Positions 1 through 52,333 of a stretch of 52,333 nucleotides of DNA are shown here, in pieces (within the stretch, counting starts at the first letter, position 1; the number at the start of each line of letters is the position of its first letter). This stretch comes from a bacterium (lineage in GTDB: Bacteria; Patescibacteriota; CPR2; UBA1875; JAJYID01). The notes beneath the pieces were generated by a model. The model worked only from the letters and a program-made list of their open reading frames with translations, ran no database searches and was not told where the DNA came from. Both the position numbers and the translations under genes were made by a program. The DNA is taken from the NCBI GenBank assembly GCA_021796415.1, contig JAJYJC010000004.1, positions 1 to 52,333 on the forward strand, given 5' to 3'.

Positions 1-186
1 GACACATTTTTTATCTTAAAAGTTAAAAATATAACCTTTTATGGCTTTAGAAGGGAATTAAATACCGATTTCAGCCACCCAAAATCAAGCATTAAGCCGG
101 AAAAGAGACTGTAGTAGAGCGTTTGATGTCATGTCGCACAATGTATCTTCTACGACTCTTTAGAAGTTGATCCAGGTGTCCGCTAT

Positions 187-1002
187 CTACTTATAGAATA
201 CCCGGTTTTTTATTCTCATATCGAGATATGTAAGGTTTTTGCGGGATTTAATCTCATTGCTGCCCAGAGCAGTCACTAGATTGTTTAGCTCATTTGCAGG
301 ATCCCTGGTCGTATCAAAAACTATATAAAAACCAAGACTTGAATAAACATTAACTTCGTTAAAGTTTTCGTTTATTTCTATACTCGTAATTTGCCCACGG
401 GTGGCACCGGAAAAGTTTTGACCAATATATTTAATAAAATTAATAAAATCAGTGGTCACTAGGTTCTTCCCTATTTCAATAGGTAAATTCTTTTTGTCCG
501 TAACTATTGGCAGGTTTTCTCTTTTTTTATCAAGAACGGCGGCAGCCCTTCCCTTTTCATCAATTAAATAATATTTCCCGCCGCTCATCCATTGCATCTC
601 GGACGTGTATTCTTCTATCGTGACCTTTATGCCTTTGGGGTATTCTTTCTGTATTTTTAATTTTTTTAATGAGTAATCCTTTTTCATTTCCTGGACAAGT
701 GAGTCGGTGTCAAACAAGAAGATATTTTTCTGAACAAGCTCGCTATCCATTTTTTTATCAATCATTGCATGAATAACTCCGGAATCTATCTCTTTAGTCC
801 CCTCTACCTTGACACTGCTTACAGTGAAAGCTCCTGAGAAAAACATTAAATAGAGAATTCCCAAAACAAAGAAGCCGGCTAATACATAGAATATCTTATT
901 AAAATCAAACTCAGCGGGGGAGTCGATTTCTGTTCTCTTGTAAACGAGTTTATTCTGTGCTGCCTTTGTTCTGTCGGCTCTTTTCGGAACGCTTCTTTTC
1001 AC
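187..1002 (-). CDS. ftsQ: cell division protein FtsQ/DivIB
   Basis: Single N-terminal TM helix, POTRA-like segment (V.VEG...YPKGIKVTIEE), C-terminal YLDMRI; last gene of the dcw run. Confidence 0.85.
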   Translation of the reverse strand: MKRSVPKRADRTKAAQNKLVYKRTEIDSPAEFDFNKIFYVLAGFFVLGILYLMFFSGAFTVSSVKVEGTKEIDSGVIHAMIDKKMDSELVQKNIFLFDTDSLVQEMKKDYSLKKLKIQKEYPKGIKVTIEEYTSEMQWMSGGKYYLIDEKGRAAAVLDKKRENLPIVTDKKNLPIEIGKNLVTTDFINFIKYIGQNFSGATRGQITSIEINENFNEVNVYSSLGFYIVFDTTRDPANELNNLVTALGSNEIKSRKNLTYLDMRIKNRVFYK

Positions 1003-2155
1003 CTTTCCCCTCTTCCTTTAAAGTGTCTTTGTAAAATGCAATTAGATTATCAGCAATTATATCAGCTGAGTCCTCCTTGTAAAATTTATGTACCTTCTCT
1101 TTTAGATAATCAAGCTCCTCTTCGTCATTTAATAGCTTATCAACCTGACTAAACAGTTTCTCTGGCGCCAAGTGGCTTTGAAGCATAACATATGCGGCAC
1201 CTTCCCTGGAAAACGCCTTTGCATTTTCTAGTTGATGATTGTTCGCCGACGACTCATTGGGTATAACAACAGAAGGCTTACCCAGAGCGGCCATCTCACT
1301 CCAAACATTGTTGCTTGCCCTTGTTATAATCAAATCTGCTACAGCAAAAGCATCTTTTAGTTCTCCCGACATAAAACTATAAAGCTTATACCGTTCTTTA
1401 TTTTTTATATCTTTGGTTTTAAATTTTAGCCAATCATAGTCATAATCTCCTGCCACATGTATGACTTGATATTTTTCCAGATATTTTTTCAATCCCTCAT
1501 AAACAAGCATATTTATAGCATGCGCACCCTGACTACCGCATATTATTAGAACAGTTTTCAAATCACTATCTAGGTCAAAAATTTCGTATGCCTTATCTCT
1601 GTTCCCCTTCAATATGTCTTTTCTAACAGGAGTCCCTGAATATACAAGCTTATCTTTCGGCATATCTCTATAATGATTGGTTGGAAAGGAAACAAATATC
1701 GTCTGGGCTCCTTTTAAAAGCATTCTATTTGCAAGCCCGGGAATAACATCACTCTCATGAATAAAGTAGGGAACCCCCTTGATGCGGCAGGCGATACCAA
1801 AAGGCAGAGACACGTATCCGCCCTTCAGGAAAACCATATCCGGACCTTCTTCTTTGATAATTTTAAAAGAATCGAAAATGCCGAGAATAAACTTTGATAG
1901 ATCCCTGGCATTCTTAAATATAGTTGTCGGATCAATGATGTTTAATATTTTATTTCGATGATATCGCCTAAACTTGCCGCTTCTTACCGATAGCATGGGC
2001 ACATTTGCCTGCGGCATGAGCTTCTCCTCCATGCCGCCCCTTGAGCCCACAAATAAAAGTTTTGCGTTTTTGTTTTTATCTCTTAATGCGTGAATGATTG
2101 CCAAGAGCGGCGTAACGTGACCCCCCGTTCCCCCGCCCGCTAGGATTACTTTCAT
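950..2155 (-). CDS. murG: UDP-GlcNAc:lipid I transferase MurG
   Basis: GGGTGGH, GGYVS, HESD, GSQGA and HQ..NA motifs; start set at ATG 2155 (MKVILAGG). Confidence 0.95.
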   Translation of the reverse strand: MKVILAGGGTGGHVTPLLAIIHALRDKNKNAKLLFVGSRGGMEEKLMPQANVPMLSVRSGKFRRYHRNKILNIIDPTTIFKNARDLSKFILGIFDSFKIIKEEGPDMVFLKGGYVSLPFGIACRIKGVPYFIHESDVIPGLANRMLLKGAQTIFVSFPTNHYRDMPKDKLVYSGTPVRKDILKGNRDKAYEIFDLDSDLKTVLIICGSQGAHAINMLVYEGLKKYLEKYQVIHVAGDYDYDWLKFKTKDIKNKERYKLYSFMSGELKDAFAVADLIITRASNNVWSEMAALGKPSVVIPNESSANNHQLENAKAFSREGAAYVMLQSHLAPEKLFSQVDKLLNDEEELDYLKEKVHKFYKEDSADIIADNLIAFYKDTLKEEGKGEKKRSEKSRQNKGSTE

Positions 2156-3284
2156 TTCCAACCCTTTCTCTGGTGCTAGATGATATGTTTAATAAGATTC
2201 CGCAAGACGCGATCATCAAAACGATCGATGTCCCGCCAAAACTAATAAAAGGCAGCGTCACGCCGGTCAGAGGCACAAGCGATAAAGCCGCGCAAATATT
2301 TAAAATGGCCTGGAAGACAACCCAACTGGTTATACCAACGGCAATGAGCCTTGTGTATGCATCCTTTGTATCCTTTGCAATTTGATATCCCAAAAACCCA
2401 AAGGCAGCAAATAAGAAACAAATGCCAATCGTACCCAAAAGACCCTTCTCTTCACCTATTATAGCAAATATTGAATCGGTTGAAGCCTCGGGCAGATATC
2501 GGTATTTTTGCAGGGATTGTCCAAATCCCCTGCCTATAAGCCCGCCTGAGCCGATGGCAATGAGCGCTTGTTTTGTCTGGTATCCAACTGCATGATCCGC
2601 ATATTGGCTTGGGTTTAAAAATACTAAAAATCGTTGCATTCTATAGGGCGATATTTTTATTAAAGCCAAGAGGCCCGCTACGCCCGTAGCGCCTATGCCA
2701 AGAAGGTGGCTGGCCTTTGCTCCCGACACAAAGTACATGGTTATGGCGATAACAACTATGACAAGCAAGGTACCCATGTCCGGCTGAGCCATCACTAAAA
2801 TCACCATGACACCCAGCAAAGCAAGGAAAGGAAGCGTGCCGCGCATAAAATCCCGCACGTCTTGGCCTTTTTTTTCAAACAAGCTGGCAAGATATATAAT
2901 TATTGAGAATTTAAGAAGGTCAGACGGCTGAATCTGGATTGGGCCAAGATCAATCCACCGCCTGGCTCCGCCGTGCTGCACGCCAATGTGTGGAATTAGA
3001 ACCGCAACGAGCGCTATTAAACTCACTGCAATCAGAGGGAAAGAAACCTTCTTCCAAAACTTCACGTCTATTTTATAAAAAGCTCCCATCAAAATGAAGC
3101 CGAGAATAATGCCAAAAACTTGTTTTATAAACATGTATCTGGAGTCGCCATATTCCTGAAAGCTGATAACGCTTGACGCGGAGCTTAAAAAAATTATCCC
3201 GAATATAACAAGCAAGACTATAACCACAAATAAGCTAAAGTTTGGGGCTCTTTTTCTTAAATGCGCCTTTGAAAAATTACTCAT
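2076..3284 (-). CDS. ftsW: SEDS peptidoglycan polymerase FtsW
   Basis: GARRWI, QPSD, QPDMGT, YLPEASTDSIFA and LPFISFGGTS motifs; dcw position. Confidence 0.95.
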   Translation of the reverse strand: MSNFSKAHLRKRAPNFSLFVVIVLLVIFGIIFLSSASSVISFQEYGDSRYMFIKQVFGIILGFILMGAFYKIDVKFWKKVSFPLIAVSLIALVAVLIPHIGVQHGGARRWIDLGPIQIQPSDLLKFSIIIYLASLFEKKGQDVRDFMRGTLPFLALLGVMVILVMAQPDMGTLLVIVVIAITMYFVSGAKASHLLGIGATGVAGLLALIKISPYRMQRFLVFLNPSQYADHAVGYQTKQALIAIGSGGLIGRGFGQSLQKYRYLPEASTDSIFAIIGEEKGLLGTIGICFLFAAFGFLGYQIAKDTKDAYTRLIAVGITSWVVFQAILNICAALSLVPLTGVTLPFISFGGTSIVLMIASCGILLNISSSTRERVGNESNPSGRGNGGSRYAALGNHSRIKR

Positions 3285-4313
3285 TTAACCGTAAATAAAT
3301 CTTAAAACTAAACCCAAAACGCAGGCTATGGCTCCTATGATCCAAAATCTCATGGTGACTTTTGTCTCCGGCCATCCCTTTGCCTCAAAATGATGATGGA
3401 TGGGAGTCGACAAAAATATCTTTCTGCCCCACAGTTTCTTCGCGAAAAGCTGTAAAATCACCGATAACGTTTCAACCACAAAAACAAAGCCTATTATAGG
3501 CAGTACGAGAACTGAATTGGTAAGCATCGCAACCACGCCAAGTGTCGCCCCCATAGATACTGCTCCCGTATCACCCATAAAAAACCTGGCCGGATAAACA
3601 TTGAACCAGGTGTATGCGAGTATGGCGCCGATTAAGGTACCGCAAAATGCCGCGATGCCGTAGTTGCCCTGGAAGAAGGCTATTATTAAAAATGTTAGAA
3701 ATGATGCTGAGAGTAAGCCTCCGGACAATCCGTCTAGGCCGTCTGTTATATTTACCGCATTTGCGCTTGACACAAAAACTAAGACAAACAACAAGATATA
3801 TAGCCAGCCAATGTGCACATCGCCGACAAAAGGAACATTTATCGCATTGTATCCGAGCTTAAAATAAAACCACAGAGAACCGGCAAGCGCGATAATGAGA
3901 AGCCAAGACATTTTTATCTTTGCCTTGAGCCCGCCGACGCCATTTCCACCAGATTTTATATTTACAACATCATCAACTATTCCGAGCAATCCGACCGAAC
4001 CAATGGTAAAGAGCGGCAACCATGTCTGAGCCCTATTTAAATTAAAGGCTACTGTTAGAACAAGCACCGTCCCCCAAATAATCACGCCTGCCATAGTCGG
4101 TATGTTTCTTTTGTGTTTTTCCTTGTGGAGTTTGTTGAATACGGGGGTTTCGTCGCCGTTCATATCAGTTCCCCTAATTTTCTTCCACCATTTGTATTTA
4201 TAGGCAAAATGTGTGAAGACGGGCGCTATCAAAAGCGCCATGACAAATGAAGCTCCTGATAGCATACCTATCTTCAAAAGCTGTTGTACCATTTCCGGAT
4301 TTGTTATGTTCAT
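3285..4313 (-). CDS. mraY: phospho-MurNAc-pentapeptide transferase
   Basis: PTMAG, DD, NAVNITDGLDGL, FMGDTG and PIHHHFE motifs. Confidence 0.97.
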   Translation of the reverse strand: MNITNPEMVQQLLKIGMLSGASFVMALLIAPVFTHFAYKYKWWKKIRGTDMNGDETPVFNKLHKEKHKRNIPTMAGVIIWGTVLVLTVAFNLNRAQTWLPLFTIGSVGLLGIVDDVVNIKSGGNGVGGLKAKIKMSWLLIIALAGSLWFYFKLGYNAINVPFVGDVHIGWLYILLFVLVFVSSANAVNITDGLDGLSGGLLSASFLTFLIIAFFQGNYGIAAFCGTLIGAILAYTWFNVYPARFFMGDTGAVSMGATLGVVAMLTNSVLVLPIIGFVFVVETLSVILQLFAKKLWGRKIFLSTPIHHHFEAKGWPETKVTMRFWIIGAIACVLGLVLRFIYG

Positions 4314-4336
4314 TCCCTGCTCATAATTTAATTAAT

Positions 4337-5581
4337 TTACTTATTTTCCCATTCCGGGCCTTGTCTGCATAGAAGCTTTGGGGCATCATCCGGGTTTTTC
4401 ATAATTTCCCTTACGGCCTTTTCCATCCTGGATGCGTTTTGCGATCCTTTCAGTAGAATGACGTCGCCTTTTTTGATGAAATCTTTAAGGTATCCACCAG
4501 CTTCAAGAGAATCCTTGAAACTCAAAACGCTTTCCTTTTTTGCCCCTCCTTGGATAAATGTCTCTGCCAGATATTCTCTGGGGGTGTCACCCACCGTTAC
4601 TAGAATATCACATTTTCCGATTAAATATGCGCCAATTTCAGCATGAGCTTCTTTTTCGTAATCTCCAAGTTCTCCCATGGTACCCAACACGGCTATTCTC
4701 CTACCCTTAAAATCTGCTAAGGCGTCTATGGCGTTTTTCATGGAGGCGGGGTTTGCATTGTATGAATCGTCGATGATGGTAGAATCATTTATGCCCTTAA
4801 TGACATTCAACCTGCCTTTAACCGGGATAAATCCGTTCAAGCCCTTGATAATTTCCGTAACATTCATGCCTGACCCCACACCGACAGCTGCCGCGGCGCC
4901 AAAAACATACAAAAGATGGCCACCCAGCGCCCGCGTTTTTATTTCCGCGCCTTCGCCTTCAATATTTAATTTGTTTACGGACCCTTTTTCAGAGACCTTC
5001 TGACCAACAATGTGTATTTCTTTCGATTCCCTGCCAAATGTTATTTTCCTTGCCTCCTTTGGAACTTTCATATTTTTCACATATTTATTGTCAGCGTTTA
5101 AAATCCCAAAATCGCCTTCTTTAAGCCCGGCAAAAATCTTTGCTTTCTCTTCTACGATTGAATCTATGTCTTTAAACTCCTCGAGATGCACGCCGGATAC
5201 ATTAGTCACGACAGCTATATTTGGTTGGACAACACTCAATAGATATTCTATGTCACCCGGTTTGTCGGCACCCATCTCTAAAACGCAATAATCATACTTT
5301 GTTTTTCTCAACGCCCTAGAAACAGAAATTATTGTAAGCGGCAACCACCCGGCTTTAGACTTTGGAACCTTCATTTGGAGTATTGCCAGAGGCAGCCCAA
5401 ACTCGGTATTATACCCTTCTTCTGCGGTTAAAACTTCATATTTAGAACTTAAAACAAGGCTTATAGCCTTTTTTGTTGACGTTTTCCCGGTACTGCCCGT
5501 GACCGCAACTATTTTATATTTATTTCTCTTTAAGGCTATCTGTGCTGATAGCCTTAAAATGTATTTTACAACCGTTTTCAT
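4337..5581 (-). CDS. murF: UDP-MurNAc-tripeptide D-Ala-D-Ala ligase MurF
   Basis: VTGSTGKTSTK, LEMGA, DDSYNANP, MGELG and KGS motifs; likely start ATG 5581 overlaps the ftsI stop (TAATG). Confidence 0.9.
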   Translation of the reverse strand: MKTVVKYILRLSAQIALKRNKYKIVAVTGSTGKTSTKKAISLVLSSKYEVLTAEEGYNTEFGLPLAILQMKVPKSKAGWLPLTIISVSRALRKTKYDYCVLEMGADKPGDIEYLLSVVQPNIAVVTNVSGVHLEEFKDIDSIVEEKAKIFAGLKEGDFGILNADNKYVKNMKVPKEARKITFGRESKEIHIVGQKVSEKGSVNKLNIEGEGAEIKTRALGGHLLYVFGAAAAVGVGSGMNVTEIIKGLNGFIPVKGRLNVIKGINDSTIIDDSYNANPASMKNAIDALADFKGRRIAVLGTMGELGDYEKEAHAEIGAYLIGKCDILVTVGDTPREYLAETFIQGGAKKESVLSFKDSLEAGGYLKDFIKKGDVILLKGSQNASRMEKAVREIMKNPDDAPKLLCRQGPEWENK

Positions 5582-7305
5582 TATTTCTCCGTTGGTGGAA
5601 TTTGGTAATAGTTTAGAAGCTTCTGCAGCATCTCTCCAACTGTAGGTGCGGCCGAGAGTTCTGCCCAATCCACATTTTTTGGTTCGTCAATTTTTGCCAT
5701 AACTACGAACCTCGGATTTTCAGCTGGCGCAAAACCAATAAATGATCCGATTTCCCTATTGGCATAATAACCGCCCTTAGGATCAGGCACCTGGGCCGTA
5801 CCGGTTTTGCCGGCCACCTTATATCCGGGAACTTTGGCTAGGTGCCCTTCGCCGTGATCCACCGTATCAATAAGCATTTGCGTAAGCTTTGTCGCTGCTT
5901 CCTGGGAAATAGCTTGTTTCCCCGGCTTTTCATCACCGCCACCAACATCTTGCCCGCCAACAGCCTTGCCTTCAAGCAAGTATGGCTCCATCATTTTACC
6001 ACCGTTTGCAATTGCTGCATATGTGGTAATCATTTGGAGAGGTGTTACACCGATACTTTGCCCAAAACTCATCGTTGCATAAGTATGGTCATTGGATTCG
6101 GCGGGCAAATTTATAATGCCGCTAGCTTCCGTTCCCTGAGGAGCCTCAATGCCAGTAGGCAATCCGAAGCCAAATTTTTTTACATAACTATAAAAAAGAT
6201 CTTTGCCTAAAAGTTTCTCTACATAAGATGCCCCAGTATTTAAAGAGTATTCTAAAACGAAAGTCATATTTACTTTACCATAGGCCTTCAAAAGAGCATT
6301 TTTAATTGTATATCCATCTAAAGTTACGCTTCCAGTGTCAGTAAAAGGGGTGTCCGGTTCTATTTTGCCTGTATCAAGCCCGGCTGCCATAGTAATTGCC
6401 TTAAATATTGATCCTGGCTCATACAAATTACTAATAGCGGAATTTTTAAACAAAGAATAATCCTTAACATCATTATATTTATTCGGGTCAAATGTGGGAC
6501 TGTTTGCCATAGCCATTATCGCACCCGTCTTTGGATCCATGACAATTATCGACCCGGATTTTCCACCATACTTTTTTATCGCATTGGCTAAGGTATTCTC
6601 GGCCATAGCCTGAACATCACGATTAATTGTTAAAACGATATCTTGGCCATCTTTTGCGGGAACCGAAACATCACGTCCTGTAAGTATCTTGTTGCCCAGT
6701 GAATCCGATTCCGCCTTGTATAAACCCGGTGTGCCTTTTAAGGTGCTATTAAAGTACTCCTCAATCCCACCAACGCCGTTATCATCACCGTTAACATAAC
6801 CCAGAACTTGGCTTGCAAGCTCATTTTCAGGGTAAACGCGCCACGACTCCGGCTCGAGCCCTACAGCCGGATCGTTTAGGCTTTTAATGGCTTTAGTTTC
6901 TTCATCGCTGATTTTCTTTTTGATGGGAATATATCTTTTAGATTGCGCTGTACTAAAAAGGTTTAGGATATCCCCCTTATTCATATTTAAAATTTTGGCT
7001 AAGTTTTCGGCTGTTTTATCCTGGTCCTTACTGTTTGCCAGGTCGACAAAGGCATTATTTAAGGTTTCATTGGTCGCCAGAGGATACAGGCTTCCATCCA
7101 TATCCTTAACGTAAATAGTGCCTCTTTTAGGCTTAATTTCGTATTGCGACCATTGTTGTTGCTTCGCCGCATCAGCATATGTCTTGTTTTCAAAAACTTG
7201 CAATTGAAACAAACGAATACATATCGCTACAGTAATGATCACCATGAAGATAAATAGATATTTTATCCTTTTCTTTTGAATTTGTAGGTTTTGGTAGCTT
7301 TTCAT
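5581..7305 (-). CDS. ftsI: class B penicillin-binding protein FtsI/PBP2
   Basis: N-terminal TM, RGTIY and R.YP; catalytic SIFK, SLN and KTG motifs. Confidence 0.93.
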   Translation of the reverse strand: MKSYQNLQIQKKRIKYLFIFMVIITVAICIRLFQLQVFENKTYADAAKQQQWSQYEIKPKRGTIYVKDMDGSLYPLATNETLNNAFVDLANSKDQDKTAENLAKILNMNKGDILNLFSTAQSKRYIPIKKKISDEETKAIKSLNDPAVGLEPESWRVYPENELASQVLGYVNGDDNGVGGIEEYFNSTLKGTPGLYKAESDSLGNKILTGRDVSVPAKDGQDIVLTINRDVQAMAENTLANAIKKYGGKSGSIIVMDPKTGAIMAMANSPTFDPNKYNDVKDYSLFKNSAISNLYEPGSIFKAITMAAGLDTGKIEPDTPFTDTGSVTLDGYTIKNALLKAYGKVNMTFVLEYSLNTGASYVEKLLGKDLFYSYVKKFGFGLPTGIEAPQGTEASGIINLPAESNDHTYATMSFGQSIGVTPLQMITTYAAIANGGKMMEPYLLEGKAVGGQDVGGGDEKPGKQAISQEAATKLTQMLIDTVDHGEGHLAKVPGYKVAGKTGTAQVPDPKGGYYANREIGSFIGFAPAENPRFVVMAKIDEPKNVDWAELSAAPTVGEMLQKLLNYYQIPPTEK

Positions 7306-7329
7306 ATGGCACCCGAAACTGTAATTTCA

Positions 7330-7668
7330 TTATTTATCAAATGCCACATTTGTTTGTGAGTTCACATAATCTACTTGTTTGGTTGGAACCATATCGGTCT
7401 TGGGAACGTCTTTTTGTATCCCCTGGATGGATTCTAGCCTCGCCGCCTCTACTTCTAACTGCTGGTTCTCGTCGGACAATTCCTTCGTCTTTTGCTCTAA
7501 TTTGGCAATTTTGTCACCTTTCATGGTCATTTGGTTGGTCTGTGACAACAGAAATATGCATATGGGAAGAATGATAAAGACTGCCGTGAAACCAATGGCC
7601 ATCTTGCCCATTTTGAATTGTCTTTTGTACCTTTTGTTAAAAACTTTTTTCTTTTTTCTGTTTCTCAT
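7330..7668 (-). CDS. ftsL: FtsL-like cell division protein
   Basis: Basic N-terminus, one TM, coiled coil; lies between rsmH and ftsI; AGGAGG SD. Confidence 0.75.
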   Translation of the reverse strand: MRNRKKKKVFNKRYKRQFKMGKMAIGFTAVFIILPICIFLLSQTNQMTMKGDKIAKLEQKTKELSDENQQLEVEAARLESIQGIQKDVPKTDMVPTKQVDYVNSQTNVAFDK

Positions 7669-7699
7669 GTCTTCCTCCTTTTTGTTTTTGTTTTAATCA

Positions 7700-7717
7700 C
7701 CTGCCTGCCGGCAGGCC
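7700..7717. repeat. GCCTGCCGGCAGGC mini-palindrome
   Basis: Related units at 11902-11918, 19876-19895 and 36148-36162. Confidence 0.7.
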
Positions 7718-7740
7718 CTCCTTTAAGATGTTTGCTTGTT

Positions 7741-7820
7741 ATTGGTTAATTGGTTTATCGGTCAGTTGGTATGCGGGGTTATTGTGCACTACCCATAAAC
7801 CCATGCGCCTATTTACCTAT
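7741..7820. repeat. family C 8-nt-periodic hairpin element
   Basis: (TTGGTTAA)-like arm followed by (ACCCATTA)-like arm; contains the rsmH stop. Confidence 0.75.
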
Positions 7821-8744
7821 CTTTTGTATTACTCTGAGTTTTGCGCTTCTCGATCTCGGATTTTCATTTAATTCCTCCTTGCTTGCCGTTATCGGCTTTT
7901 TTGTAAGGATTTTTACCCTTTTCTCGTGTCCGCACTGACACTTTGGAATCTCCGGCGGGCAGATACACCCTTTTGCTTCTTTCTTGAAATATTGCTTTAC
8001 AATGCGATCTTCCATCGAATGAAATGTTATCACCCCAAGTCTTCCGTCTGTTGCTAGTAAATCAATTGCTTGTGGAAGAAATTTTTCCAAGCTTCCAAGC
8101 TCATCATTTACCTCAATCCTTAATGCTTGAAACACTTGGGTTGCCAGATGTATTTTGCCCCTTTTAAGCCCCTTCTTCTGATATGTTTTCTCGACTAACT
8201 CTGCCAGAGTTTTTGTAGTTTTTAGAGACTTAGAGCCCCTTATCGCCACAATTTCTCTCGCTATTGTCTTTGAAAGCCTCTCTTCGCCGTATCTTTGGAA
8301 TATCCCGACCAGATCTTCTTCGCCGTAATCGGATAAAATCTTTTCGGCGGTCAATTCCCTGTCTTTATCCATTCTCATGTCAAGCGGGCCGTTTTCCCTG
8401 AAGGAAAATCCCCTTTCCGGTTGGTCCAGTTGATATGACGAGACTCCTATGTCGGCTAGTATCCCGCTTGCTAGATTTAATCCCTTTCTATCAGCAATTT
8501 CGCTTATTTGTGAGAAATTTGCCTTTTCTATGATTAGGTTTGGATATTTCGGCGCTAAATTGGCTTTTAGCCAGTCTACAGCTTCCTGGTCTTGATCTAA
8601 TCCCAGCAACGTGCCTTTGGGACCGATTGCGCGCAAGATAGCTTCTGCGTGGCCGCCAAAGCCTATTGTCGCATCGATAAAGACCTCGCCCTCTTTCGGA
8701 CTTAAATGCGCTAAAACTTCTTGTAAAAGTACGCTCTTATGCAT
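7809..8744 (-). CDS. rsmH: 16S rRNA m4C1402 methyltransferase RsmH (MraW)
   Basis: HKSVLL, DATIGFGGH, RGFSF, PLDMRM, FQALRIEVN and NPRSRSAKLR motifs; start ATG 8744. Confidence 0.97.
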   Translation of the reverse strand: MHKSVLLQEVLAHLSPKEGEVFIDATIGFGGHAEAILRAIGPKGTLLGLDQDQEAVDWLKANLAPKYPNLIIEKANFSQISEIADRKGLNLASGILADIGVSSYQLDQPERGFSFRENGPLDMRMDKDRELTAEKILSDYGEEDLVGIFQRYGEERLSKTIAREIVAIRGSKSLKTTKTLAELVEKTYQKKGLKRGKIHLATQVFQALRIEVNDELGSLEKFLPQAIDLLATDGRLGVITFHSMEDRIVKQYFKKEAKGCICPPEIPKCQCGHEKRVKILTKKPITASKEELNENPRSRSAKLRVIQKIGK

Positions 8745-8863
8745 CGTTTCACTTTCTAACGAATTAAGAATCAAACGAATCTACAAATACCGCTAATTTT
8801 TACTAACCTATTTGTAACTGTTTGGAACATTTGTAGATTTGTTTAAAAATTTGTAATACGTTA
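8745..8863. repeat. family A hairpin element (diverged copy)
   Basis: Shares AAACGAATCTAC...TTGTAGATT..TTTGTAAT.CGTTA with copies at 30300, 32590, 34453 and 43117. Confidence 0.75.
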
Positions 8864-8871
8864 CTCACTAC

Positions 8872-9082
8872 TTTTCCATAAGTAGCCGGCAGCAACCAAA
8901 TGGGTAGAACTTTTTAGGTTCTCGTTTTTATTTTTGTTTTTTAGAACAAAAAGCAGGATTTTATTGGGCTTAAATTTTTGAGAACATCCGGCGAGATGCC
9001 GGATAAATTTAAGAGATGGATGTTGTTTAGATTGAGTTTTTCAACTCTAGGTTCGTGATTACTACCAGCTATTTACGGAAAA
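8872..9082 (-). ncRNA. candidate structured RNA (27-bp closing stem, four internal hairpins)
   Basis: 8872-8898 pairs with 9056-9082; five of six differences are G-U pairs on the minus strand; internal GAAA tetraloop hairpin. Confidence 0.65.
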
Positions 9083-9095
9083 ATTATCATATTTA

Positions 9096-9108
9096 GTTGT
9101 CAAGGTTC
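9096..9108 (-). promoter_or_regulatory. boxA-like element GAACCTTGACAAC
   Basis: Resembles rRNA-leader boxA (GxxCyTTGAmAAC); no -10 at 17-bp spacing from its TTGACA. Confidence 0.4.
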
Positions 9109-9149
9109 AGCTCAATCTTCTTTGAATTCTCGTAACTCTTGCGGTTCTG

Positions 9150-9240
9150 AATTTTCAACGACCAATTTTCAATTTCCAATCAATTTCTAATTCTCAAATT
9201 GGGATTTTATTGGATATTGGTAATTGGAAATTAGTCATTC
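9150..9240. repeat. family D 7-nt-periodic AT-rich hairpin element
   Basis: (TTTCAAT)n arm followed by (ATTGG.A)n arm, downstream of mraZ. Confidence 0.65.
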
Positions 9241-9254
9241 AATAAATCAATGTG

Positions 9255-9686
9255 CTACATTTCAAGCGATTCGAGCTGTTCTGCTATCTGTGTCGAATCC
9301 TTTTCAACCCTAGCCTTATACTCTTCCCATTCCTTGGTGTCCCAAACCTCAATTCTTGAATAAACGCCAACTATTACCGCATTTGTCTTTAACTTTGCAA
9401 ACTCCCGCAGGTTTTGTGGGATGTTTATTCTTCCCTGTTTATCAAGACTGCAATCGTTTGCGCCGGACAAAACCATTCTGGAAAATGCTCTGGCGTTTGC
9501 TTGGGTGTAGGGCATGCTTGAAAGCTTTGGTGCGATTTTCTCCCATTCTTCCTTCGTATAGACAACCAGAACGTTCTCGAGGCCTTTTGTGATGACTACG
9601 CCATCGCTCAACTTGCCCCGGAACTTTGCCGGTAGAGCTATTCTGCCCTTCTCGTCTATGGAATGTCTGTATTCGCCTATAAACAT
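9255..9686 (-). CDS. mraZ: dcw cluster transcriptional regulator MraZ
   Basis: MFIGEY, DEKGRI.LP, DKQGRI.IP and RIEVW motifs; start ATG 9686. Confidence 0.97.
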   Translation of the reverse strand: MFIGEYRHSIDEKGRIALPAKFRGKLSDGVVITKGLENVLVVYTKEEWEKIAPKLSSMPYTQANARAFSRMVLSGANDCSLDKQGRINIPQNLREFAKLKTNAVIVGVYSRIEVWDTKEWEEYKARVEKDSTQIAEQLESLEM

Positions 9687-9696
9687 TTCTTTAAAT

Positions 9697-9742
9697 CCCC
9701 ACTTTTCACCACTTTCAACCATTTTACCCCACCCATAACCAC
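9697..9742 (-). promoter_or_regulatory. MraZ-binding direct repeats (DCW box)
   Basis: Five (G/A)TGG units at exact 10-bp period (CCAC/CCAT at 9699, 9709, 9719, 9729, 9739) just upstream of mraZ. Confidence 0.85.
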
Positions 9743-9856
9743 GTTGTAAAGACTTTTTTACCTATAGCCCCACTTGATGGATGAAGTGCATTTTTGAGCA
9801 CAAAAACCGGTTATTTTGGTACGATTTTGTGCTCAAGCGTGTCTTTGTCCACAAAA

Positions 9857-9892
9857 ACAAAAAAGAGCCTTTCAAAAATTGCTCTTTTTTGT
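9857..9892. terminator. intrinsic terminator downstream of csaA
   Basis: ACAAAAAAGAGC...GCTCTTTTTTGT inverted repeat with T-tracts on both strands. Confidence 0.55.
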
Positions 9893-9923
9893 ATACTAGT
9901 TTTCCACAGGTTTTTGTGGCGTA

Positions 9924-10256
9924 TTAATAAAGTTTGCCTCCGATTTCCGTGTCTTTATCCGGCACCGCTAAAACACAATTTCCTTTGTCGTCAGGAACGC
10001 CCAATGTCAGCACTTCTGACACGGCCGGGCCTATCTGTCTTGGAGGGAAATTTACTATGCCAAGAACCAACTTGCCCATCAAATCTTCCTTAGAATAGTT
10101 TTGAGTCAGTTGAGCACAGGATTTCTTTACGCCGATCTCACCACCGAAATCAATTCTAAGTTTATAAGAAGGATTTCTGGCTTCGGGAAAATCCTTCACT
10201 TCAACTATTTTCCCAACACGGATATCTAGTTTTTGAAAGTCTTCATATGTAGCCAT
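9924..10256 (-). CDS. csaA: CsaA/Trbp111-like tRNA-binding OB-fold protein
   Basis: DF.KLDIRVGKI, VNFPPRQIG and SEVLTLG motifs; start ATG 10256. Confidence 0.88.
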   Translation of the reverse strand: MATYEDFQKLDIRVGKIVEVKDFPEARNPSYKLRIDFGGEIGVKKSCAQLTQNYSKEDLMGKLVLGIVNFPPRQIGPAVSEVLTLGVPDDKGNCVLAVPDKDTEIGGKLY

Positions 10257-10257
10257 T

Positions 10258-10783
10258 CTATTTATCCACCTCAAAAATTGAGGTAAATCTTCCTTCGCTT
10301 ATTAGCTTCATTACTTCCTCTGGTGAAAAAACTCTTCCGTTCATGCACACATAAACACCTTCTTTAAGATCTTCTAATTTTGCCATAGAAAAACCCAGAT
10401 TAAATGGCGCATCTGAAGGAGAAAATCCTGTCAAGGGGATCATTGAACCGGTTAAAATAATTACTTGATCATTCCTCTTTAATTTTGCCTTAAGGAGACT
10501 TGCAGTATCAGCCATTGTATAAGTGCCATGAGTTATAATCACTTTTTGACATTGGCTATTTTCAACTGTCTCTAAAACTTTTTGCATGTCTCCTTTCGTG
10601 AGCGCTCTTGAATCCTTCATGCAAACTTCTGTAAACTCGGTATCGATATATAGTTTGAGGGACTCAATGAAATTTGGGACTACTGAATGTTCTAGGAACC
10701 TCAACCGTATCTTTAGAACCTTCATAATAAGAATCGATGGTTCCACCGGTCATCACAAAATGGATTGCTTCTTTCTTTGGCAT
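10258..10783 (-). pseudogene. asparaginase-domain protein interrupted by a frameshift near 10695
   Basis: SD AGGAG plus ATG 10783 gives MPKKEAIHFVMTGGTIDS (TGGTI motif), which stops after 39 aa; the THGTYTM and TGSM motifs continue in another frame. Confidence 0.75.
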
Positions 10784-10803
10784 ACTGACTCCTTTCTTCA
10801 TGG

Positions 10804-10886
10804 GTCATTCTGGCTTGACCAGAATCAGATTTATTTCTGGATTCCGGATCAACTGATTATATTTTAAAGGAATAGTCCGGAATGAC
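10804..10886. repeat. inverted pair of GTCATTC...GAATC REP-like palindromes
   Basis: gtcattctggcttgaccagaatc (10804-10826) and tggattccggatc...agtccggaatgac (10838-10886). Confidence 0.7.
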
Positions 10887-10928
10887 AGCCCCAAATACAC
10901 AATACTCTATACTCAATACTGATTGCAA

Positions 10929-11741
10929 TTACATTGCAATCTTGATCCCGGGGCCCATGGTGGTTGCAAGAGTTACAGAAAGCACATAGGTCCCTTTGGC
11001 GCCGCTTGGTTTGGCTTTTTTGAGCGCGCCCAGGAAAGTTTCAAAATTTTCCTCTAGCTTCTTCTGATCAAATGAAACCTTGCCGATTATTTGGTGGACT
11101 ATGCCGTTTTTGTCTACTCTAAACTCTACCCTTCCGGCTTTTAATTCTTTAACTGCCTTACCGACTTCGGTTGTAACCGTCCCTGCTTTTGGGTTTGGCA
11201 TTAAACCCTTTGTGCCTAGAATTTTACCGACTTTACCGAGTTTTGGCATCATATCGGGCGTTGCGACCAAAATATCAAAGTCGAGCTTGCCTTTTTCTAT
11301 CTCAGCAATCAGGGATTCGCCAACCTTGTCCGCACCAGCTGCTTTGGCCTCTTTTTCTTTATCAGAACCACAAACAACGGCAATTCTCTTGGTTTTGCCG
11401 GTTCCGTGAGGCAACACAACAGTTCCTCTGACTTGCTGATCCTGTGCGGCCGGATTTACACCAAGCCGAACGTGCACCTCAATGCTTGCGTCGAACTTCG
11501 TAGTTGAGGTCTTTTTTGCAAGCTCTATGGCTTCACTTGCCGAGTATTCTTTGCCGGCCTCAACCAATTCTTTGGCTTGCCTGTACTTTTTTGAGTGCTT
11601 CTTTTCGGATCCGGAAAGCTTTATCTTATCTTTTTCACTAGATTTCTTAACTGATTCTTGCTTAGATTTTGGCTTTTCAATTTTAATTTGTTGTTCTGTC
11701 TTTTCGTTCTTTCGTTCTTTAGCTTTCTTTTCCTCTGCCAT
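10929..11741 (-). CDS. rplA: 50S ribosomal protein L1 with charged N-terminal extension
   Basis: [27 protein letters not shown] and TTMGPG motifs; start ATG 11741 after AAGGAG. Confidence 0.97.
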
Positions 11742-11754
11742 CTTTTCTCCTTTT

Positions 11755-11786
11755 GTGGTTTTAGCGAATTTTTTAGATTCTCCCAC
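11755..11786 (-). promoter_or_regulatory. L1-binding autoregulatory mRNA leader
   Basis: GTGGGAG...GCTAAAACCAC immediately before the rplA SD, matching the known L1 target fold. Confidence 0.7.
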
Positions 11787-11834
11787 CTATTAACTTTACT
11801 AATTAATTTGCTAGATTATTTTACTCTGCCCGAC

Positions 11835-11861
11835 TGGATTCCCGCCTCCGCGGGAATGACG
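11835..11861. repeat. ATTCCC-N8-GGGAAT (dRS3-like) palindrome
   Basis: 26/27 identical to the reverse complement of 36888-36914. Confidence 0.85.
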
Positions 11862-11867
11862 GAACGA

Positions 11868-11932
11868 GGGATTTCTCCACTTGCCACTCCGTGAAGTCGG
11901 CCCGCCTGCCGGACGGACAGATCGAAATGACA
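11868..11932. repeat. GATTTC...GAAATGAC REP-like element with nested insert
   Basis: Same GAATGAC/GTCATTC end motif as the neighbouring repeats; internal GCCTGCCGG unit. Confidence 0.55.
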
Positions 11933-11939
11933 AGAGTTT

Positions 11940-11984
11940 ATTCCTATCTACCTAATAACCTATTCACCCAACGACCTATCTATT
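11940..11984. repeat. family C half-element
   Basis: 8-nt periodic ACCTATCT/ACCTAATA/ACCTATTC/ACCCAACG/ACCTATCT overlapping the rplK stop. Confidence 0.65.
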
Positions 11985-12405
11985 TCTCGACTTCTACTCC
12001 CATGCTCCTTGCTGTGCCCGCGATAATGTTCATGGCGTGCTCTACGTCGTTTGCGTTTAGGTCTTCCATTTTTGCCTCGGCGACACGCCTAAGCTGATCC
12101 TTTGTCATCTTCCCCACTTTTTCCTTTTTACTGGAACCAGAACCTTTTTTCAGGCTAATTTCTTTTTTTATAAGCTCTGCTGCCGGCGGCTGCTTGGTAA
12201 TGAAATCAAATGTTCGATCTTCATAAACGGTTATGACAACCGGAAGCTTTGTGCCCATCTGCTCCTTGGTTTTTTCATTGAAAGCATTGCAAAAATCCAT
12301 GATGTTTAGACCATGTTGGCCGAGCGCAGGACCTACCGGTGGCGCAGGATTTGCCTGCCCCGCTATTACCTGCAATTTAATTTTGGTTTTAATTTTCTTT
12401 GCCAT
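11980..12405 (-). CDS. rplK: 50S ribosomal protein L11
   Basis: [15 protein letters not shown] and GTARSMG motifs. Confidence 0.98.
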
Positions 12406-12539
12406 TACTAATTTTCTCCTACCAACTACTAATCATACTTATTTACTAATTCTCCTTAAAGTTTATATCCTTTTATTATGCTCACTAATCTAGAATGTGT
12501 ATATTAGTATTATTCGTAATTGGTTACACTTAATTGGTA
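12406..12539. repeat. family B hairpin element (nusG-rplK junction)
   Basis: Arms near-identical to 13083-13208 and 16872-16996; unique core. Confidence 0.85.
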
Positions 12540-13082
12540 CTAAATTTTCTTTACCTGCAGTGAATCAAGCTCTACTGGCGTCTCTCTGCCAAACATGCTC
12601 ACTAGCACTTTGATTTTTCCTTTCTCTTCATCTACAACATCAACAGTGGCATCAGAACCTTTGAAGGGCCCGTCATTTATACTTACCAAATCACCTTTTC
12701 GAAGGTCAATTTTGTATTTTGGTTCCTCAACCCCCATTCGCTTCTGAATATTCTTAATCTCTGTTTCCGCCAATGGGACAGGAATGGTTCCTGAGCCGAT
12801 AAAACCGGTTACCTGGGGGGTGTTTCGAACTACATACCATGAATGTTCCGTAACGATCATATTTACCAGGACGTATCCTTGGAAAATTTTCTTTTCGACC
12901 ACTCGCCTTTTGCCGTTTCTGATCTCGATCGTCTTTTCTTTCGGTACGATAACGTCAAAGATAAGATCGGAAAGGCCGAGAGAATCTATTCTCTGGCGCA
13001 GATTTTCCGCCACCCTCTCCTCATATCCTGAGTACGTGTGGATGGCGTACCAGTTTCTTTCTTGTGATTCTTGTTTTGTCAT
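12540..13082 (-). CDS. nusG: transcription termination/antitermination factor NusG
   Basis: WYAIHTYSGYE, GYVLV, VRNTP.VTGF and FGRETPVEL motifs. Confidence 0.98.
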   Translation of the reverse strand: MTKQESQERNWYAIHTYSGYEERVAENLRQRIDSLGLSDLIFDVIVPKEKTIEIRNGKRRVVEKKIFQGYVLVNMIVTEHSWYVVRNTPQVTGFIGSGTIPVPLAETEIKNIQKRMGVEEPKYKIDLRKGDLVSINDGPFKGSDATVDVVDEEKGKIKVLVSMFGRETPVELDSLQVKKI

Positions 13083-13208
13083 TACTAATTTTCTCCTACC
13101 AACTACTTATCATACTAATTTACTAATTCTATTTAAGGTTATTTATTTTTCCTCATGATTGCTATCCAAGAATATGCACATTTGTATTATTCGTAATTGG
13201 TTACACTA
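13083..13208. repeat. family B hairpin element (secE-nusG junction)
   Basis: TACTAATTTTCTCCTACCAACTAC...GTATTATTCGTAATTGGTTACACT shared with the other copies. Confidence 0.85.
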
Positions 13209-13403
13209 TTATTTCAAAATGAAAGCCAATCCTTTGGTGAGGCCATAATCAACGACACCGAGAAAAACAGCCACAACCAGCGAAACTACCGCGACGGCTA
13301 TCGTCATATTGACAGTCGTCTTCCTGTCCGGCCAAACAACCTTTAAAAGTTCGTTTTTGGACTCTATAAAATACTTCAAAAATTGCTTTAACTTGTTTTT
13401 CAT
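13209..13403 (-). CDS. secE: preprotein translocase subunit SecE
   Basis: EL.KVVWP motif plus one TM; upstream of nusG. Confidence 0.93.
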   Translation of the reverse strand: MKNKLKQFLKYFIESKNELLKVVWPDRKTTVNMTIAVAVVSLVVAVFLGVVDYGLTKGLAFILK

Positions 13404-13411
13404 TTTTTCCT

Positions 13412-13434
13412 GTCATTCTGGCCTGTCCAGAATC
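13412..13434. repeat. GTCATTCTGGCCTGTCCAGAATC palindrome (empty form)
   Basis: Identical to 36132-36175 without a 21-nt insertion. Confidence 0.8.
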
Positions 13435-13485
13435 AATTCCTAAATTTTTCCGATTTAAAAAAGCCTCTCGGCTTTTGTGCTTATA

Positions 13486-13514
13486 ATGATACTAAATTTA
13501 GCTAGACTTGTCAA
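13486..13514 (-). promoter_or_regulatory. sigma70 promoter of secE-nusG-rplK-rplA
   Basis: TTGACA-17bp-TATCAT. Confidence 0.75.
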
Positions 13515-13519
13515 TTATT

Positions 13520-14305
13520 TTATAATTCAAAATATTCTAATCTTCTGTCGGCAAAGACATCATTGTAGTCATTGATTGCCTTGTTATTTGCTTTGCTCTC
13601 ATCAATCTCTATGATATCAATCTGACTTTCTTCTGTTGAAGCCGATGAAAGCACTTTCCCATCGGTTGCGGTTATCTGGCTCCCTCCTGTGAAAGTAAAA
13701 TCATCTTTACCTCTTTTTTCATTGCCAACCCTATTGGCAGTAACGGCAAAAATCCTATTTTCCAGACATCTTGTGGTCATTGCCTTTTGGCAGTATGGCA
13801 AAACCAAATTGCAAGGATGCGCTATAATCTGGGCTCCTTTTAGAGCAAGTGTTCTAGATACTTCAGGGAATATCCAATCAAAGCAAATCATTACACCAAT
13901 TTTTACGCCGTCTATATCATATACTTTCAGGGGTTTATTTCCGGGAGAGAACCACAACTTCTCTTTGTTGAATAGATGTATTTTTCGATAGGTATCTATT
14001 ACCTTCCCCCTTGAGACAATGAGTGAAGAATTGTAAATCTTATCGCCCTCTCTTTCTGCAAATCCAGCGACTACAGTCGCGCTAGTCTTTCGTGAAAGAT
14101 CCTTTAGAAATCTGGAAGTCAGGCCATTTTTGTCTTCGGCCAGTTTTTCAGCCTCCTTCTCGGATTTAAACGTATAACCAGTAGCGAACAATTCAGGCAA
14201 AACTAATAGGTCAGCTTTTAAATCGCCAACTAGATTGAAGACATCTTTAAAATTTTTCTCTTTTTCTCCAAACTCGGGAGAGTTCTGTATATAACCTACT
14301 TTCAT
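13520..14305 (-). CDS. carbon-nitrogen hydrolase (nitrilase superfamily)
   Basis: Glu-Lys-Cys triad contexts LPELF, YRKIHL and ICFDW. Confidence 0.9.
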   Translation of the reverse strand: MKVGYIQNSPEFGEKEKNFKDVFNLVGDLKADLLVLPELFATGYTFKSEKEAEKLAEDKNGLTSRFLKDLSRKTSATVVAGFAEREGDKIYNSSLIVSRGKVIDTYRKIHLFNKEKLWFSPGNKPLKVYDIDGVKIGVMICFDWIFPEVSRTLALKGAQIIAHPCNLVLPYCQKAMTTRCLENRIFAVTANRVGNEKRGKDDFTFTGGSQITATDGKVLSSASTEESQIDIIEIDESKANNKAINDYNDVFADRRLEYFEL

Positions 14306-14661
14306 AAGGAGGCTCCCCTTATTTGGTTTAAAATTTCCCTAATATCCCCTTTTGCCTTCCACATTTGGATACAAGGTTCGGATGTTCTGTTAGTATGAGT
14401 ATGATACTTCCCGGCTGGAATCTCAAGTTCATCGCCTTCATTCATTATAATTTCTTCCGAGCTACCATTTTCATCAAACAAAATCATAATTCCCGTTCCT
14501 TTTATTTGATAAAGAGTTTCTACGCAAGGCCGATTGTGCTTCTTAAATTCAGAATTTGGATTAACTTCCAAAAATCCTATGCTCACATTCTCATCCGAAT
14601 AAGCAATTACAATTTTACCCTCATCTATTTGACATGTTTCGAAATTGGCTCCTTTTTGCAT
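14302..14661 (-). CDS. cupin domain protein
   Basis: H.R...E motif 1 and GD...IPAG.YH motif 2. Confidence 0.8.
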   Translation of the reverse strand: MQKGANFETCQIDEGKIVIAYSDENVSIGFLEVNPNSEFKKHNRPCVETLYQIKGTGIMILFDENGSSEEIIMNEGDELEIPAGKYHTHTNRTSEPCIQMWKAKGDIREILNQIRGASL

Positions 14662-14682
14662 ATGGTTTATGATACCATACGA

Positions 14683-14711
14683 TTGACGCTAAAGGCAAAA
14701 AAGAGTATAAT
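14683..14711 (+). promoter_or_regulatory. sigma70 promoter of the tRNA-rpmG block
   Basis: TTGACG-17bp-TATAAT, 14 bp before tRNA-Thr. Confidence 0.85.
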
Positions 14712-14725
14712 ATTTCAGTGATTTT

Positions 14726-14800
14726 GCCACCTTAGCTCAGTGGTAGAGCAACTGTTTTGTAAACAGTAGGTCGTCGGTTCAAATCCGACAGGTGGCTCCA
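14726..14800 (+). tRNA. tRNA-Thr(UGU)
   Basis: Cloverleaf GCCACCT/AGGTGGC, anticodon loop TTTGTAA, GTTCAAATC, encoded CCA. Confidence 0.97.
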
Positions 14801-14804
14801 GCGG

Positions 14805-14880
14805 CAATTCAAAATTAGCAATTCAAAATTAAAAAATGTTCCTAAAATTGTGAATTTTTAATTAATAATTGTTAATTATA
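14805..14880. repeat. family D 7-nt-periodic element between tRNAs
   Basis: (AATTCAA)n arm followed by (TT.AATT)n arm. Confidence 0.6.
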
Positions 14881-14883
14881 TCC

Positions 14884-14969
14884 GGCGAGGTACCGAAGCG
14901 GTCAAACGGGGCAGACTGTAAATCTGCTGGCATACGCCTTCGGGGGTTCGAATCCCTCCCTCGCCACCA
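14884..14969 (+). tRNA. tRNA-Tyr(GUA)
   Basis: GGCGAGG/CCTCGCC acceptor, CTGTAAA loop, long variable arm, CCA. Confidence 0.97.
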
Positions 14970-14978
14970 GGAAATCGC

Positions 14979-15054
14979 GCCCACCTAGCTCAGTTGGTAG
15001 AGCGCATCCATGGTAAGGATGAGGTCACCGGTTCAATCCCGGTGGTGGGCTCCA
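14979..15054 (+). tRNA. tRNA-Thr(GGU)
   Basis: GCCCACC/GGTGGGC acceptor, CATCC-ATGGTAA-GGATG arm, CCA. Confidence 0.96.
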
Positions 15055-15078
15055 GAAATAACATTAAGAAAGGATGAT

Positions 15079-15249
15079 ATGGCAAAAAAAGGACCAAGAA
15101 AAATTATCAAGCTCGAATGCACAGAGTGCAAGCAGCGAAATTACACAACCATGAAAAACGACAGAAATACAACAGACAAGCTTGAGCTAAAGAAGTATTG
15201 CAAGAAACAAAGAAAGTCGACAGTTCACAAAGAAGTAAAAGCATCCTAA
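15079..15249 (+). CDS. rpmG: 50S ribosomal protein L33
   Basis: CTEC..RNYTT.KN and LELKKYC motifs; true start ATG 15079. Confidence 0.95.
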
Positions 15250-15286
15250 ATTTTTAATTTTGCATTTTTAATTATTAATTATGCAA

Positions 15287-15362
15287 AGGGGTATAGTGTC
15301 AACGGTTAGCACGGGGGTCTCCAAAACCCTAAGTCTGGGTTCGAATCCTAGTACCCCTGCCA
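15287..15362 (+). tRNA. tRNA-Trp(CCA)
   Basis: AGGGGTA/TACCCCT acceptor, CTCCAAA loop, GTTCGAATC, CCA. Confidence 0.96.
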
Positions 15363-15396
15363 TTAAAAAAGAATCTGTGCGAAGATTCTTTTTTAA
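15363..15396. terminator. bidirectional intrinsic terminator
   Basis: TTAAAAAAGAATCT-6nt-AGATTCTTTTTTAA between converging genes. Confidence 0.8.
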
Positions 15397-15399
15397 TTT

Positions 15400-16158
15400 C
15401 TACTGTCTTGCCAACTTCCTTTTCACGTCCACATCTTCCGGATCTATTTCAAGTATTTGAGTCAAAACTTTGGTAAATTTATCCTTCTGGCCGTTTGCCT
15501 CATATGCTTCAGCGAGCATCTTCATATGCTTTACGTTTGGCTCGTCCGCCAAATCGTTTAACGTTTCAAGTGCTTTAATCGCCTTCTTGTCGCTATGGTC
15601 CTTTCTAGCGGCAAGGGCCAGATTTATGTAGCGGTTTTTAATATCCGGATTTATGGCTGTTGCCTTCTCAAACGCTGATACCGCGCTTCGGTAATCTTTC
15701 ATTTTGTAATGGCTGAGGCCAAGATTGTTAAACGCCACATCATTCATTGGATCGTACTCTGTGGCTTTCTCATAAGCATTCACAGAATCCTCAAAATTAT
15801 CCTCGCTAAAGAAAATGTTTCCCAGAGCAAAGTACGCATGAGGATTTCTTCTGTCCTTTTTTATGGCTTCAATCAAGAGCTTTTCAGCCTCTCTCATTTT
15901 CCCTTTGGCAAACAAGCTGTTTGCATCAGAAATTAATCGGTCGGCCTCTCTCTCTTCTGCGTCTGTGCCTATCATTTCCCCCTCTTTTTCAAGAATCATG
16001 TTTTCTTCGGGGTCTTCTTCCGGAATAACTTCTTCCCCCGGCTCGTCATGTACTTTGGGCTTTGGTTTTTCCTGGACCTTTTCCGGTTGCATGTTCGCCT
16101 GCCTGACCAGATAAAAAGCGCCTGCTGCCAATATAATAATTGTGATGATTTCCCACAT
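15400..16158 (-). CDS. membrane-anchored tetratricopeptide repeat protein
   Basis: N-terminal TM, acidic linker, several TPRs (AYFALGNI, AFNNLGL, ILEIDP). Confidence 0.85.
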   Translation of the reverse strand: MWEIITIIILAAGAFYLVRQANMQPEKVQEKPKPKVHDEPGEEVIPEEDPEENMILEKEGEMIGTDAEEREADRLISDANSLFAKGKMREAEKLLIEAIKKDRRNPHAYFALGNIFFSEDNFEDSVNAYEKATEYDPMNDVAFNNLGLSHYKMKDYRSAVSAFEKATAINPDIKNRYINLALAARKDHSDKKAIKALETLNDLADEPNVKHMKMLAEAYEANGQKDKFTKVLTQILEIDPEDVDVKRKLARQ

Positions 16159-16214
16159 GATTGAATTTCCAATTTTTAATTTTCAGTTTTCATTAAATCT
16201 ATATTTATCCATTT

Positions 16215-16871
16215 TCAGCTCTTAGCTTTAGAACCGCCGTTTTCCCGCTCAAATGACAAGCAGCACATCAGTTTGCCGCAAATGCCTGAGACTTTACTGG
16301 CATTTCTTGAACCTTCATATTGCTCCCTCACCATATCCATTGAAATATTTTCCAAGCGAGTCAAGAAACTCTTGCAGCATATCGGCCTTCCGCATGGCCC
16401 GAAGCCATCCAGAATTCTGGCCTCATCTCTCTGTCCCATCTGACGAAGCAAAACTGTTTTTTGCAGCTGCCTCGAGAGATCTCTCACGAGATTTCTGAAA
16501 TCAACTCTCGAATCTGCAGTAAAGTAAAAAGTCACCTTTTCCCCGTCGAGTGAAAATTCAAAATCCACAAACTTCATGTCCAGTTTGTGTTCGTCCACTT
16601 TTTTATGAAATATGTCGATATAACCGCTGTGGTCCAGCTTCAACCTTCTCAGCCTTTCCGTATCTCGCTCAGTTAAAACCTTCACGATATCTTTAAGCGG
16701 CTGATCTTTGGTCTGCTTGACTGTCTTATTGATGTACCTTACCGAGCCCACTTCTTCGTCGTGGATGGTGTCCACCAATACAAAATCGCCTATCTTTATT
16801 TCCTCGGAAGGCTGTTTGAAATCATATATTTTAATTCCCGATCTCAGTTGTACTCCTACCGCTTTTGCCAT
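16215..16871 (-). CDS. ricT: PSP1-domain protein RicT/YaaT
   Basis: FYFTADSRVDFR, GPCGR..CC and SGICGKLMCCL motifs; follows holB. Confidence 0.88.
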   Translation of the reverse strand: MAKAVGVQLRSGIKIYDFKQPSEEIKIGDFVLVDTIHDEEVGSVRYINKTVKQTKDQPLKDIVKVLTERDTERLRRLKLDHSGYIDIFHKKVDEHKLDMKFVDFEFSLDGEKVTFYFTADSRVDFRNLVRDLSRQLQKTVLLRQMGQRDEARILDGFGPCGRPICCKSFLTRLENISMDMVREQYEGSRNASKVSGICGKLMCCLSFERENGGSKAKS

Positions 16872-16996
16872 TTGCTAATTCTCTCCTACCAACTACCAAT
16901 CATACTTATTTACTAATTCTTGCTTAGTTTGCCCGGCTGAATATTTGACCATTTTAGAACCTGTACATTGGTATTATTGGTAATTGGTTACACTTA
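16872..16996. repeat. family B hairpin element (holB-ricT junction)
   Basis: Third copy; overlaps the last codons and stop of holB. Confidence 0.8.
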
Positions 16997-17774
16997 TTAT
17001 TAAATTTTCCAGAACAAATCTGGCTGACAAATTTCTGTTTAAATATTGCCTGGATCTTGCCAATAATTCCAGTTTTTCTACCGCGCCTGCATCCTGATCA
17101 AGGAAAGAACGCCTCAGAATGGTTTCAAGTCCATCCAGTAAATCCCCTGCAAGCTTTCTGTCTTTGCCGTATTTCTCAACTTTGTGAAATCTGTCCGCCA
17201 GAGAGCTTGACTCCAAGATTTCTCTCGCATCAGCTAAACCTTCCTCGGTTGCCTGAACCCGATCGCTTGTGCCAAAATCTACCAGTTGGCTCCTGGAAAC
17301 GATTGTCTCTGGCAATAGCAATTTGTCCTCGGCAATCAATATGATAATACTTTTTTCAGGAGGCTCCTCGAGCGTCTTTAACATCGCATTTGCGCTCTCC
17401 TCTGTCATCAGGTGCGCATCCTGGACAATAGCAATCTTGTGGCCTGCCTGATACGGCTTCAGGCTTAACTTATGGTTTAGCTCCCGAATCTCGGCAATTT
17501 TTATTCTTTCGCTTCCGCCATGTGCCGTCTGGTTCGTGACGCCGCCAATAATCATGACGTCTGGATGATTGCCTGATGCAAACAATTTGCAATTTGCGCA
17601 TTCATTACAGCCGCTGCCATTCTCGCAAACAACGCTCTTGGCAAAGCTCATCGCTGTCTCTGCCTTTCCAGATCCCTTCTGGCCTACAAACAGCATAAAC
17701 TGGGTATATTCCCTTGTTTTGGCCTGCTCGTCCAAATACCTTTGATGTCCCCTATTTTTAAGCCGAATATCCAT
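16974..17774 (-). CDS. holB: DNA polymerase III delta-prime subunit
   Basis: Degenerate P-loop G.KGSGK, zinc module C..C..C, HPD, NAMLKTLEEPP and TIVSR motifs. Confidence 0.92.
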   Translation of the reverse strand: MDIRLKNRGHQRYLDEQAKTREYTQFMLFVGQKGSGKAETAMSFAKSVVCENGSGCNECANCKLFASGNHPDVMIIGGVTNQTAHGGSERIKIAEIRELNHKLSLKPYQAGHKIAIVQDAHLMTEESANAMLKTLEEPPEKSIIILIAEDKLLLPETIVSRSQLVDFGTSDRVQATEEGLADAREILESSSLADRFHKVEKYGKDRKLAGDLLDGLETILRRSFLDQDAGAVEKLELLARSRQYLNRNLSARFVLENLIISVTNYQ

Positions 17775-17822
17775 AAGTAAAGAAATTATAGCAGTTTAAC
17801 ACGGTAAAATCCAGCTATAAAG

Positions 17823-18716
17823 CTACTCCTGTTTTTCTAGAAAAATCCTCAAATATTTTGGTAAATCGGAGTGAAAGGAATACATTTTGCCGTTTAGCTT
17901 AAATGACAGGTCTGAAGCATGGAGAAATTGGCGAGCAAGTCCGGATCTGTCATCTCGCCTGCCATATGTTTTATCCCCTACCACAGGATAACCAATGGCC
18001 GCGAGATGAACTCTGATCTGGTGCGTCCTGCCTGTAATAATTTTAACTTTTAGAAGGGTCATTTGACTAATCCGACACCCGGTGTCGGATTGGTTGTAAT
18101 AATGCACAACTTCATATTCTGTAAAGGCATCTTTCCCTGTATCTGAAGCTTCCATTTTTTTCCTGTCCTTCTCCGACCTGCGTATCGGAATTTCAATTTT
18201 CCCATTTTCCGGCTCAACATGACCCCATACGAGAGCTAGATAAATTTTCTCAAATTTTCTACTCTTTATTTCTCTTTTCAATGCCCTTTCGGTATCGCTG
18301 TTTTTCGCAAAAACAATTAACCCCGATGTGTCCTTGTCTAGCCGATGCACAACTCCCGGCCTCTCGTCACTCTCAATATCAATTTTGGGACGCACAGCAT
18401 CAAGCAGCGTGCCTGTTTTGTGATTTGAGTCCGGATAGACAACGATTCCCGGATCTTTATCGATCACAATAATATCCTTATTCTCAAAGACAATTTTAAC
18501 TTTCGGGATGACTTGCTTCAATCCCTTATCCTTAGCGTCCTGGACCTCGACATTGTCACCCGCTTCTAATATAATGCTTGGCTTGCCTGCTCTCCCATTT
18601 ACAAAAACCAACCGCTCCTTTATATAATTCTGGGCTTTATTTCTCGAAATACCAAGTATGTCAGCAACAAAAACATCGAGCCTTTCGCCCCTCCCTTGGT
18701 AAACTTTTTTATTCAT
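17823..18716 (-). CDS. rluD: RluA-family pseudouridine synthase with S4 domain (RluD-like)
   Basis: RLD..VA, GVVHRLDKDTSG, TGRTHQIRVH and GD..YG motifs. Confidence 0.88.
   Translation of the reverse strand: MNKKVYQGRGERLDVFVADILGISRNKAQNYIKERLVFVNGRAGKPSIILEAGDNVEVQDAKDKGLKQVIPKVKIVFENKDIIVIDKDPGIVVYPDSNHKTGTLLDAVRPKIDIESDERPGVVHRLDKDTSGLIVFAKNSDTERALKREIKSRKFEKIYLALVWGHVEPENGKIEIPIRRSEKDRKKMEASDTGKDAFTEYEVVHYYNQSDTGCRISQMTLLKVKIITGRTHQIRVHLAAIGYPVVGDKTYGRRDDRSGLARQFLHASDLSFKLNGKMYSFHSDLPKYLRIFLEKQE
18069..18091. repeat. palindrome inside rluD
   Basis: AATCCGACACC-C-GGTGTCGGATT with perfect 11-bp arms; CACCCGGTG core also at 36068-36104. Confidence 0.75.
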
Positions 18717-19720
18717 TACACCTTTATTTTTTGCGAGACTTTTTCCAGTTGTTTTCTGGCACCCATCAGAATCAATTTGTCGTTTACGCTAAGCATTTCA
18801 TTACCCGCCGGATTTATCTTCGTAGAACCGTCAACTCGATTTACCGCCAACACGGCAACATCGTCAGTCTGGGAAAGATAAAATGAGAGGGGTCTGTTTA
18901 CAAAAACCGATCCGGGGCCGATTTGCACTTCTTCAATCTGCAGTTCATCATGCTTGCCGTCTACAATAATGTCAAGAAAGTCAACAACAGCCGGCCTTAG
19001 CGCCATAGTGGCGATATGATACCCCGCTATCTGCTCCGGCATGGTTACTTCATTTGCGCCGGCTTTTTTGATTTTGGCCATGCCCTCTTCTCTTCTGGCT
19101 CTTGCGATGATATAGACATCCGGATTTAAGCTTCTTGCTGACAAAACAATATACAGGCTGTCCACCTCTGAACCGGGGACGATAATGACACTTTTTGCTT
19201 TCAAGATGCCAGCCTTTAAAAGGACATGTTCCTCGGTGGGATCTCCTTGTATGACCACATAATCTCTTTTTAGCGCCGCTTCTGTCTCCACGGGGTCTCT
19301 GTCAATCACTACGAAATCAACTTTCTCTTCTTCAAGCTCCTCCGCTATTTGCCGCCCCACTCTGCCATACCCGCAGATAATGTAGTGGTCTGTATATGAT
19401 TTAATTTTTTTCTCCATGTTCTTTTTCCTCCGATTTTCTTTAAAAGTTCCTTCAAAAAAATATTCAGCAATAAATTTTATGACATATGCAACTATGGCAT
19501 AACTGCCGAGTATCAGGACCAGAATAAGAATCTGCTGCAGAATCGATCCACTCGCCTCATGATAAAAATGCGTAAGCAGCACTAGCGCAGTCTGATAAAA
19601 AGCGCTCCAAAGGTTATCTCCATTTAACATCATAAAACCTGCTGTTCCCACTGTCAAAAGAACGGCAAACAGAAGCACGAGCACCTTCAGAACATCTGTT
19701 TTTGTATTTTGGTCGTTCAT
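18716..19720 (-). CDS. 2TM channel-like protein with RCK-N/RCK-C (TrkA) domains and non-canonical pore loop
   Basis: TM-pore-TM layout, IICGYGRVG Rossmann motif, GDPT, ARSLNP, RCK-C; filter reads THFYHE. Confidence 0.85.
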   Translation of the reverse strand: MNDQNTKTDVLKVLVLLFAVLLTVGTAGFMMLNGDNLWSAFYQTALVLLTHFYHEASGSILQQILILVLILGSYAIVAYVIKFIAEYFFEGTFKENRRKKNMEKKIKSYTDHYIICGYGRVGRQIAEELEEEKVDFVVIDRDPVETEAALKRDYVVIQGDPTEEHVLLKAGILKAKSVIIVPGSEVDSLYIVLSARSLNPDVYIIARARREEGMAKIKKAGANEVTMPEQIAGYHIATMALRPAVVDFLDIIVDGKHDELQIEEVQIGPGSVFVNRPLSFYLSQTDDVAVLAVNRVDGSTKINPAGNEMLSVNDKLILMGARKQLEKVSQKIKV

Positions 19721-19776
19721 TTACCCTCCGCCATAGATAAATTATAGCATTTTTAATGGACCAATATAATGTTTTT

Positions 19777-19980
19777 ATGAGAAAACCCCGAAATCGAACC
19801 TTGCGGCTATCGGTTCGAAAGGCGAGCGAAAAACTTTAGCGATCTTTTAAAAATATGACTTCCGGAATCGGCTTTCCTGCCTGCCGGCGGGCAGGTTGTC
19901 ATTTTTTAAATTTAAGCAAAGTTTTAAGCGACACCTTGAGAATCCGCTTAAGCCGCAATTTTTGCTTCATTTTTTCTAAA
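19777..19980. other. ~200-nt imperfect rod-like hairpin (6S-RNA-like or MITE-like)
   Basis: Nested pairings 19801-19808/19951-19958, 19830-19837/19918-19925 and 19847-19859/19898-19909; TATAAT at 19765. Confidence 0.55.
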
Positions 19981-20007
19981 AAAGTGAAAAAAGAAAAATT
20001 ATTTTTA

Positions 20008-20054
20008 TGGATTCCGAATCCCAGCCAAAGGAGGACAGACGAGACCGGAATGAC
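20008..20054. repeat. GGATTCCG...CCGGAATGAC REP-like element with 20-nt insert
   Basis: Ends match 10838-10886. Confidence 0.6.
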
Positions 20055-20075
20055 AAGAGGAAATAACAAAATTTT

Positions 20076-20486
20076 CTATCTCTTTGAGAACTGTGGAGCT
20101 TTTCTGGCTCTCTTCAAGCCGTATTTCTTTCTTTCTTTTGCCCTGGGATCTCTGGTTAAAAATCCTGACTTTCGAAGAGTGGTTTTGTTTGCTTCGTTAT
20201 AGTCAACCAGTGCGCGCGATATTCCGTGGGTTATAGCATCCAACTGTCCGCTTTTCCCGCCTCCAGCGACAACTACCGATATATCAAACTTCTTGGATAG
20301 GCCCAGAAGTTCAAGCGGTGAAAAAATCTTTTCTCTATCAATGGGATTTGTGAAGTAATCTTTGTAACTTTTTCCGTTTACAATGACATTTCCCGCACCA
20401 GAATACAGTCTGACTCTTGCGACAGCTTCCTTCCTTCTGCCGACAGCTGCATTATATTTGCCTTTAAACTGAATTTCTTTTTCCAT
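20076..20486 (-). CDS. rpsI: 30S ribosomal protein S9
   Basis: [10 protein letters not shown] and [19 protein letters not shown] motifs. Confidence 0.98.
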
Positions 20487-20935
20487 TATTTCTGAACCTT
20501 CCCTTTTTCAATGCGCAACTCTATCGGTTTTTGCGCCTCATGTTTATGTTTTTCGTCTGAATAAATTTTAAGCTTTTTCAAAAATTCTTTTTGCAATCTG
20601 TTTTTGGGAAGCATACCGGATATAGCATGCACTAAAATGTATTCCGGTTTTTTTTCTATCATCTCCTTAAATGTGGTGGTCCTAAGACCGCCGGGATACC
20701 AGCTGTGCGAATAATACTTCTTATCTTCAAACTTGTTGCCGGTAACTTTAACCTTTGCCGCATTTATAATGATAACAAAATCTCCGGTATCCATATGGGG
20801 GGAAAAGTCCGGCTTGTCCTTGCCCCGCAAAATGTCGCTTACAATAGCTGCCACCTTGCCCAAAGTCTGGCCTTTTGCGTCTATCAGATACCATTTTCTG
20901 TCTATATCACCCTTTTTGGGAATGAATGTTTTCAT
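20486..20935 (-). CDS. rplM: 50S ribosomal protein L13
   Basis: [23 protein letters not shown] and H.AQKP motifs. Confidence 0.98.
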
Positions 20936-21402
20936 TTCTTTGCCTCCTTAACCGCCGGTTTCTTTGCGCCAGACTTCTTGGTGTCGCTTGCTTTTTTAGT
21001 GTCTGTTTTCGCTTTTGTTTTTACCGCTTTCTTTGTAAGCTTCTCCGTGTCAAGCAGTTCGATGTATGCCATCTCGGCGGCATCGCCCGGCCTTATGCCA
21101 AGCTTTACGATTCTTGTGTAACCGCCTTTTCTCGATTCATACAACGGCGCAATCTCGGTAATAATTTTCTCAGTGGCGTTTTTGTCAAGCAGGTACGCAT
21201 TTAAGCGCCTTCTGGTTACGAAATTATCTTTGCTTCCCTTTGTGATTAGCTTTTCAACAATCGGCCGTATTTCCTTCGCTTTTGGCAGTGTGGTTTTAAT
21301 CTTTTCGTGGAGAATCAAAGAGGTGGCGAGATTTCTAAGCATTAAATCCCGATGTCCCTTTTCCCTCTTAAATTTTCTTCCTGTGTAACTATGCCTGTGC
21401 AT
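20932..21402 (-). CDS. rplQ: 50S ribosomal protein L17 with Lys-rich tail
   Basis: IKTTLPKAKE, GGYTRI and GDAAEMA motifs. Confidence 0.97.
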   Translation of the reverse strand: MHRHSYTGRKFKREKGHRDLMLRNLATSLILHEKIKTTLPKAKEIRPIVEKLITKGSKDNFVTRRRLNAYLLDKNATEKIITEIAPLYESRKGGYTRIVKLGIRPGDAAEMAYIELLDTEKLTKKAVKTKAKTDTKKASDTKKSGAKKPAVKEAKK

Positions 21403-22360
21403 CTTCTGATTCCTGTTTCTCTGTTGCTTCTTTATCCTTTAATAATCCCAGCTCCTCTAGTTTCTCCATAACTTCGTCATAAGCCTTGGCGCCAAAACCC
21501 TTAAGCCCCTTTAGTTCGTCAAAGCTTCTCTTCAAGATGTCATCTACTGTTTTGATGTCGTTATTTAGAAGTGCGTTCGTGGTTCTCGGAGATAAGTTTA
21601 TTTCCTCAACCATTATGCCGGATGAAGGATCGTCGATGTTCTCGAGCTTCTCTTCCCGCCTCTTTATCGAGGCGCTTTCTTTGCCGCTTAAGACCAGGAA
21701 GTGGTCCACTAAGAACTCTGCAGATCTCGATAGTGCTTCTTCGGGAGTTATGGTTCCGTCTGTCTCAACTTCCAAAACAAGCTTATCCAAGTTTGTCATT
21801 TGCCCAACACGAGTGCTTTCAACGTTATATCTGACTCTTCGAATTGGCGAAAAAAGAGCATCAAGCGCAATAAAGCCAACGCCCAGTTTTTCTTTCCTTC
21901 TTTTCTCAACTGTTATATAACCTCGTCCTCTTTCGATCCTAAGCTCTATATCCAACTTTGCATTTTTTGCATCAAGGGTTGCTATGTGGAGATCCGGGTT
22001 CATGATTTCTACTTCTGAATTCTTTTGGATCTTGGCAGCCGTCACCTCTCCTGCGCCTGATGCCGATAAGGTTAAGTACTGAGGCTCATCGGTTAGAGAT
22101 TTAACCCTTAATTTTTTTAGATTCATTATGATCTCAACCACATCTTCCTTGACATTTGGAATTGTTGAGAATTCGTGCAGGACGCCCTCTATCTTTACTG
22201 ATGTAACTGCCGATCCTTCAAGCGATGAAAGCAAAACTCTTCGCAGCGAATTCCCAAGAGTCATACCATAACCGGGATGCAATGGCTCTATGTTGAAAAC
22301 GGCTGCATTGTTTTTTGATTCTTGTTTTTTAATCTCTGGAAGTTGTATTTCGTGTAACAC
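21389..22360 (-). CDS. rpoA: RNA polymerase alpha subunit
   Basis: GYGMTLGNSLRRVLLSS, HEFSTI and alpha-CTD LSPRT.NAL motifs; GTG start. Confidence 0.98.
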   Translation of the reverse strand: MLHEIQLPEIKKQESKNNAAVFNIEPLHPGYGMTLGNSLRRVLLSSLEGSAVTSVKIEGVLHEFSTIPNVKEDVVEIIMNLKKLRVKSLTDEPQYLTLSASGAGEVTAAKIQKNSEVEIMNPDLHIATLDAKNAKLDIELRIERGRGYITVEKRRKEKLGVGFIALDALFSPIRRVRYNVESTRVGQMTNLDKLVLEVETDGTITPEEALSRSAEFLVDHFLVLSGKESASIKRREEKLENIDDPSSGIMVEEINLSPRTTNALLNNDIKTVDDILKRSFDELKGLKGFGAKAYDEVMEKLEELGLLKDKEATEKQESEDAQA

Positions 22361-22454
22361 GTGGTCTCCCTTCTGCCATTTGTTGAATGGCTTATTGTTT
22401 GTGATTTAATTTAAATGATTTTAATCCTAGTTGCCTGATTACCTAATTCCCATT

Positions 22455-23081
22455 CTATTTTGAATATAATTCCACTATTAATTGTTCGTTGATATTTGGA
22501 TCAATATCCTCTCTTTGAGGAATGCCTTTTACCTCACCTTTTAGTTTTGCAATGTCGGCCATTAACCAAGGTGATTCCTGATTTTCTTTTTTCTTCACAA
22601 TTTCTTTAAAATAATTGTTTGATTGCTTTGACTTTTTAACTTCTATTTTATCACCCGGCTTTAGTTCAAATGACGGGATATCAACCTTCTTGCCATTTAC
22701 TGTGAAATGTCCGTGTTTGATTAACTGTCTTGCCAATCGTCTTGAAGTTGCAAAGCCCATCCTGTAAACCACATTGTCAAATCTCATCTCTAATAACTGT
22801 AAAAGAACTTCGCCGGTTAATCCCTGTTTGCCTTCTGCCTTCTTATAATAATTTCGAAACTGTTCTTCTAAAACACCATAAATTCTCTTTACCTTTTGCT
22901 TTGCGCGCAGCTGCGTCCCGTATTCGCTAACCTTCTTTCTTGCTGATGCAAGGCCATGAACTCCGGGTGCGTATGTGCGGCGAACCACCGGACATTTCTG
23001 GGAGTAGCATTTTTCCCCTTTGATGAACAGTTTTTCGCCCTCACGCCTGCATTGCCTGCATTGTTCTTTAATCTTTGCCAT
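22455..23081 (-). CDS. rpsD: 30S ribosomal protein S4 (zinc-type)
   Basis: C..CRREG, KQKVKRIYG and LIVELYSK motifs; start ATG 23081 overlaps the rpsK stop. Confidence 0.97.
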   Translation of the reverse strand: MAKIKEQCRQCRREGEKLFIKGEKCYSQKCPVVRRTYAPGVHGLASARKKVSEYGTQLRAKQKVKRIYGVLEEQFRNYYKKAEGKQGLTGEVLLQLLEMRFDNVVYRMGFATSRRLARQLIKHGHFTVNGKKVDIPSFELKPGDKIEVKKSKQSNNYFKEIVKKKENQESPWLMADIAKLKGEVKGIPQREDIDPNINEQLIVELYSK

Positions 23082-23476
23082 TATACTCTCCTCGGTTTCT
23101 TTGCTCTGCATCCGTTATGGGGAAGCGGCGTTACATCTTTTATTGACTTTACATATATACCAAGAGATTGAAGCGCTCTGACAGCTGTTTCTCTGCCGGA
23201 ACCGATACCTTTTACATATACGTCTACTTCGCTTAAACCATAGGGTTTCGCCTTTTCGACTGCTGCTTCCATTGCTATCTGTGCCGCGTATGGGGTAGAC
23301 TTTCTCGACCCTTTAAATCCGGATGATCCGCTTGAACCCCAAGCGATAACATTTCCGGCTTCATCAGCAATAGAAATAATAGTGTTATTAAAAGTTGCCT
23401 TTATGTGAACTGTTCCTTTGTTTACAACTTTTTTAACTTTTTTTCTTTTTTTAACTGTTGCTTTTGGTTTTGCCAT
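23081..23476 (-). CDS. rpsK: 30S ribosomal protein S11
   Basis: [14 protein letters not shown] and [11 protein letters not shown] motifs. Confidence 0.98.
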
Positions 23477-23482
23477 GATATT

Positions 23483-23565
23483 TTGGTTAATTGGTTAATC
23501 GGTGTATGGGTTCATGGAGATTTTTCCTACTAACCTACCTACCCATTCACCCAACAACCCATCTA
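23483..23565. repeat. family C hairpin element (rpsM-rpsK)
   Basis: 8-nt periodic complementary arms. Confidence 0.8.
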
Positions 23566-23949
23566 TGTTTTTGCTGAAGGTTTCTTCCTTCCGCTTCCAA
23601 CGCTTATCTTCTTTCCTCTTTTTGTTCTCGAATTTGTCTTGGTTCTTTGCCCTCTTACAGGAAGACCGGCCTTATGTCTCGCACCGCGATATGTGTTTAT
23701 GGCTTTCAGGCGATTGACATTCACGCTGACTTCGCGCCTAAGATCACCTTCTATTGTAAAATTTTTTGTGATGTATTCGCGAAGTTTTGTGAGTTCGCTC
23801 TCGGACAGATCCTTGGTTCTCTTGTTTGAATCAATTCCGGTGTCTTTTAGTATCTTTTTCGAGCGAGTCAAACCAATACCATAAATATATCGAAGAGATG
23901 CTTCTATTCTTTTTTCTTCCGGTATATTTACGCCTGCTATTCTTGCCAT
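23563..23949 (-). CDS. rpsM: 30S ribosomal protein S13
   Basis: [15 protein letters not shown] and GLPVRGQRT motifs. Confidence 0.98.
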
Positions 23950-23950
23950 A

Positions 23951-24021
23951 TATTGGTTCCTTGGTTTATGGATTTATGGGTTTTCCTAATTACCTACTAA
24001 CCTATTTACCCATTGACCTAT
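23951..24021. repeat. family C hairpin element (rpmJ-rpsM)
   Basis: 8-nt periodic complementary arms. Confidence 0.8.
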
Positions 24022-24022
24022 A

Positions 24023-24136
24023 TTATCCTTGCCTCTGCTTGTGCTTAGGATTCTCACAAATAACCCTAACCACGCCCTTTCGCCTGATTACTTTGCACTT
24101 TGAACAAATTTTCTTGACTCCTGCTCTAACCTTCAT
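24023..24136 (-). CDS. rpmJ: 50S ribosomal protein L36 (below the ORF-track cutoff)
   Basis: Hand translation [37 protein letters not shown]. Confidence 0.97.
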
Positions 24137-24163
24137 TGTTTTTCATCTTTTGGACGACTCCGA

Positions 24164-24433
24164 CTAAGCGTCGGGGCTGCCCTGATTATTTTCTTCTATT
24201 CTTTTTGGCTTCTCCTTGTGTCTGTATGTGATTCTACCCTTCGTTAAGTCATAAGGCGTCATCTCAACCGTTACCCTATCACCCGGTAAAATTTTGATGT
24301 AATGCATCCTCATTTTTCCGGAAATATGCGCCAAAATAATATGCCCGTTCTCTAGCTCTACTTTAAACATCGCATTTGGAAGAGTTTCGAGGACGGTGCC
24401 TTCTACTTCAATTACTTCCTTTGTATCGCTCAT
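24164..24433 (-). CDS. infA: translation initiation factor IF-1
   Basis: [15 protein letters not shown] and PYDLTKGRI motifs; ~15-aa C-terminal extension. Confidence 0.98.
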
Positions 24434-24470
24434 AACTTCTTTATTCTCTGTCTTTCAATCGTTAAGTGAT

Positions 24471-24499
24471 ATTATACACAATTTATTTCTGATTTGCAA
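24471..24499 (-). promoter_or_regulatory. promoter of the infA/alpha operon
   Basis: TTGCAA-17bp-TATAAT with TG extension. Confidence 0.75.
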
Positions 24500-24506
24500 C
24501 ACTTTT

Positions 24507-25826
24507 CTATATGATTTCATCATAACTTCGGGTAATAATTTGGGCCTTTAACTGATTAATGATTTCAATTGCCACAGCCACCACGATCAAGATGCCCGTC
24601 CCGCCAATGGCAAAATTCTGAGCATTGGTAAATATTTGCATTGCAAAAGGAAAGACAGCGATAATACTCAAAAATATAGCGCCCCAAAGCGTTACCCGCA
24701 TAATGAGATATGTCAGATATTTTTCCGTCTGTGTGCCAGGCCTTATCCCGGGTATAAAGCCGCCTTGTTTCTGGATGTTTTCAGCTACGTCTTTCGGCTT
24801 AAAATACAAGAAGGTTGAGAAAAAGGTAAAAGAGAACACAAGAAAAAAGTAAAATATAGCGTATTCCGGCGTGGTACTTGCAAAAGTGGTTTTTATAAAA
24901 TCAGCTGCGTTCTTTATCCAAGCTGTTTTGGCATTTGAAAGAAACCCGATCACTTGAGGAATATTCATAAAGGCGCCGGCAAAGATTATAGGAATAACAC
25001 CGGTCATATTAAGCCTTAAGGGCAAATGAGTATCTACTCCCCCATAAAGCTTTGCTCCCCGTATGCGTTTGGCATAAGAAATGGGAACCTTGCGCTTGGC
25101 TTCCGTAATAAAGACGATCAGAAGCACCATCACAACTGTCAATACAGAGACTAAACCAAACATCATCAATGCCTGATTGTCTATCTGTTCTCCGCCAAAT
25201 ATCTTGCTGACAGACTGCCCCACAAATTGAGGAAGTCTCGCTAATATACCGGCAAAAATTATGATGGATATGCCATTGCCTAAACCTTTTTCCGTAATAA
25301 GCTCACCCAGCCACATTAAAAATACCGTGCCAACGGTAATTGATAGTAACATAATGAACCACCCAAAAGCACCAACGCCCGCAAGCAGATTAACGCCCGC
25401 TTGGCTGCTAATGCTTTGGAGCAGTTTGATCATGCCGAAGCCTTCTATAAAACAAAGCGGAACAGTTATGTATCTTGTGTATTGATTAAGTTTTTGCCTT
25501 GTTTCCTCTGACTCTTTGTTCATTTGCTCTAGCTTTGGAGAAACCATAGTCAAAAGCTGGATCATAATAGAAGCCGTGATGTATGGCCCCAAACTCATTA
25601 GGCCGATTGAAAATCTGGAGGTGCTCCCGCCGGAAAATACATCAAAGAATGGCAGAACAGAGTTCCCCGATGAAAAGGCCTTGTCAAAAAATGCTTTCAA
25701 ATTATCCGGTGAGGGACCGGGAATAGGTACGTGGGAAATCAAGCGAAAAATCAAGAGAACAAACAATATATACCCTATCTTCTTTAAGAGATCTTTATTT
25801 TTGAATATTTTGTTCCAGTAGTTCAT
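24507..25826 (-). CDS. secY: preprotein translocase subunit SecY
   Basis: LGPYITASI, GLGNGISIIIF, GVIPIIFA and FIPGIRPG motifs. Confidence 0.98.
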   Translation of the reverse strand: MNYWNKIFKNKDLLKKIGYILFVLLIFRLISHVPIPGPSPDNLKAFFDKAFSSGNSVLPFFDVFSGGSTSRFSIGLMSLGPYITASIMIQLLTMVSPKLEQMNKESEETRQKLNQYTRYITVPLCFIEGFGMIKLLQSISSQAGVNLLAGVGAFGWFIMLLSITVGTVFLMWLGELITEKGLGNGISIIIFAGILARLPQFVGQSVSKIFGGEQIDNQALMMFGLVSVLTVVMVLLIVFITEAKRKVPISYAKRIRGAKLYGGVDTHLPLRLNMTGVIPIIFAGAFMNIPQVIGFLSNAKTAWIKNAADFIKTTFASTTPEYAIFYFFLVFSFTFFSTFLYFKPKDVAENIQKQGGFIPGIRPGTQTEKYLTYLIMRVTLWGAIFLSIIAVFPFAMQIFTNAQNFAIGGTGILIVVAVAIEIINQLKAQIITRSYDEII

Positions 25827-25830
25827 TCTC

Positions 25831-25933
25831 GTTGGTTAATTGGTTCGTTGGTTAATTGGTTCGTTGACAAGTGGATTCAGGAGAAACATTCCTCCGATAA
25901 ACCCATGCACCTATTTACTCATTAACCTATTTA
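25831..25933. repeat. family C hairpin element (rplO-secY)
   Basis: Includes an exact 16-nt tandem TTGGTTAATTGGTTCG x2; overlaps the rplO 3' end. Confidence 0.8.
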
Positions 25934-26345
25934 CTTTGCCGCCTTTTGCCACGATGGCCTTTTCAGCTGATTTTGAAACAAAGTCTACATTCACGTCAAC
26001 TGCCTTTTCGATCTTTCCATTCCCGAGAACCTTAACGGGCATTTTATCATCCTGTATTAGTCCTTTTTGCAAAAGTTTTTCTTTTGTGATTTTCCCCGTA
26101 AATCCGTTTAAGTCGCTAAGATTTACAACTTGATTCTTCGGATGTATGGATTTGAAACCTTTCAGCTGCGGCAATCTCTTTGCCAGGGGCGTCTGTCCGC
26201 CTTCAAAGCCAATGCGAATCTTGCCGCCGGACCTTGACTTCTGACCCTTTGTGCCTCGTCCTGCAGTCTTTCCTGTCCCGCTACCGATGCCTCGGCCAAC
26301 CCTTTTCTTATTTTTTGTTGTTGGAATTAAATTATTTAGTTCCAT
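25911..26345 (-). CDS. rplO: 50S ribosomal protein L15
   Basis: RVGRGIGSG.GKT and FEGGQTPL motifs. Confidence 0.98.
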   Translation of the reverse strand: MELNNLIPTTKNKKRVGRGIGSGTGKTAGRGTKGQKSRSGGKIRIGFEGGQTPLAKRLPQLKGFKSIHPKNQVVNLSDLNGFTGKITKEKLLQKGLIQDDKMPVKVLGNGKIEKAVDVNVDFVSKSAEKAIVAKGGKVNRLMSK

Positions 26346-26365
26346 TTTTTCATCCTTTGGATGAT

Positions 26366-26408
26366 CGCCTCCGCCGTTGTCGGATAAACTCCGCTTTGCG
26401 AAGAGCGA
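26366..26408. repeat. REP-like element with CTCCGC duplication
   Basis: CTCCGC...CGGATAAACTCCGCTT.GCGAAG shared with 38102-38147. Confidence 0.7.
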
Positions 26409-26433
26409 CTTCCTAAATTAATTACCTTGTTTA

Positions 26434-27072
26434 TTACTTTTTGACTGTCTTAGACTTTACTGATTTCTTTGCGGCAGTCTTTGTCTTTGCAACTTTTTTG
26501 GCCGGTTTATCATCTGTGGATTTATCAGATTTTACGACTTTCTTTGGTTTCTTCTCTTCCTTTTTGGGAACTTCTCTTTCCTGAAGGCTTTTTAAAGCTT
26601 CAAAGGTCGCATAAACATTATTTATTTTATTTGTTGAGCCTAGCATCTTTGACAGGATATCTTTTACCCCCGCGGCTTCAACTACCGCTCGAACGGCACC
26701 GCCCGCGATAACGCCTGTACCCGGACGAGCCGGTTTTAAAAATACTTTCGCGCCGCAATAAACGCTATTAACTTCATGCGGAATAGTTGCCTCATAAAGG
26801 TTGACGTCTACCATGTTTTTCTTTGCCTTCGCAATAGCCTTTGTTATAGCCAAAACAACTGCTGTACCTTTTGCAACTCCGACGCCAACTTTGCCCTTCC
26901 TGTCCCCTACCACAACAGTAGCGCGAAATCTGAGGCGCCTGCCGCCTTTTACCACTCTGGTAACACGATCAATCTGAATAACTCTCTCGTCATGCTCCTC
27001 GGCATTTCGAATCTCTCTTCCTGCGTTTTTCTTCGCTTGCTTATTTCCTTGTTTCTCTTCTTTTTCAGCCAT
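26434..27072 (-). CDS. rpsE: 30S ribosomal protein S5 with Lys-rich tail
   Basis: [10 protein letters not shown] and GTGVIAGG motifs. Confidence 0.98.
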
Positions 27073-27108
27073 CTTTGTCCTTTAGTAACTTAATAACTTA
27101 TAAACCAA

Positions 27109-27465
27109 CTAAAATTCAAGCCCGCCTTCTCTCGCGCCATCGGCAAATGCCTTGACTCTGCCATGATAAAGCTTGCCATTTCTGTCAAAAACAACTTTCT
27201 TAATTTTTTTGTCTTTTGCTTTTTGGGCGATCAACAGTCCAATGCGTTTTGCAGTTTCTGTTTTTGTCTCCTTTTGCTTCTTCGCGCCTTTCTCAGCGTC
27301 ACTTGCTGAAACGAGGGTTTTGCCGTTCTTGTCATCGATAATCTGCCCTGAGATATGCTGATTTGACGAGAAGACAGAAAGCCTTGGACACTCAGCTGTT
27401 CCGCTGACTTTTGCCCTGATTCTTCTTTTTCTTGCGTGTAGTTTATCTGTTTTTGTCGCTTTCAT
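27109..27465 (-). CDS. rplR: 50S ribosomal protein L18
   Basis: PRLSVF, VVFDR and [15 protein letters not shown] motifs. Confidence 0.98.
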
Positions 27466-27496
27466 CTTTTTTCCTAATTACCTAATTTAACTAAAC

Positions 27497-28033
27497 CTAT
27501 TTCCCGGCGGTTTTCCCTGCTTTTCTCCTGATAACCTCGTCTGCATATCTAATACCCTTCCCCTTGTAGGGTTCAGGCTTTCTCACTTTTCTGACTTCAG
27601 CAGCAAACTGGCCTACTTGCTGCTTGTCTCGTCCTGAAATGGTAATGGTGTTTTTCTGGACTTTTGCTTCAAGTCCGTCCGGAACCGTCAATTCAACCGG
27701 CTTGTTGTATCCCATGTTGAGCACTAGCTTTCCGCCGTCAACCGCAGCCCTGTAACCCGTTCCTTTAAATTCCAGCTTCTTCTCAAAACCTTCGCTCACA
27801 CCAATAACCATGTTGTTTATCAATGTCCTCGTTAATCCCCAAAGCTCCCTAGCCTCCGGCGTATCTGTCTTTTTAGTCACCAAAATCGTACCGCCTTCTG
27901 TTTTTGCTTCAATTTGCCTGTTTTTTACAAATGAAAGCTCTCCCTTGGGACCGTTTACTTTAATGGTATCCCCAGAGATATCGACTTTCACACCTTCTTT
28001 GATTTGTATTGGTAATTTCCCTATTCTGGACAT
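27497..28033 (-). CDS. rplF: 50S ribosomal protein L6
   Basis: MSRIGK.PI and PEPYKGKGIRY motifs. Confidence 0.98.
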   Translation of the reverse strand: MSRIGKLPIQIKEGVKVDISGDTIKVNGPKGELSFVKNRQIEAKTEGGTILVTKKTDTPEARELWGLTRTLINNMVIGVSEGFEKKLEFKGTGYRAAVDGGKLVLNMGYNKPVELTVPDGLEAKVQKNTITISGRDKQQVGQFAAEVRKVRKPEPYKGKGIRYADEVIRRKAGKTAGK

Positions 28034-28042
28034 TTTTCTTTC

Positions 28043-28417
28043 CTAATATATTTTACAAATTATTTCACCGCCCAAGCCTTGCTTTTTTGCCTCTGATCCT
28101 GTCATGACGCCTCTTGATGTCGAAATGACTATCATGCCCATGCCTTGCAACACGCTTGGAATGTCGCTTTTTTTGGTATAGACTCGGCATCCCGGCTTTG
28201 AAACTCGCTCAATCTTCTGCATTTTCTTATCAGATAACTTCACTGTTAAATATCCCGGCGTTTCCTTCTCGGACGAAAATCCATCCACATAACCCTTGGC
28301 TTGAATTACTTTTAGGATATCTCTTTTGATCCTGGAATCAGGAATTAAAACAGTATCCTTCCCTACCATGGAAGCATTTCTGATTCTTGTTAACATATCT
28401 GCTATTGGGTCATTCAT
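28043..28417 (-). CDS. rpsH: 30S ribosomal protein S8
   Basis: DPIADMLTRIRNA, SKPG.RVY and GGEI motifs. Confidence 0.98.
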   Translation of the reverse strand: MNDPIADMLTRIRNASMVGKDTVLIPDSRIKRDILKVIQAKGYVDGFSSEKETPGYLTVKLSDKKMQKIERVSKPGCRVYTKKSDIPSVLQGMGMIVISTSRGVMTGSEAKKQGLGGEIICKIY

Positions 28418-28427
28418 ATAAACTCCT

Positions 28428-28494
28428 TTGGTTATTGGGTCAGTGGGTTGATAGATTATTAGGTAATTCTTTCCTATAAACCCATAAACCTATT
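28428..28494. repeat. family C hairpin element (rpsN-rpsH)
   Basis: 8-nt periodic arms. Confidence 0.7.
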
Positions 28495-28680
28495 CTACCA
28501 ACTTGACTTTGTTACACCGGGTATTTCACCCTTGTTTGCCATTTCCCTAAAACATATTCGGCAAAGCTCAAACTGTCTGATATACCCCCTGGGTCTTCCG
28601 CATTTTTTGCACCTTGAAACCTTGCGCGTAGAATACTTCGGTTTTTTTTCTGCTTTTACTATCATTGATTTTCTTGCCAT
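28495..28680 (-). CDS. rpsN: 30S ribosomal protein S14 type Z
   Basis: C..CGR, CRICFR and PGVTKSSW motifs. Confidence 0.97.
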
Positions 28681-28688
28681 AACAACTC

Positions 28689-29228
28689 CTATTTTTTAAA
28701 TGGAAAACCCATGTAACTTAACATTGCTCGAGCCTCATCATCCGTTTTGGCAGATGTCAAAACATTGACCTGGAAACTAAAAGGATGAGGAAACTTGTCA
28801 TATGGAACTTCGGGAAAGATGGTTTGATCCTTGATACCCAGGCTGTAGTTCCCTTTCCCGTCAAACGCACCAGGTTTCAGTCCCCTAAAATCTCGGACTC
28901 TTGGCAATGCAATATTTATTAATCTATCCAAAAACTCATACATCCTCTCGCCTCTTAAGGTAACCCTCGCTCCAATATCCATGCCTTCGCGAAGCTTAAA
29001 CCCGGCAATTGACTTTTTGGCGGTAGTCTTTACGGGTGCTTGCCCGGTTATGATTTTTAAACCCTCAATGACATCAGTTAGCTCTTTAGAATCCTTGGAA
29101 CTGCGCCCAACACCGGCATTTACTACCACGGCTTTAATCTTCGGTATTTCCATGACATTCTTGTAGCCGAAATCCTCGCCTAGCTTTTTTCTAATTTCTT
29201 TTTTGTATAAATCCAAAATTTGAGACAT
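28689..29228 (-). CDS. rplE: 50S ribosomal protein L5
   Basis: [15 protein letters not shown] and PRVRDFRG motifs. Confidence 0.98.
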
Positions 29229-29240
29229 TTTACTCCTTTT

Positions 29241-29327
29241 TATTGGTTAATTGGCATTCGGTTCGTGGGTTTGTGGAGCTTTGAATATTAGAATTTTACC
29301 CAACAACCTACTAACCCATTCACCCAT
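29241..29327. repeat. family C hairpin element (rplX-rplE)
   Basis: 8-nt periodic arms; contains the rplX stop. Confidence 0.8.
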
Positions 29328-29640
29328 TCGCCAACTCCTTTTTGCATCTTCTGCAAATTCTCTCTTTCTTGCCGTTTTTTAAAACCTTAAAGCCGACTCT
29401 TGATCCCTTATTACACTTTGGGCAAACCAGCTGGACATTTGAAATATCCATAGGCGCGGACTTCTCGACTATTCCACCGCGCGGGTTTTTTTCACTGCCT
29501 TTGACGGTCTTTTTCACAATATTTAAACCGTCTACGATAACCTTATTTGCTTTTGGCAGCACAGCTGAAACTGTTCCGGTTTTTCCATTATCTTTGCCGG
29601 TTAGGATAGTTACTTGATCTCCTTTTTTTATCTTTGCCAT
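29320..29640 (-). CDS. rplX: 50S ribosomal protein L24
   Basis: KKGDQV...GKD.GK KOW motif, SNV. Confidence 0.97.
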   Translation of the reverse strand: MAKIKKGDQVTILTGKDNGKTGTVSAVLPKANKVIVDGLNIVKKTVKGSEKNPRGGIVEKSAPMDISNVQLVCPKCNKGSRVGFKVLKNGKKERICRRCKKELANG

Positions 29641-29688
29641 TTTATTTCTTTCCTCTTTTGAAAATTGAAAATTGTGAATTGATAATTG

Positions 29689-30057
29689 CTACAGTACCTC
29701 CGGTGCTAGTGAAACGATTTTCATATAACCTCTTTCCCGAAGCTCTCTGGCGACTGGCCCAAAAATACGGGTACCTCTAGGCTGTCCTGACTTATCTATA
29801 ATAACTGCTGCATTGTCATCAAACTTAATAGTTGAACCGTCTTTCCTTCTGTTTTGATTTACAGTTCGAACAACAACCGCCTTCACTACTTCCTTTTTCT
29901 TGACTGTTCCGCTTGGAATAGCAGTTTTGACACTGGCAGTAATGACATCGCCTACACGGGCATACCGTCTTCTTGTGCCACCCAAAACCTTGATGCACAT
30001 AATTTCTTTTGCACCTGTGTTGTCTGCTATCTTTAATCTTGTCTGCTGTTGTACCAT
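29689..30057 (-). CDS. rplN: 50S ribosomal protein L14
   Basis: [14 protein letters not shown] and [12 protein letters not shown] motifs. Confidence 0.98.
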
Positions 30058-30299
30058 TACTTTGCTTCCTTATTATTTTCGACCACTTGCCATCTTTTAT
30101 TTTTTGAAAGCGGCCTTATTTCTTCGATTTCTACCACATCACCTATTTTGCATTTGTTTTCATTGTCATGCGCCATAAACTTGGTTGTGGTTTTATATTT
30201 CTTGCGGTAAATCGGATGGCTTTTCAAAGCTTCGACTTTGACTACCACAGATTTATCCATTTTGTCAGAAACAACCGTTCCCTTTAGCCTTCTTTTCAT
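30057..30299 (-). CDS. rpsQ: 30S ribosomal protein S17
   Basis: [13 protein letters not shown] and RPLSK.KRW motifs. Confidence 0.98.
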
Positions 30300-30430
30300 T
30301 GTCGCTCATGCTCCTTTTTGTAACTAATTACTTTATCTTAAACGAATCTACGAATATTACTTATTTCTCACGAATCTATTTGTACTAATTTGTAACACTT
30401 GTAGATTCGTCTAGGATTTGCAATTCGTTA
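30300..30430. repeat. family A hairpin element (rpmC-rpsQ)
   Basis: ~130 bp; highly similar to the 32590, 34453 and 43117 copies. Confidence 0.92.
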
Positions 30431-30634
30431 CACATTATCTTCCTTTACCAGCTCTCTTTCTCTCTTAACCGTCAAGGCTCTTGCCAGATCCTTCTTTAAC
30501 TTTCTGATATCTCTCACCTTATTTGATTCTTTCGTGGCTACATCAAAATGAAGTTTGAGCAGCTTTTCCTTGCTATCTTTGATGAACTTATCAAGTTCTT
30601 TGTCTTTTTTCTGCGCTATTTCCTTAATCTTCAT
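30428..30634 (-). CDS. rpmC: 50S ribosomal protein L29
   Basis: Position and [14 protein letters not shown] motif. Confidence 0.92.
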
Positions 30635-31052
30635 TCTTTTCCTCTTGCACTTTCTGAATTGTTTTTGTCTTCATGGGGAGTTTGTGGGAAGCGAGTCTCA
30701 AGGCTTCTCGCGCTGCTTCCTGGGGAATTCCATCCATTTCAAAAATGATTCTGCCGGGCTTTACGACAAACACGAAGTGATCCGGTGATCCCTTTCCGCT
30801 GCCCATGCGCGTCTCATTTGGTTTCTTCGTGACAGGCTTGTCGGGAAAAACCCTAATCCAAATCTTGCCGCCTCTTTTGACTGATCTGGTCATTGCCCTT
30901 CTGGCAGCTTCTATCTGCCTTGAAGTAAGCCAGGCAGGCTCAACCGCCTTTAAAGCATATTTGCCAAATGAAATCTGATTTCCCCTGTTGGCTTTGCCTG
31001 TTTGGGGGTTTTTCTGGCTCTTCCTAAACTTTGTCTTTTTTGGCATTAACAT
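30624..31052 (-). CDS. rplP: 50S ribosomal protein L16
   Basis: [15 protein letters not shown] and RMGSGKG motifs. Confidence 0.98.
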
Positions 31053-31069
31053 TTTATCGCTTTGCTCCT

Positions 31070-31155
31070 ATTGGTTATTGGGTTAATGGGTGTGTAGGTT
31101 TATGGGATCTTCCCCTAACCTACCCGCCAACTAACCGACTAACCTATTTACCTAT
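31070..31155. repeat. family C hairpin element (rpsC-rplP)
   Basis: 8-nt periodic arms; contains the rpsC stop. Confidence 0.8.
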
Positions 31156-31803
31156 ATCATCTCCCGCTCTATTTTTGGTTGTTCCTCCCATATAAATCCA
31201 AACCTTTATACCGATAATTCCATAAGTTGTGTGGGCTCTGGCTGTGCCATAATCTATATCTGCGCGGATCGTCTGAAGAGGTATCTTGCCTTCAGAGGTA
31301 AACTCGCGCCTGGCAATCTCTGCGCCGTTTAGCCTTCCGGCAACCATTACTTTAACTCCTTTTGCGCCGGCCTTTAGAGCCTTATCAACGGATTGTTTGA
31401 CGGCTCTTTTGTAAGCCATTCTTCTCTCAAGCTGAGAAGCTATATTCTCGGCAACAAGCTTTGGATTTACTTCTGCGTTTCTTACTTCCTGAATATTTAT
31501 ATCTTTTAACTGCGTTGAAATGATCTTCTGCAAATTCTTTTTTAGCTCTACAGCACCAGATCCGCCGCGGCCTATCAAGACGCCGGGCCTTGAGGTGAAG
31601 ATGTTTACAGACACTTGAGTCGCATTTCTTTCAATCTCAACTCTTGCGATACCGGCTTTTCTTTCCAGGTTTTTAGCCAGGTATTCTCGGATTTTTCTGT
31701 CTTCATGCAAATACTTGGCATAATCTTTTTCGCTATACCACTTCGAAGACCAGTTTTTATTGATCTGTAATCTAAAGCTTATCGGGCTGACCTTGTGACC
31801 CAT
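31144..31803 (-). CDS. rpsC: 30S ribosomal protein S3
   Basis: MGHKV.P, RPGVLIGR.G and GRLNGAEIAR motifs. Confidence 0.98.
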   Translation of the reverse strand: MGHKVSPISFRLQINKNWSSKWYSEKDYAKYLHEDRKIREYLAKNLERKAGIARVEIERNATQVSVNIFTSRPGVLIGRGGSGAVELKKNLQKIISTQLKDINIQEVRNAEVNPKLVAENIASQLERRMAYKRAVKQSVDKALKAGAKGVKVMVAGRLNGAEIARREFTSEGKIPLQTIRADIDYGTARAHTTYGIIGIKVWIYMGGTTKNRAGDDIGK

Positions 31804-32279
31804 TATTTCTTCTCCTTTTGTTTAGCTTCTGGCTTCTCTGATTTTGGTTTGTTATCTTTCTTATCTTCTGCCTTAACAGCTTTCTTTTCTGCCACTTTCT
31901 TTGTTTCTTTATTTTTTAATTTCGAATCTTTAATTTTTACTCGATCCTCTTCTCCCTCTACAACTATCGTTACATGAGCAGTCCTTTTGCGGATAGCGCT
32001 TGCCATACCTCTCGCTCTTGGCCTGTGCCTTTTGAGTGTCGGACCTTCATCAACCATAATTTCAGATATCACTAAATCGTCTTTATTCATTGAAAAATTG
32101 TTTTCGGCATTTGCGACAGCTGACTTAAGGGTTTTCTCGATCAATTTTGCCGCCTTTTTAGGGGTAAATTTCAAAATACCAAAAGCCTCGTTAGCTTTCC
32201 TGCCTCTAACCATATCCGCAACGAGCCTCGTTTTACGCGCTGATATTCTGTTGTACTTTGATACTGCTTTCGTTTTCAT
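31803..32279 (-). CDS. rplV: 50S ribosomal protein L22 with Lys/Glu-rich tail
   Basis: SARK.RLVAD, SAVANA and PRARG motifs. Confidence 0.97.
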
Positions 32280-32310
32280 TTCCCTAATTTCCTAATTCCT
32301 AATTAACTAG

Positions 32311-32589
32311 TTAACCTTTTCGCTGTTCCTTTGCCATCTTACCGCCGTGCCCTCTAAACTTGCGGGTTATTGAAAATTCACCTAACTTATGCCCGACCAT
32401 ATCCTCTGTTACAAAAACCGGGATGTGATCTTTGCCGTTATGGACGCCGAATGTGTGGCCCACCATTTCCGGAGAAATAGTTGAGGCGCGAGCCCAAGTC
32501 TTTATAACTTTCTTATCATTGCCAAGAGACGTGACTTTCTTGAGCAACTTTTCATCTACATATGGTCCTTTTTTCAGTGATCTAGACAT
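32311..32589 (-). CDS. rpsS: 30S ribosomal protein S19
   Basis: RSLKKGP, VHNGK and MVGHKLGEF motifs. Confidence 0.98.
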
Positions 32590-32720
32590 CGTCGCTTACG
32601 CTCCTTTCTGGTAACTAATTACTTATCTTAAACAAATCTACGAATATTACTTATTCCTTACGAATCAATTTGTACTAATTTGTAACATTTGTAGATTCGT
32701 CTAGGATTTGTAATTCGTTA
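32590..32720. repeat. family A hairpin element (rplB-rpsS)
   Basis: Near-identical to the other family A copies. Confidence 0.92.
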
Positions 32721-32723
32721 CCA

Positions 32724-33551
32724 TTATCTTTTTCTTCCTCTTACAATCATCTTATTTGATTTGGCTTTTCTGTTTCTGGTTTTAAATCCAAGCGCCGGCA
32801 TACCCCAAGGTGTTTTCGGATGAACCAGGCCGATATCTGTTCCGCCTTCACCACCGCCATGCGGATGATCAACCGGGTTCATGGCCTTACCTCTTACGGT
32901 CGGACGAATACCCATATGTCTTTTTCGACCAGCCTTGCCAACTTTAATATTTTTGTGCTCGGCATTTGAAACTTCACCTATAGACGCTAAGCATCTCTCG
33001 TCAACTAATCTTTGCTCTCCTGAAGGGAGCTTTATCTGAACATACTTGCCTTCTTTTGCCATTAACTGAATCTTTGTACCGGCGCTCCTGGCAAGCTGTC
33101 CGCCTCTCCCGGGAGTCAGCTCCACATTGTAAATAGTGGTTCCGACGGGAATGTCTTTTAGCACCAGCCTGTTTCCAGATCTCACTTCCGCTCCCTCACC
33201 AGCGACAACTTTCTTGCCAACTTTGGAACCTTTGGGGGCTATCATATAAAACTTTGAATTATCTTCCCTCTCCACCAAAGCTATACGAGCGTTTCGATTG
33301 GGATCGTATTCAATCGCTGTAATCTTGCCTTCCAGATTTCCTGACATCTTAAAGTCAATCAATCTATACTTTCTCTTGGCGCCGCCGCCTTGGTGCCTGA
33401 CGGTAATTTTCCCTTGCCCGTTTCGGCCTGAATTCTTCTTTAGAGGTACCACTAAAGATCTCTCCGGACTCTTTTTTGTAATGTCCGCAAAGTCATCCAT
33501 GCTCATTCGGCGTCTTGCGTTTGATGTCGGTTTGACCTTTTTTACTGCCAT
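32724..33551 (-). CDS. rplB: 50S ribosomal protein L2
   Basis: EYDPNR, ARSAG and MNPVDHPHGGGEG motifs. Confidence 0.98.
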   Translation of the reverse strand: MAVKKVKPTSNARRRMSMDDFADITKKSPERSLVVPLKKNSGRNGQGKITVRHQGGGAKRKYRLIDFKMSGNLEGKITAIEYDPNRNARIALVEREDNSKFYMIAPKGSKVGKKVVAGEGAEVRSGNRLVLKDIPVGTTIYNVELTPGRGGQLARSAGTKIQLMAKEGKYVQIKLPSGEQRLVDERCLASIGEVSNAEHKNIKVGKAGRKRHMGIRPTVRGKAMNPVDHPHGGGEGGTDIGLVHPKTPWGMPALGFKTRNRKAKSNKMIVRGRKR

Positions 33552-33835
33552 TATATTCCTTTAAATTCCTCTATTTTATCGCCGGCTTTCAGTGTGACAT
33601 ACGCCTTTTTGAAATCCGATCTTTTGCCATACTTTCTGCCGACTCTTTTGACTTTTCCTTTTACGACAACTGTTCTAACGTTTACAACCGTTACCTTAAA
33701 AAGTTTTTCTATTGTCCCCGCTATTTCAATCTTGTTTGCATCCATGTCAACAACAAATACATACTTTCCTTCTTCTGCCTTAGCGAAGCTTTTCTCGCTG
33801 ATAACCGGTTTCTTTAAAATGCCTAGCATTTCCAT
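33551..33835 (-). CDS. rplW: 50S ribosomal protein L23
   Basis: P.ISEK, ANK.EI and KKAYVTL motifs. Confidence 0.97.
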   Translation of the reverse strand: MEMLGILKKPVISEKSFAKAEEGKYVFVVDMDANKIEIAGTIEKLFKVTVVNVRTVVVKGKVKRVGRKYGKRSDFKKAYVTLKAGDKIEEFKGI

Positions 33836-34452
33836 TATTTTGCCTCCTCACTAAGCATCTTTAAACTCTCGCCGATAAAAACCACTTTTCTTGCCCACGT
33901 AATATCATATGCGTTTAGGTTTTTGTAATTTACCATTTTGACACCCGGCAAGTTTCGAACGCTCTTTTCTGCGTTTTCATCATTTTTCTCAACAACTATC
34001 AGTGTGTTTCTGTTTAAGTCCAGTTTCTTTAGCAAATTTGCAAACACCTTGGTGCTTGGCTTCTCCATCTTTATCTCGCTGATGGCCAAAATGTCTGCAT
34101 CTTTTTTTGTCCTAAGCGCGGACATGAGAGCTGCATTTCTTTTTTTCTTTGGCATATTTAGCTTATAGTTTTGCGCGCCGGTCGGGCCAAATGTTACCCC
34201 GCCGCCTCTCCATATAGGCGACCTTGAGGAGCCTGCTCTGGCGCGGCCTGTTCCTTTTTGTCTCCACGGCTTCTTGCCGCCACCGGAAACTTCAGATCTG
34301 TCAAGCGTCTTTGCGCCTGCCTGCCTCTTATTTGACTGTATGATGTGCAAAGCCTCAGCAAGCAAAGATTCATTTACTCTTCCATCAAAAACCTTGGTAC
34401 TTATCGTACTTTCTGTTTTTTTGCCTGTTTTGTCATAAACTGCTACTTTCAT
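33835..34452 (-). CDS. rplD: 50S ribosomal protein L4
   Basis: GGGKKPWRQKGTGRAR and GGGVTFGP motifs. Confidence 0.98.
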   Translation of the reverse strand: MKVAVYDKTGKKTESTISTKVFDGRVNESLLAEALHIIQSNKRQAGAKTLDRSEVSGGGKKPWRQKGTGRARAGSSRSPIWRGGGVTFGPTGAQNYKLNMPKKKRNAALMSALRTKKDADILAISEIKMEKPSTKVFANLLKKLDLNRNTLIVVEKNDENAEKSVRNLPGVKMVNYKNLNAYDITWARKVVFIGESLKMLSEEAK

Positions 34453-34582
34453 GCGTCTCTCACGCTCCTTTTGTAACTAATTACTTATCTTAAACGAATC
34501 TATGAATATTACTTATTATCACGAATCTATTTGTACTCATTTGTTACCATTTGTAGATTCGTCTAGGATTTGTAATTCGTTA
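34453..34582. repeat. family A hairpin element (rplC-rplD)
   Basis: Near-identical to the other family A copies; contains the rplC stop. Confidence 0.92.
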
Positions 34583-35188
34583 CACATTAACACTCTTTAT
34601 TAACACAACTGACTTTCTTGGTCCCGGTACTGCTCCTTTAATTGCCAAAACGTTCTTCTCCGCATCTACCTTTTCGATTGTTAAATTTTTAACCGTTGTC
34701 TTAGCATGGCCCATCTGACCGGGCAGCTTTCTCCCTTTGAAAACATGCTGCGGAAACATAGCCCCGATAGAACCGGGCCTTCGCTGATTTCTTGAACCGT
34801 GAGTCATGGGACCGCGATGGAAGTTGTGCCTTTTGATCGTTCCGGCAAATCCTTTTCCTTTGCTTACGCCTGTAACGTGGATTTTTTCTCCTTCTTTGAA
34901 AACATCGCACATTATAGCGTCACCAACCTTCATGTCCTCGCCTACGATTTTCACCTCTTTCAGAAATCTCGGCTTTGATCCTGATTTTTTTAAATGGCCG
35001 AGAATCGGCTTTGAAAGTTTCTTGGTTTCGCCAAATCCAATCTGCATGGCCTCGTAACCGTCTTTCTCGGTGTTTCTGATTTGCGTAACCACGCACGGAC
35101 CCGCCTCTACCAATGTAACAGGAACCATCTCGCCGTTTTTGCCGAAATAGTTTGTCATTCCAATTTTTTTGCCTAGAATTGCTTTCAT
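34580..35188 (-). CDS. rplC: 50S ribosomal protein L3
   Basis: GKKIGMT, SKGKGFAG and KGAVPGP motifs; start ATG 35188. Confidence 0.97.
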   Translation of the reverse strand: MKAILGKKIGMTNYFGKNGEMVPVTLVEAGPCVVTQIRNTEKDGYEAMQIGFGETKKLSKPILGHLKKSGSKPRFLKEVKIVGEDMKVGDAIMCDVFKEGEKIHVTGVSKGKGFAGTIKRHNFHRGPMTHGSRNQRRPGSIGAMFPQHVFKGRKLPGQMGHAKTTVKNLTIEKVDAEKNVLAIKGAVPGPRKSVVLIKSVNV

Positions 35189-35315
35189 TTTTCGCAACTA
35201 AAATTTCTTCGACATACCGACAGTTTCCCCTTAGGACTTGTCAGCACCCCGTTTGTTTTAATATTATTTCTTTGTTATTTTGCGGGAATTAATCCCTAAA
35301 AAATAAACTTGTAAA

Positions 35316-35344
35316 ATTATAGCGAAACCAGAACAAAAAGTCAA
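35316..35344 (-). promoter_or_regulatory. promoter of the rplC operon
   Basis: TTGACT-17bp-TATAAT. Confidence 0.8.
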
Positions 35345-35429
35345 TACTTTCGAAAACGTGGGATTTGGGGGATCGCTTCGCTTGTGGAAATTGTTTGATG
35401 CAACTTCAACAGCTACCACAATTCCAGCA

Positions 35430-35966
35430 TTATTTTCGTCCTTTCTTTCCTTTGACGATTATGGGCTTGCCCAGGATCTTTCTCGCCTCTTCCTTCAATG
35501 GTATTTTCCAACCCAAGTTTTCCTTCTCTTTAATAAGTTTTAGCAAATAAAAGGGGTGGACATGAATATAGTTTCCTTTAAAGAAATATCTGACTTGTTT
35601 TTTGTCCTTTTTGGGTAATAGTTTCAGAAGTTCGCTTGTGACAAAGTCAGGCGCAAAGAGATATACATCTGTTACTTCCTTTCGAATAATAGTGTCGTCT
35701 ATCAAAAGATCTAACTCTTTCAAAAATCTATGTCTGAACTTTGCCTTATTTGTCTCAAGCACCGAACCGGACTCAAAAACATGCCCATGGCCGGCGCTCT
35801 CGAAAAAACCCTCTTTGTCCGAATAATGCGGGTAGAGCATCTTGAACTCACCTGTCATTTCTATCTCTCCGTTGCTTGCGACGTAGAAGTCAGCTGTATG
35901 CAATCCGGCAGTGACAATCAAGGCGTTTTTGCTCCTAAATTGCGGCAAATCCCTGGTGATCTTCAT
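35430..35966 (-). CDS. hypothetical protein, host-attachment/baeRF (eRF1 domain-like) family candidate
   Basis: N-terminal beta strand LIVTA, SD.EG loop, helix F.KEL, YLFAP and C-terminal GNY...P..L pattern. Confidence 0.55.
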   Translation of the reverse strand: MKITRDLPQFRSKNALIVTAGLHTADFYVASNGEIEMTGEFKMLYPHYSDKEGFFESAGHGHVFESGSVLETNKAKFRHRFLKELDLLIDDTIIRKEVTDVYLFAPDFVTSELLKLLPKKDKKQVRYFFKGNYIHVHPFYLLKLIKEKENLGWKIPLKEEARKILGKPIIVKGKKGRK

Positions 35967-36047
35967 GCCGCTAAACTAACATGGGAAATAAATAATTTAA
36001 CTGTTTAAAGTTATAAATCCAATAACCCAGAGCACTTATACACGTCA

Positions 36048-36131
36048 CACGACTTACGCATTCCGCACACACCCGGTGAGCAAATACCACCCACACCCGG
36101 TGTGTAAAATCAGCGAAATGCGTAAATCATG
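36048..36131 (-). repeat. hairpin enclosing two CACACCCGGTG palindromes
   Basis: 36048-36066 pairs with 36113-36131 (G-U compatible on the minus strand). Confidence 0.6.
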
Positions 36132-36175
36132 GTCATTCTGGCCTGTCTTGCCGGCAGGCAGGCCTGTCCAGAATC
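36132..36175. repeat. GTCATTCTGGCCTGTCCAGAATC palindrome with nested insertion
   Basis: 8-bp GGCCTGTC duplication around TTGCCGGCAGGCA. Confidence 0.8.
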
Positions 36176-36177
36176 TT

Positions 36178-37119
36178 TTATTTCTGAAGAGTTTTCTCGG
36201 TAACCATACTTAGCCACTTGCCATATGTTTTGACTTTGCCATGAACAATATCGAGGTAGAGCTCACGGATTTTTTTCGTTACCTCCCCCTCTTTTTCTCC
36301 TGTTAGCTTAAGGTCGTTTATCTGTCCGATGGCATTGACTTCCACGGCCGTCCCGACAAAGAAAGCCTCATCAAAGCCCTTGATTGCATCCGGTTTGATG
36401 TCTTTTTCCTTGACTCGCATACCCAATTCTCTCTGGGCAATTTCAATTATTGAAGCCCTTGTTATCCCTGGCAAAATAGAGCCTTTGTTTGGCGTGAATA
36501 ATTGTTTGTCTTTGACGAAAAATACATTCTCTCCCGGACCTTCGGCAATATTTCCCTTGTAATCTAGAAGTAACGCTTCATCAAAGCCGTGATTTTTGGC
36601 ATCTGTTGAAGCCAGTATCGAGTTGGCGTAATGTCCGGAGATTTTGGCTGTCATAACGCTGGATTTGGGATGAATCCGTGTGAAATCAGATATCTTGACC
36701 TTTACCGCTTCCTTGGAAAGATATTTACCCCAAGGCCAGGCCGCAATCATGACATTAATTTCTGAACCCGCCGGATCTAATCCCATCTTCTCACCGTAAA
36801 ATACCAGCGGCCTTATGTAACACTCGGTTAAATTATTTTTTCGGATAATTTCAAGTGTCGCTTCAATAATTTCAGCCTCACTCCACCCGTCATTCCCGCG
36901 CAGGCGGGAATCCATCTGCATTGCCTCTGCTGACTTATACAACCTTTTTATATGATCTTCCAATCTAAAGACTGCTGGACCGCGTGAAGTCTCGTAACAA
37001 CGAATTCCTTCAAACACTCCTGAGCCATAGTGAAGAGAATGATTCAAGATATGAACCCGCGACTCTTCAAATGGAATAACTTCCCCGTTAAGCCATATAA
37101 AATCAGCCAGCTTCTGCAT
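36178..37119 (-). CDS. ilvE: branched-chain amino acid aminotransferase
   Basis: LHYGSGVFEGIR, YIRP, AK..G.Y.NS, EG.GEN.F, ILPGITR and GTA.E motifs. Confidence 0.93.
   Translation of the reverse strand: MQKLADFIWLNGEVIPFEESRVHILNHSLHYGSGVFEGIRCYETSRGPAVFRLEDHIKRLYKSAEAMQMDSRLRGNDGWSEAEIIEATLEIIRKNNLTECYIRPLVFYGEKMGLDPAGSEINVMIAAWPWGKYLSKEAVKVKISDFTRIHPKSSVMTAKISGHYANSILASTDAKNHGFDEALLLDYKGNIAEGPGENVFFVKDKQLFTPNKGSILPGITRASIIEIAQRELGMRVKEKDIKPDAIKGFDEAFFVGTAVEVNAIGQINDLKLTGEKEGEVTKKIRELYLDIVHGKVKTYGKWLSMVTEKTLQK
36888..36914. repeat. dRS3-like palindrome inserted in-frame in ilvE
   Basis: CGTCATTCCCGCGCAGGCGGGAATCCA, read as DSRLRGND. Confidence 0.85.
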
Positions 37120-37572
37120 TTATTTAATCTCCTTAAAAAATGGCTTTTCGGATTCAACCCAGTCAGCAATTTCTTCTTGGATTCCTTCCGGCAGGATTAT
37201 TTGTTTTTTCAAATCTTTCTCTTTCGTTGCAATAAATTCTATATGATCTTCCTTACTTTTAATATCATCCGTTGGAAGATTGACTTCAAATATAATATTT
37301 ACCTCATGTTGTAATTTATCTTTATGATGAACAAATAAATTTTCGCAAATTCCAACAAATGACGAAATATCGATATTTTTTATCCCTAGCTCTTCTCTCA
37401 ACTCTCTTTTTAGGGCTTCTTTGGCGCTCTCACCATTTTCAACATGGCCTCCCGGTAAAAAATGCCAGCTTTTATCTTTTAACTTGCATAAAATCACATT
37501 ACCGGAAGGGCTCCGCAAAAAGCCCCTGGCTATAAAATGAATATTAGAATCAGGAGAAAAGTATTGCCGCAT
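37120..37572 (-). CDS. NUDIX hydrolase
   Basis: Nudix box GGHVENGESAKEALKRELREELG. Confidence 0.93.
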   Translation of the reverse strand: MRQYFSPDSNIHFIARGFLRSPSGNVILCKLKDKSWHFLPGGHVENGESAKEALKRELREELGIKNIDISSFVGICENLFVHHKDKLQHEVNIIFEVNLPTDDIKSKEDHIEFIATKEKDLKKQIILPEGIQEEIADWVESEKPFFKEIK

Positions 37573-37608
37573 ACTTTCATTATAGCCGAGTTGAAGCTCG
37601 AAGGAAAA

Positions 37609-38088
37609 TTATTGTAGCCAAGAATTTTTCTTCACAAACCCCAGCTTTTTCCAGCGCTTTCCAAGTCCCAGATAATCACCGGCGCCAACTGATGCAAGGG
37701 TCAAGAGAACCAAAATATAGACAATGTGTTCGTCAATTAGCGGATTCATTTTGATAGGCAGTGATGCCAGCCATATGAGAAACATCATTATAGATCCCAC
37801 ATATGCAGAGAGCTTTACTCTGAAGCCGAGTATTAAACCGACTCCCACGAAAAGCATTCCCAGCATAAAGAGCCAATCCACAACCACATTACCCGCCAGA
37901 CTGTGAAATGTACCGGCAAAAGGACCTTGCACAGATTTTAGAAACCCTGCCGTTGGCGATACGCCGTTAAGCCAAGCTTTCCCTGACTTAGTCGCATAGC
38001 CCAAGCCAAAAAGCTTATCCAGAAAAGTCCACAGAAATATCCAGCCCATCACGATTCTCGTGAGTCCAAATAAATATTCTTTTTTCAT
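37609..38088 (-). CDS. DoxX/DoxD-family membrane protein
   Basis: R..MGWIFLW.FLDK.FGLG, SPT.GFL and NP..DEH..Y motifs; 4 TM. Confidence 0.85.
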   Translation of the reverse strand: MKKEYLFGLTRIVMGWIFLWTFLDKLFGLGYATKSGKAWLNGVSPTAGFLKSVQGPFAGTFHSLAGNVVVDWLFMLGMLFVGVGLILGFRVKLSAYVGSIMMFLIWLASLPIKMNPLIDEHIVYILVLLTLASVGAGDYLGLGKRWKKLGFVKKNSWLQ

Positions 38089-38101
38089 TTTTTGCCTTCC
38101 T

Positions 38102-38147
38102 GCCCTCTCCGCCTATTGGCGGATAAACTCCGCTTAGCGAAGGTGGG
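38102..38147. repeat. REP-like element with CTCCGC duplication
   Basis: Shared with 26366-26408. Confidence 0.7.
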
Positions 38148-38207
38148 TCTTTATGATTTTTTTCCCCCTTCATAATACCATAATAATTTTTATTGGCAAA
38201 TCTTTTT

Positions 38208-38239
38208 ACCACTAGCCTAAACCGGTTTAGGCTAGTGGT
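38208..38239. promoter_or_regulatory. perfect 32-bp palindrome (operator or REP)
   Basis: ACCACTAGCCTAAACC|GGTTTAGGCTAGTGGT; lies just upstream of a TTGCCA-16-TATTAT promoter (38172-38199) for doxX. Confidence 0.6.
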
Positions 38240-38246
38240 TCACCCG

Positions 38247-38591
38247 TTAATTAATTCTTACTCCTTTGTATCTTATGGTTCTTGTTCTTTTTCGATACGT
38301 CGTTATTTTCTTCTTAGTTAATTTTGCGCTTTTTTCAAAGCCAAAACCACATTTCAAGCTAAGCCTGCTGATTGCAGTTGCGCTCATACCTGTTGCGATC
38401 TTTATATCAGCATATGTTGACCCTTCGCTGATCATTTTCAAAACCTTGTATCGTCTGGCAATATCGTTAATTTCTCTCGTAGTCAAAACATTGTCAAAAA
38501 TACTTCCAACTTCATCCCTATTTCTGCATTCCACTAATAAATCCATTACATCGGCAATTTCTTTATCATGCCAAATCAATCTTTTATTCAT
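38247..38591 (-). CDS. TrpR/YerC-YecD-like helix-turn-helix protein
   Basis: F...LT..E...IA.R..V..M..EG.TY.DI...TG.S.TAISR pattern; start ATG 38591 after AAGGAGG. Confidence 0.85.
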   Translation of the reverse strand: MNKRLIWHDKEIADVMDLLVECRNRDEVGSIFDNVLTTREINDIARRYKVLKMISEGSTYADIKIATGMSATAISRLSLKCGFGFEKSAKLTKKKITTYRKRTRTIRYKGVRIN

Positions 38592-38634
38592 AACACCCTC
38601 CTTCATTATTAGATATTAAATTAAATCAACCAAT

Positions 38635-38660
38635 ACTAGTCTAAACCGGTTTAGACCAGT
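38635..38660. promoter_or_regulatory. second copy of the CTAAACCGGTTTAG palindrome
   Basis: ACTAGTCTAAACCGGTTTAGACCAGT (1 mismatch), 44 bp upstream of the TrpR-like start. Confidence 0.6.
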
Positions 38661-38700
38661 GAAACAAGTAGACAGAATTTGTGGCTTAAATTTATTCAGT

Positions 38701-38734
38701 ATAAAGAGAGACTCGGGTTCGAGTCTCTCTTTAT
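38701..38734 (-). terminator. terminator after rpsJ
   Basis: Perfect 15-bp stem ATAAAGAGAGACTCG-4nt-CGAGTCTCTCTTTAT. Confidence 0.75.
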
Positions 38735-38757
38735 TACCGTATTGCCGTAAATCGGTT

Positions 38758-39078
38758 CTACATTTTGATTTCGATATTCACGCAAGATGGCAGCGAGAGA
38801 TCCATCAAGGTATCTATGGTCTTTGGTGTCGGCTCAGTAATGTCAATTAGCCTTTTATGAGTTCTCATCTCAAACTGTTCTCTGGAGTTTTTGTCAATGT
38901 TTGAGGCTCGAATCACGGTGGTTGACTTTCGCTCGGTCGGAAGAGGAATCGGTCCCTGGACCACTGCCCCGCTTCTCTCGGCCGTCTCCATAATCTGCTT
39001 AGCCGACTGATCAATTAATTTATGATCATATGACTTTAGCTTGATGCGAATTCTCTGCTTTGTTTTTTCTTCTGCCAT
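38758..39078 (-). CDS. rpsJ: 30S ribosomal protein S10
   Basis: [16 protein letters not shown] and [15 protein letters not shown] motifs. Confidence 0.98.
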
Positions 39079-39103
39079 TTGTTAATGTGCTTTTTCTTTA
39101 TTA

Positions 39104-40285
39104 TTATTTTGTAATCTTTGTTACAACACCAGCTCCAACTGTTCGGCCGCCTTCACGGATGGCAAATCTTAGACCATCTTCCAATGCGATTGGCTGGATA
39201 AGTTTGACGTTCATGTTAATTTCGTCGCCCGGCATAACCATTTCTACTTTTTCCGGAAGGATAACTTCACCGGTTACATCAGTTGTTCGGATGTAGAACT
39301 GAGGTTTGTAACCCTTGAAGAATGGGGTATGTCTGCCGCCTTCTTCTTTGGTAAGAATGTATGCTGAAGCTTCAAACTCGGTGTGAGGTGTAATAGTTCC
39401 CGGTTTTGCAAGGACTTGCCCTCTTTCGATACCGGTCTTTTCAATCCCTCGAAGAAGAAGTCCTGCATTGTCACCGGCCTGTCCTGAATCAAGTGATTTT
39501 TTGAACATTTCGATACCGGTAACGGTTGTTTTCTTGGTTGGTTTGATACCAACGATATCTACCTCGTCACCAACTTTTACAGAACCTCTCTCGATTCTTC
39601 CGGTTGCAACAGTTCCTCTGCCTTTGATGGAGAAGACGTCTTCTACCGGCATCAAGAATGGCTTGTCAATGTCTCTCTTTGGCTCGGGAATATATGAGTC
39701 AAGCGCGTCCATAAGATCCATGATCGCCTTTTCGTTGTCTGCGTCGCCTTCAAGAGCCTTCAAAGCTGAGCCTCGGACAATAGGAATATCTTTTCCCGGG
39801 AATTCGTACTTGGTCAGAAGTTCTCTGATTTCTTCCTCAACCAAGTCAAGCATCTCAGGATCGTCTACTTGGTCAACTTTGTTCATGAATACAACGATGT
39901 AAGGCACGCCAACCTGGCGAGCAAGCAAGATGTGCTCTCTGGTCTGAGGCATCGGTCCGTCAGCGGCTGAAACCACCAAAATAGCTCCGTCCATCTGCGC
40001 GGCGCCGGTGATCATGTTTTTTACATAATCAGCATGTCCCGGACAATCAACGTGGGCATAGTGCCTTTTATCTGTTTCATACTCAACATGAGCGGTAGCA
40101 ATAGTAATGCCCCTCTCTCTTTCTTCCGGAGCATTGTCGATCTGGTCAAACTTCTTTACTTCAGCTTTGCCTTGCTTGCCAAGTACTGCCAAAATAGCCG
40201 CGGTCAAAGTAGTCTTACCGTGGTCAACATGTCCGATGGTACCGACATTGATATGCGGTTTTGTTCTTTCGAATTTTTCTGCCAT
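39104..40285 (-). CDS. tuf: elongation factor Tu
   Basis: [22 protein letters not shown] and GSAL motifs, all canonical. Confidence 0.99.
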
Positions 40286-40375
40286 AACTTTCTCCTTGTA
40301 AATCCTTCGAGGTTTTATACGAAGAAGGACCTTTAGATTTAATTAGTTTATTATTTTTAGTCAAGTTACCGGTTT

Positions 40376-40404
40376 ATTTTACCTTAAATTTGTTTTATTT
40401 GCAA
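40376..40404 (-). promoter_or_regulatory. internal tuf promoter
   Basis: TTGCAA-17bp-TAAAAT. Confidence 0.65.
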
Positions 40405-40416
40405 CATCTTTTGAAT

Positions 40417-40470
40417 TTGGTTATTGGGAATTAAGCAGCCTATTTGCCTAATTACCCACTCGCCTATTCC
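40417..40470. repeat. family C element (fusA-tuf)
   Basis: 8-nt periodic GCCTATTT/GCCTAATT/ACCCACTC/GCCTATTC; contains the fusA stop. Confidence 0.65.
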
Positions 40471-42545
40471 CCTGACTTTCCTCGCTTTGACTTGATTTCT
40501 TCGGCCACATTGCCGGGAACTTCTTCGTAGTGGTCAAACTCCATGGAATATGCTGCTCTGCCTTGAGACATTGAGCGAAGCGTTGTGGCATAACCAAACA
40601 TTTCGGCAAGCGGCACATGGGAATCAATAATTTTGGATCCGAACTTATCCTCCATCTTCTGGATTCTTCCGCGTTTTGAGTTGATATCACCCATGACATC
40701 CCCCATGAACTCTTCCGGAGTCGTGACTTCAACGCGCATAATCGGCTCAAGGATGATCGGATTGCCTTTTTTGACACCGTCCTGAAGCGCCATAGAACCG
40801 GCGATTTTAAATGCCATTTCAGACGAATCAACCTCATGGAATGACCCGTCATAAAGAGTTGCCCGGATGTCCACCACGGGGTAACCTGCGACAACGCCAT
40901 TTGCCATTGCTTCCTTGATGCCGTTCTCGACCGGATTGATATATTCCTTCGGGATAGCGCCGCCAACGATTTTGTTTACAAATTCAAAACCTGCGCCTGA
41001 TTCAAGCGGCTCTAGCTCAAGCAAAGCGTGGCCATATTGGCCGCGGCCGCCGGATTGGCGAATGAATTTTCCTTCCGCTTTTGAAGGCGACTTAATAGTT
41101 TCGCGATAAGCCACCTGCGGTCGGCCGACATTTGCCTCAACCTTAAACTCTCTTTTCATTCTGTCTACAATAATTTCAAGGTGAAGCTCTCCCATACCTT
41201 CGATAAGGGTCTGGCCGGTTTCTTCATTTGTTTTAACCCTGAAAGTTGGGTCCTCTTCGGCAAGCCTTTGTATAGCCATGGCCATTTTTTCCTGGTCTGC
41301 TTTCGTTTTTGGTTCGATAGCAACCTGGATGACCGGCTCCGGGAAAGTAATTTTTTCGAGCACTACCGGTTTTGCCACGTCGCAAATAGTATCTCCCGTG
41401 GTTGTGCCTTTTAAACCAACTGCTGCCGCAATTTCACCGGCATAGACTTCCTTCACTTCTTCCCGGGAATTTGCGTGCATTTTCAAGATTCTGCCGATTC
41501 TTTCCTTTGAGTTTGTTGTGGCATTTAGAACATAACTTCCACTGGAAAGCTTGCCTCTGTAGACTCTAAAGAACGCCAGCTTTCCGACGAAAGGATCTGT
41601 TGCAATTTTAAATACCAGCCCCGCTAACGGCCCGTCGTCAGTTGATTTCACCTCTACCTCTTCACCAGTCTTTGGGTCTTCGCCTTTTGCCTGAGGCACT
41701 TCCATGGGATTTGGCAGATAATCGACAACTGCGTCCATGATGGTTTCGACCACCACGCCTCGGCCGTCGCCGCCAAGCACGGGATAGAAGTTTGCGCCAA
41801 GTACGCTTTTTCGGATTGCCGACTTAAACTCTGCTTCTGTAATCTCCTCGCCGCCAAGGTATTTCTCCATCAAAGCATCATCTATCTCAACTACCTTTTC
41901 CAGCAGTTTCTCTCTGTATTCTTCGGCCTTGGCTTTCATATCTTCCGGGACTTCGCCCTCTTTCAAGGTTTTGTCTGTGTAATCTTCATAGGTGTAGGCT
42001 TTCATGGAAACCAAGTCCACCGCTCCTTTTATGCCTTGCTCAAATCCAATCGGAAGTTGAAGCGCGTAAGCGTTTTTGTTAAGCCTCTGGTGAATTGATT
42101 CTAAACTCTTATAAAAATCGCCGCCTGTTTGATTGATCTTGTTTATAAAGCAAATTCTTGGGACATTATATTTATCTGCTTGCCTCCAAACTGTTTCTGA
42201 CTGAGGCTCAACGCCCATTTTCCCGTCAAATACAACAACCGCGCCGTCTAGAACGCGAAGGGATCTCTCCACTTCAACCGTAAAGTCAACATGGCCCGGA
42301 GTGTCGATAATGTTTATGTTGTGATCTTTCCAAAAGCATGTGGTAGCGGCAGAAGTGATGGTGATGCCTCGCTCTTTCTCCTGCTCCATCCAGTCCATAG
42401 TCGCTTCACCTTCGTGAACTTCGCCAATTTTGTGTGTTCTGCCGGTAATATACAAAATACCCTCGGTGACGGTTGTTTTGCCGGCATCAATGTGGGCAAT
42501 AATTCCAATATTTCTCATCTTTTCCAAACTGTATTTTCTGGGCAT
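40464..42545 (-). CDS. fusA: elongation factor G with altered G4/G5 motifs
   Basis: [26 protein letters not shown] and HEVDSS motifs; str-operon position. Confidence 0.98.
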
Positions 42546-42553
42546 TTTTCTCC

Positions 42554-42640
42554 TTGGTTAATAGGTTGATGGGTTGATGGGTGAGTCGGCAAGTGAGATT
42601 TTTTTATCAACCCAATCACCTACTGACCCATTGACCCATT
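42554..42640. repeat. family C hairpin element (rpsG-fusA)
   Basis: (TGGGTTGA)n arm and (ACCCATTG)n arm. Confidence 0.8.
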
Positions 42641-43116
42641 TAGTATCTTGCAAAGTGCGCAAAAGCTTTGTTTGCTTCTGCCATTTTGTGAGTGTCTTCT
42701 TTCTTTTTAATTGCCGTCCCGGTATTGTTATACGCATCCATTATTTCTTCTGCCAAACAAATGTCAAACGGCTTGCCCTTTCTGTTTCTCGCGGCATCTC
42801 GAATCCATGTAAATGCATAATGAACTTTTCGACCTGCCTTAACTTCAATAGGCACTTGGTAAGTGGCGCCGCCGATCCTTCTGGATTTGATCTGAACTTG
42901 CGGAGAAACATTTTTTACCGCCGTTTCGAAAACTTCCAAAGGGTCGGTTTTCATCTGCTCCTGGATTTTATCCATTGCACCATAAACAAGCTTTCTGGCA
43001 ACAGACTTCTTGCCATGAAGCATGATTTTGTTCATAAATTGGGCTAGCAAAACACTGTTGTATCTTGAATCTGGCTCAATAACTTTTCTCTCGACTTTTC
43101 TGGGATCTCTTGGCAT
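42640..43116 (-). CDS. rpsG: 30S ribosomal protein S7
   Basis: GKKSVA, RRIGGATYQVP and HKMAEANKAFAH motifs. Confidence 0.98.
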   Translation of the reverse strand: MPRDPRKVERKVIEPDSRYNSVLLAQFMNKIMLHGKKSVARKLVYGAMDKIQEQMKTDPLEVFETAVKNVSPQVQIKSRRIGGATYQVPIEVKAGRKVHYAFTWIRDAARNRKGKPFDICLAEEIMDAYNNTGTAIKKKEDTHKMAEANKAFAHFARY

Positions 43117-43244
43117 GCGTCGCTATGCTCCTTTCCTACTAATTACTAATCTTAAACGAATCTACAAATATTACTTATTTCTCACGAATCTATTTGTGCT
43201 AATTTGTAACATATGTAGATTCGTCTAGGATTTGTAATCCGTTA
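43117..43244. repeat. family A hairpin element (rpsL-rpsG)
   Basis: Near-identical to the other family A copies. Confidence 0.92.
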
Positions 43245-43652
43245 TCAAGCTTTCTTTGCTCCGTATTTACTTCTTCCTTGTTTTCTGTTTTGCACACCGG
43301 CGGTGTCTAGGGCACCCCGAACGATGTGATACCTGACGCCCGGCAAATCCTTTACTCTTCCGCCTCGAATCATAACCACGCTATGCTCTTGCAGATTATG
43401 GCCGATACCCGGAATGTATGCTGTAACTTCCATACCGTTTGTAAGCCTTACTCTGGCAATTTTTCGAAGAGCTGAGTTTGGCTTTCTTGGAGTGGTAGTT
43501 GAAACCTTTACGCAAACCCCTCTTTTTTGAGGAGAGTTTACCTTAACTGTCTTCGATTTTAAGGCATTATAAGACCTGGTCAGGGCAACAGCCTTTGACT
43601 TTTTGGTTTTCTTGCTTCTTGGTTTTCTGACTAACTGGTTGATTGTTGGCAC
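43245..43652 (-). CDS. rpsL: 30S ribosomal protein S12
   Basis: [15 protein letters not shown] and [12 protein letters not shown] motifs; GTG start. Confidence 0.99.
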
Positions 43653-43687
43653 AGTGTCCTTTTCTGGTTAAATGAATTAACCTGTTT

Positions 43688-43716
43688 ATTTTAGCACTTT
43701 TTGAAGTTAATTTCAA
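43688..43716 (-). promoter_or_regulatory. promoter of the str operon
   Basis: TTGAAA-17bp-TAAAAT with TG extension. Confidence 0.7.
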
Positions 43717-43737
43717 TATTTTTGCTTTGAATTCTTT

Positions 43738-43822
43738 AATGACTAATAACTAATATCTAATCAATGACTAATTTTTTAATTTATAATTGGGATTTCAATA
43801 GAAATTAGAAATTTTGAATTAG
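43738..43822. repeat. family D 7-nt-periodic hairpin element at the rpoC 3' end
   Basis: (ACTAAT.)n arm followed by (ATT.GAA)n arm; contains the rpoC stop. Confidence 0.6.
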
Positions 43823-46800
43823 TTATTCATATTAAATCCCGTACCGACCGGTACAAGCTTTCCGATAATAACGTTTTCTTTAAGTCCGCGCAGGTTGTCG
43901 ACTTTTCCTTTTGTTGAGGCATCTATCAGGATCCTGTTTGTTTCCATAAATGACGCTGCGGAAAGGAAGCTGTCTGTCGAGAGAGACACCTTGGTAATGG
44001 AAAGAAGCAGATTGGTTCCGGTTGCCTGCTTGCCGCCCGCCTTCTTTACTCTATCATTTTCTTCCATGAAACTTGTTCTTGAGACTATGTTTCCAGAAAC
44101 AAACATCGTGTCACCAGGCTCGTCAATCTTGAGCCGGGAAAACATCTGGCGAATAATCACCTCGATATGCTTATCGTTGATTGTCTGTCCCTGCGAAGCA
44201 TAGATCTGCTGAACCTCGGTAGTAATGTATCTCTGAACAGCGTTTTCGCCGAGAAGATTTAGGGCATCTTGTAAATTCCATGAACCTTCAGTGACCTGTT
44301 GGCCAAGAGTTACTTCCTCACCATCTTTAACCAGCACGCCGACATTGTTTGCCACGGTATACTCTTTGATGTCGGCTTCTTTTACAACAGTTAGTTTTGA
44401 TTTATCTTTTGAGATCTTTACGATGCCATTATTTACTGCTTTTATCGCCTTTCCTTTGGAATTCTTAGCCAAGACATCTTTTGCTTCAACGGCTTGATTG
44501 TTCTTGACCAATATCTCGTTGCCTTTCATATCGTATTCATCTTTGTCAACCACCATGGAGGCAATTCTTATAACTTTATGTTTGCCTTGATTTTCAATAG
44601 CTACCCGTCCGGCAATTTCGGCAAGTATTGCCTGTCCTTTCGGCGGTCTTGCTTCAAAAATTTCCTCAACTCTCGGCAAACCTTGGGTTATGTCAACACC
44701 GGATACACCGCCAGCCTGGAAGGTTCTCATGGTTAGCTGCGTGCCCGGCTCGCCAATACTTTGAGCAGCGATAATGCCGATAGCTTCACCGAGTGCGATT
44801 AAACCGCCTCGCGCCAAGTCTGCCCCGTAACATTTCTGGCATATGCCCCATCTGACCTTGCAAGTTAGGACGGATCTTATTTTTAGCTCATCTATTCCGG
44901 CTTCCTCAATCTTTCCGTAATCTTCTTCTGTCACCATGACGCCCTTCTTGACGATTACTTCCCCGGTTTTTTTGTTGACAGCGTTTTCTGCCAAAACTCT
45001 GCCGATAATTCGAGCTGAGAAGTCCTCTCCTATCTGCTGGCTTTCTTCTCTGGAAATAATCATTCCTTCCGTGTCTTTACAATCTTTTTCGGTGACAATG
45101 ACATCCTGGGAAACATCGACCAATCTTCTAGTTAAGTACCCCGCATCAGCGGTTTTGATGGCCGTATCCGACAAACCTTTTCTGGCCCCATGAGTGGAGA
45201 TGAAATATTCAAGCGCTGAGAAACCTTCTTTGTAGTTTGATTTAATGGGAAGTTCAATGGTTCGGCCGGTCGCATTTACCACATTTCCTTTCATACCGCC
45301 CAGCTGTGTCAACTGTCCGATGTCACCTCTGGCGCCCGAATCCATCATGATAAACACAGGGCTCATCCTATTCATCTCATTCATCATATCCTTCTGGATA
45401 GCACCTTTTGTCTTATCCCAAAGCTCAAGATTCCTTCGATACTTCTCATCCTCTGTAATCAAACCCTGGCTTGCCATGGCATGCAGCTTGTCCACCCGCT
45501 CTTCTGCTTCTTTGATGACATTTTCTTTGGTTGTCGGAATATGAATGTCGTCCATGGAGAACGAAATGCCGGAAAGGGTTGAGTATTTGAAGCCCAAGTC
45601 TTTAATATTATTTACAAATTTAGCTGTTTCTTCCTGACCGAATCTATCAAAGACAGATTTAATAATCTTTGCCATTTTCTTCTTGGTCAGAACTTCTTCT
45701 ACAAACGGCGTTCCTTTTGGCATAATCGCATTGAACTCAAGCCTTCCGATTGTCGTATCATAGACCTTGCCGTTTATCTTGACTTTAATTTTTGCAAGCA
45801 GATCAACATCGCCGTTTTGGTATGCCAGCATCGCTTCATCGTTGTCTGCAAATATCTTGCCTTCTCCCTTTGCTCCTTCACGGACAGAGGTCAAGAAGTA
45901 ACAGCCTAAAACCATGTCTTGGGAAGGATTCATTACCGGCTCGCCCGCCGCAGGCTTTAGAATGTTTCGAGTTGAAAGCATTATCTCCCTGGCTTCGGTT
46001 TGCGCTTTTTCTGAAAGCGGCACGTGGACAGCCATCTGGTCTCCGTCAAAGTCCGCGTTAAATGCTGTACAAACCAGCGGATGAATCTGAATGGCTTTAC
46101 CTTCTATTAAAACAGGTTGAAATGCCTGGATGCCAAGCCTATGAAGGGTCGGCGCGCGATTTAAAAGGACATATTTGTTCTTAATAATTTCATCCAGCGC
46201 ATCCCACACTTCCGATGTGCCCATTTCAATCATTTTTGAAGCATTTTTTATGTTATGGGCAAATCCATTGATTATAAGCTTGGAAATGACAAACGGCTTG
46301 AAAAGCTCAAGCGCCATCATTTTCGGCAGGCCGCACTGATGAAGCTTTAACTCCGGTCCGACAACGATCACGCTTCGGCCGGAATAGTCTACACGCTTAC
46401 CCAAAAGGTTTTGCCTGAATCGGCCATGTTTGCCTTTTAGCATGTCGGCGAGAGACCTTAACTTCTTCTTCTGTCCCGCGCCCTGCGTAACTTTTTCCCT
46501 CTTAGAGCTTGAATCGATCAAGGCATCTACGGCTTCTTGAAGCATTCTTTTTTCATTTCGGCAAATAACGCCGGGGGCATCCATCGCGAGTAACTTCTTC
46601 AAACGATTGTTTCTGTTTATAACCCTTCTGTATAGATCATTTAAATCACTTGCGGCAAATCGCCCGCCGTCAAGCTGCACCATCGGACGAAGATCGGGCG
46701 GTATGACGGGCAAATTGGTAAATATCATCCACTCAGGCCTGAGTCCGGCAAGTTTAAATCCCTCAGCCCACTTTAGTCTCTTTAGGGCTTTTTTGCGTTT

Positions 46801-47562
46801 TTGGCCATGCGAAGAATCAACTTCAGCCTTGAGCTCTTTTACAAGGCCTTCGACGTCTATTTTTTTGAGGAGCTCTAAAACCGCCTCGGCACCGATACCG
46901 GCTTTAAACAGCCTGCCGTATTTCATGGAATATTCCCTGTACTTCATTTCAGAAAGAACTGTTTTCTCCTTGAGCTCTTCCATTTCTTTCTTGGCGGCAT
47001 TGCGTGAATTCTCTAAATCTTCAATCTCCTTCTGTGCCTTTTGAGCGTCTTTCTCATTTGAAGTAATTACCTTTTTCTTCTCCTTGAATTCATCTTCAAG
47101 GGATGCAAGCATCTCTTTCTTGGCATTCTCATCGATTTCCGTGACAACATAATTTGCAAAGTAAACCACTCTTTCAAGTTCCTTGACGCCCATTTCAAGG
47201 AGAAGTCCGATTGAGCTCGGAATGCCTTTCAAAAACCAAATGTGAGTTACCGGAACAGCAAGCTTGATGTGGCCCATTCTCTCTCTTCGAACCAGACTTC
47301 TGGTAACTTCCACGCCGCACTTGTCACAGATGATGCCTTTGTAGCGGATCTTCTTGTATTTGCCGCAGTAGCACTCCCAGTCTTTTGTCGGACCGAAAAT
47401 CTTCTCGCAAAACAAACCGTCTTTTTCCGGTTTTTGAGTCCGATAGTTAATGGTTTCCGGCTTAGTAACTTCACCATGAGACCATTTCATAACCTGCTCC
47501 GGTGAAGCTATGGAGATTTTCACCGCGTTAAATGTTTGTTTCTTTTCCTCTGTCTTTTGCAT
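43819..47562 (-). CDS. rpoC: RNA polymerase beta-prime subunit
   Basis: Zinc ribbon, NADFDGDQM, bridge helix GARKGL.DTA and GLKENVIIG motifs. Confidence 0.99.
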
Positions 47563-47617
47563 ATTTGTTCCCTTAAAAACTTAGCAACTTACGAACTTAG
47601 TAACTTAAAAACTAACC

Positions 47618-50600
47618 CTATTCTTCTTCGGCATCGCTTGTCACATCGACTTCCGGAAGATCCGGGATGTCTTTGCCTTCGATTATCTCCGCATCTTTCA
47701 ATTCTTTAATATCCTCATCATATTCATTTTCAATGGCTTCTTCCGCGCCAACTTCCATCTTTATGCGGTCATGAGAATCTTTCTGCAGAAGCTCGATATT
47801 CAAGCCGAGGCCTTGCAATTCCTTTGTCAGAACATTGAATGATTCCGGAATGCCCGGCTCCTTTATTTCCTCGCCCTTGATGGTTGACTCGTATACTTTA
47901 CTCCTGCCGATAACATCATCTGATTTAACAGTAAGCATTTCCTGCAATGTGTTGGCAGCACCGTACGCTTCAAGCGCCCACACTTCCATCTCACCAAACC
48001 TCTGTCCGCCGTTTTGCGCCTTCCCGCCGAGAGGTTGCTGGGTAACCATAGCGTACGGGCCGATCGATCTGGCGTGAACCTTGTCCTCAACCAAATGGTG
48101 TAGTTTCAACATGTAGTTCTGCCCTACTGTGGTTTTCTGATCGAACGGATCGCCGGTTCTGCCATCATATAGCTGAATGCTCCCGCCTTCCGGCAGTCCC
48201 GCTTTTTTCAATTCCTCTTTTATAGTCTTAATCTTTACTCCGTCGAAAACAGGCGAAGCGACCTTGTATCCAAGAGCCTTTGCAGCCCAGCCGAGATGCG
48301 TCTCCAAAACTTGGCCGATATTTAGACGCGAGACAACGCCGAGAGGATTTAGGACAATATCAACCGGCGCGCCATCCTCAAGATATGGCAAATCCTCTAC
48401 CGGGAGAATTCTTGCGATAACGCCCTTGTTGCCGTGACGTCCGGCCATCTTGTCTCCGACTGCCACTTTTCGCATCTGCGCAACAGTTACGAAAACTTGC
48501 TTGATAACACCTACGGGCAGCTCATCTCCCTTGTCTCGGCTTTTGATTCTTACGTCAATGACTTTCCCGTGAATTCTTGACGGAAGGCGAAGCGAAGAAT
48601 CCTTCACGTCTCTTGCCTTTTCGCCAAATATAGCTCGGAGCAATCTTTCTTCTGCTGTAAGCTCGGTTTCTCCCTTGGCTGTGATTTTTCCGACCAATAT
48701 GTCGCCGGCTGCTACCTCGGCGCCAATTCTGACGATGCCATCCTCATCCAGATCTCTTAACGCCTCTTCCCCGACATTTGGAATGTCTCGAGTAATAACC
48801 TCCGGACCGAGCTTTGTGTCCCTGACGTCTACCGGAAATTCTTCCAAGTGAATTGAGGTATATTTATCTTTTTGAAGCAATCTCTCTGAAATAATGATGG
48901 CGTCTTCGTAGTTGCCTCCCTGCCAGTTCATGTAAGCAACCAAGACATTTTGTCCTAGCGCGATTTCACCGTCTTCTGTCGAAGTCCCGTCAATTAAGAG
49001 ATCTCCCTTTTTGACTTTCTGGCCTTTTTCAACCACGGTTTTTTGATTGATGCAGGTGCCTTGGTTCGACATTCTGAATTTTTCCAAAACATATGTTTCT
49101 TCTTTTCCGCCTTGGTATTTAACTGTTACAGAATCAGCTGTCGAGGACATAACTTCCCCGTTTGCGCCGGCTCTGACTATCTGGCCTGAAGCTTCGGCGA
49201 CATTTGCCTCAACACCCGTTCCCACAATCGGAGATTCCGGCTTTACAAGAGATACGGCCTGGCGTTGCATATTTGCGCCCATCAAAGCTCTGTTTGCGGC
49301 ATCATGCTCAAGAAATGGGATCAAAGCCGTAGAAACACTCACCGCCTGTTTGCTTGAAACATCAATGTAATCAATTTCATCAATTTCCGCCTCGTCGGCT
49401 TCCAGGTGCCTGCGAACCGGAAGTATTTTTTCTTTAAAGTATCCTTTTTCATCCAACGGCGCATTTGCTTCTGCGATAATCGATTTTTCTTCCTCGGAAG
49501 CATCCAAATAAACTATTTCTTTTGTTACGCGAGGCCTTACCTTAACCGTTGTTTTTTTGATTTTTGCAAGTGCCTTTGCGGCCTTTTCAGTGATAGCTTC
49601 ACCGCTTCCAATAATCTTTTTAGCCCCTTCTTTAACCAGTTCATCTGAGATCTCACCAACAGCTGACTTGCCGTCATTTTTGACTTCTTTTACAACTTTT
49701 CTATACGGGCTTTCCAAAAATCCGTATTCGTTTACCTGCGCATATGATGCAAGGGCATTAACCAAGCCGATGTTTGGCCCTTCCGGAGTTTCTATCGGAC
49801 AGATTCTGCCATAATGGGTTCTGTGCACATCACGAACTTCAAAACCGGCACGCTCCCTTGTTAAACCACCCGGACCAAGCGCCGACAATCTTCTCTTGTT
49901 GGCAAGTTCTGCCAATGGGTTTGTCTGATCCATAAACTGAGACAGCTGAGATGATGCGAAGAATTCTTTGATAGCCGCTACAACAGGCCTGACATTCACC
50001 AGCTGGCTTGGTGTAACCGTTTCAGGATCATTGGTGCTCATCCTATCCCTGATAATTCTCTCTGTTCGAAGCAGCCCGACTCTAAATCTCTGCTGAAGCA
50101 ATTCGCCCATAGTCCTAAGACGCCTGTTTGCCAAGTGGTCTATATCATCCGGTTCGCCTTGCGTATTGTTCAATCGAATGACTTCCTTTATAACTTCGAT
50201 CAGATCTTCGATTCTGAAAATTCTGTTTTCTCTAGCCTCTGACAGATTTAAATTTAACCTTTTATTTATCTTGTATCTGCCGACTTTTGATAAGTCGTAT
50301 TTTTTGTGGTCAAGGAACATGCTGTCAATCAAAGATTTTGAGTTGTCTGCTGTAGCCAGATCTCCCGGCCTTATCCTTTTGTATGTCTCGATGTATGCTT
50401 CGTCTCGATTCGATGAAGCATCTTTGTCCAGTGTTTCCTGTATATAATCATGCTCTTTGTCGGTGTTTACATCCGCAAATGCTTTCTTTATGTCCTCATC
50501 CGTCACATAACCGAAGGCGCGCAGGAATGTGGTTATGGGAAATTTTCTTTTCCTGTCAATCTTCAAATATATGACGTCCTGAGCCGATGTCTCCATCTCA

Positions 50601-51106
50601 AGCCAAGCGCCGTAAACCGGTATCATTTTGGCTCCAAAAAGTTTTCGATCTCCCGAATATTCTGCGCTGAAGAATACTCCCGGAGATCTCATAAGCTGGC
50701 TGATTATTACCCTTTCCACACCATTAATGATAAAGGTGCCTCTTTTGGTCATGAGCGGAAGGTCGCCGAGGAAAATTTCCTGGCTTTTTGTTTTGCCGGT
50801 TACTTTATTTTTTAGTTCAACATTGACTCTGATGGGAGCTTCATAAGTCATCTTTTTCAATTTGGCGGTTTTCTCAGAGTGCTTTTCTTCCTCCAAATAA
50901 TAGTCCTTAAATGAAAGCTCTAAGTTCTTTTTTGTGAAGTCCTCGATCGGTGAAAGCTCTTCGAAAATTTCGCCGATACCTTCGCGTACAAACCAGTTAT
51001 AGCTTTGGGTTTGTACCTCGGTCAGGTTTGGCAAAGGGAGAACTTCCTGGACCTTGTTAAAATACTTTCTTTGTTTTTTTGCGGGCGCAGAGACGGCTTT
51101 TGACAT
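47618..51106 (-). CDS. rpoB: RNA polymerase beta subunit
   Basis: [27 protein letters not shown] and [12 protein letters not shown] motifs. Confidence 0.99.
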
Positions 51107-51240
51107 AAAAACAGTTGCTCCTTAATAAATTAAAATTAACTTCTCTTTTTTGTAGGAGTTTTTTTATTCTTCCATTATTTTTGGGAATTAGCCTCGGTCA
51201 ATTTATTCCCTTTTTTCTAGCATAATAAAGACTAAGGAAC

Positions 51241-51269
51241 AATATACTCTTTTTTTAAAAAATAGTCAA
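51241..51269 (-). promoter_or_regulatory. promoter of rpoBC
   Basis: TTGACT-17bp-TATATT. Confidence 0.7.
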
Positions 51270-51288
51270 CAGTTTTTCTCCTGTCATT

Positions 51289-52330
51289 GGTCGAGGCTTC
51301 GAGCATCTTGGACACTCATACATTAAAATCTATTGTAGCATGTTCAAAACCGGGTAAGCTATTTAAATATTCAAGAGGCGTTTTCATTCCCAGTGATTGA
51401 TGTGGTCTGTAGGTGTTGTATCTTTTACAATCAACAGTCAGAAACTTATTCAAATTCTCGTAAGTCATTCGTTTTCCTGTATGCTTAAATCCTCTTTTAT
51501 CTACTCCATGGCTTCTTTCAATAAAGCCGTTTAAGTGAGGCGAGCTGGCTTTAATTAAAATATGGTCAATCCCTCTCTCTTCCAAGTAGACATCAACCGG
51601 ATGCTTTACTCTAGTATGAGGAAATTGAGTATACGTGTTTTCAATACCGTTATCTGTTTGGATGGCATAAATACTGAAAGCCGGGGCAAAGAACCTTTCA
51701 GCTCTCTTTAAGAAATCTACAGTATTTGCCGGAGTAAAGTTATCATAGAGCCGCTTGTATTTAATTCTGGTAGCGCAGTCAATAATGTCATACTGGTAAG
51801 CCGCTCTCTTCCAGTGTTTTACATCTAGCTGGAGTCTTTCTCCCGGATAATATACATAATCAGAAAGTTTTCTTTCCCTTTTTCTCCTCTTTTGTTTCTT
51901 CAGCTTGTTTTCTCTGCCTAAAAGGTTATTGATTCCAGTTGGAGACAGCTTTATTCCATGATCTCTTTCAATCACGTAAGAAAGGTTGTATTTGCCGTAG
52001 CCAGTTTCCTTGCGAAGAGATAGAATCAGTTCTTTATTTGAACCATCAATTTGATTAGGGTGCGAACGCGCTATCTTTGGCTGATCATAGAGGCTGGTCA
52101 GCTTCTTGCCTGATTCTATCCATCTCTTATGCCAATAGTAGTAGCTGCTTCTTGGGACCCCATAATATCTACATGCTTCACTGGCACTTCCAAGTTCTTC
52201 CGCTTTCCGGAACCAGGCATACCTAATTCTGGCTCCATAGACCTCGAGTTGTTTGTTTGTCATATTCTTCTTGCTCACTTTCATCCTTTCATTTTAGATG
52301 AATGTGTCCAAGATGCTCGAGACCTTTACA
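51289..52330 (-). mobile_element. IS481-family-like insertion sequence
   Basis: 17-bp exact inverted repeats TCGAGCATCTTGGACAC (51299-51315 / 52304-52320); right end ACA at 52330; single DDE ORF. Confidence 0.85.
51316..52284 (-). CDS. DDE transposase (HTH plus integrase core)
   Basis: HTH ACRYYGVPRSSYYYW; catalytic QLDVK, TDNG and NGFIER; YN..RPHQSL. Confidence 0.92.
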   Translation of the reverse strand: MKVSKKNMTNKQLEVYGARIRYAWFRKAEELGSASEACRYYGVPRSSYYYWHKRWIESGKKLTSLYDQPKIARSHPNQIDGSNKELILSLRKETGYGKYNLSYVIERDHGIKLSPTGINNLLGRENKLKKQKRRKRERKLSDYVYYPGERLQLDVKHWKRAAYQYDIIDCATRIKYKRLYDNFTPANTVDFLKRAERFFAPAFSIYAIQTDNGIENTYTQFPHTRVKHPVDVYLEERGIDHILIKASSPHLNGFIERSHGVDKRGFKHTGKRMTYENLNKFLTVDCKRYNTYRPHQSLGMKTPLEYLNSLPGFEHATIDFNV

Positions 52331-52333
52331 TTT

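Follow-up and report, generated by a model that had tools for sequence, protein, structure and literature searches.

Hairpin-forming cassettes at ribosomal-protein gene junctions of a tiny-genome bacterium vary between close relatives and share their arms with a GxxExxY gene

Results

Family A cassettes fill gene junctions and carry translation signals

The window analysed here, a stretch of 52,333 nt from the genome of a tiny-genome bacterium (designated G000, its relatives being labelled G001, G002, G004, G005 and G008), contains five copies of a ~130-base hairpin-forming repeat, hereafter family A, all on the mRNA (minus) strand of operons (Table 1). A first-pass annotation of the window had reported five copies with a common orientation, each made of ACRAAT units followed by ATTNGT units. 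All five were recovered at those positions in the sense of transcription, with 4-6 ACRAAT and 3-5 ATTNGT units per copy, compared to 0.08 per 130 nt on each strand as the genome background. Pfam searches identified the flanking genes as L29/S17, L2/S19, L3/L4, S12/S7 and (mraZ...)rsmH, in agreement with the earlier proposal that four copies occupy the whole of the rpmC-rpsQ, rplB-rpsS, rplC-rplD and rpsL-rpsG spacers. Alignment of the five copies with MAFFT yielded a mean column identity of 85%; the four ribosomal-protein copies were 85.7-90.3% identical to one another and the mraZ/rsmH copy was 69.6-71.4% identical to them. A census of G000 returned six full copies, the sixth at C31:12635-12750 in the junction upstream of MreC, together with partial copies. 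The outer arms (GTAACGAATTAC...GTAATTAGTTAC) pair with each other, the whole element being an imperfect palindrome with terminal inverted repeats, and the core (ACGAATCTAC/GTAGATTCGT) is near-invariant across genera.

Table 1 Family A cassettes of the window and the ribosomal-protein genes that start at their 3' ends
Feature	Position	Strand	Location or Pfam match	Upstream stop	3' end and downstream start
Cassette c1	8745..8865	(-)	diverged, ~70% identical to the others	mraZ stop ~390 nt upstream	adjoins rsmH ATG (8744), the only gene boundary abutted
Cassette c2	30300..30437	(-)	occupies L29/S17 junction; hairpin ~30432-30320	5' TAATGTGTAA provides L29 stop (30430-30428)	SD AAAGGAG + spacer GCATGAGCGACA, flush with S17 ATG (30299)
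Cassette c3	32590..32726	(-)	occupies L2/S19 junction	L2 stop = TAA of TAATG (32726-32724)	tail GGAGCGTAAGCGACG, flush with S19 ATG (32589)
Cassette c4	34453..34589	(-)	occupies L3/L4 junction	L3 stop = TAA of TAACG (34582-34580)	tail GGAGCGTGAGAGACGC, flush with L4 ATG (34452)
Cassette c5	43117..43247	(-)	occupies S12/S7 junction	S12 TGA stop (43247-43245) overlaps TGATAACG	tail GGAGCATAGCGACGC, flush with S7 ATG (43116)
rpsQ (S17), downstream of c2	30057..30299	(-)	PF00366		
rpsS (S19), downstream of c3	32311..32589	(-)	PF00203		
rplD (L4), downstream of c4	33835..34452	(-)	PF00573		
rpsG (S7), downstream of c5	42640..43116	(-)	PF00177		

Repeats of short, 7-11-nt units make up every hairpin family found in these genomes, which would fit an independent origin of each hairpin at its own junction through local slippage with inverted duplication of such units, the likeness among copies being convergence. 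That the identity among the ribosomal-protein copies extends over ~130 nt between non-homologous junctions, loop and tail included, and that homologous copies lie at other junctions in other genera, effectively refutes this origin, to which we attach next to no probability.

The four ribosomal-protein copies end in a common tail, AAAGGAGC(A/G)T(A/G)AG(C/A)GAC plus 1-2 nt, flush to the ATG of the downstream gene, and both L29 and L3 terminate at the TAA of TAACG (..AAT GTG TAA). In one family A subfamily, the 5' end holds two TAA stops that lie in different frames, and the 3' end a strong Shine-Dalgarno (SD) sequence with a fixed 10-12-nt spacer. The first-pass annotation had the cassettes begin at or near the upstream stop and carry an SD of their own; this was borne out for the four ribosomal-protein copies and not for c1, which has neither a canonical tail nor a nearby upstream stop. 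Elsewhere in G000, the tail motif was encountered only in one B-type cassette and one partial family A copy.

Folding of the cassettes and signals in the RNA

The sense-strand RNAs of the four ribosomal-protein copies folded with energies of -38.3, -41.2, -34.0 and -37.1 kcal/mol (z of -6.9, -7.5, -5.7 and -7.4 against dinucleotide shuffles), and that of the diverged copy c1 with -21.0 kcal/mol (z -2.0). The stem of ~40 bp is A-U-rich, at a G+C content of 27-32%; its earlier description as G-U-rich was mistaken, since only 2-5 of the 35-47 pairs of each G000 copy, six copies in all, are G-U (3-5 when the five window copies are taken alone). Compensatory changes were seen at four stem pairs. 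Over 26 sense copies, 74 G-U pairs were counted against 43 A-C pairs, a ratio that fell to 55 against 41 when the five training copies of the model were left out; given this weak strand asymmetry, and antisense strands that fold about as stably as the sense strands, selection at the RNA level is not demonstrated by the folds. In Rfam searches of the window, only four tRNAs were matched, with no rRNA and no family A match at gathering score, and scans of the coding strand for intrinsic terminators and sigma-70 promoters located no site inside the four cassettes, region totals being near shuffle expectation. When the largest hairpin of each of 344 spacers was considered, 27 real and 21 shuffled spacers reached at least 30 pairs; as the two sets were not separated, we make no claim of a genome-wide hairpin excess. 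A k-mer palindrome finder proved insensitive, missing even known family A copies. An RNase III gene is present in G000.

Placement of family A and polymorphism among relatives

Across six genomes, a co-oriented ORF started between -25 and +40 nt from the 3' end in 23 of 24 full-length copies, compared to 3 of 24 in the antisense control at the same places, and the placement relative to the start codon was kept in 11 of 12 matches whose profile match stops before the tail. Orientation and placement are thus far from random; every copy examined was at an mRNA junction, and at no fewer than 11 different genes the insertion is flush with the ATG. The genes downstream mostly serve translation and housekeeping, and include S17, S19, L4, S7, L22, S4, L10 and L31 as well as EF-G, RRF, GroEL, NusG, SecA/E, RecA, GAPDH and TIM.

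Family A was detected in 6 of 28 genomes of the order with a covariance model and in 8 of 41 relatives by BLAST, and the filled and empty junctions that the first-pass annotation had proposed to look for were both found among relatives. The L29/S17 junction is an empty ATGA overlap in G001, a member of the same genus, although the adjoining 834 nt are 99.0% identical; it is likewise empty, with the ATGA overlap, in the outgroups G002 and G004, and contigs from two metagenome runs (X3 and X4) join position 30300 to 30449 through 31 letters of empty L29/S17. At L2/S19, G002 and G004 show an empty 8-nt overlap, and G001 and G005 diverged family A copies. The L3/L4 junction is empty (TAA + 3-4 nt + ATG) in G004 and G005 and holds a different (TAGG/CCTA) hairpin in G001; S12/S7 has a 13-nt spacer in G004 and hairpins of other families in G002 and G005. 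Spacers are therefore not identical in all relatives, and family A is polymorphic between close relatives by gain, loss and replacement. In the outgroups, the ancestral junctions overlap or nearly abut (ATGA at L29/S17, ATGTCTAG at L2/S19, TAAAAGATG at L3/L4). G004 is compact, with -15 to +16 nt at 19 of 23 junctions counted, its longer junctions being S7/EF-G, EF-G/EF-Tu and L15/SecY (62-107 nt) and EF-Tu/S10 (26 nt); in G000, 11 of 23 junctions are expanded to 77-178 nt. A different set of junctions is filled in G002, where family A lies in S19/L22, and G005 harbors it in S7/EF-G.

Comparison of filled and empty forms at L29/S17, L2/S19, L3/L4 and S12/S7 showed that the insert, flush with the ATG, takes the place of 7-14 nt of the former junction and is flanked by no target-site duplication. 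To our knowledge, no known transposition mechanism explains such a replacement. An ATG or NTG stands at the 5' side of the five window copies and of one G002 copy, and is absent in G001 and G005. Together, these comparisons support the view that family A is mobile. A pattern scan of genome contigs yielded at least 124 loci, to be read against ~500 chance matches expected in ~600 Gb; among the matches listed, 6 loci score strongly and 17 weakly with the family profile. Similar ACGAAT-unit hairpins are seen in other Patescibacteria-labelled MAGs; on the distribution of the family the scan is otherwise barely informative.

Family A could instead be an RNA module under host selection, serving as a processing site, as a stabiliser of the downstream 5' or the upstream 3' end, or as an insulator of translation with a strong ribosome-binding site. 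It would then spread between junctions by recombination or gene conversion rather than selfishly, and the GxxExxY gene described below would be a passenger that came by chance to lie in one copy. The strict sense orientation and position, the near-invariant core with the four compensatory stem pairs, and the functions of the downstream genes speak for such a module, as does the fact that the G000 paralogues (87-90% identical) resemble one another more than G000/G001 orthologues do at L2/S19 (~74%), which fits concerted evolution. However, close relatives manage without family A at the same junctions, different hairpin families interchange at one junction, the cassettes have no Rfam family and no promoter- or terminator-like site, and the excess of G-U over A-C pairs is weak; we consider this explanation unlikely.

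Were family A an ordinary MITE- or REPIN-like repeat, it might be moved in trans by RAYT-like Y1 (IS200-type) tyrosine transposases, its junction placement reflecting nothing but purifying selection in a compact genome. Three Y1_Tnp genes with readable HUH and Y motifs score above the Pfam cut-off in G000, Y1_Tnp is present in 8/8 genomes with a family A match, and hairpin ends in relatives read CTAC...GTAG, recalling the GTAG-tagged REPs described in PMC3733652. Yet Y1_Tnp also occurs in 14 of 33 genomes without family A, both flanks of the Y1 genes are their own unrelated GC-rich palindromes, the Y1 genes fall below the NCBIfam cut-off for RAYTs (48 vs 80 bits), and no Y1 gene of G002 shares a contig with a family A copy. 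Moreover, REPINs are randomly distributed in extragenic space, as described in PMC3116915, unlike the near-uniform placement of family A, and selection alone does not account for ATG-flush insertions at so many genes. This mode of movement thus appears improbable, even more so than the host module. An integron attC origin (R''/R' consensus) was set aside, the ends in relatives (CTACGG...CCGTAG) being a misfit and the gene order being conserved operon order. Neither rve nor TnpB had a match in G000; two RVT_1 genes are present, and nothing links them to the cassettes.

Family A arms bracket a GxxExxY gene

The first-pass annotation had suggested looking for longer versions with small cargo genes, GxxExxY proteins among them, and one such version was found outside the window, at G000:C21:53673-53159, directly upstream of recA. 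It consists of a family A 5' arm, a 133-aa ORF, a family A 3' arm, an SD and the recA ATG. The ORF, which has no obvious SD, matches TIGR04256 (117.6 bits) and PF13366 (115.4 bits), that is, a GxxExxY protein with a PD-(D/E)xK nuclease fold; G000 has no other PF13366 gene. In G001 and G002, too, the GxxExxY gene lies between A-type arms, and the arms, when joined with the ORF removed, folded with z of -5.9, -4.9 and -8.5. Among 41 genomes, 7 had both family A and GxxExxY, 1 had GxxExxY only, 32 had neither, and the single genome with family A only had a weak 30-nt match; within a family-level clade, the co-occurrence split 5/5 vs 0/4, dividing one genus. As kin are not independent, these counts overstate the support. 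The GxxExxY gene is single-copy, and in five genomes from three genera it occupies one and the same site upstream of recA; it looks vertically inherited rather than actively moving. The arms at this site vary between genera, with other arm types in G005 and G008, indicating that arms and cargo do not simply move as a unit.

Of 301 genomes sampled from the phylum, 39 had a GxxExxY gene. In a phylum sample of 25 GxxExxY ORFs, 10 had a flank complementarity of z <= -3 (median -2.15), compared to 2 of the 54 control ORFs taken from their neighbourhood (median +0.2), and for 20 of the 25 a co-oriented ORF began no more than 150 nt downstream. Such regular bracketing across the phylum is hard to square with a chance passenger of a host module.

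Nine GxxExxY proteins, 36-73% identical, share invariant D76, E86, K88, E37 and Y40. An AF2 model of the protein (pLDDT 88) had Cas4, lambda exonuclease and Hjc resolvases as nearest solved folds; a sequence search of the PDB returned no match. Judging from these residues and the modelled fold, the nuclease looks active. The function of PF13366 is given as 'Unknown' in PMC3424549, and a search of open-access articles (main text) returned only incidental mentions of GxxExxY.

Discussion

Taken together, the homology among multiple copies, their strict position and orientation, their polymorphism, the arms held in common with the GxxExxY element and the co-occurrence with GxxExxY lead us to propose that family A is probably a miniature, devoid of an ORF, of a hairpin-bracketed mobile cassette that at full length would carry the gene of the PD-(D/E)xK-fold GxxExxY nuclease in the loop of its inverted arms. 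Solo copies lie in stop-to-start junctions, presumably transcribed, and invariably sense to the genes. Owing to its two 5' stops and its 3' SD and spacer, the subfamily that carries these signals can replace overlapping, translationally coupled junctions of essential operons: on insertion, the upstream protein would lose or change a few C-terminal residues and the downstream gene would be started from the cassette's own ribosome-binding site. In the mRNA, the arms are predicted to form the ~40 bp stem, with the upstream stop at its base beside an unpaired SD-ATG. Cutting of this stem by RNase III, as in intervening sequences (IVSs) of 23S rRNA, would make the insertion phenotypically silent and divide the operon transcript into pieces that can be translated; here we infer both transcription through the cassette and the effects on translation. 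The GxxExxY nuclease may supply mobility in trans, perhaps by acting on cruciform or hairpin DNA of the arms.

A further-reaching and tentative reading, which we regard as possible though doubtful, is that GxxExxY proteins (PF13366/TIGR04256) act as the nucleases of a class of mobile elements not described so far. In such an element, a palindrome of short periodic units would bracket the nuclease gene and home to the stop-to-start junction before highly expressed genes; excision of its own stem would silence it at the RNA level, as happens with rRNA IVSs. The periodic units would then be the recognition array of the nuclease, differing between elements, and the miniatures, with their portable stops and ribosome-binding site, would become irremovable once the native junction signals are gone ('junction addiction').

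Few bacterial gene arrays are as conserved or as tightly coupled as ribosomal-protein operons. In the genomes compared here, a repeat equipped with translation signals of its own is overwriting their junctions over times as short as those that separate strains, which shows that translational coupling can be replaced more readily than is commonly supposed, at least where genomes are as reduced as these. For the widespread GxxExxY protein family, the link to family A provides a first concrete genomic context. In practical terms, the cassettes add to intergenic length, cause assemblies to break at the repeats and can lead the annotation of start codons and operons astray in small-genome metagenome bins; the hairpin-plus-ribosome-binding-site unit is, in turn, a candidate natural, portable intercistronic part.

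The search of open-access articles (main text) returned no description of junction hairpins in Candidate Phyla Radiation genomes, and the closest parallels come from other repeats. Like family A, REP/REPIN-RAYT systems are hairpin-forming, non-autonomous extragenic repeats, and the resemblance extends to the RAYT-like genes of G000 and the GTAG/CTAC ends of hairpins in relatives. Family A is larger, however (100-130 nt vs 20-40-bp REP units), and strictly positioned and oriented; the GTAG/CGTC tag of REPs is unpaired, whereas the GTAG of family A is paired and is absent from three window copies; and a RAYT gene is flanked by its own repeat, whereas family A does not lie beside the RAYT-like Y1 genes. 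The TAACTGA arrays of Beggiatoaceae also place short periodic units in the intergenic leaders of many genes, and a post-transcriptional role has been proposed for them; as presented in PMC4679880, they are direct repeats with no hairpin, family A being composed of inverted ACRAAT/ATTYGT units.

The Correia elements of Neisseria and the ERIC/IRU elements of enterobacteria and Yersinia are, like family A, imperfect palindromes of ~100-150 bp that are non-coding, multi-copy and strain-polymorphic, and their co-transcription with neighbouring genes would liken them to it further. Correia RNA hairpins are cut by RNase III and ERIC affects decay by RNase E, according to PMC10969869 and PMC2649163. 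Unlike these transcribed MITEs, family A has no TA or other target duplication, sits flush with start codons, supplies its own stops and SD, and replaces overlapping junctions inside the S10/spc/str ribosomal-protein operons. Of the hallmarks of a classical MITE, it has the terminal inverted repeats and lacks the target-site duplication. The long form with family A arms, a candidate parent element, encodes a putative GxxExxY PD-(D/E)xK nuclease; the parent of a classical MITE shares its ends and encodes a transposase. In the available text of the 2024 MITE review (PMC10969869), the terms Shine-Dalgarno, ribosome binding and start codon are all absent.

The 23S rRNA IVS shares with family A the insertion into a highly transcribed RNA, the inverted arms forming a long stem, and the small loop ORF. 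In Coxiella burnetii, whose IVS holds an S23p/four-helix-bundle ORF, the stem is removed by RNase III, as reported in PMC4990558, and it is this removability at the RNA level that makes an IVS-type insert tolerable; cutting of the family A stem would be the counterpart. A likeness also exists within G000, where PF05635 genes are bracketed by periodic-unit arms of other families followed by an SD-ATG. The two differ in site, IVSs lying in helix 25 or 45 of 23S rRNA and family A at mRNA junctions, and in the loop ORF, which is S23p in the former and a TIGR04256/PF13366 GxxExxY PD-(D/E)xK gene in the family A long form. Unlike IVSs, most family A copies are ORF-less, and one subfamily supplies stop codons and a ribosome-binding site. 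These parallels suggest that rRNA IVSs, hairpin-bracketed small ORFs and solo junction hairpins form one continuum of RNA-silent selfish elements.

Family-A cassettes share one architecture and fold

The genes of the window lie nearly all on the minus strand, and the five places at which the first-pass annotation had seen copies of one family were indeed found to hold a single repeat family (see Table). Pfam assignments place four copies between ribosomal-protein genes (L29/S17, L2/S19, L3/L4 and S12/S7) and the fifth between MraZ and RsmH. The ribosomal-protein copies are 85.7-90.3% identical to one another in pairwise comparisons, and the copy in front of rsmH shares about 70% identity with them. 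On the mRNA strand, each of the four starts with TAATG(T)GTAACG (TGATAACG in the S12 copy), continues with 4-6 ACRAAT units that make up the 5′ arm and 3-5 ATTNGT units that make up the 3′ arm, and terminates in the tail AAAGGAGC(A/G)T(A/G)AG(C/A)GAC, followed by 1-2 nt and the ATG of the downstream gene. The predicted stem comprises ~40 pairs, with folding energies of -34 to -41 kcal/mol (z -5.7 to -7.5) for the four ribosomal-protein copies and of -21 kcal/mol (z -2.0) for the diverged rsmH copy. The Shine-Dalgarno sequence (SD) falls outside the stem, and the upstream stop codon within its base or just 5′ of it. The hairpin had been described as G-U-rich, a point that must be amended: it is A-U-rich, G-U accounting for 2-5 of 35-47 pairs, and the antisense strand folds equally well. 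No Rfam family matched the cassettes, and a consensus scan of the coding strand revealed neither promoter-like nor terminator-like sites inside them.

In three cassettes, the ATG of the 5′ TAATG opens a 7-16-codon frame through the 5′ arm. Since this frame varies among copies owing to a 1-nt indel in the L2/S19 copy, it is unlikely to encode a conserved peptide; translation that enters the arm may still influence its unfolding. In the 510-nt mraZ-rsmH spacer, the diverged family-A copy is accompanied by another long predicted hairpin.

Analysis of 23 sense copies with RNAalifold retained 22 pairs, four of them with compensatory changes, and the core ACGAATCTAC/GTAGATTCGT is nearly constant among genera. 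G-U pairs outnumber A-C pairs on the sense strand (74 vs 43), a ratio of only 55 vs 41 upon removal of the five model-building copies; the palindrome may be selected on either strand, at the RNA or the DNA level.

Coordinates of repeats, candidate genes and neighbouring features (window positions, or contigs of the window's own genome, G000, where a contig is named)
Feature	Position	Description
Family A, L29/S17	30300-30437	
Family A, L2/S19	32590-32726	
Family A, L3/L4	34453-34589	
Family A, S12/S7	43117-43247	
Family A, rsmH copy	8745-8865	Diverged
Family A, sixth full copy	C31:12635-12750	Precedes MreC gene
5′ TAATG opening a frame	30433-30437, 32722-32726, 34585-34589	
mraZ-rsmH spacer, second hairpin	~9148-9249	Within 8866-9254
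B family	7742-7832, 23475-23553, 23953-24025, 25832-25934, 28428-28500, 29293-29331, 31071-31151, 42546-42643	Arms of GGGT/GGTT-type 8-nt units (5′) and ACCC/AACC units (3′)
B-type arm	C8:8305	5′ of four-helix-bundle (PF05635) gene
C family	12398-12530, 13075-13207, 16872-16996	TACTAAT/ATTAGTA units
Small repeat, ends GTCATTCC...GGAATGAC	C32:10653-10756, C33:1617-1749, C4:6734-6770	Examples
rpsJ (S10)-rplC (L3) insert	35430-38606	Five genes: unknown 178-aa protein, IlvE-like aminotransferase, Nudix hydrolase, DoxX-like, YerC/TrpR-like
S5-L15 spacer	26346-26433	88 nt, without L30 gene
Y1_Tnp (RAYT-like) genes	C32:7144-7764, L038:1276-1986 (C7), C2:2387-2647	
RVT_1 reverse-transcriptase genes	C39:36307-37467, C4:2573-3190	

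Other hairpins occur at other junctions of the window. B-family copies (fold z -0.4 to -4.4) occupy junctions including S7/EF-G, S3/L16, S14/S8, L24/L5 and L15/SecY, and the arm on contig C8 matches these hairpins. C-family copies, 80-96% mutually identical, lie at NusG/L11, SecE/NusG and holB/RicT-like junctions and fold only slightly better than shuffles (z -0.2 to -2.5). The S5-L15 spacer contains a GC-rich hairpin (z -4.4). Relatives also have the rpsJ-rplC insert, in variable form and spanning 2.2-5.3 kb; the congeneric genome G001 is without the Nudix gene region.

Family A lies in sense directly before start codons

Family A is a palindromic element that is present in multiple copies and restricted to a clade. 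In the window's assembly (903 kb, 49 contigs, 43% G+C), a profile built from the five detects six full copies, the sixth lying outside the window, together with a few half copies. The small assembly and the lack of an L30 gene between S5 and L15 would suit an organism of Patescibacteria/CPR type. With one copy as BLAST query against 41 relatives, matches were obtained in 8 genomes including the window's own. A covariance model recovered the family in 6 of the order's 28 genomes, five of which belong to the same family-level clade as the window.

Flanks were taken from the stronger matches only (26 regions); over these regions and the window's own genome together, the profile found 33 non-overlapping matches, 24 of them near full length. 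The element is oriented in sense to genes and sits directly before the start codon: in 23 of the 24 near-full-length copies, a co-oriented ORF (50 codons or more) starts -25 to +40 nt from the 3′ end, against 3/24 in the antisense control. A co-oriented open frame ends no more than 30 nt from the 5′ end in 22/24, the antisense control of this looser test giving 11/24. The orientation result is not an artefact of the tail included in the profile, since 11 of the 12 matches that stop before the tail show it too. Downstream genes, as assigned with Pfam, serve translation (S19 in three genomes, RRF in two genomes, S17, L4, S7, L22, S4, L10, L31 and EF-G) or other functions (GroEL, NusG, SecA, SecE, YidC, RecA, GAPDH, TIM, MreC and a few more).

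The GGAGC..AGCGAC tail is flush with the ATG of at least 11 different genes in four genomes. In the window's own genome, it is confined to family-A cassettes, one half copy before L31 and one B-type cassette, that at S3/L16, which ends in the A-like tail GGAGCAAAGCGAT. One family-A subfamily brings its own stops and ribosome-binding site, and the SD of the cassette would keep up expression of the downstream gene.

Operon junctions show gain, loss and replacement of cassettes

Ribosomal-protein operons from five relatives were mapped with tblastn and their junctions then read. Both filled and empty junctions, for which the first-pass annotation had proposed to search relatives, were encountered, for example at L29/S17 and L2/S19, and close relatives differ in whether family A has entered, left or given way to another hairpin at a given operon junction. 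Most ribosomal-protein junctions of G004 are overlaps or have spacers no longer than 16 nt: L29 and S17 have ATGA in common, L2 and S19 have ATGTCTAG in common, L3 and L4 are joined as TAA-AAG-ATG, and S12 and S7 are spaced by 13 nt. Because the empty ATGA overlap at L29/S17 is found in G004, in G002 and in G001, the last of which is 99.0% identical to the window across 834 nt adjoining this junction, the lineage of the window has, as read from these alignments, acquired the L29/S17 cassette recently. Contigs from two metagenome runs of one study likewise join 30300 to 30449 via the 31-nt empty-form sequence; they probably represent a G001-like lineage and are therefore not independent of G001.

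The L2/S19 cassette is present in the window's genome, G001 and G005, and absent from G002 and G004. G001 carries a different hairpin (TAGG/CCTA) at L3/L4, S12/S7 is occupied by other hairpin families in G002 and G005, and family A itself is found at S19/L22 in G002 and at S7/EF-G in G005. From S12 to SecY, 11 of 23 junctions are expanded to 77-178 nt in the window's genome, and G002 expands a different set.

Judging from filled and empty forms, the gains are not simple insertions: 7-14 nt of the old junction are lost, including the old SD, and no target duplication was found between the two forms. With the cassette, L29 is shortened by 5 residues and newly ends in -NV, and the last four residues of L2 are missing. 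Alignment of 181 kb of G001 with the window's genome (137 kb aligned, mean identity 89.7%) displayed 47 indels of at least 40 nt, of which 15 were cassette-sized, several other small palindromic repeat types being involved. Several cassette-sized indels correspond to the abundant small repeat ending in GTCATTCC and GGAATGAC, some examples of which lie within or adjoin coding sequence.

The same arms bracket a GxxExxY gene upstream of recA

Two half-copy matches on contig C21 proved to be the two arms of a single element, in the order upstream gene's TAA, ATCTT, A-type 5′ arm, 133-codon ORF, A-type 3′ arm, AAAAGGAGGAAGAA and recA ATG. The ORF encodes a GxxExxY protein (TIGR04256, 117.6 bits for a cut-off of 35; PF13366 PDDEXK_3, 115.4 bits) and is the sole PF13366 gene of the genome. 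The suggestion that longer versions might flank GxxExxY cargo was thereby borne out, and by their sequence family-A arms are homologous to those around this nuclease-fold gene. In G001 and G002, the gene similarly lies between A-type arms; joined with the ORF removed, the arms of the three genomes fold with z -5.9, -4.9 and -8.5. G003, G004, G006 and G007 are without the gene and show the end of the upstream gene, a plain 25-50-nt spacer and then recA. The arms at this conserved site vary among genera. ORF-less (solo) family-A copies may be internal-deletion derivatives of this long form.

Among the 41 relatives, GxxExxY genes and family-A matches each occur in 8 genomes, with both in 7, family A only in 1 (a 30-nt match, E 6.5e-4), GxxExxY only in 1 and neither in 32, a table in which kinship overstates independence. 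The overlap is not circular, as solo matches and GxxExxY genes lie on separate contigs in four genomes (G005, G008, G012 and G013).

PF13366 genes were found in 39 of 301 sampled genomes of the phylum. Flanks were compared at 25 of the 27 loci listed, two at contig edges being left out. Between the 100-nt flanks on either side of the GxxExxY ORF, complementarity had a median z of -2.15 (z <= -3 at 10/25), compared with +0.2 for neighbouring control ORFs (2/54), and a co-oriented ORF starts within 150 nt after the GxxExxY ORF at 20/25. The arms of these elements also consist of short periodic units whose sequence is element-specific; in one distant genome (L219), ACGAAT-type arms end in GTAG and are followed by an SD and ATG.

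Several of the eight matches to PF05635 (23S-rRNA-IVS-protein/Avd-like) in the window's genome are bracketed in the same manner. Not all eight need be of the hairpin-bracketed kind, since PF05635 also takes in DGR Avd proteins, according to PMC10053308. One RVT_1 gene adjoins a weak PF05635 match, a pairing that suggests a diversity-generating retroelement.

Candidate enzymes and likeness to known systems

Residues E37, Y40, D76, E86 and K88, which make up the GxxExxY motif and the PD-(D/E)xK triad, are invariant across nine GxxExxY proteins sharing 36-73% identity. No solved structure matched the protein by sequence. An AlphaFold model built on the nine-protein alignment (pLDDT 88.1, pTM 0.80) gave as best solved-structure matches Cas4 SSO0001 (E 2e-5), lambda exonuclease and Hjc Holliday-junction resolvases, at 2.8-4.6 Å over ~100 residues. 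PDDEXK_3 is listed as 'Unknown' in a 2012 superfamily survey (PMC3424549). The putative GxxExxY nuclease may supply the mobility of family A.

RAYT-like Y1_Tnp transposases, of which the window's genome has three genes, are other candidates. Those on C32 and C7 have their own GC-rich palindromes on both sides (GGTTCGACC.. or TGCAAGGGTCAGACCCTTGCA), unrelated to family A, and Y1_Tnp is found in 22 of the 41 relatives, 14 of them without family A. Palindromes of the TGCAAGGGTCAGACCCTTGCA type recur as indels between the window's genome and G001. Searches of the window's genome for TnpB and rve found neither.

A literature search, with subscription journals and supplementary files outside its scope, returned no earlier account of such junction hairpins for this group of bacteria, and three papers in which GxxExxY is mentioned incidentally; a 2024 review of prokaryotic MITEs (PMC10969869) has no wording on Shine-Dalgarno sequences, ribosome binding or start codons. 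According to PMC4990558, RNase III removes or cuts the stems of rRNA intervening sequences. The window's genome has one RNase III gene, and by analogy with these intervening sequences the family-A stem might be removed or cut by this enzyme.

Follow-up and report, generated by a model that had tools for sequence, protein, structure and literature searches.

In the cell-division (dcw) operon of this bacterium, 510 nt lie between the first two genes, from the end of mraZ (position 9255) to the present start of rsmH (8744), and the question raised by this spacer is what the element at 8872 to 9108 is and what it does there. An earlier note on the window, by which we mean the whole stretch of 52,333 nt that was analyzed, had read it as a long-stalked RNA. 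mraZ occupies 9255 to 9686 on the minus strand (Pfam MraZ, E = 1.7e-41); comparison with relatives places its probable true start at the ATG at 9686 (MFIGEY), within a frame that is open to 9722. The gene for the MraW methylase, rsmH, lies at 7809 to 8744 on the same strand (Pfam Methyltransf_5, E = 3e-116), and its present start is the ATG at 8744. The dcw genes behind the element form one packed operon, made up of rsmH, an ftsL/DivIC-like gene, a PBP gene, a Mur ligase gene, mraY, ftsW, murG, and ftsQ. Upstream of mraZ, at about 9687 to 9816, a sigma-70-type promoter (TTTACA ... TAAAAT) sits among AGTGGGG/AGTGGTG repeats with a 10- to 11-nt period; this arrangement is conserved in relatives, and the repeats are presumably the MraZ operator. 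Also nearby, the minus-strand ORF at 10929 to 11786 encodes what we take, from its translation, to be ribosomal protein L1, lengthened at its N terminus by a lysine-rich stretch of about 65 residues.

Fold, copy number, and known RNA families

We folded the minus strand of 8860 to 9125, and the minimum free energy structure (-66.3 kcal/mol) has a long stalk and four inner hairpins. The closing stalk, P1, pairs 9056 to 9082 with 8872 to 8898 and has 27 stacked positions, made up of 21 Watson-Crick pairs, five G-U pairs, and one A-C. The fold thus reproduces the stalk that the earlier note had described, and all of the sequences quoted in that note are found on the minus strand where it placed them. 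The fold has a z score of -6.89 and none of 200 shuffles was as stable, whereas the opposite strand has a z score of -1.56 and 10 of 200 shuffles were equally stable. This result implies that the fold signal is specific to the sense strand. Together with the conserved position and structure described below, it bears out the proposal that selection acts on RNA from the sense strand rather than on a DNA palindrome.

In the sense direction, the boxA-like motif GAACCUUGACAAC comes first (9096 to 9108, with 11 of 13 identities to a 16S leader boxA of the class); GAACCTTGACAAC at these minus-strand positions lies 13 nt upstream of the P1 stalk. The 5' strand of P1 (9056 to 9082), which both fold and covariation define, is followed by the variable hairpin 1 (GAGUUGAAAAACUC; 9034 to 9047) and by a single-stranded block, AAACAACAUCCAUCUC (9013 to 9028), which contains the anti-Shine-Dalgarno-like AUCCAYCUC and is invariant in family f1. 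Helix P3 (CUUAAAUUU/AAAUUUAAG; 8969 to 9013) has an outer helix that is invariant in f1 and a GC-rich tip (8986 to 9004) that covaries. It adjoins an invariant block, AAGCCCAAUAAAAUCCUGCUU (8951 to 8971), with a GCCCAA that is found in 26 of 28 class elements, and an A-rich tract, AAAACAAAAAUAAAAA (8925 to 8940), is found in 19 of the 28 and also in smaller relatives outside the class. Hairpin P4 (GAGAAC...GUUCU; 8906 to 8923) abuts the 3' strand of P1 (8872 to 8898), and that strand includes an AUG (8877 to 8879) that is an in-frame rsmH start in relatives.

All four of the inner hairpins listed in the earlier note are present in the minimum free energy fold, and two of them are borne out by comparison. 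The P3 tip folds in all nine f1/f2 sequences, which have seven different tip sequences among them, and P4 keeps its position with family-specific sequences, a hairpin of at least 4 bp abutting the P1 3' strand in 23 of 26 sequences. The other two did not hold up as conserved parts. Hairpin 1 (GAGUU-GAAA-AACUC) is missing in four of the nine close relatives (f1/f2) and present with other sequences in five, making it dispensable, and the U/A stem is not retained, for example in G002 and G008.

When we compared the spacer with the 903-kb genome (49 contigs, 90% complete) by BLAST, it split into three parts, of which the core at 8872 to 9108 is single-copy. Between the mraZ stop and the boxA-like motif lies a dispersed palindromic repeat (9145 to 9240) with many partial copies on other contigs in both orientations. 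This repeat is absent from the spacers of four relatives (G003, G006, G004, and G009) and is not part of the conserved RNA. A second dispersed palindromic repeat (8753 to 8870), between P1 and the present rsmH start, has copies at C31:12654, C1:43131, C1:32612, C1:34470, and C1:30340. The two flanking repeats belong to different, unrelated families. Reading the element as a MITE, which the earlier note had raised, is therefore out for the core, as it is single-copy here and matches once per genome in relatives, but that reading is true of both flanks. In G001, G002, and G005, insertions with other sequences occupy the same two junctions. A boxA-like string stands on either side of the upstream insertion and may be a target duplication.

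Scanned with Rfam 15 at gathering scores, the window yielded four tRNAs only, and a permissive scan (E up to 10) of positions 8600 to 9400 gave no credible match to the element; an Rfam scan of 18 homologous or analogous loci gave none either. The element is thus, as the earlier note had supposed, a member of no known Rfam family at either setting. A described RNA at a similar position is the mraW motif (RF01746), a candidate cis-regulatory structured RNA upstream of mraW in Actinomycetales (Weinberg et al. 2010, PMC2864571). Like that motif, the element is a structured RNA that precedes mraW (rsmH) where the dcw cluster begins. Unlike it, the element has an anti-Shine-Dalgarno-like loop, a motif resembling boxA, and a stalk that is much longer, and we saw no shared sequence motif; RF01746 gave no match in 8600 to 9400 at E up to 10 or in the 18 loci at E up to 0.5.

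We also considered and rejected several other identities. The element is not a housekeeping RNA in disguise, as it matches no RNase P, 6S, SRP, or tmRNA model, and the RNase P RNA of this genome lies at C2:12442-12820, away from the element. The 6S and SRP models found nothing anywhere in this genome; across Patescibacteria, the small SRP RNA model of Rfam matched none of 41 genomes (G000 to G040) and the large model none of five. The SRP result looks like a failure of model or search, or an SRP RNA that is too divergent, and has no bearing on the element. An intrinsic terminator was discarded because no U-run follows the stalk, and a small antisense ORF opposite the motif because the ORFs there have 1 to 19 codons and are, by eye, not conserved. 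A mimic of 16S helix 44 or of the RsmH target site was dropped as well, since by eye there is no convincing likeness to the 16S 3' domain of this genome. In open-access papers and preprints, we found no description of this RNA. The RNA family matches no described family and is a well-supported candidate that Rfam lacks.

Conservation in the class and beyond

BLAST found the core once per genome in seven of eight other genomes of the family and in one neighboring family, always between mraZ and rsmH. In G003, G006, G004, and G009, a spacer of 241 to 254 nt is essentially the element alone, and in this genome (G000) and in G001, G002, and G005, there are extra insertions at both borders of the element and none in its interior. 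Using a covariance model built from nine distinct sequences (R1), we obtained exactly one match in 26 of the 28 genomes of the order (f1, 7/8; f2, 1/1; f3, 11/11; f4, 4/5; f5, 1/1; f6, 1/1). Each of the 26 matches follows mraZ in the sense orientation; mraZ and rsmH flank 25 of them, and the remaining one is at a contig end. Class-wide, the covariance model matches 27 of 32 genomes, and G029 was added by eye and by a second model, R2. In two members, G031 and G029, an ftsL-like gene comes next and rsmH is absent from that place. This implies that what the RNA accompanies is the mraZ end of the dcw operon and not rsmH itself, and the presence of the element without a downstream rsmH also argues against mimicry of the RsmH target site. 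Between stalk and ftsL at these two loci (L069 and L206), there is an orphan strong Shine-Dalgarno-like GGAGGGUGG with a GC-rich hairpin, which may be a relic of a lost rsmH start.

Next, we examined covariation in the stalk. In an alignment of 26 sequences, which was fitted to the model and so favors the structure, P1 has 25 pairs, 20 of which have changed on both sides, and 89.5% of the cells are paired. This pairing level was reached by none of 500 shuffles, and slid controls were 19 to 50% paired. Two P1 positions alternate among A-C or C-A, G-U, and Watson-Crick states. The loop is conserved in sequence: AUCCAYCUY, which resembles the 16S 3' tail (anti-Shine-Dalgarno), is found in 27 of 28 class elements, and the G fraction of the loop averages 0.097 across class elements. 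The smallest members, at 123 to 135 nt, have little beyond stalk and loop. Neighboring proteins fall to about 50% identity across the class while the element keeps its invariant blocks. Collecting the spacers of relatives and testing them for covariation, as the earlier note had proposed, thus gave a conserved position and structure with compensatory changes in 20 of 25 stalk pairs. Taken together, these results show that the element is a conserved, single-copy, structured RNA of the sense strand.

About 260 genomes were sampled in all. mraZ was found in 174 of the 201 sampled genomes of the phylum, and we took the region after mraZ from 60 of these, 59 of them outside the class; 29 of the 59 have a spacer of at least 100 nt or no rsmH found nearby. 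The exact 16S 3' tail, UCACCUCC, occurs on the sense strand in 11 of the 59 outside spacers and its reverse complement in none, against a shuffle expectation of 0.06. By eye, all 11 have the motif in a loop closed by a stalk, often together with AAAACAAAAACAAAA and a run like boxA; after the stalk comes the rsmH AUG, which lacks a Shine-Dalgarno sequence. The P1 core GYAGCCAG/CUGGCURC is common to G091, G157, G106, G164, and this order. Model R2, made from an alignment (A5) of non-f1 class members only and run without filters, gave sense-strand spacer matches with E below 0.05 at 11 of the 60 loci; these E-values are rough, and the best matches are G029 (1.6e-11) and G157 (8e-6). On 151 phylum genomes with strict filters, R1 matched this class only, plus one false match that is not near mraZ. 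The UCACCUCC loci, the shared P1 core, and the R2 matches together imply that the element is one branch of a wider, patchy family in Patescibacteria. In several other lineages of the phylum (L209 and L212 to L215), the mraZ-rsmH spacer is filled instead by long AT-rich hairpins of short repeats.

Searches for phage copies were set aside. A gapped motif scan gave more than 120 matches, and the 80 loci that we examined all look like chance. As a probe, CCATTTGTTCAYCTCC gave 118 matches, but this is what a generic Shine-Dalgarno sequence plus ATG gives when reverse-complemented; among 80 matches examined, 58 were exactly that complement, and the other 22 were without a stalk or A-rich context. 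An f3-type 21-mer and a G078/G053-type 18-mer had no matches in the phage-copy search.

Resemblance to rRNA leaders and the rsmH start

In rRNA operons, the leader and spacer carry boxA, which is the site for NusB and S10, followed by a long RNase III stalk that encloses 16S or 23S rRNA. We therefore compared the boxA-like motif with the 16S leaders of G003, G004, G014, and G031, which read GAACUUUGAAAAC, GGACCUUGAAAAU, GUUCUUUGACAGC, and GUUCUUUGAAAC, respectively. In this class, the rrn boxA directly precedes the 16S processing stalk, and in G003 and G004, only a few nucleotides part it from the pairing partner of the 16S trailer. Ahead of the dcw stalk, this genome has GAACCUUGACAAC, and G031, which belongs to another order, has the nearly identical GAACCUUGACAAU. 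We scored the motif as identities out of 13 to any of the four rrn motifs in the 45 nt that precede the stalk. Of 26 elements, 13 reached 10 or more identities (f1/f2, 9/9; f4, 1/4; f5, 1/1; f6, 1/1; f3, 1/11), compared with 3.5% of random windows of this genome. In f8, both elements reached that score, G029 being scored apart from the 26. The element of this genome has 11 of 13, measured against the leaders of relatives because its own 16S leader is not assembled. The label "boxA-like" that the motif had been given is thus apt. At C39:26-1700 of this genome, tRNA-like genes come after a partial 16S gene, a small ORF lies between them, and the 900 nt read contain no 23S gene; the rRNA operon of this genome may be unlinked or interrupted.

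The likeness to an rRNA operon leader extends to the order of parts: boxA (here the boxA-like motif), a few nucleotides, a long stalk formed from distant strands, and a motif like the 16S 3' tail within the stalk. At 25 to 27 bp with covariation, P1 is a duplex of distant strands at least as long as the roughly two helical turns of an RNase III stalk. Unlike an rRNA operon, the stalk here encloses about 70 to 160 nt, lies within a protein-coding operon, and has a ribosome-binding site on its 3' strand. The genes for NusB and RNase III are side by side in this genome (C49:40741-41867, with the RNase III gene at C49:41478-41867).

boxA is known to act outside rRNA operons in the Nus factor regulation of suhB and other mRNAs, which in Gammaproteobacteria operates by way of Rho-dependent termination (Baniulyte et al. 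2017, PMC5725501). As in the suhB system, the boxA-like motif here is in an mRNA near a translation start. Unlike this element, the suhB system has neither stalk nor loop RNA, and it uses Rho. The RNA-binding domain of Rho was found in none of the 32 class genomes; classical anti-Rho antitermination would thus have no evident target, and an anti-Rho role is unlikely. In 31 of the 32, the model for the GTPase Era, which binds the 16S tail, matches only a Der-like double GTPase and never the KH part, so we rejected an Era decoy. Rho and Era may both be missing from the class.

We also examined where the stalk stands relative to the rsmH start. The AUG within the P1 3' strand is in frame with rsmH in five of nine f1/f2 genomes (G003, G006, G008, G004, and G009), and in G003, G006, and G009, it is the only canonical rsmH start, although noncanonical starts such as AUA may serve there. 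In this genome, the frame of that AUG closes after three codons (ATG GAA AAG TAG, 8868 to 8879), and the present start lies 128 nt downstream, beyond the repeat insertion. The 11 f3 genomes all have a Shine-Dalgarno sequence, AGGAG, that spans the P1 end, with the AUG 7 to 14 nt farther on. In all four f4 genomes, the last bases of the P1 3' strand can alternatively pair with a segment beside the Shine-Dalgarno sequence (-9 to -16 kcal/mol). In four of nine f1/f2 genomes, this one included, insertions shift the rsmH start 60 to 128 nt from the stalk and the element is intact. This implies that masking of the start cannot be the sole function.

A related arrangement exists in the phage lambda N and T7 early mRNAs, in which RNase III cuts a long duplex that contains an initiation region, changing translation and separating cistrons. 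The element likewise has a long duplex holding an initiation region, which RNase III may cut. Unlike this element, the lambda N and T7 leaders are phage messages and are not known to have conserved loop motifs or boxA arranged in this way.

What the element may do

Our preferred reading, to which we give a rough probability of 0.45, is that the element would be a cis-encoded domain of the dcw transcript for processing and translation control, similar to an rRNA spacer. The P1 stalk would form during transcription, and where boxA is present, NusB and S10 would hold its 5' strand near the polymerase. The intact stalk would mask the rsmH initiation region, and RNase III would cut the long duplex. 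That cut could separate the message for the repressor MraZ from rsmH-ftsL-ftsI-mur-ftsW-murG-ftsQ and free the downstream initiation region, which in f4 would refold into a 5' hairpin. A further role is probable for the excised loop RNA, in which the 16S 3' tail motif is copied.

Several observations favor this processing and translation-control reading: the single copy that always follows mraZ directly on the sense strand, the covariation of P1, the sense-specific stability, the rrn-like boxA, the presence of nusB and RNase III genes, and the start codon or Shine-Dalgarno sequence in or beside the stalk. Against it count the boxA score, which is 10 of 13 or better in just 13 of the 26 elements, the failure to find Rho in the 32 class genomes, and the ftsL-like next gene in G031 and G029. 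The strong sequence conservation of P1 and of the loop motifs also counts against it because it is more than a plain RNase III stalk would need. The invariant loop and the survival of the element away from the start codon are unexplained by masking or cleavage, so a second role of the excised loop is likely, for example as an anti-Shine-Dalgarno-type RNA or as a decoy for a 16S tail binder.

In the alternative that fares best, which we nonetheless consider doubtful, such a role would be the whole function. The stalk would be an excision signal only, and the product would be a trans-acting RNA of about 150 nt whose C-rich seeds (AUCCAYCUC and GCCCAA, or UCACCUCC in relatives) base-pair with the Shine-Dalgarno regions of other mRNAs or sequester a factor that recognizes the 16S 3' tail. 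The loop motifs are conserved beyond the flanking proteins (of 28 elements, 27 have AUCCAYCUY and 26 have GCCCAA) and the loop is G-poor, and the element persists both when it is uncoupled from the rsmH start and when rsmH is lost downstream. The sense-only UCACCUCC in 11 of 59 spacers outside the class points the same way. Additionally, there is a precedent in UpsM of Rhodobacter sphaeroides, a small RNA from the dcw 5' leader that arises upstream of mraZ and ends at a terminator (Weber et al. 2016, PMC5089854); it is cut by RNase E with Hfq and is restricted to Rhodobacteraceae. Like UpsM, the element is a noncoding part of the dcw transcript with possible action in cis and in trans. Unlike UpsM, it lies downstream of mraZ, and we saw no likeness in sequence or structure between the two. 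However, we found no conserved complementary site across 27 loci, the only site being in this genome alone. Pairing of the loop with the mraZ initiation region was rejected as well, as the two do not covary: matched pairs gave -11.5 kcal/mol and mismatched pairs -11.9 kcal/mol in the 14 of 26 genomes that could be tested. The fixed operon position and the 3' strand within a ribosome-binding site point to a role in cis.

Less probable still is a sensor, either a riboswitch or a protein-binding leader, in which a ligand or protein on the junction and loop would stabilize or open P1 and so set the translation of rsmH and the genes beyond; we regard it as quite improbable. The invariant unpaired nucleotides, the peripheral hairpins that vary, and the overlap of the initiation region with the 3' strand of the closing helix are consistent with a sensor, as is the alternative pairing conserved in f4 (4/4 and seen only there). 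Switching helices of known riboswitches are, however, far less stable than a stalk of 25 to 27 bp with conserved sequence. The minimal members consist of a stalk and a largely unstructured loop with no evident pocket, Rfam riboswitch models had no match in the spacer or in the 18 related loci, and the element is kept where it no longer touches the start codon.

A second MraZ operator in the DNA is highly improbable. On the antisense strand, AUCCACCUC becomes GAGGTGGAT, a sequence similar to the MraZ boxes that precede mraZ; in these genomes, the mraZ promoter regions have AGTGGGG, AGTGGTG, and AGTGGAT boxes with a 10- to 11-nt period, and G029 and G031 have three to four copies of the motif at about 20-nt spacing. 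Yet the CACCU-CACCU spacing varies by family from 18 to about 36 nt, stalk covariation through G-U and A-C states is sensible only for an RNA of the sense strand, and the motif in spacers outside the class is no MraZ box but UCACCUCC, which is exactly the 16S tail. A functionless, decaying remnant of an rRNA operon fragment or an old mobile element, for which one could cite an rRNA-operon-like layout that could descend from a truncated rrn copy and mobile repeats that insert at the borders, is close to refuted by the covariation, and the element is also single-copy and syntenic class-wide, with invariant blocks beside neighboring proteins at about 50% identity and with insertions at its borders but never in its interior.

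What the processing and translation-control reading shares with a bolder proposal is the resemblance to rRNA genes. We think it unlikely, but of consequence if true, that the dcw operon of many Patescibacteria contains a miniature "rRNA gene," with boxA, stalk, and a copy of the 16S tail, that is handled by the machinery of rRNA transcription and processing. Were this so, the released RNA, or competition for the rRNA machinery or for 16S tail binders, would tie expression of the division genes to ribosome production, and the element would represent a new class of regulatory RNA by rRNA mimicry in organisms without Rho and apparently without Era. Independently of that proposal, the element defines an RNA family that covaries strongly and always sits between mraZ and the division genes. 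It is unusually built, joining an rrn-like boxA, a long stalk, an anti-Shine-Dalgarno copy, and a ribosome-binding site in the stalk. It offers a handle on posttranscriptional control of the division genes and a possible link between ribosome biogenesis and cell division in these ultra-small bacteria.
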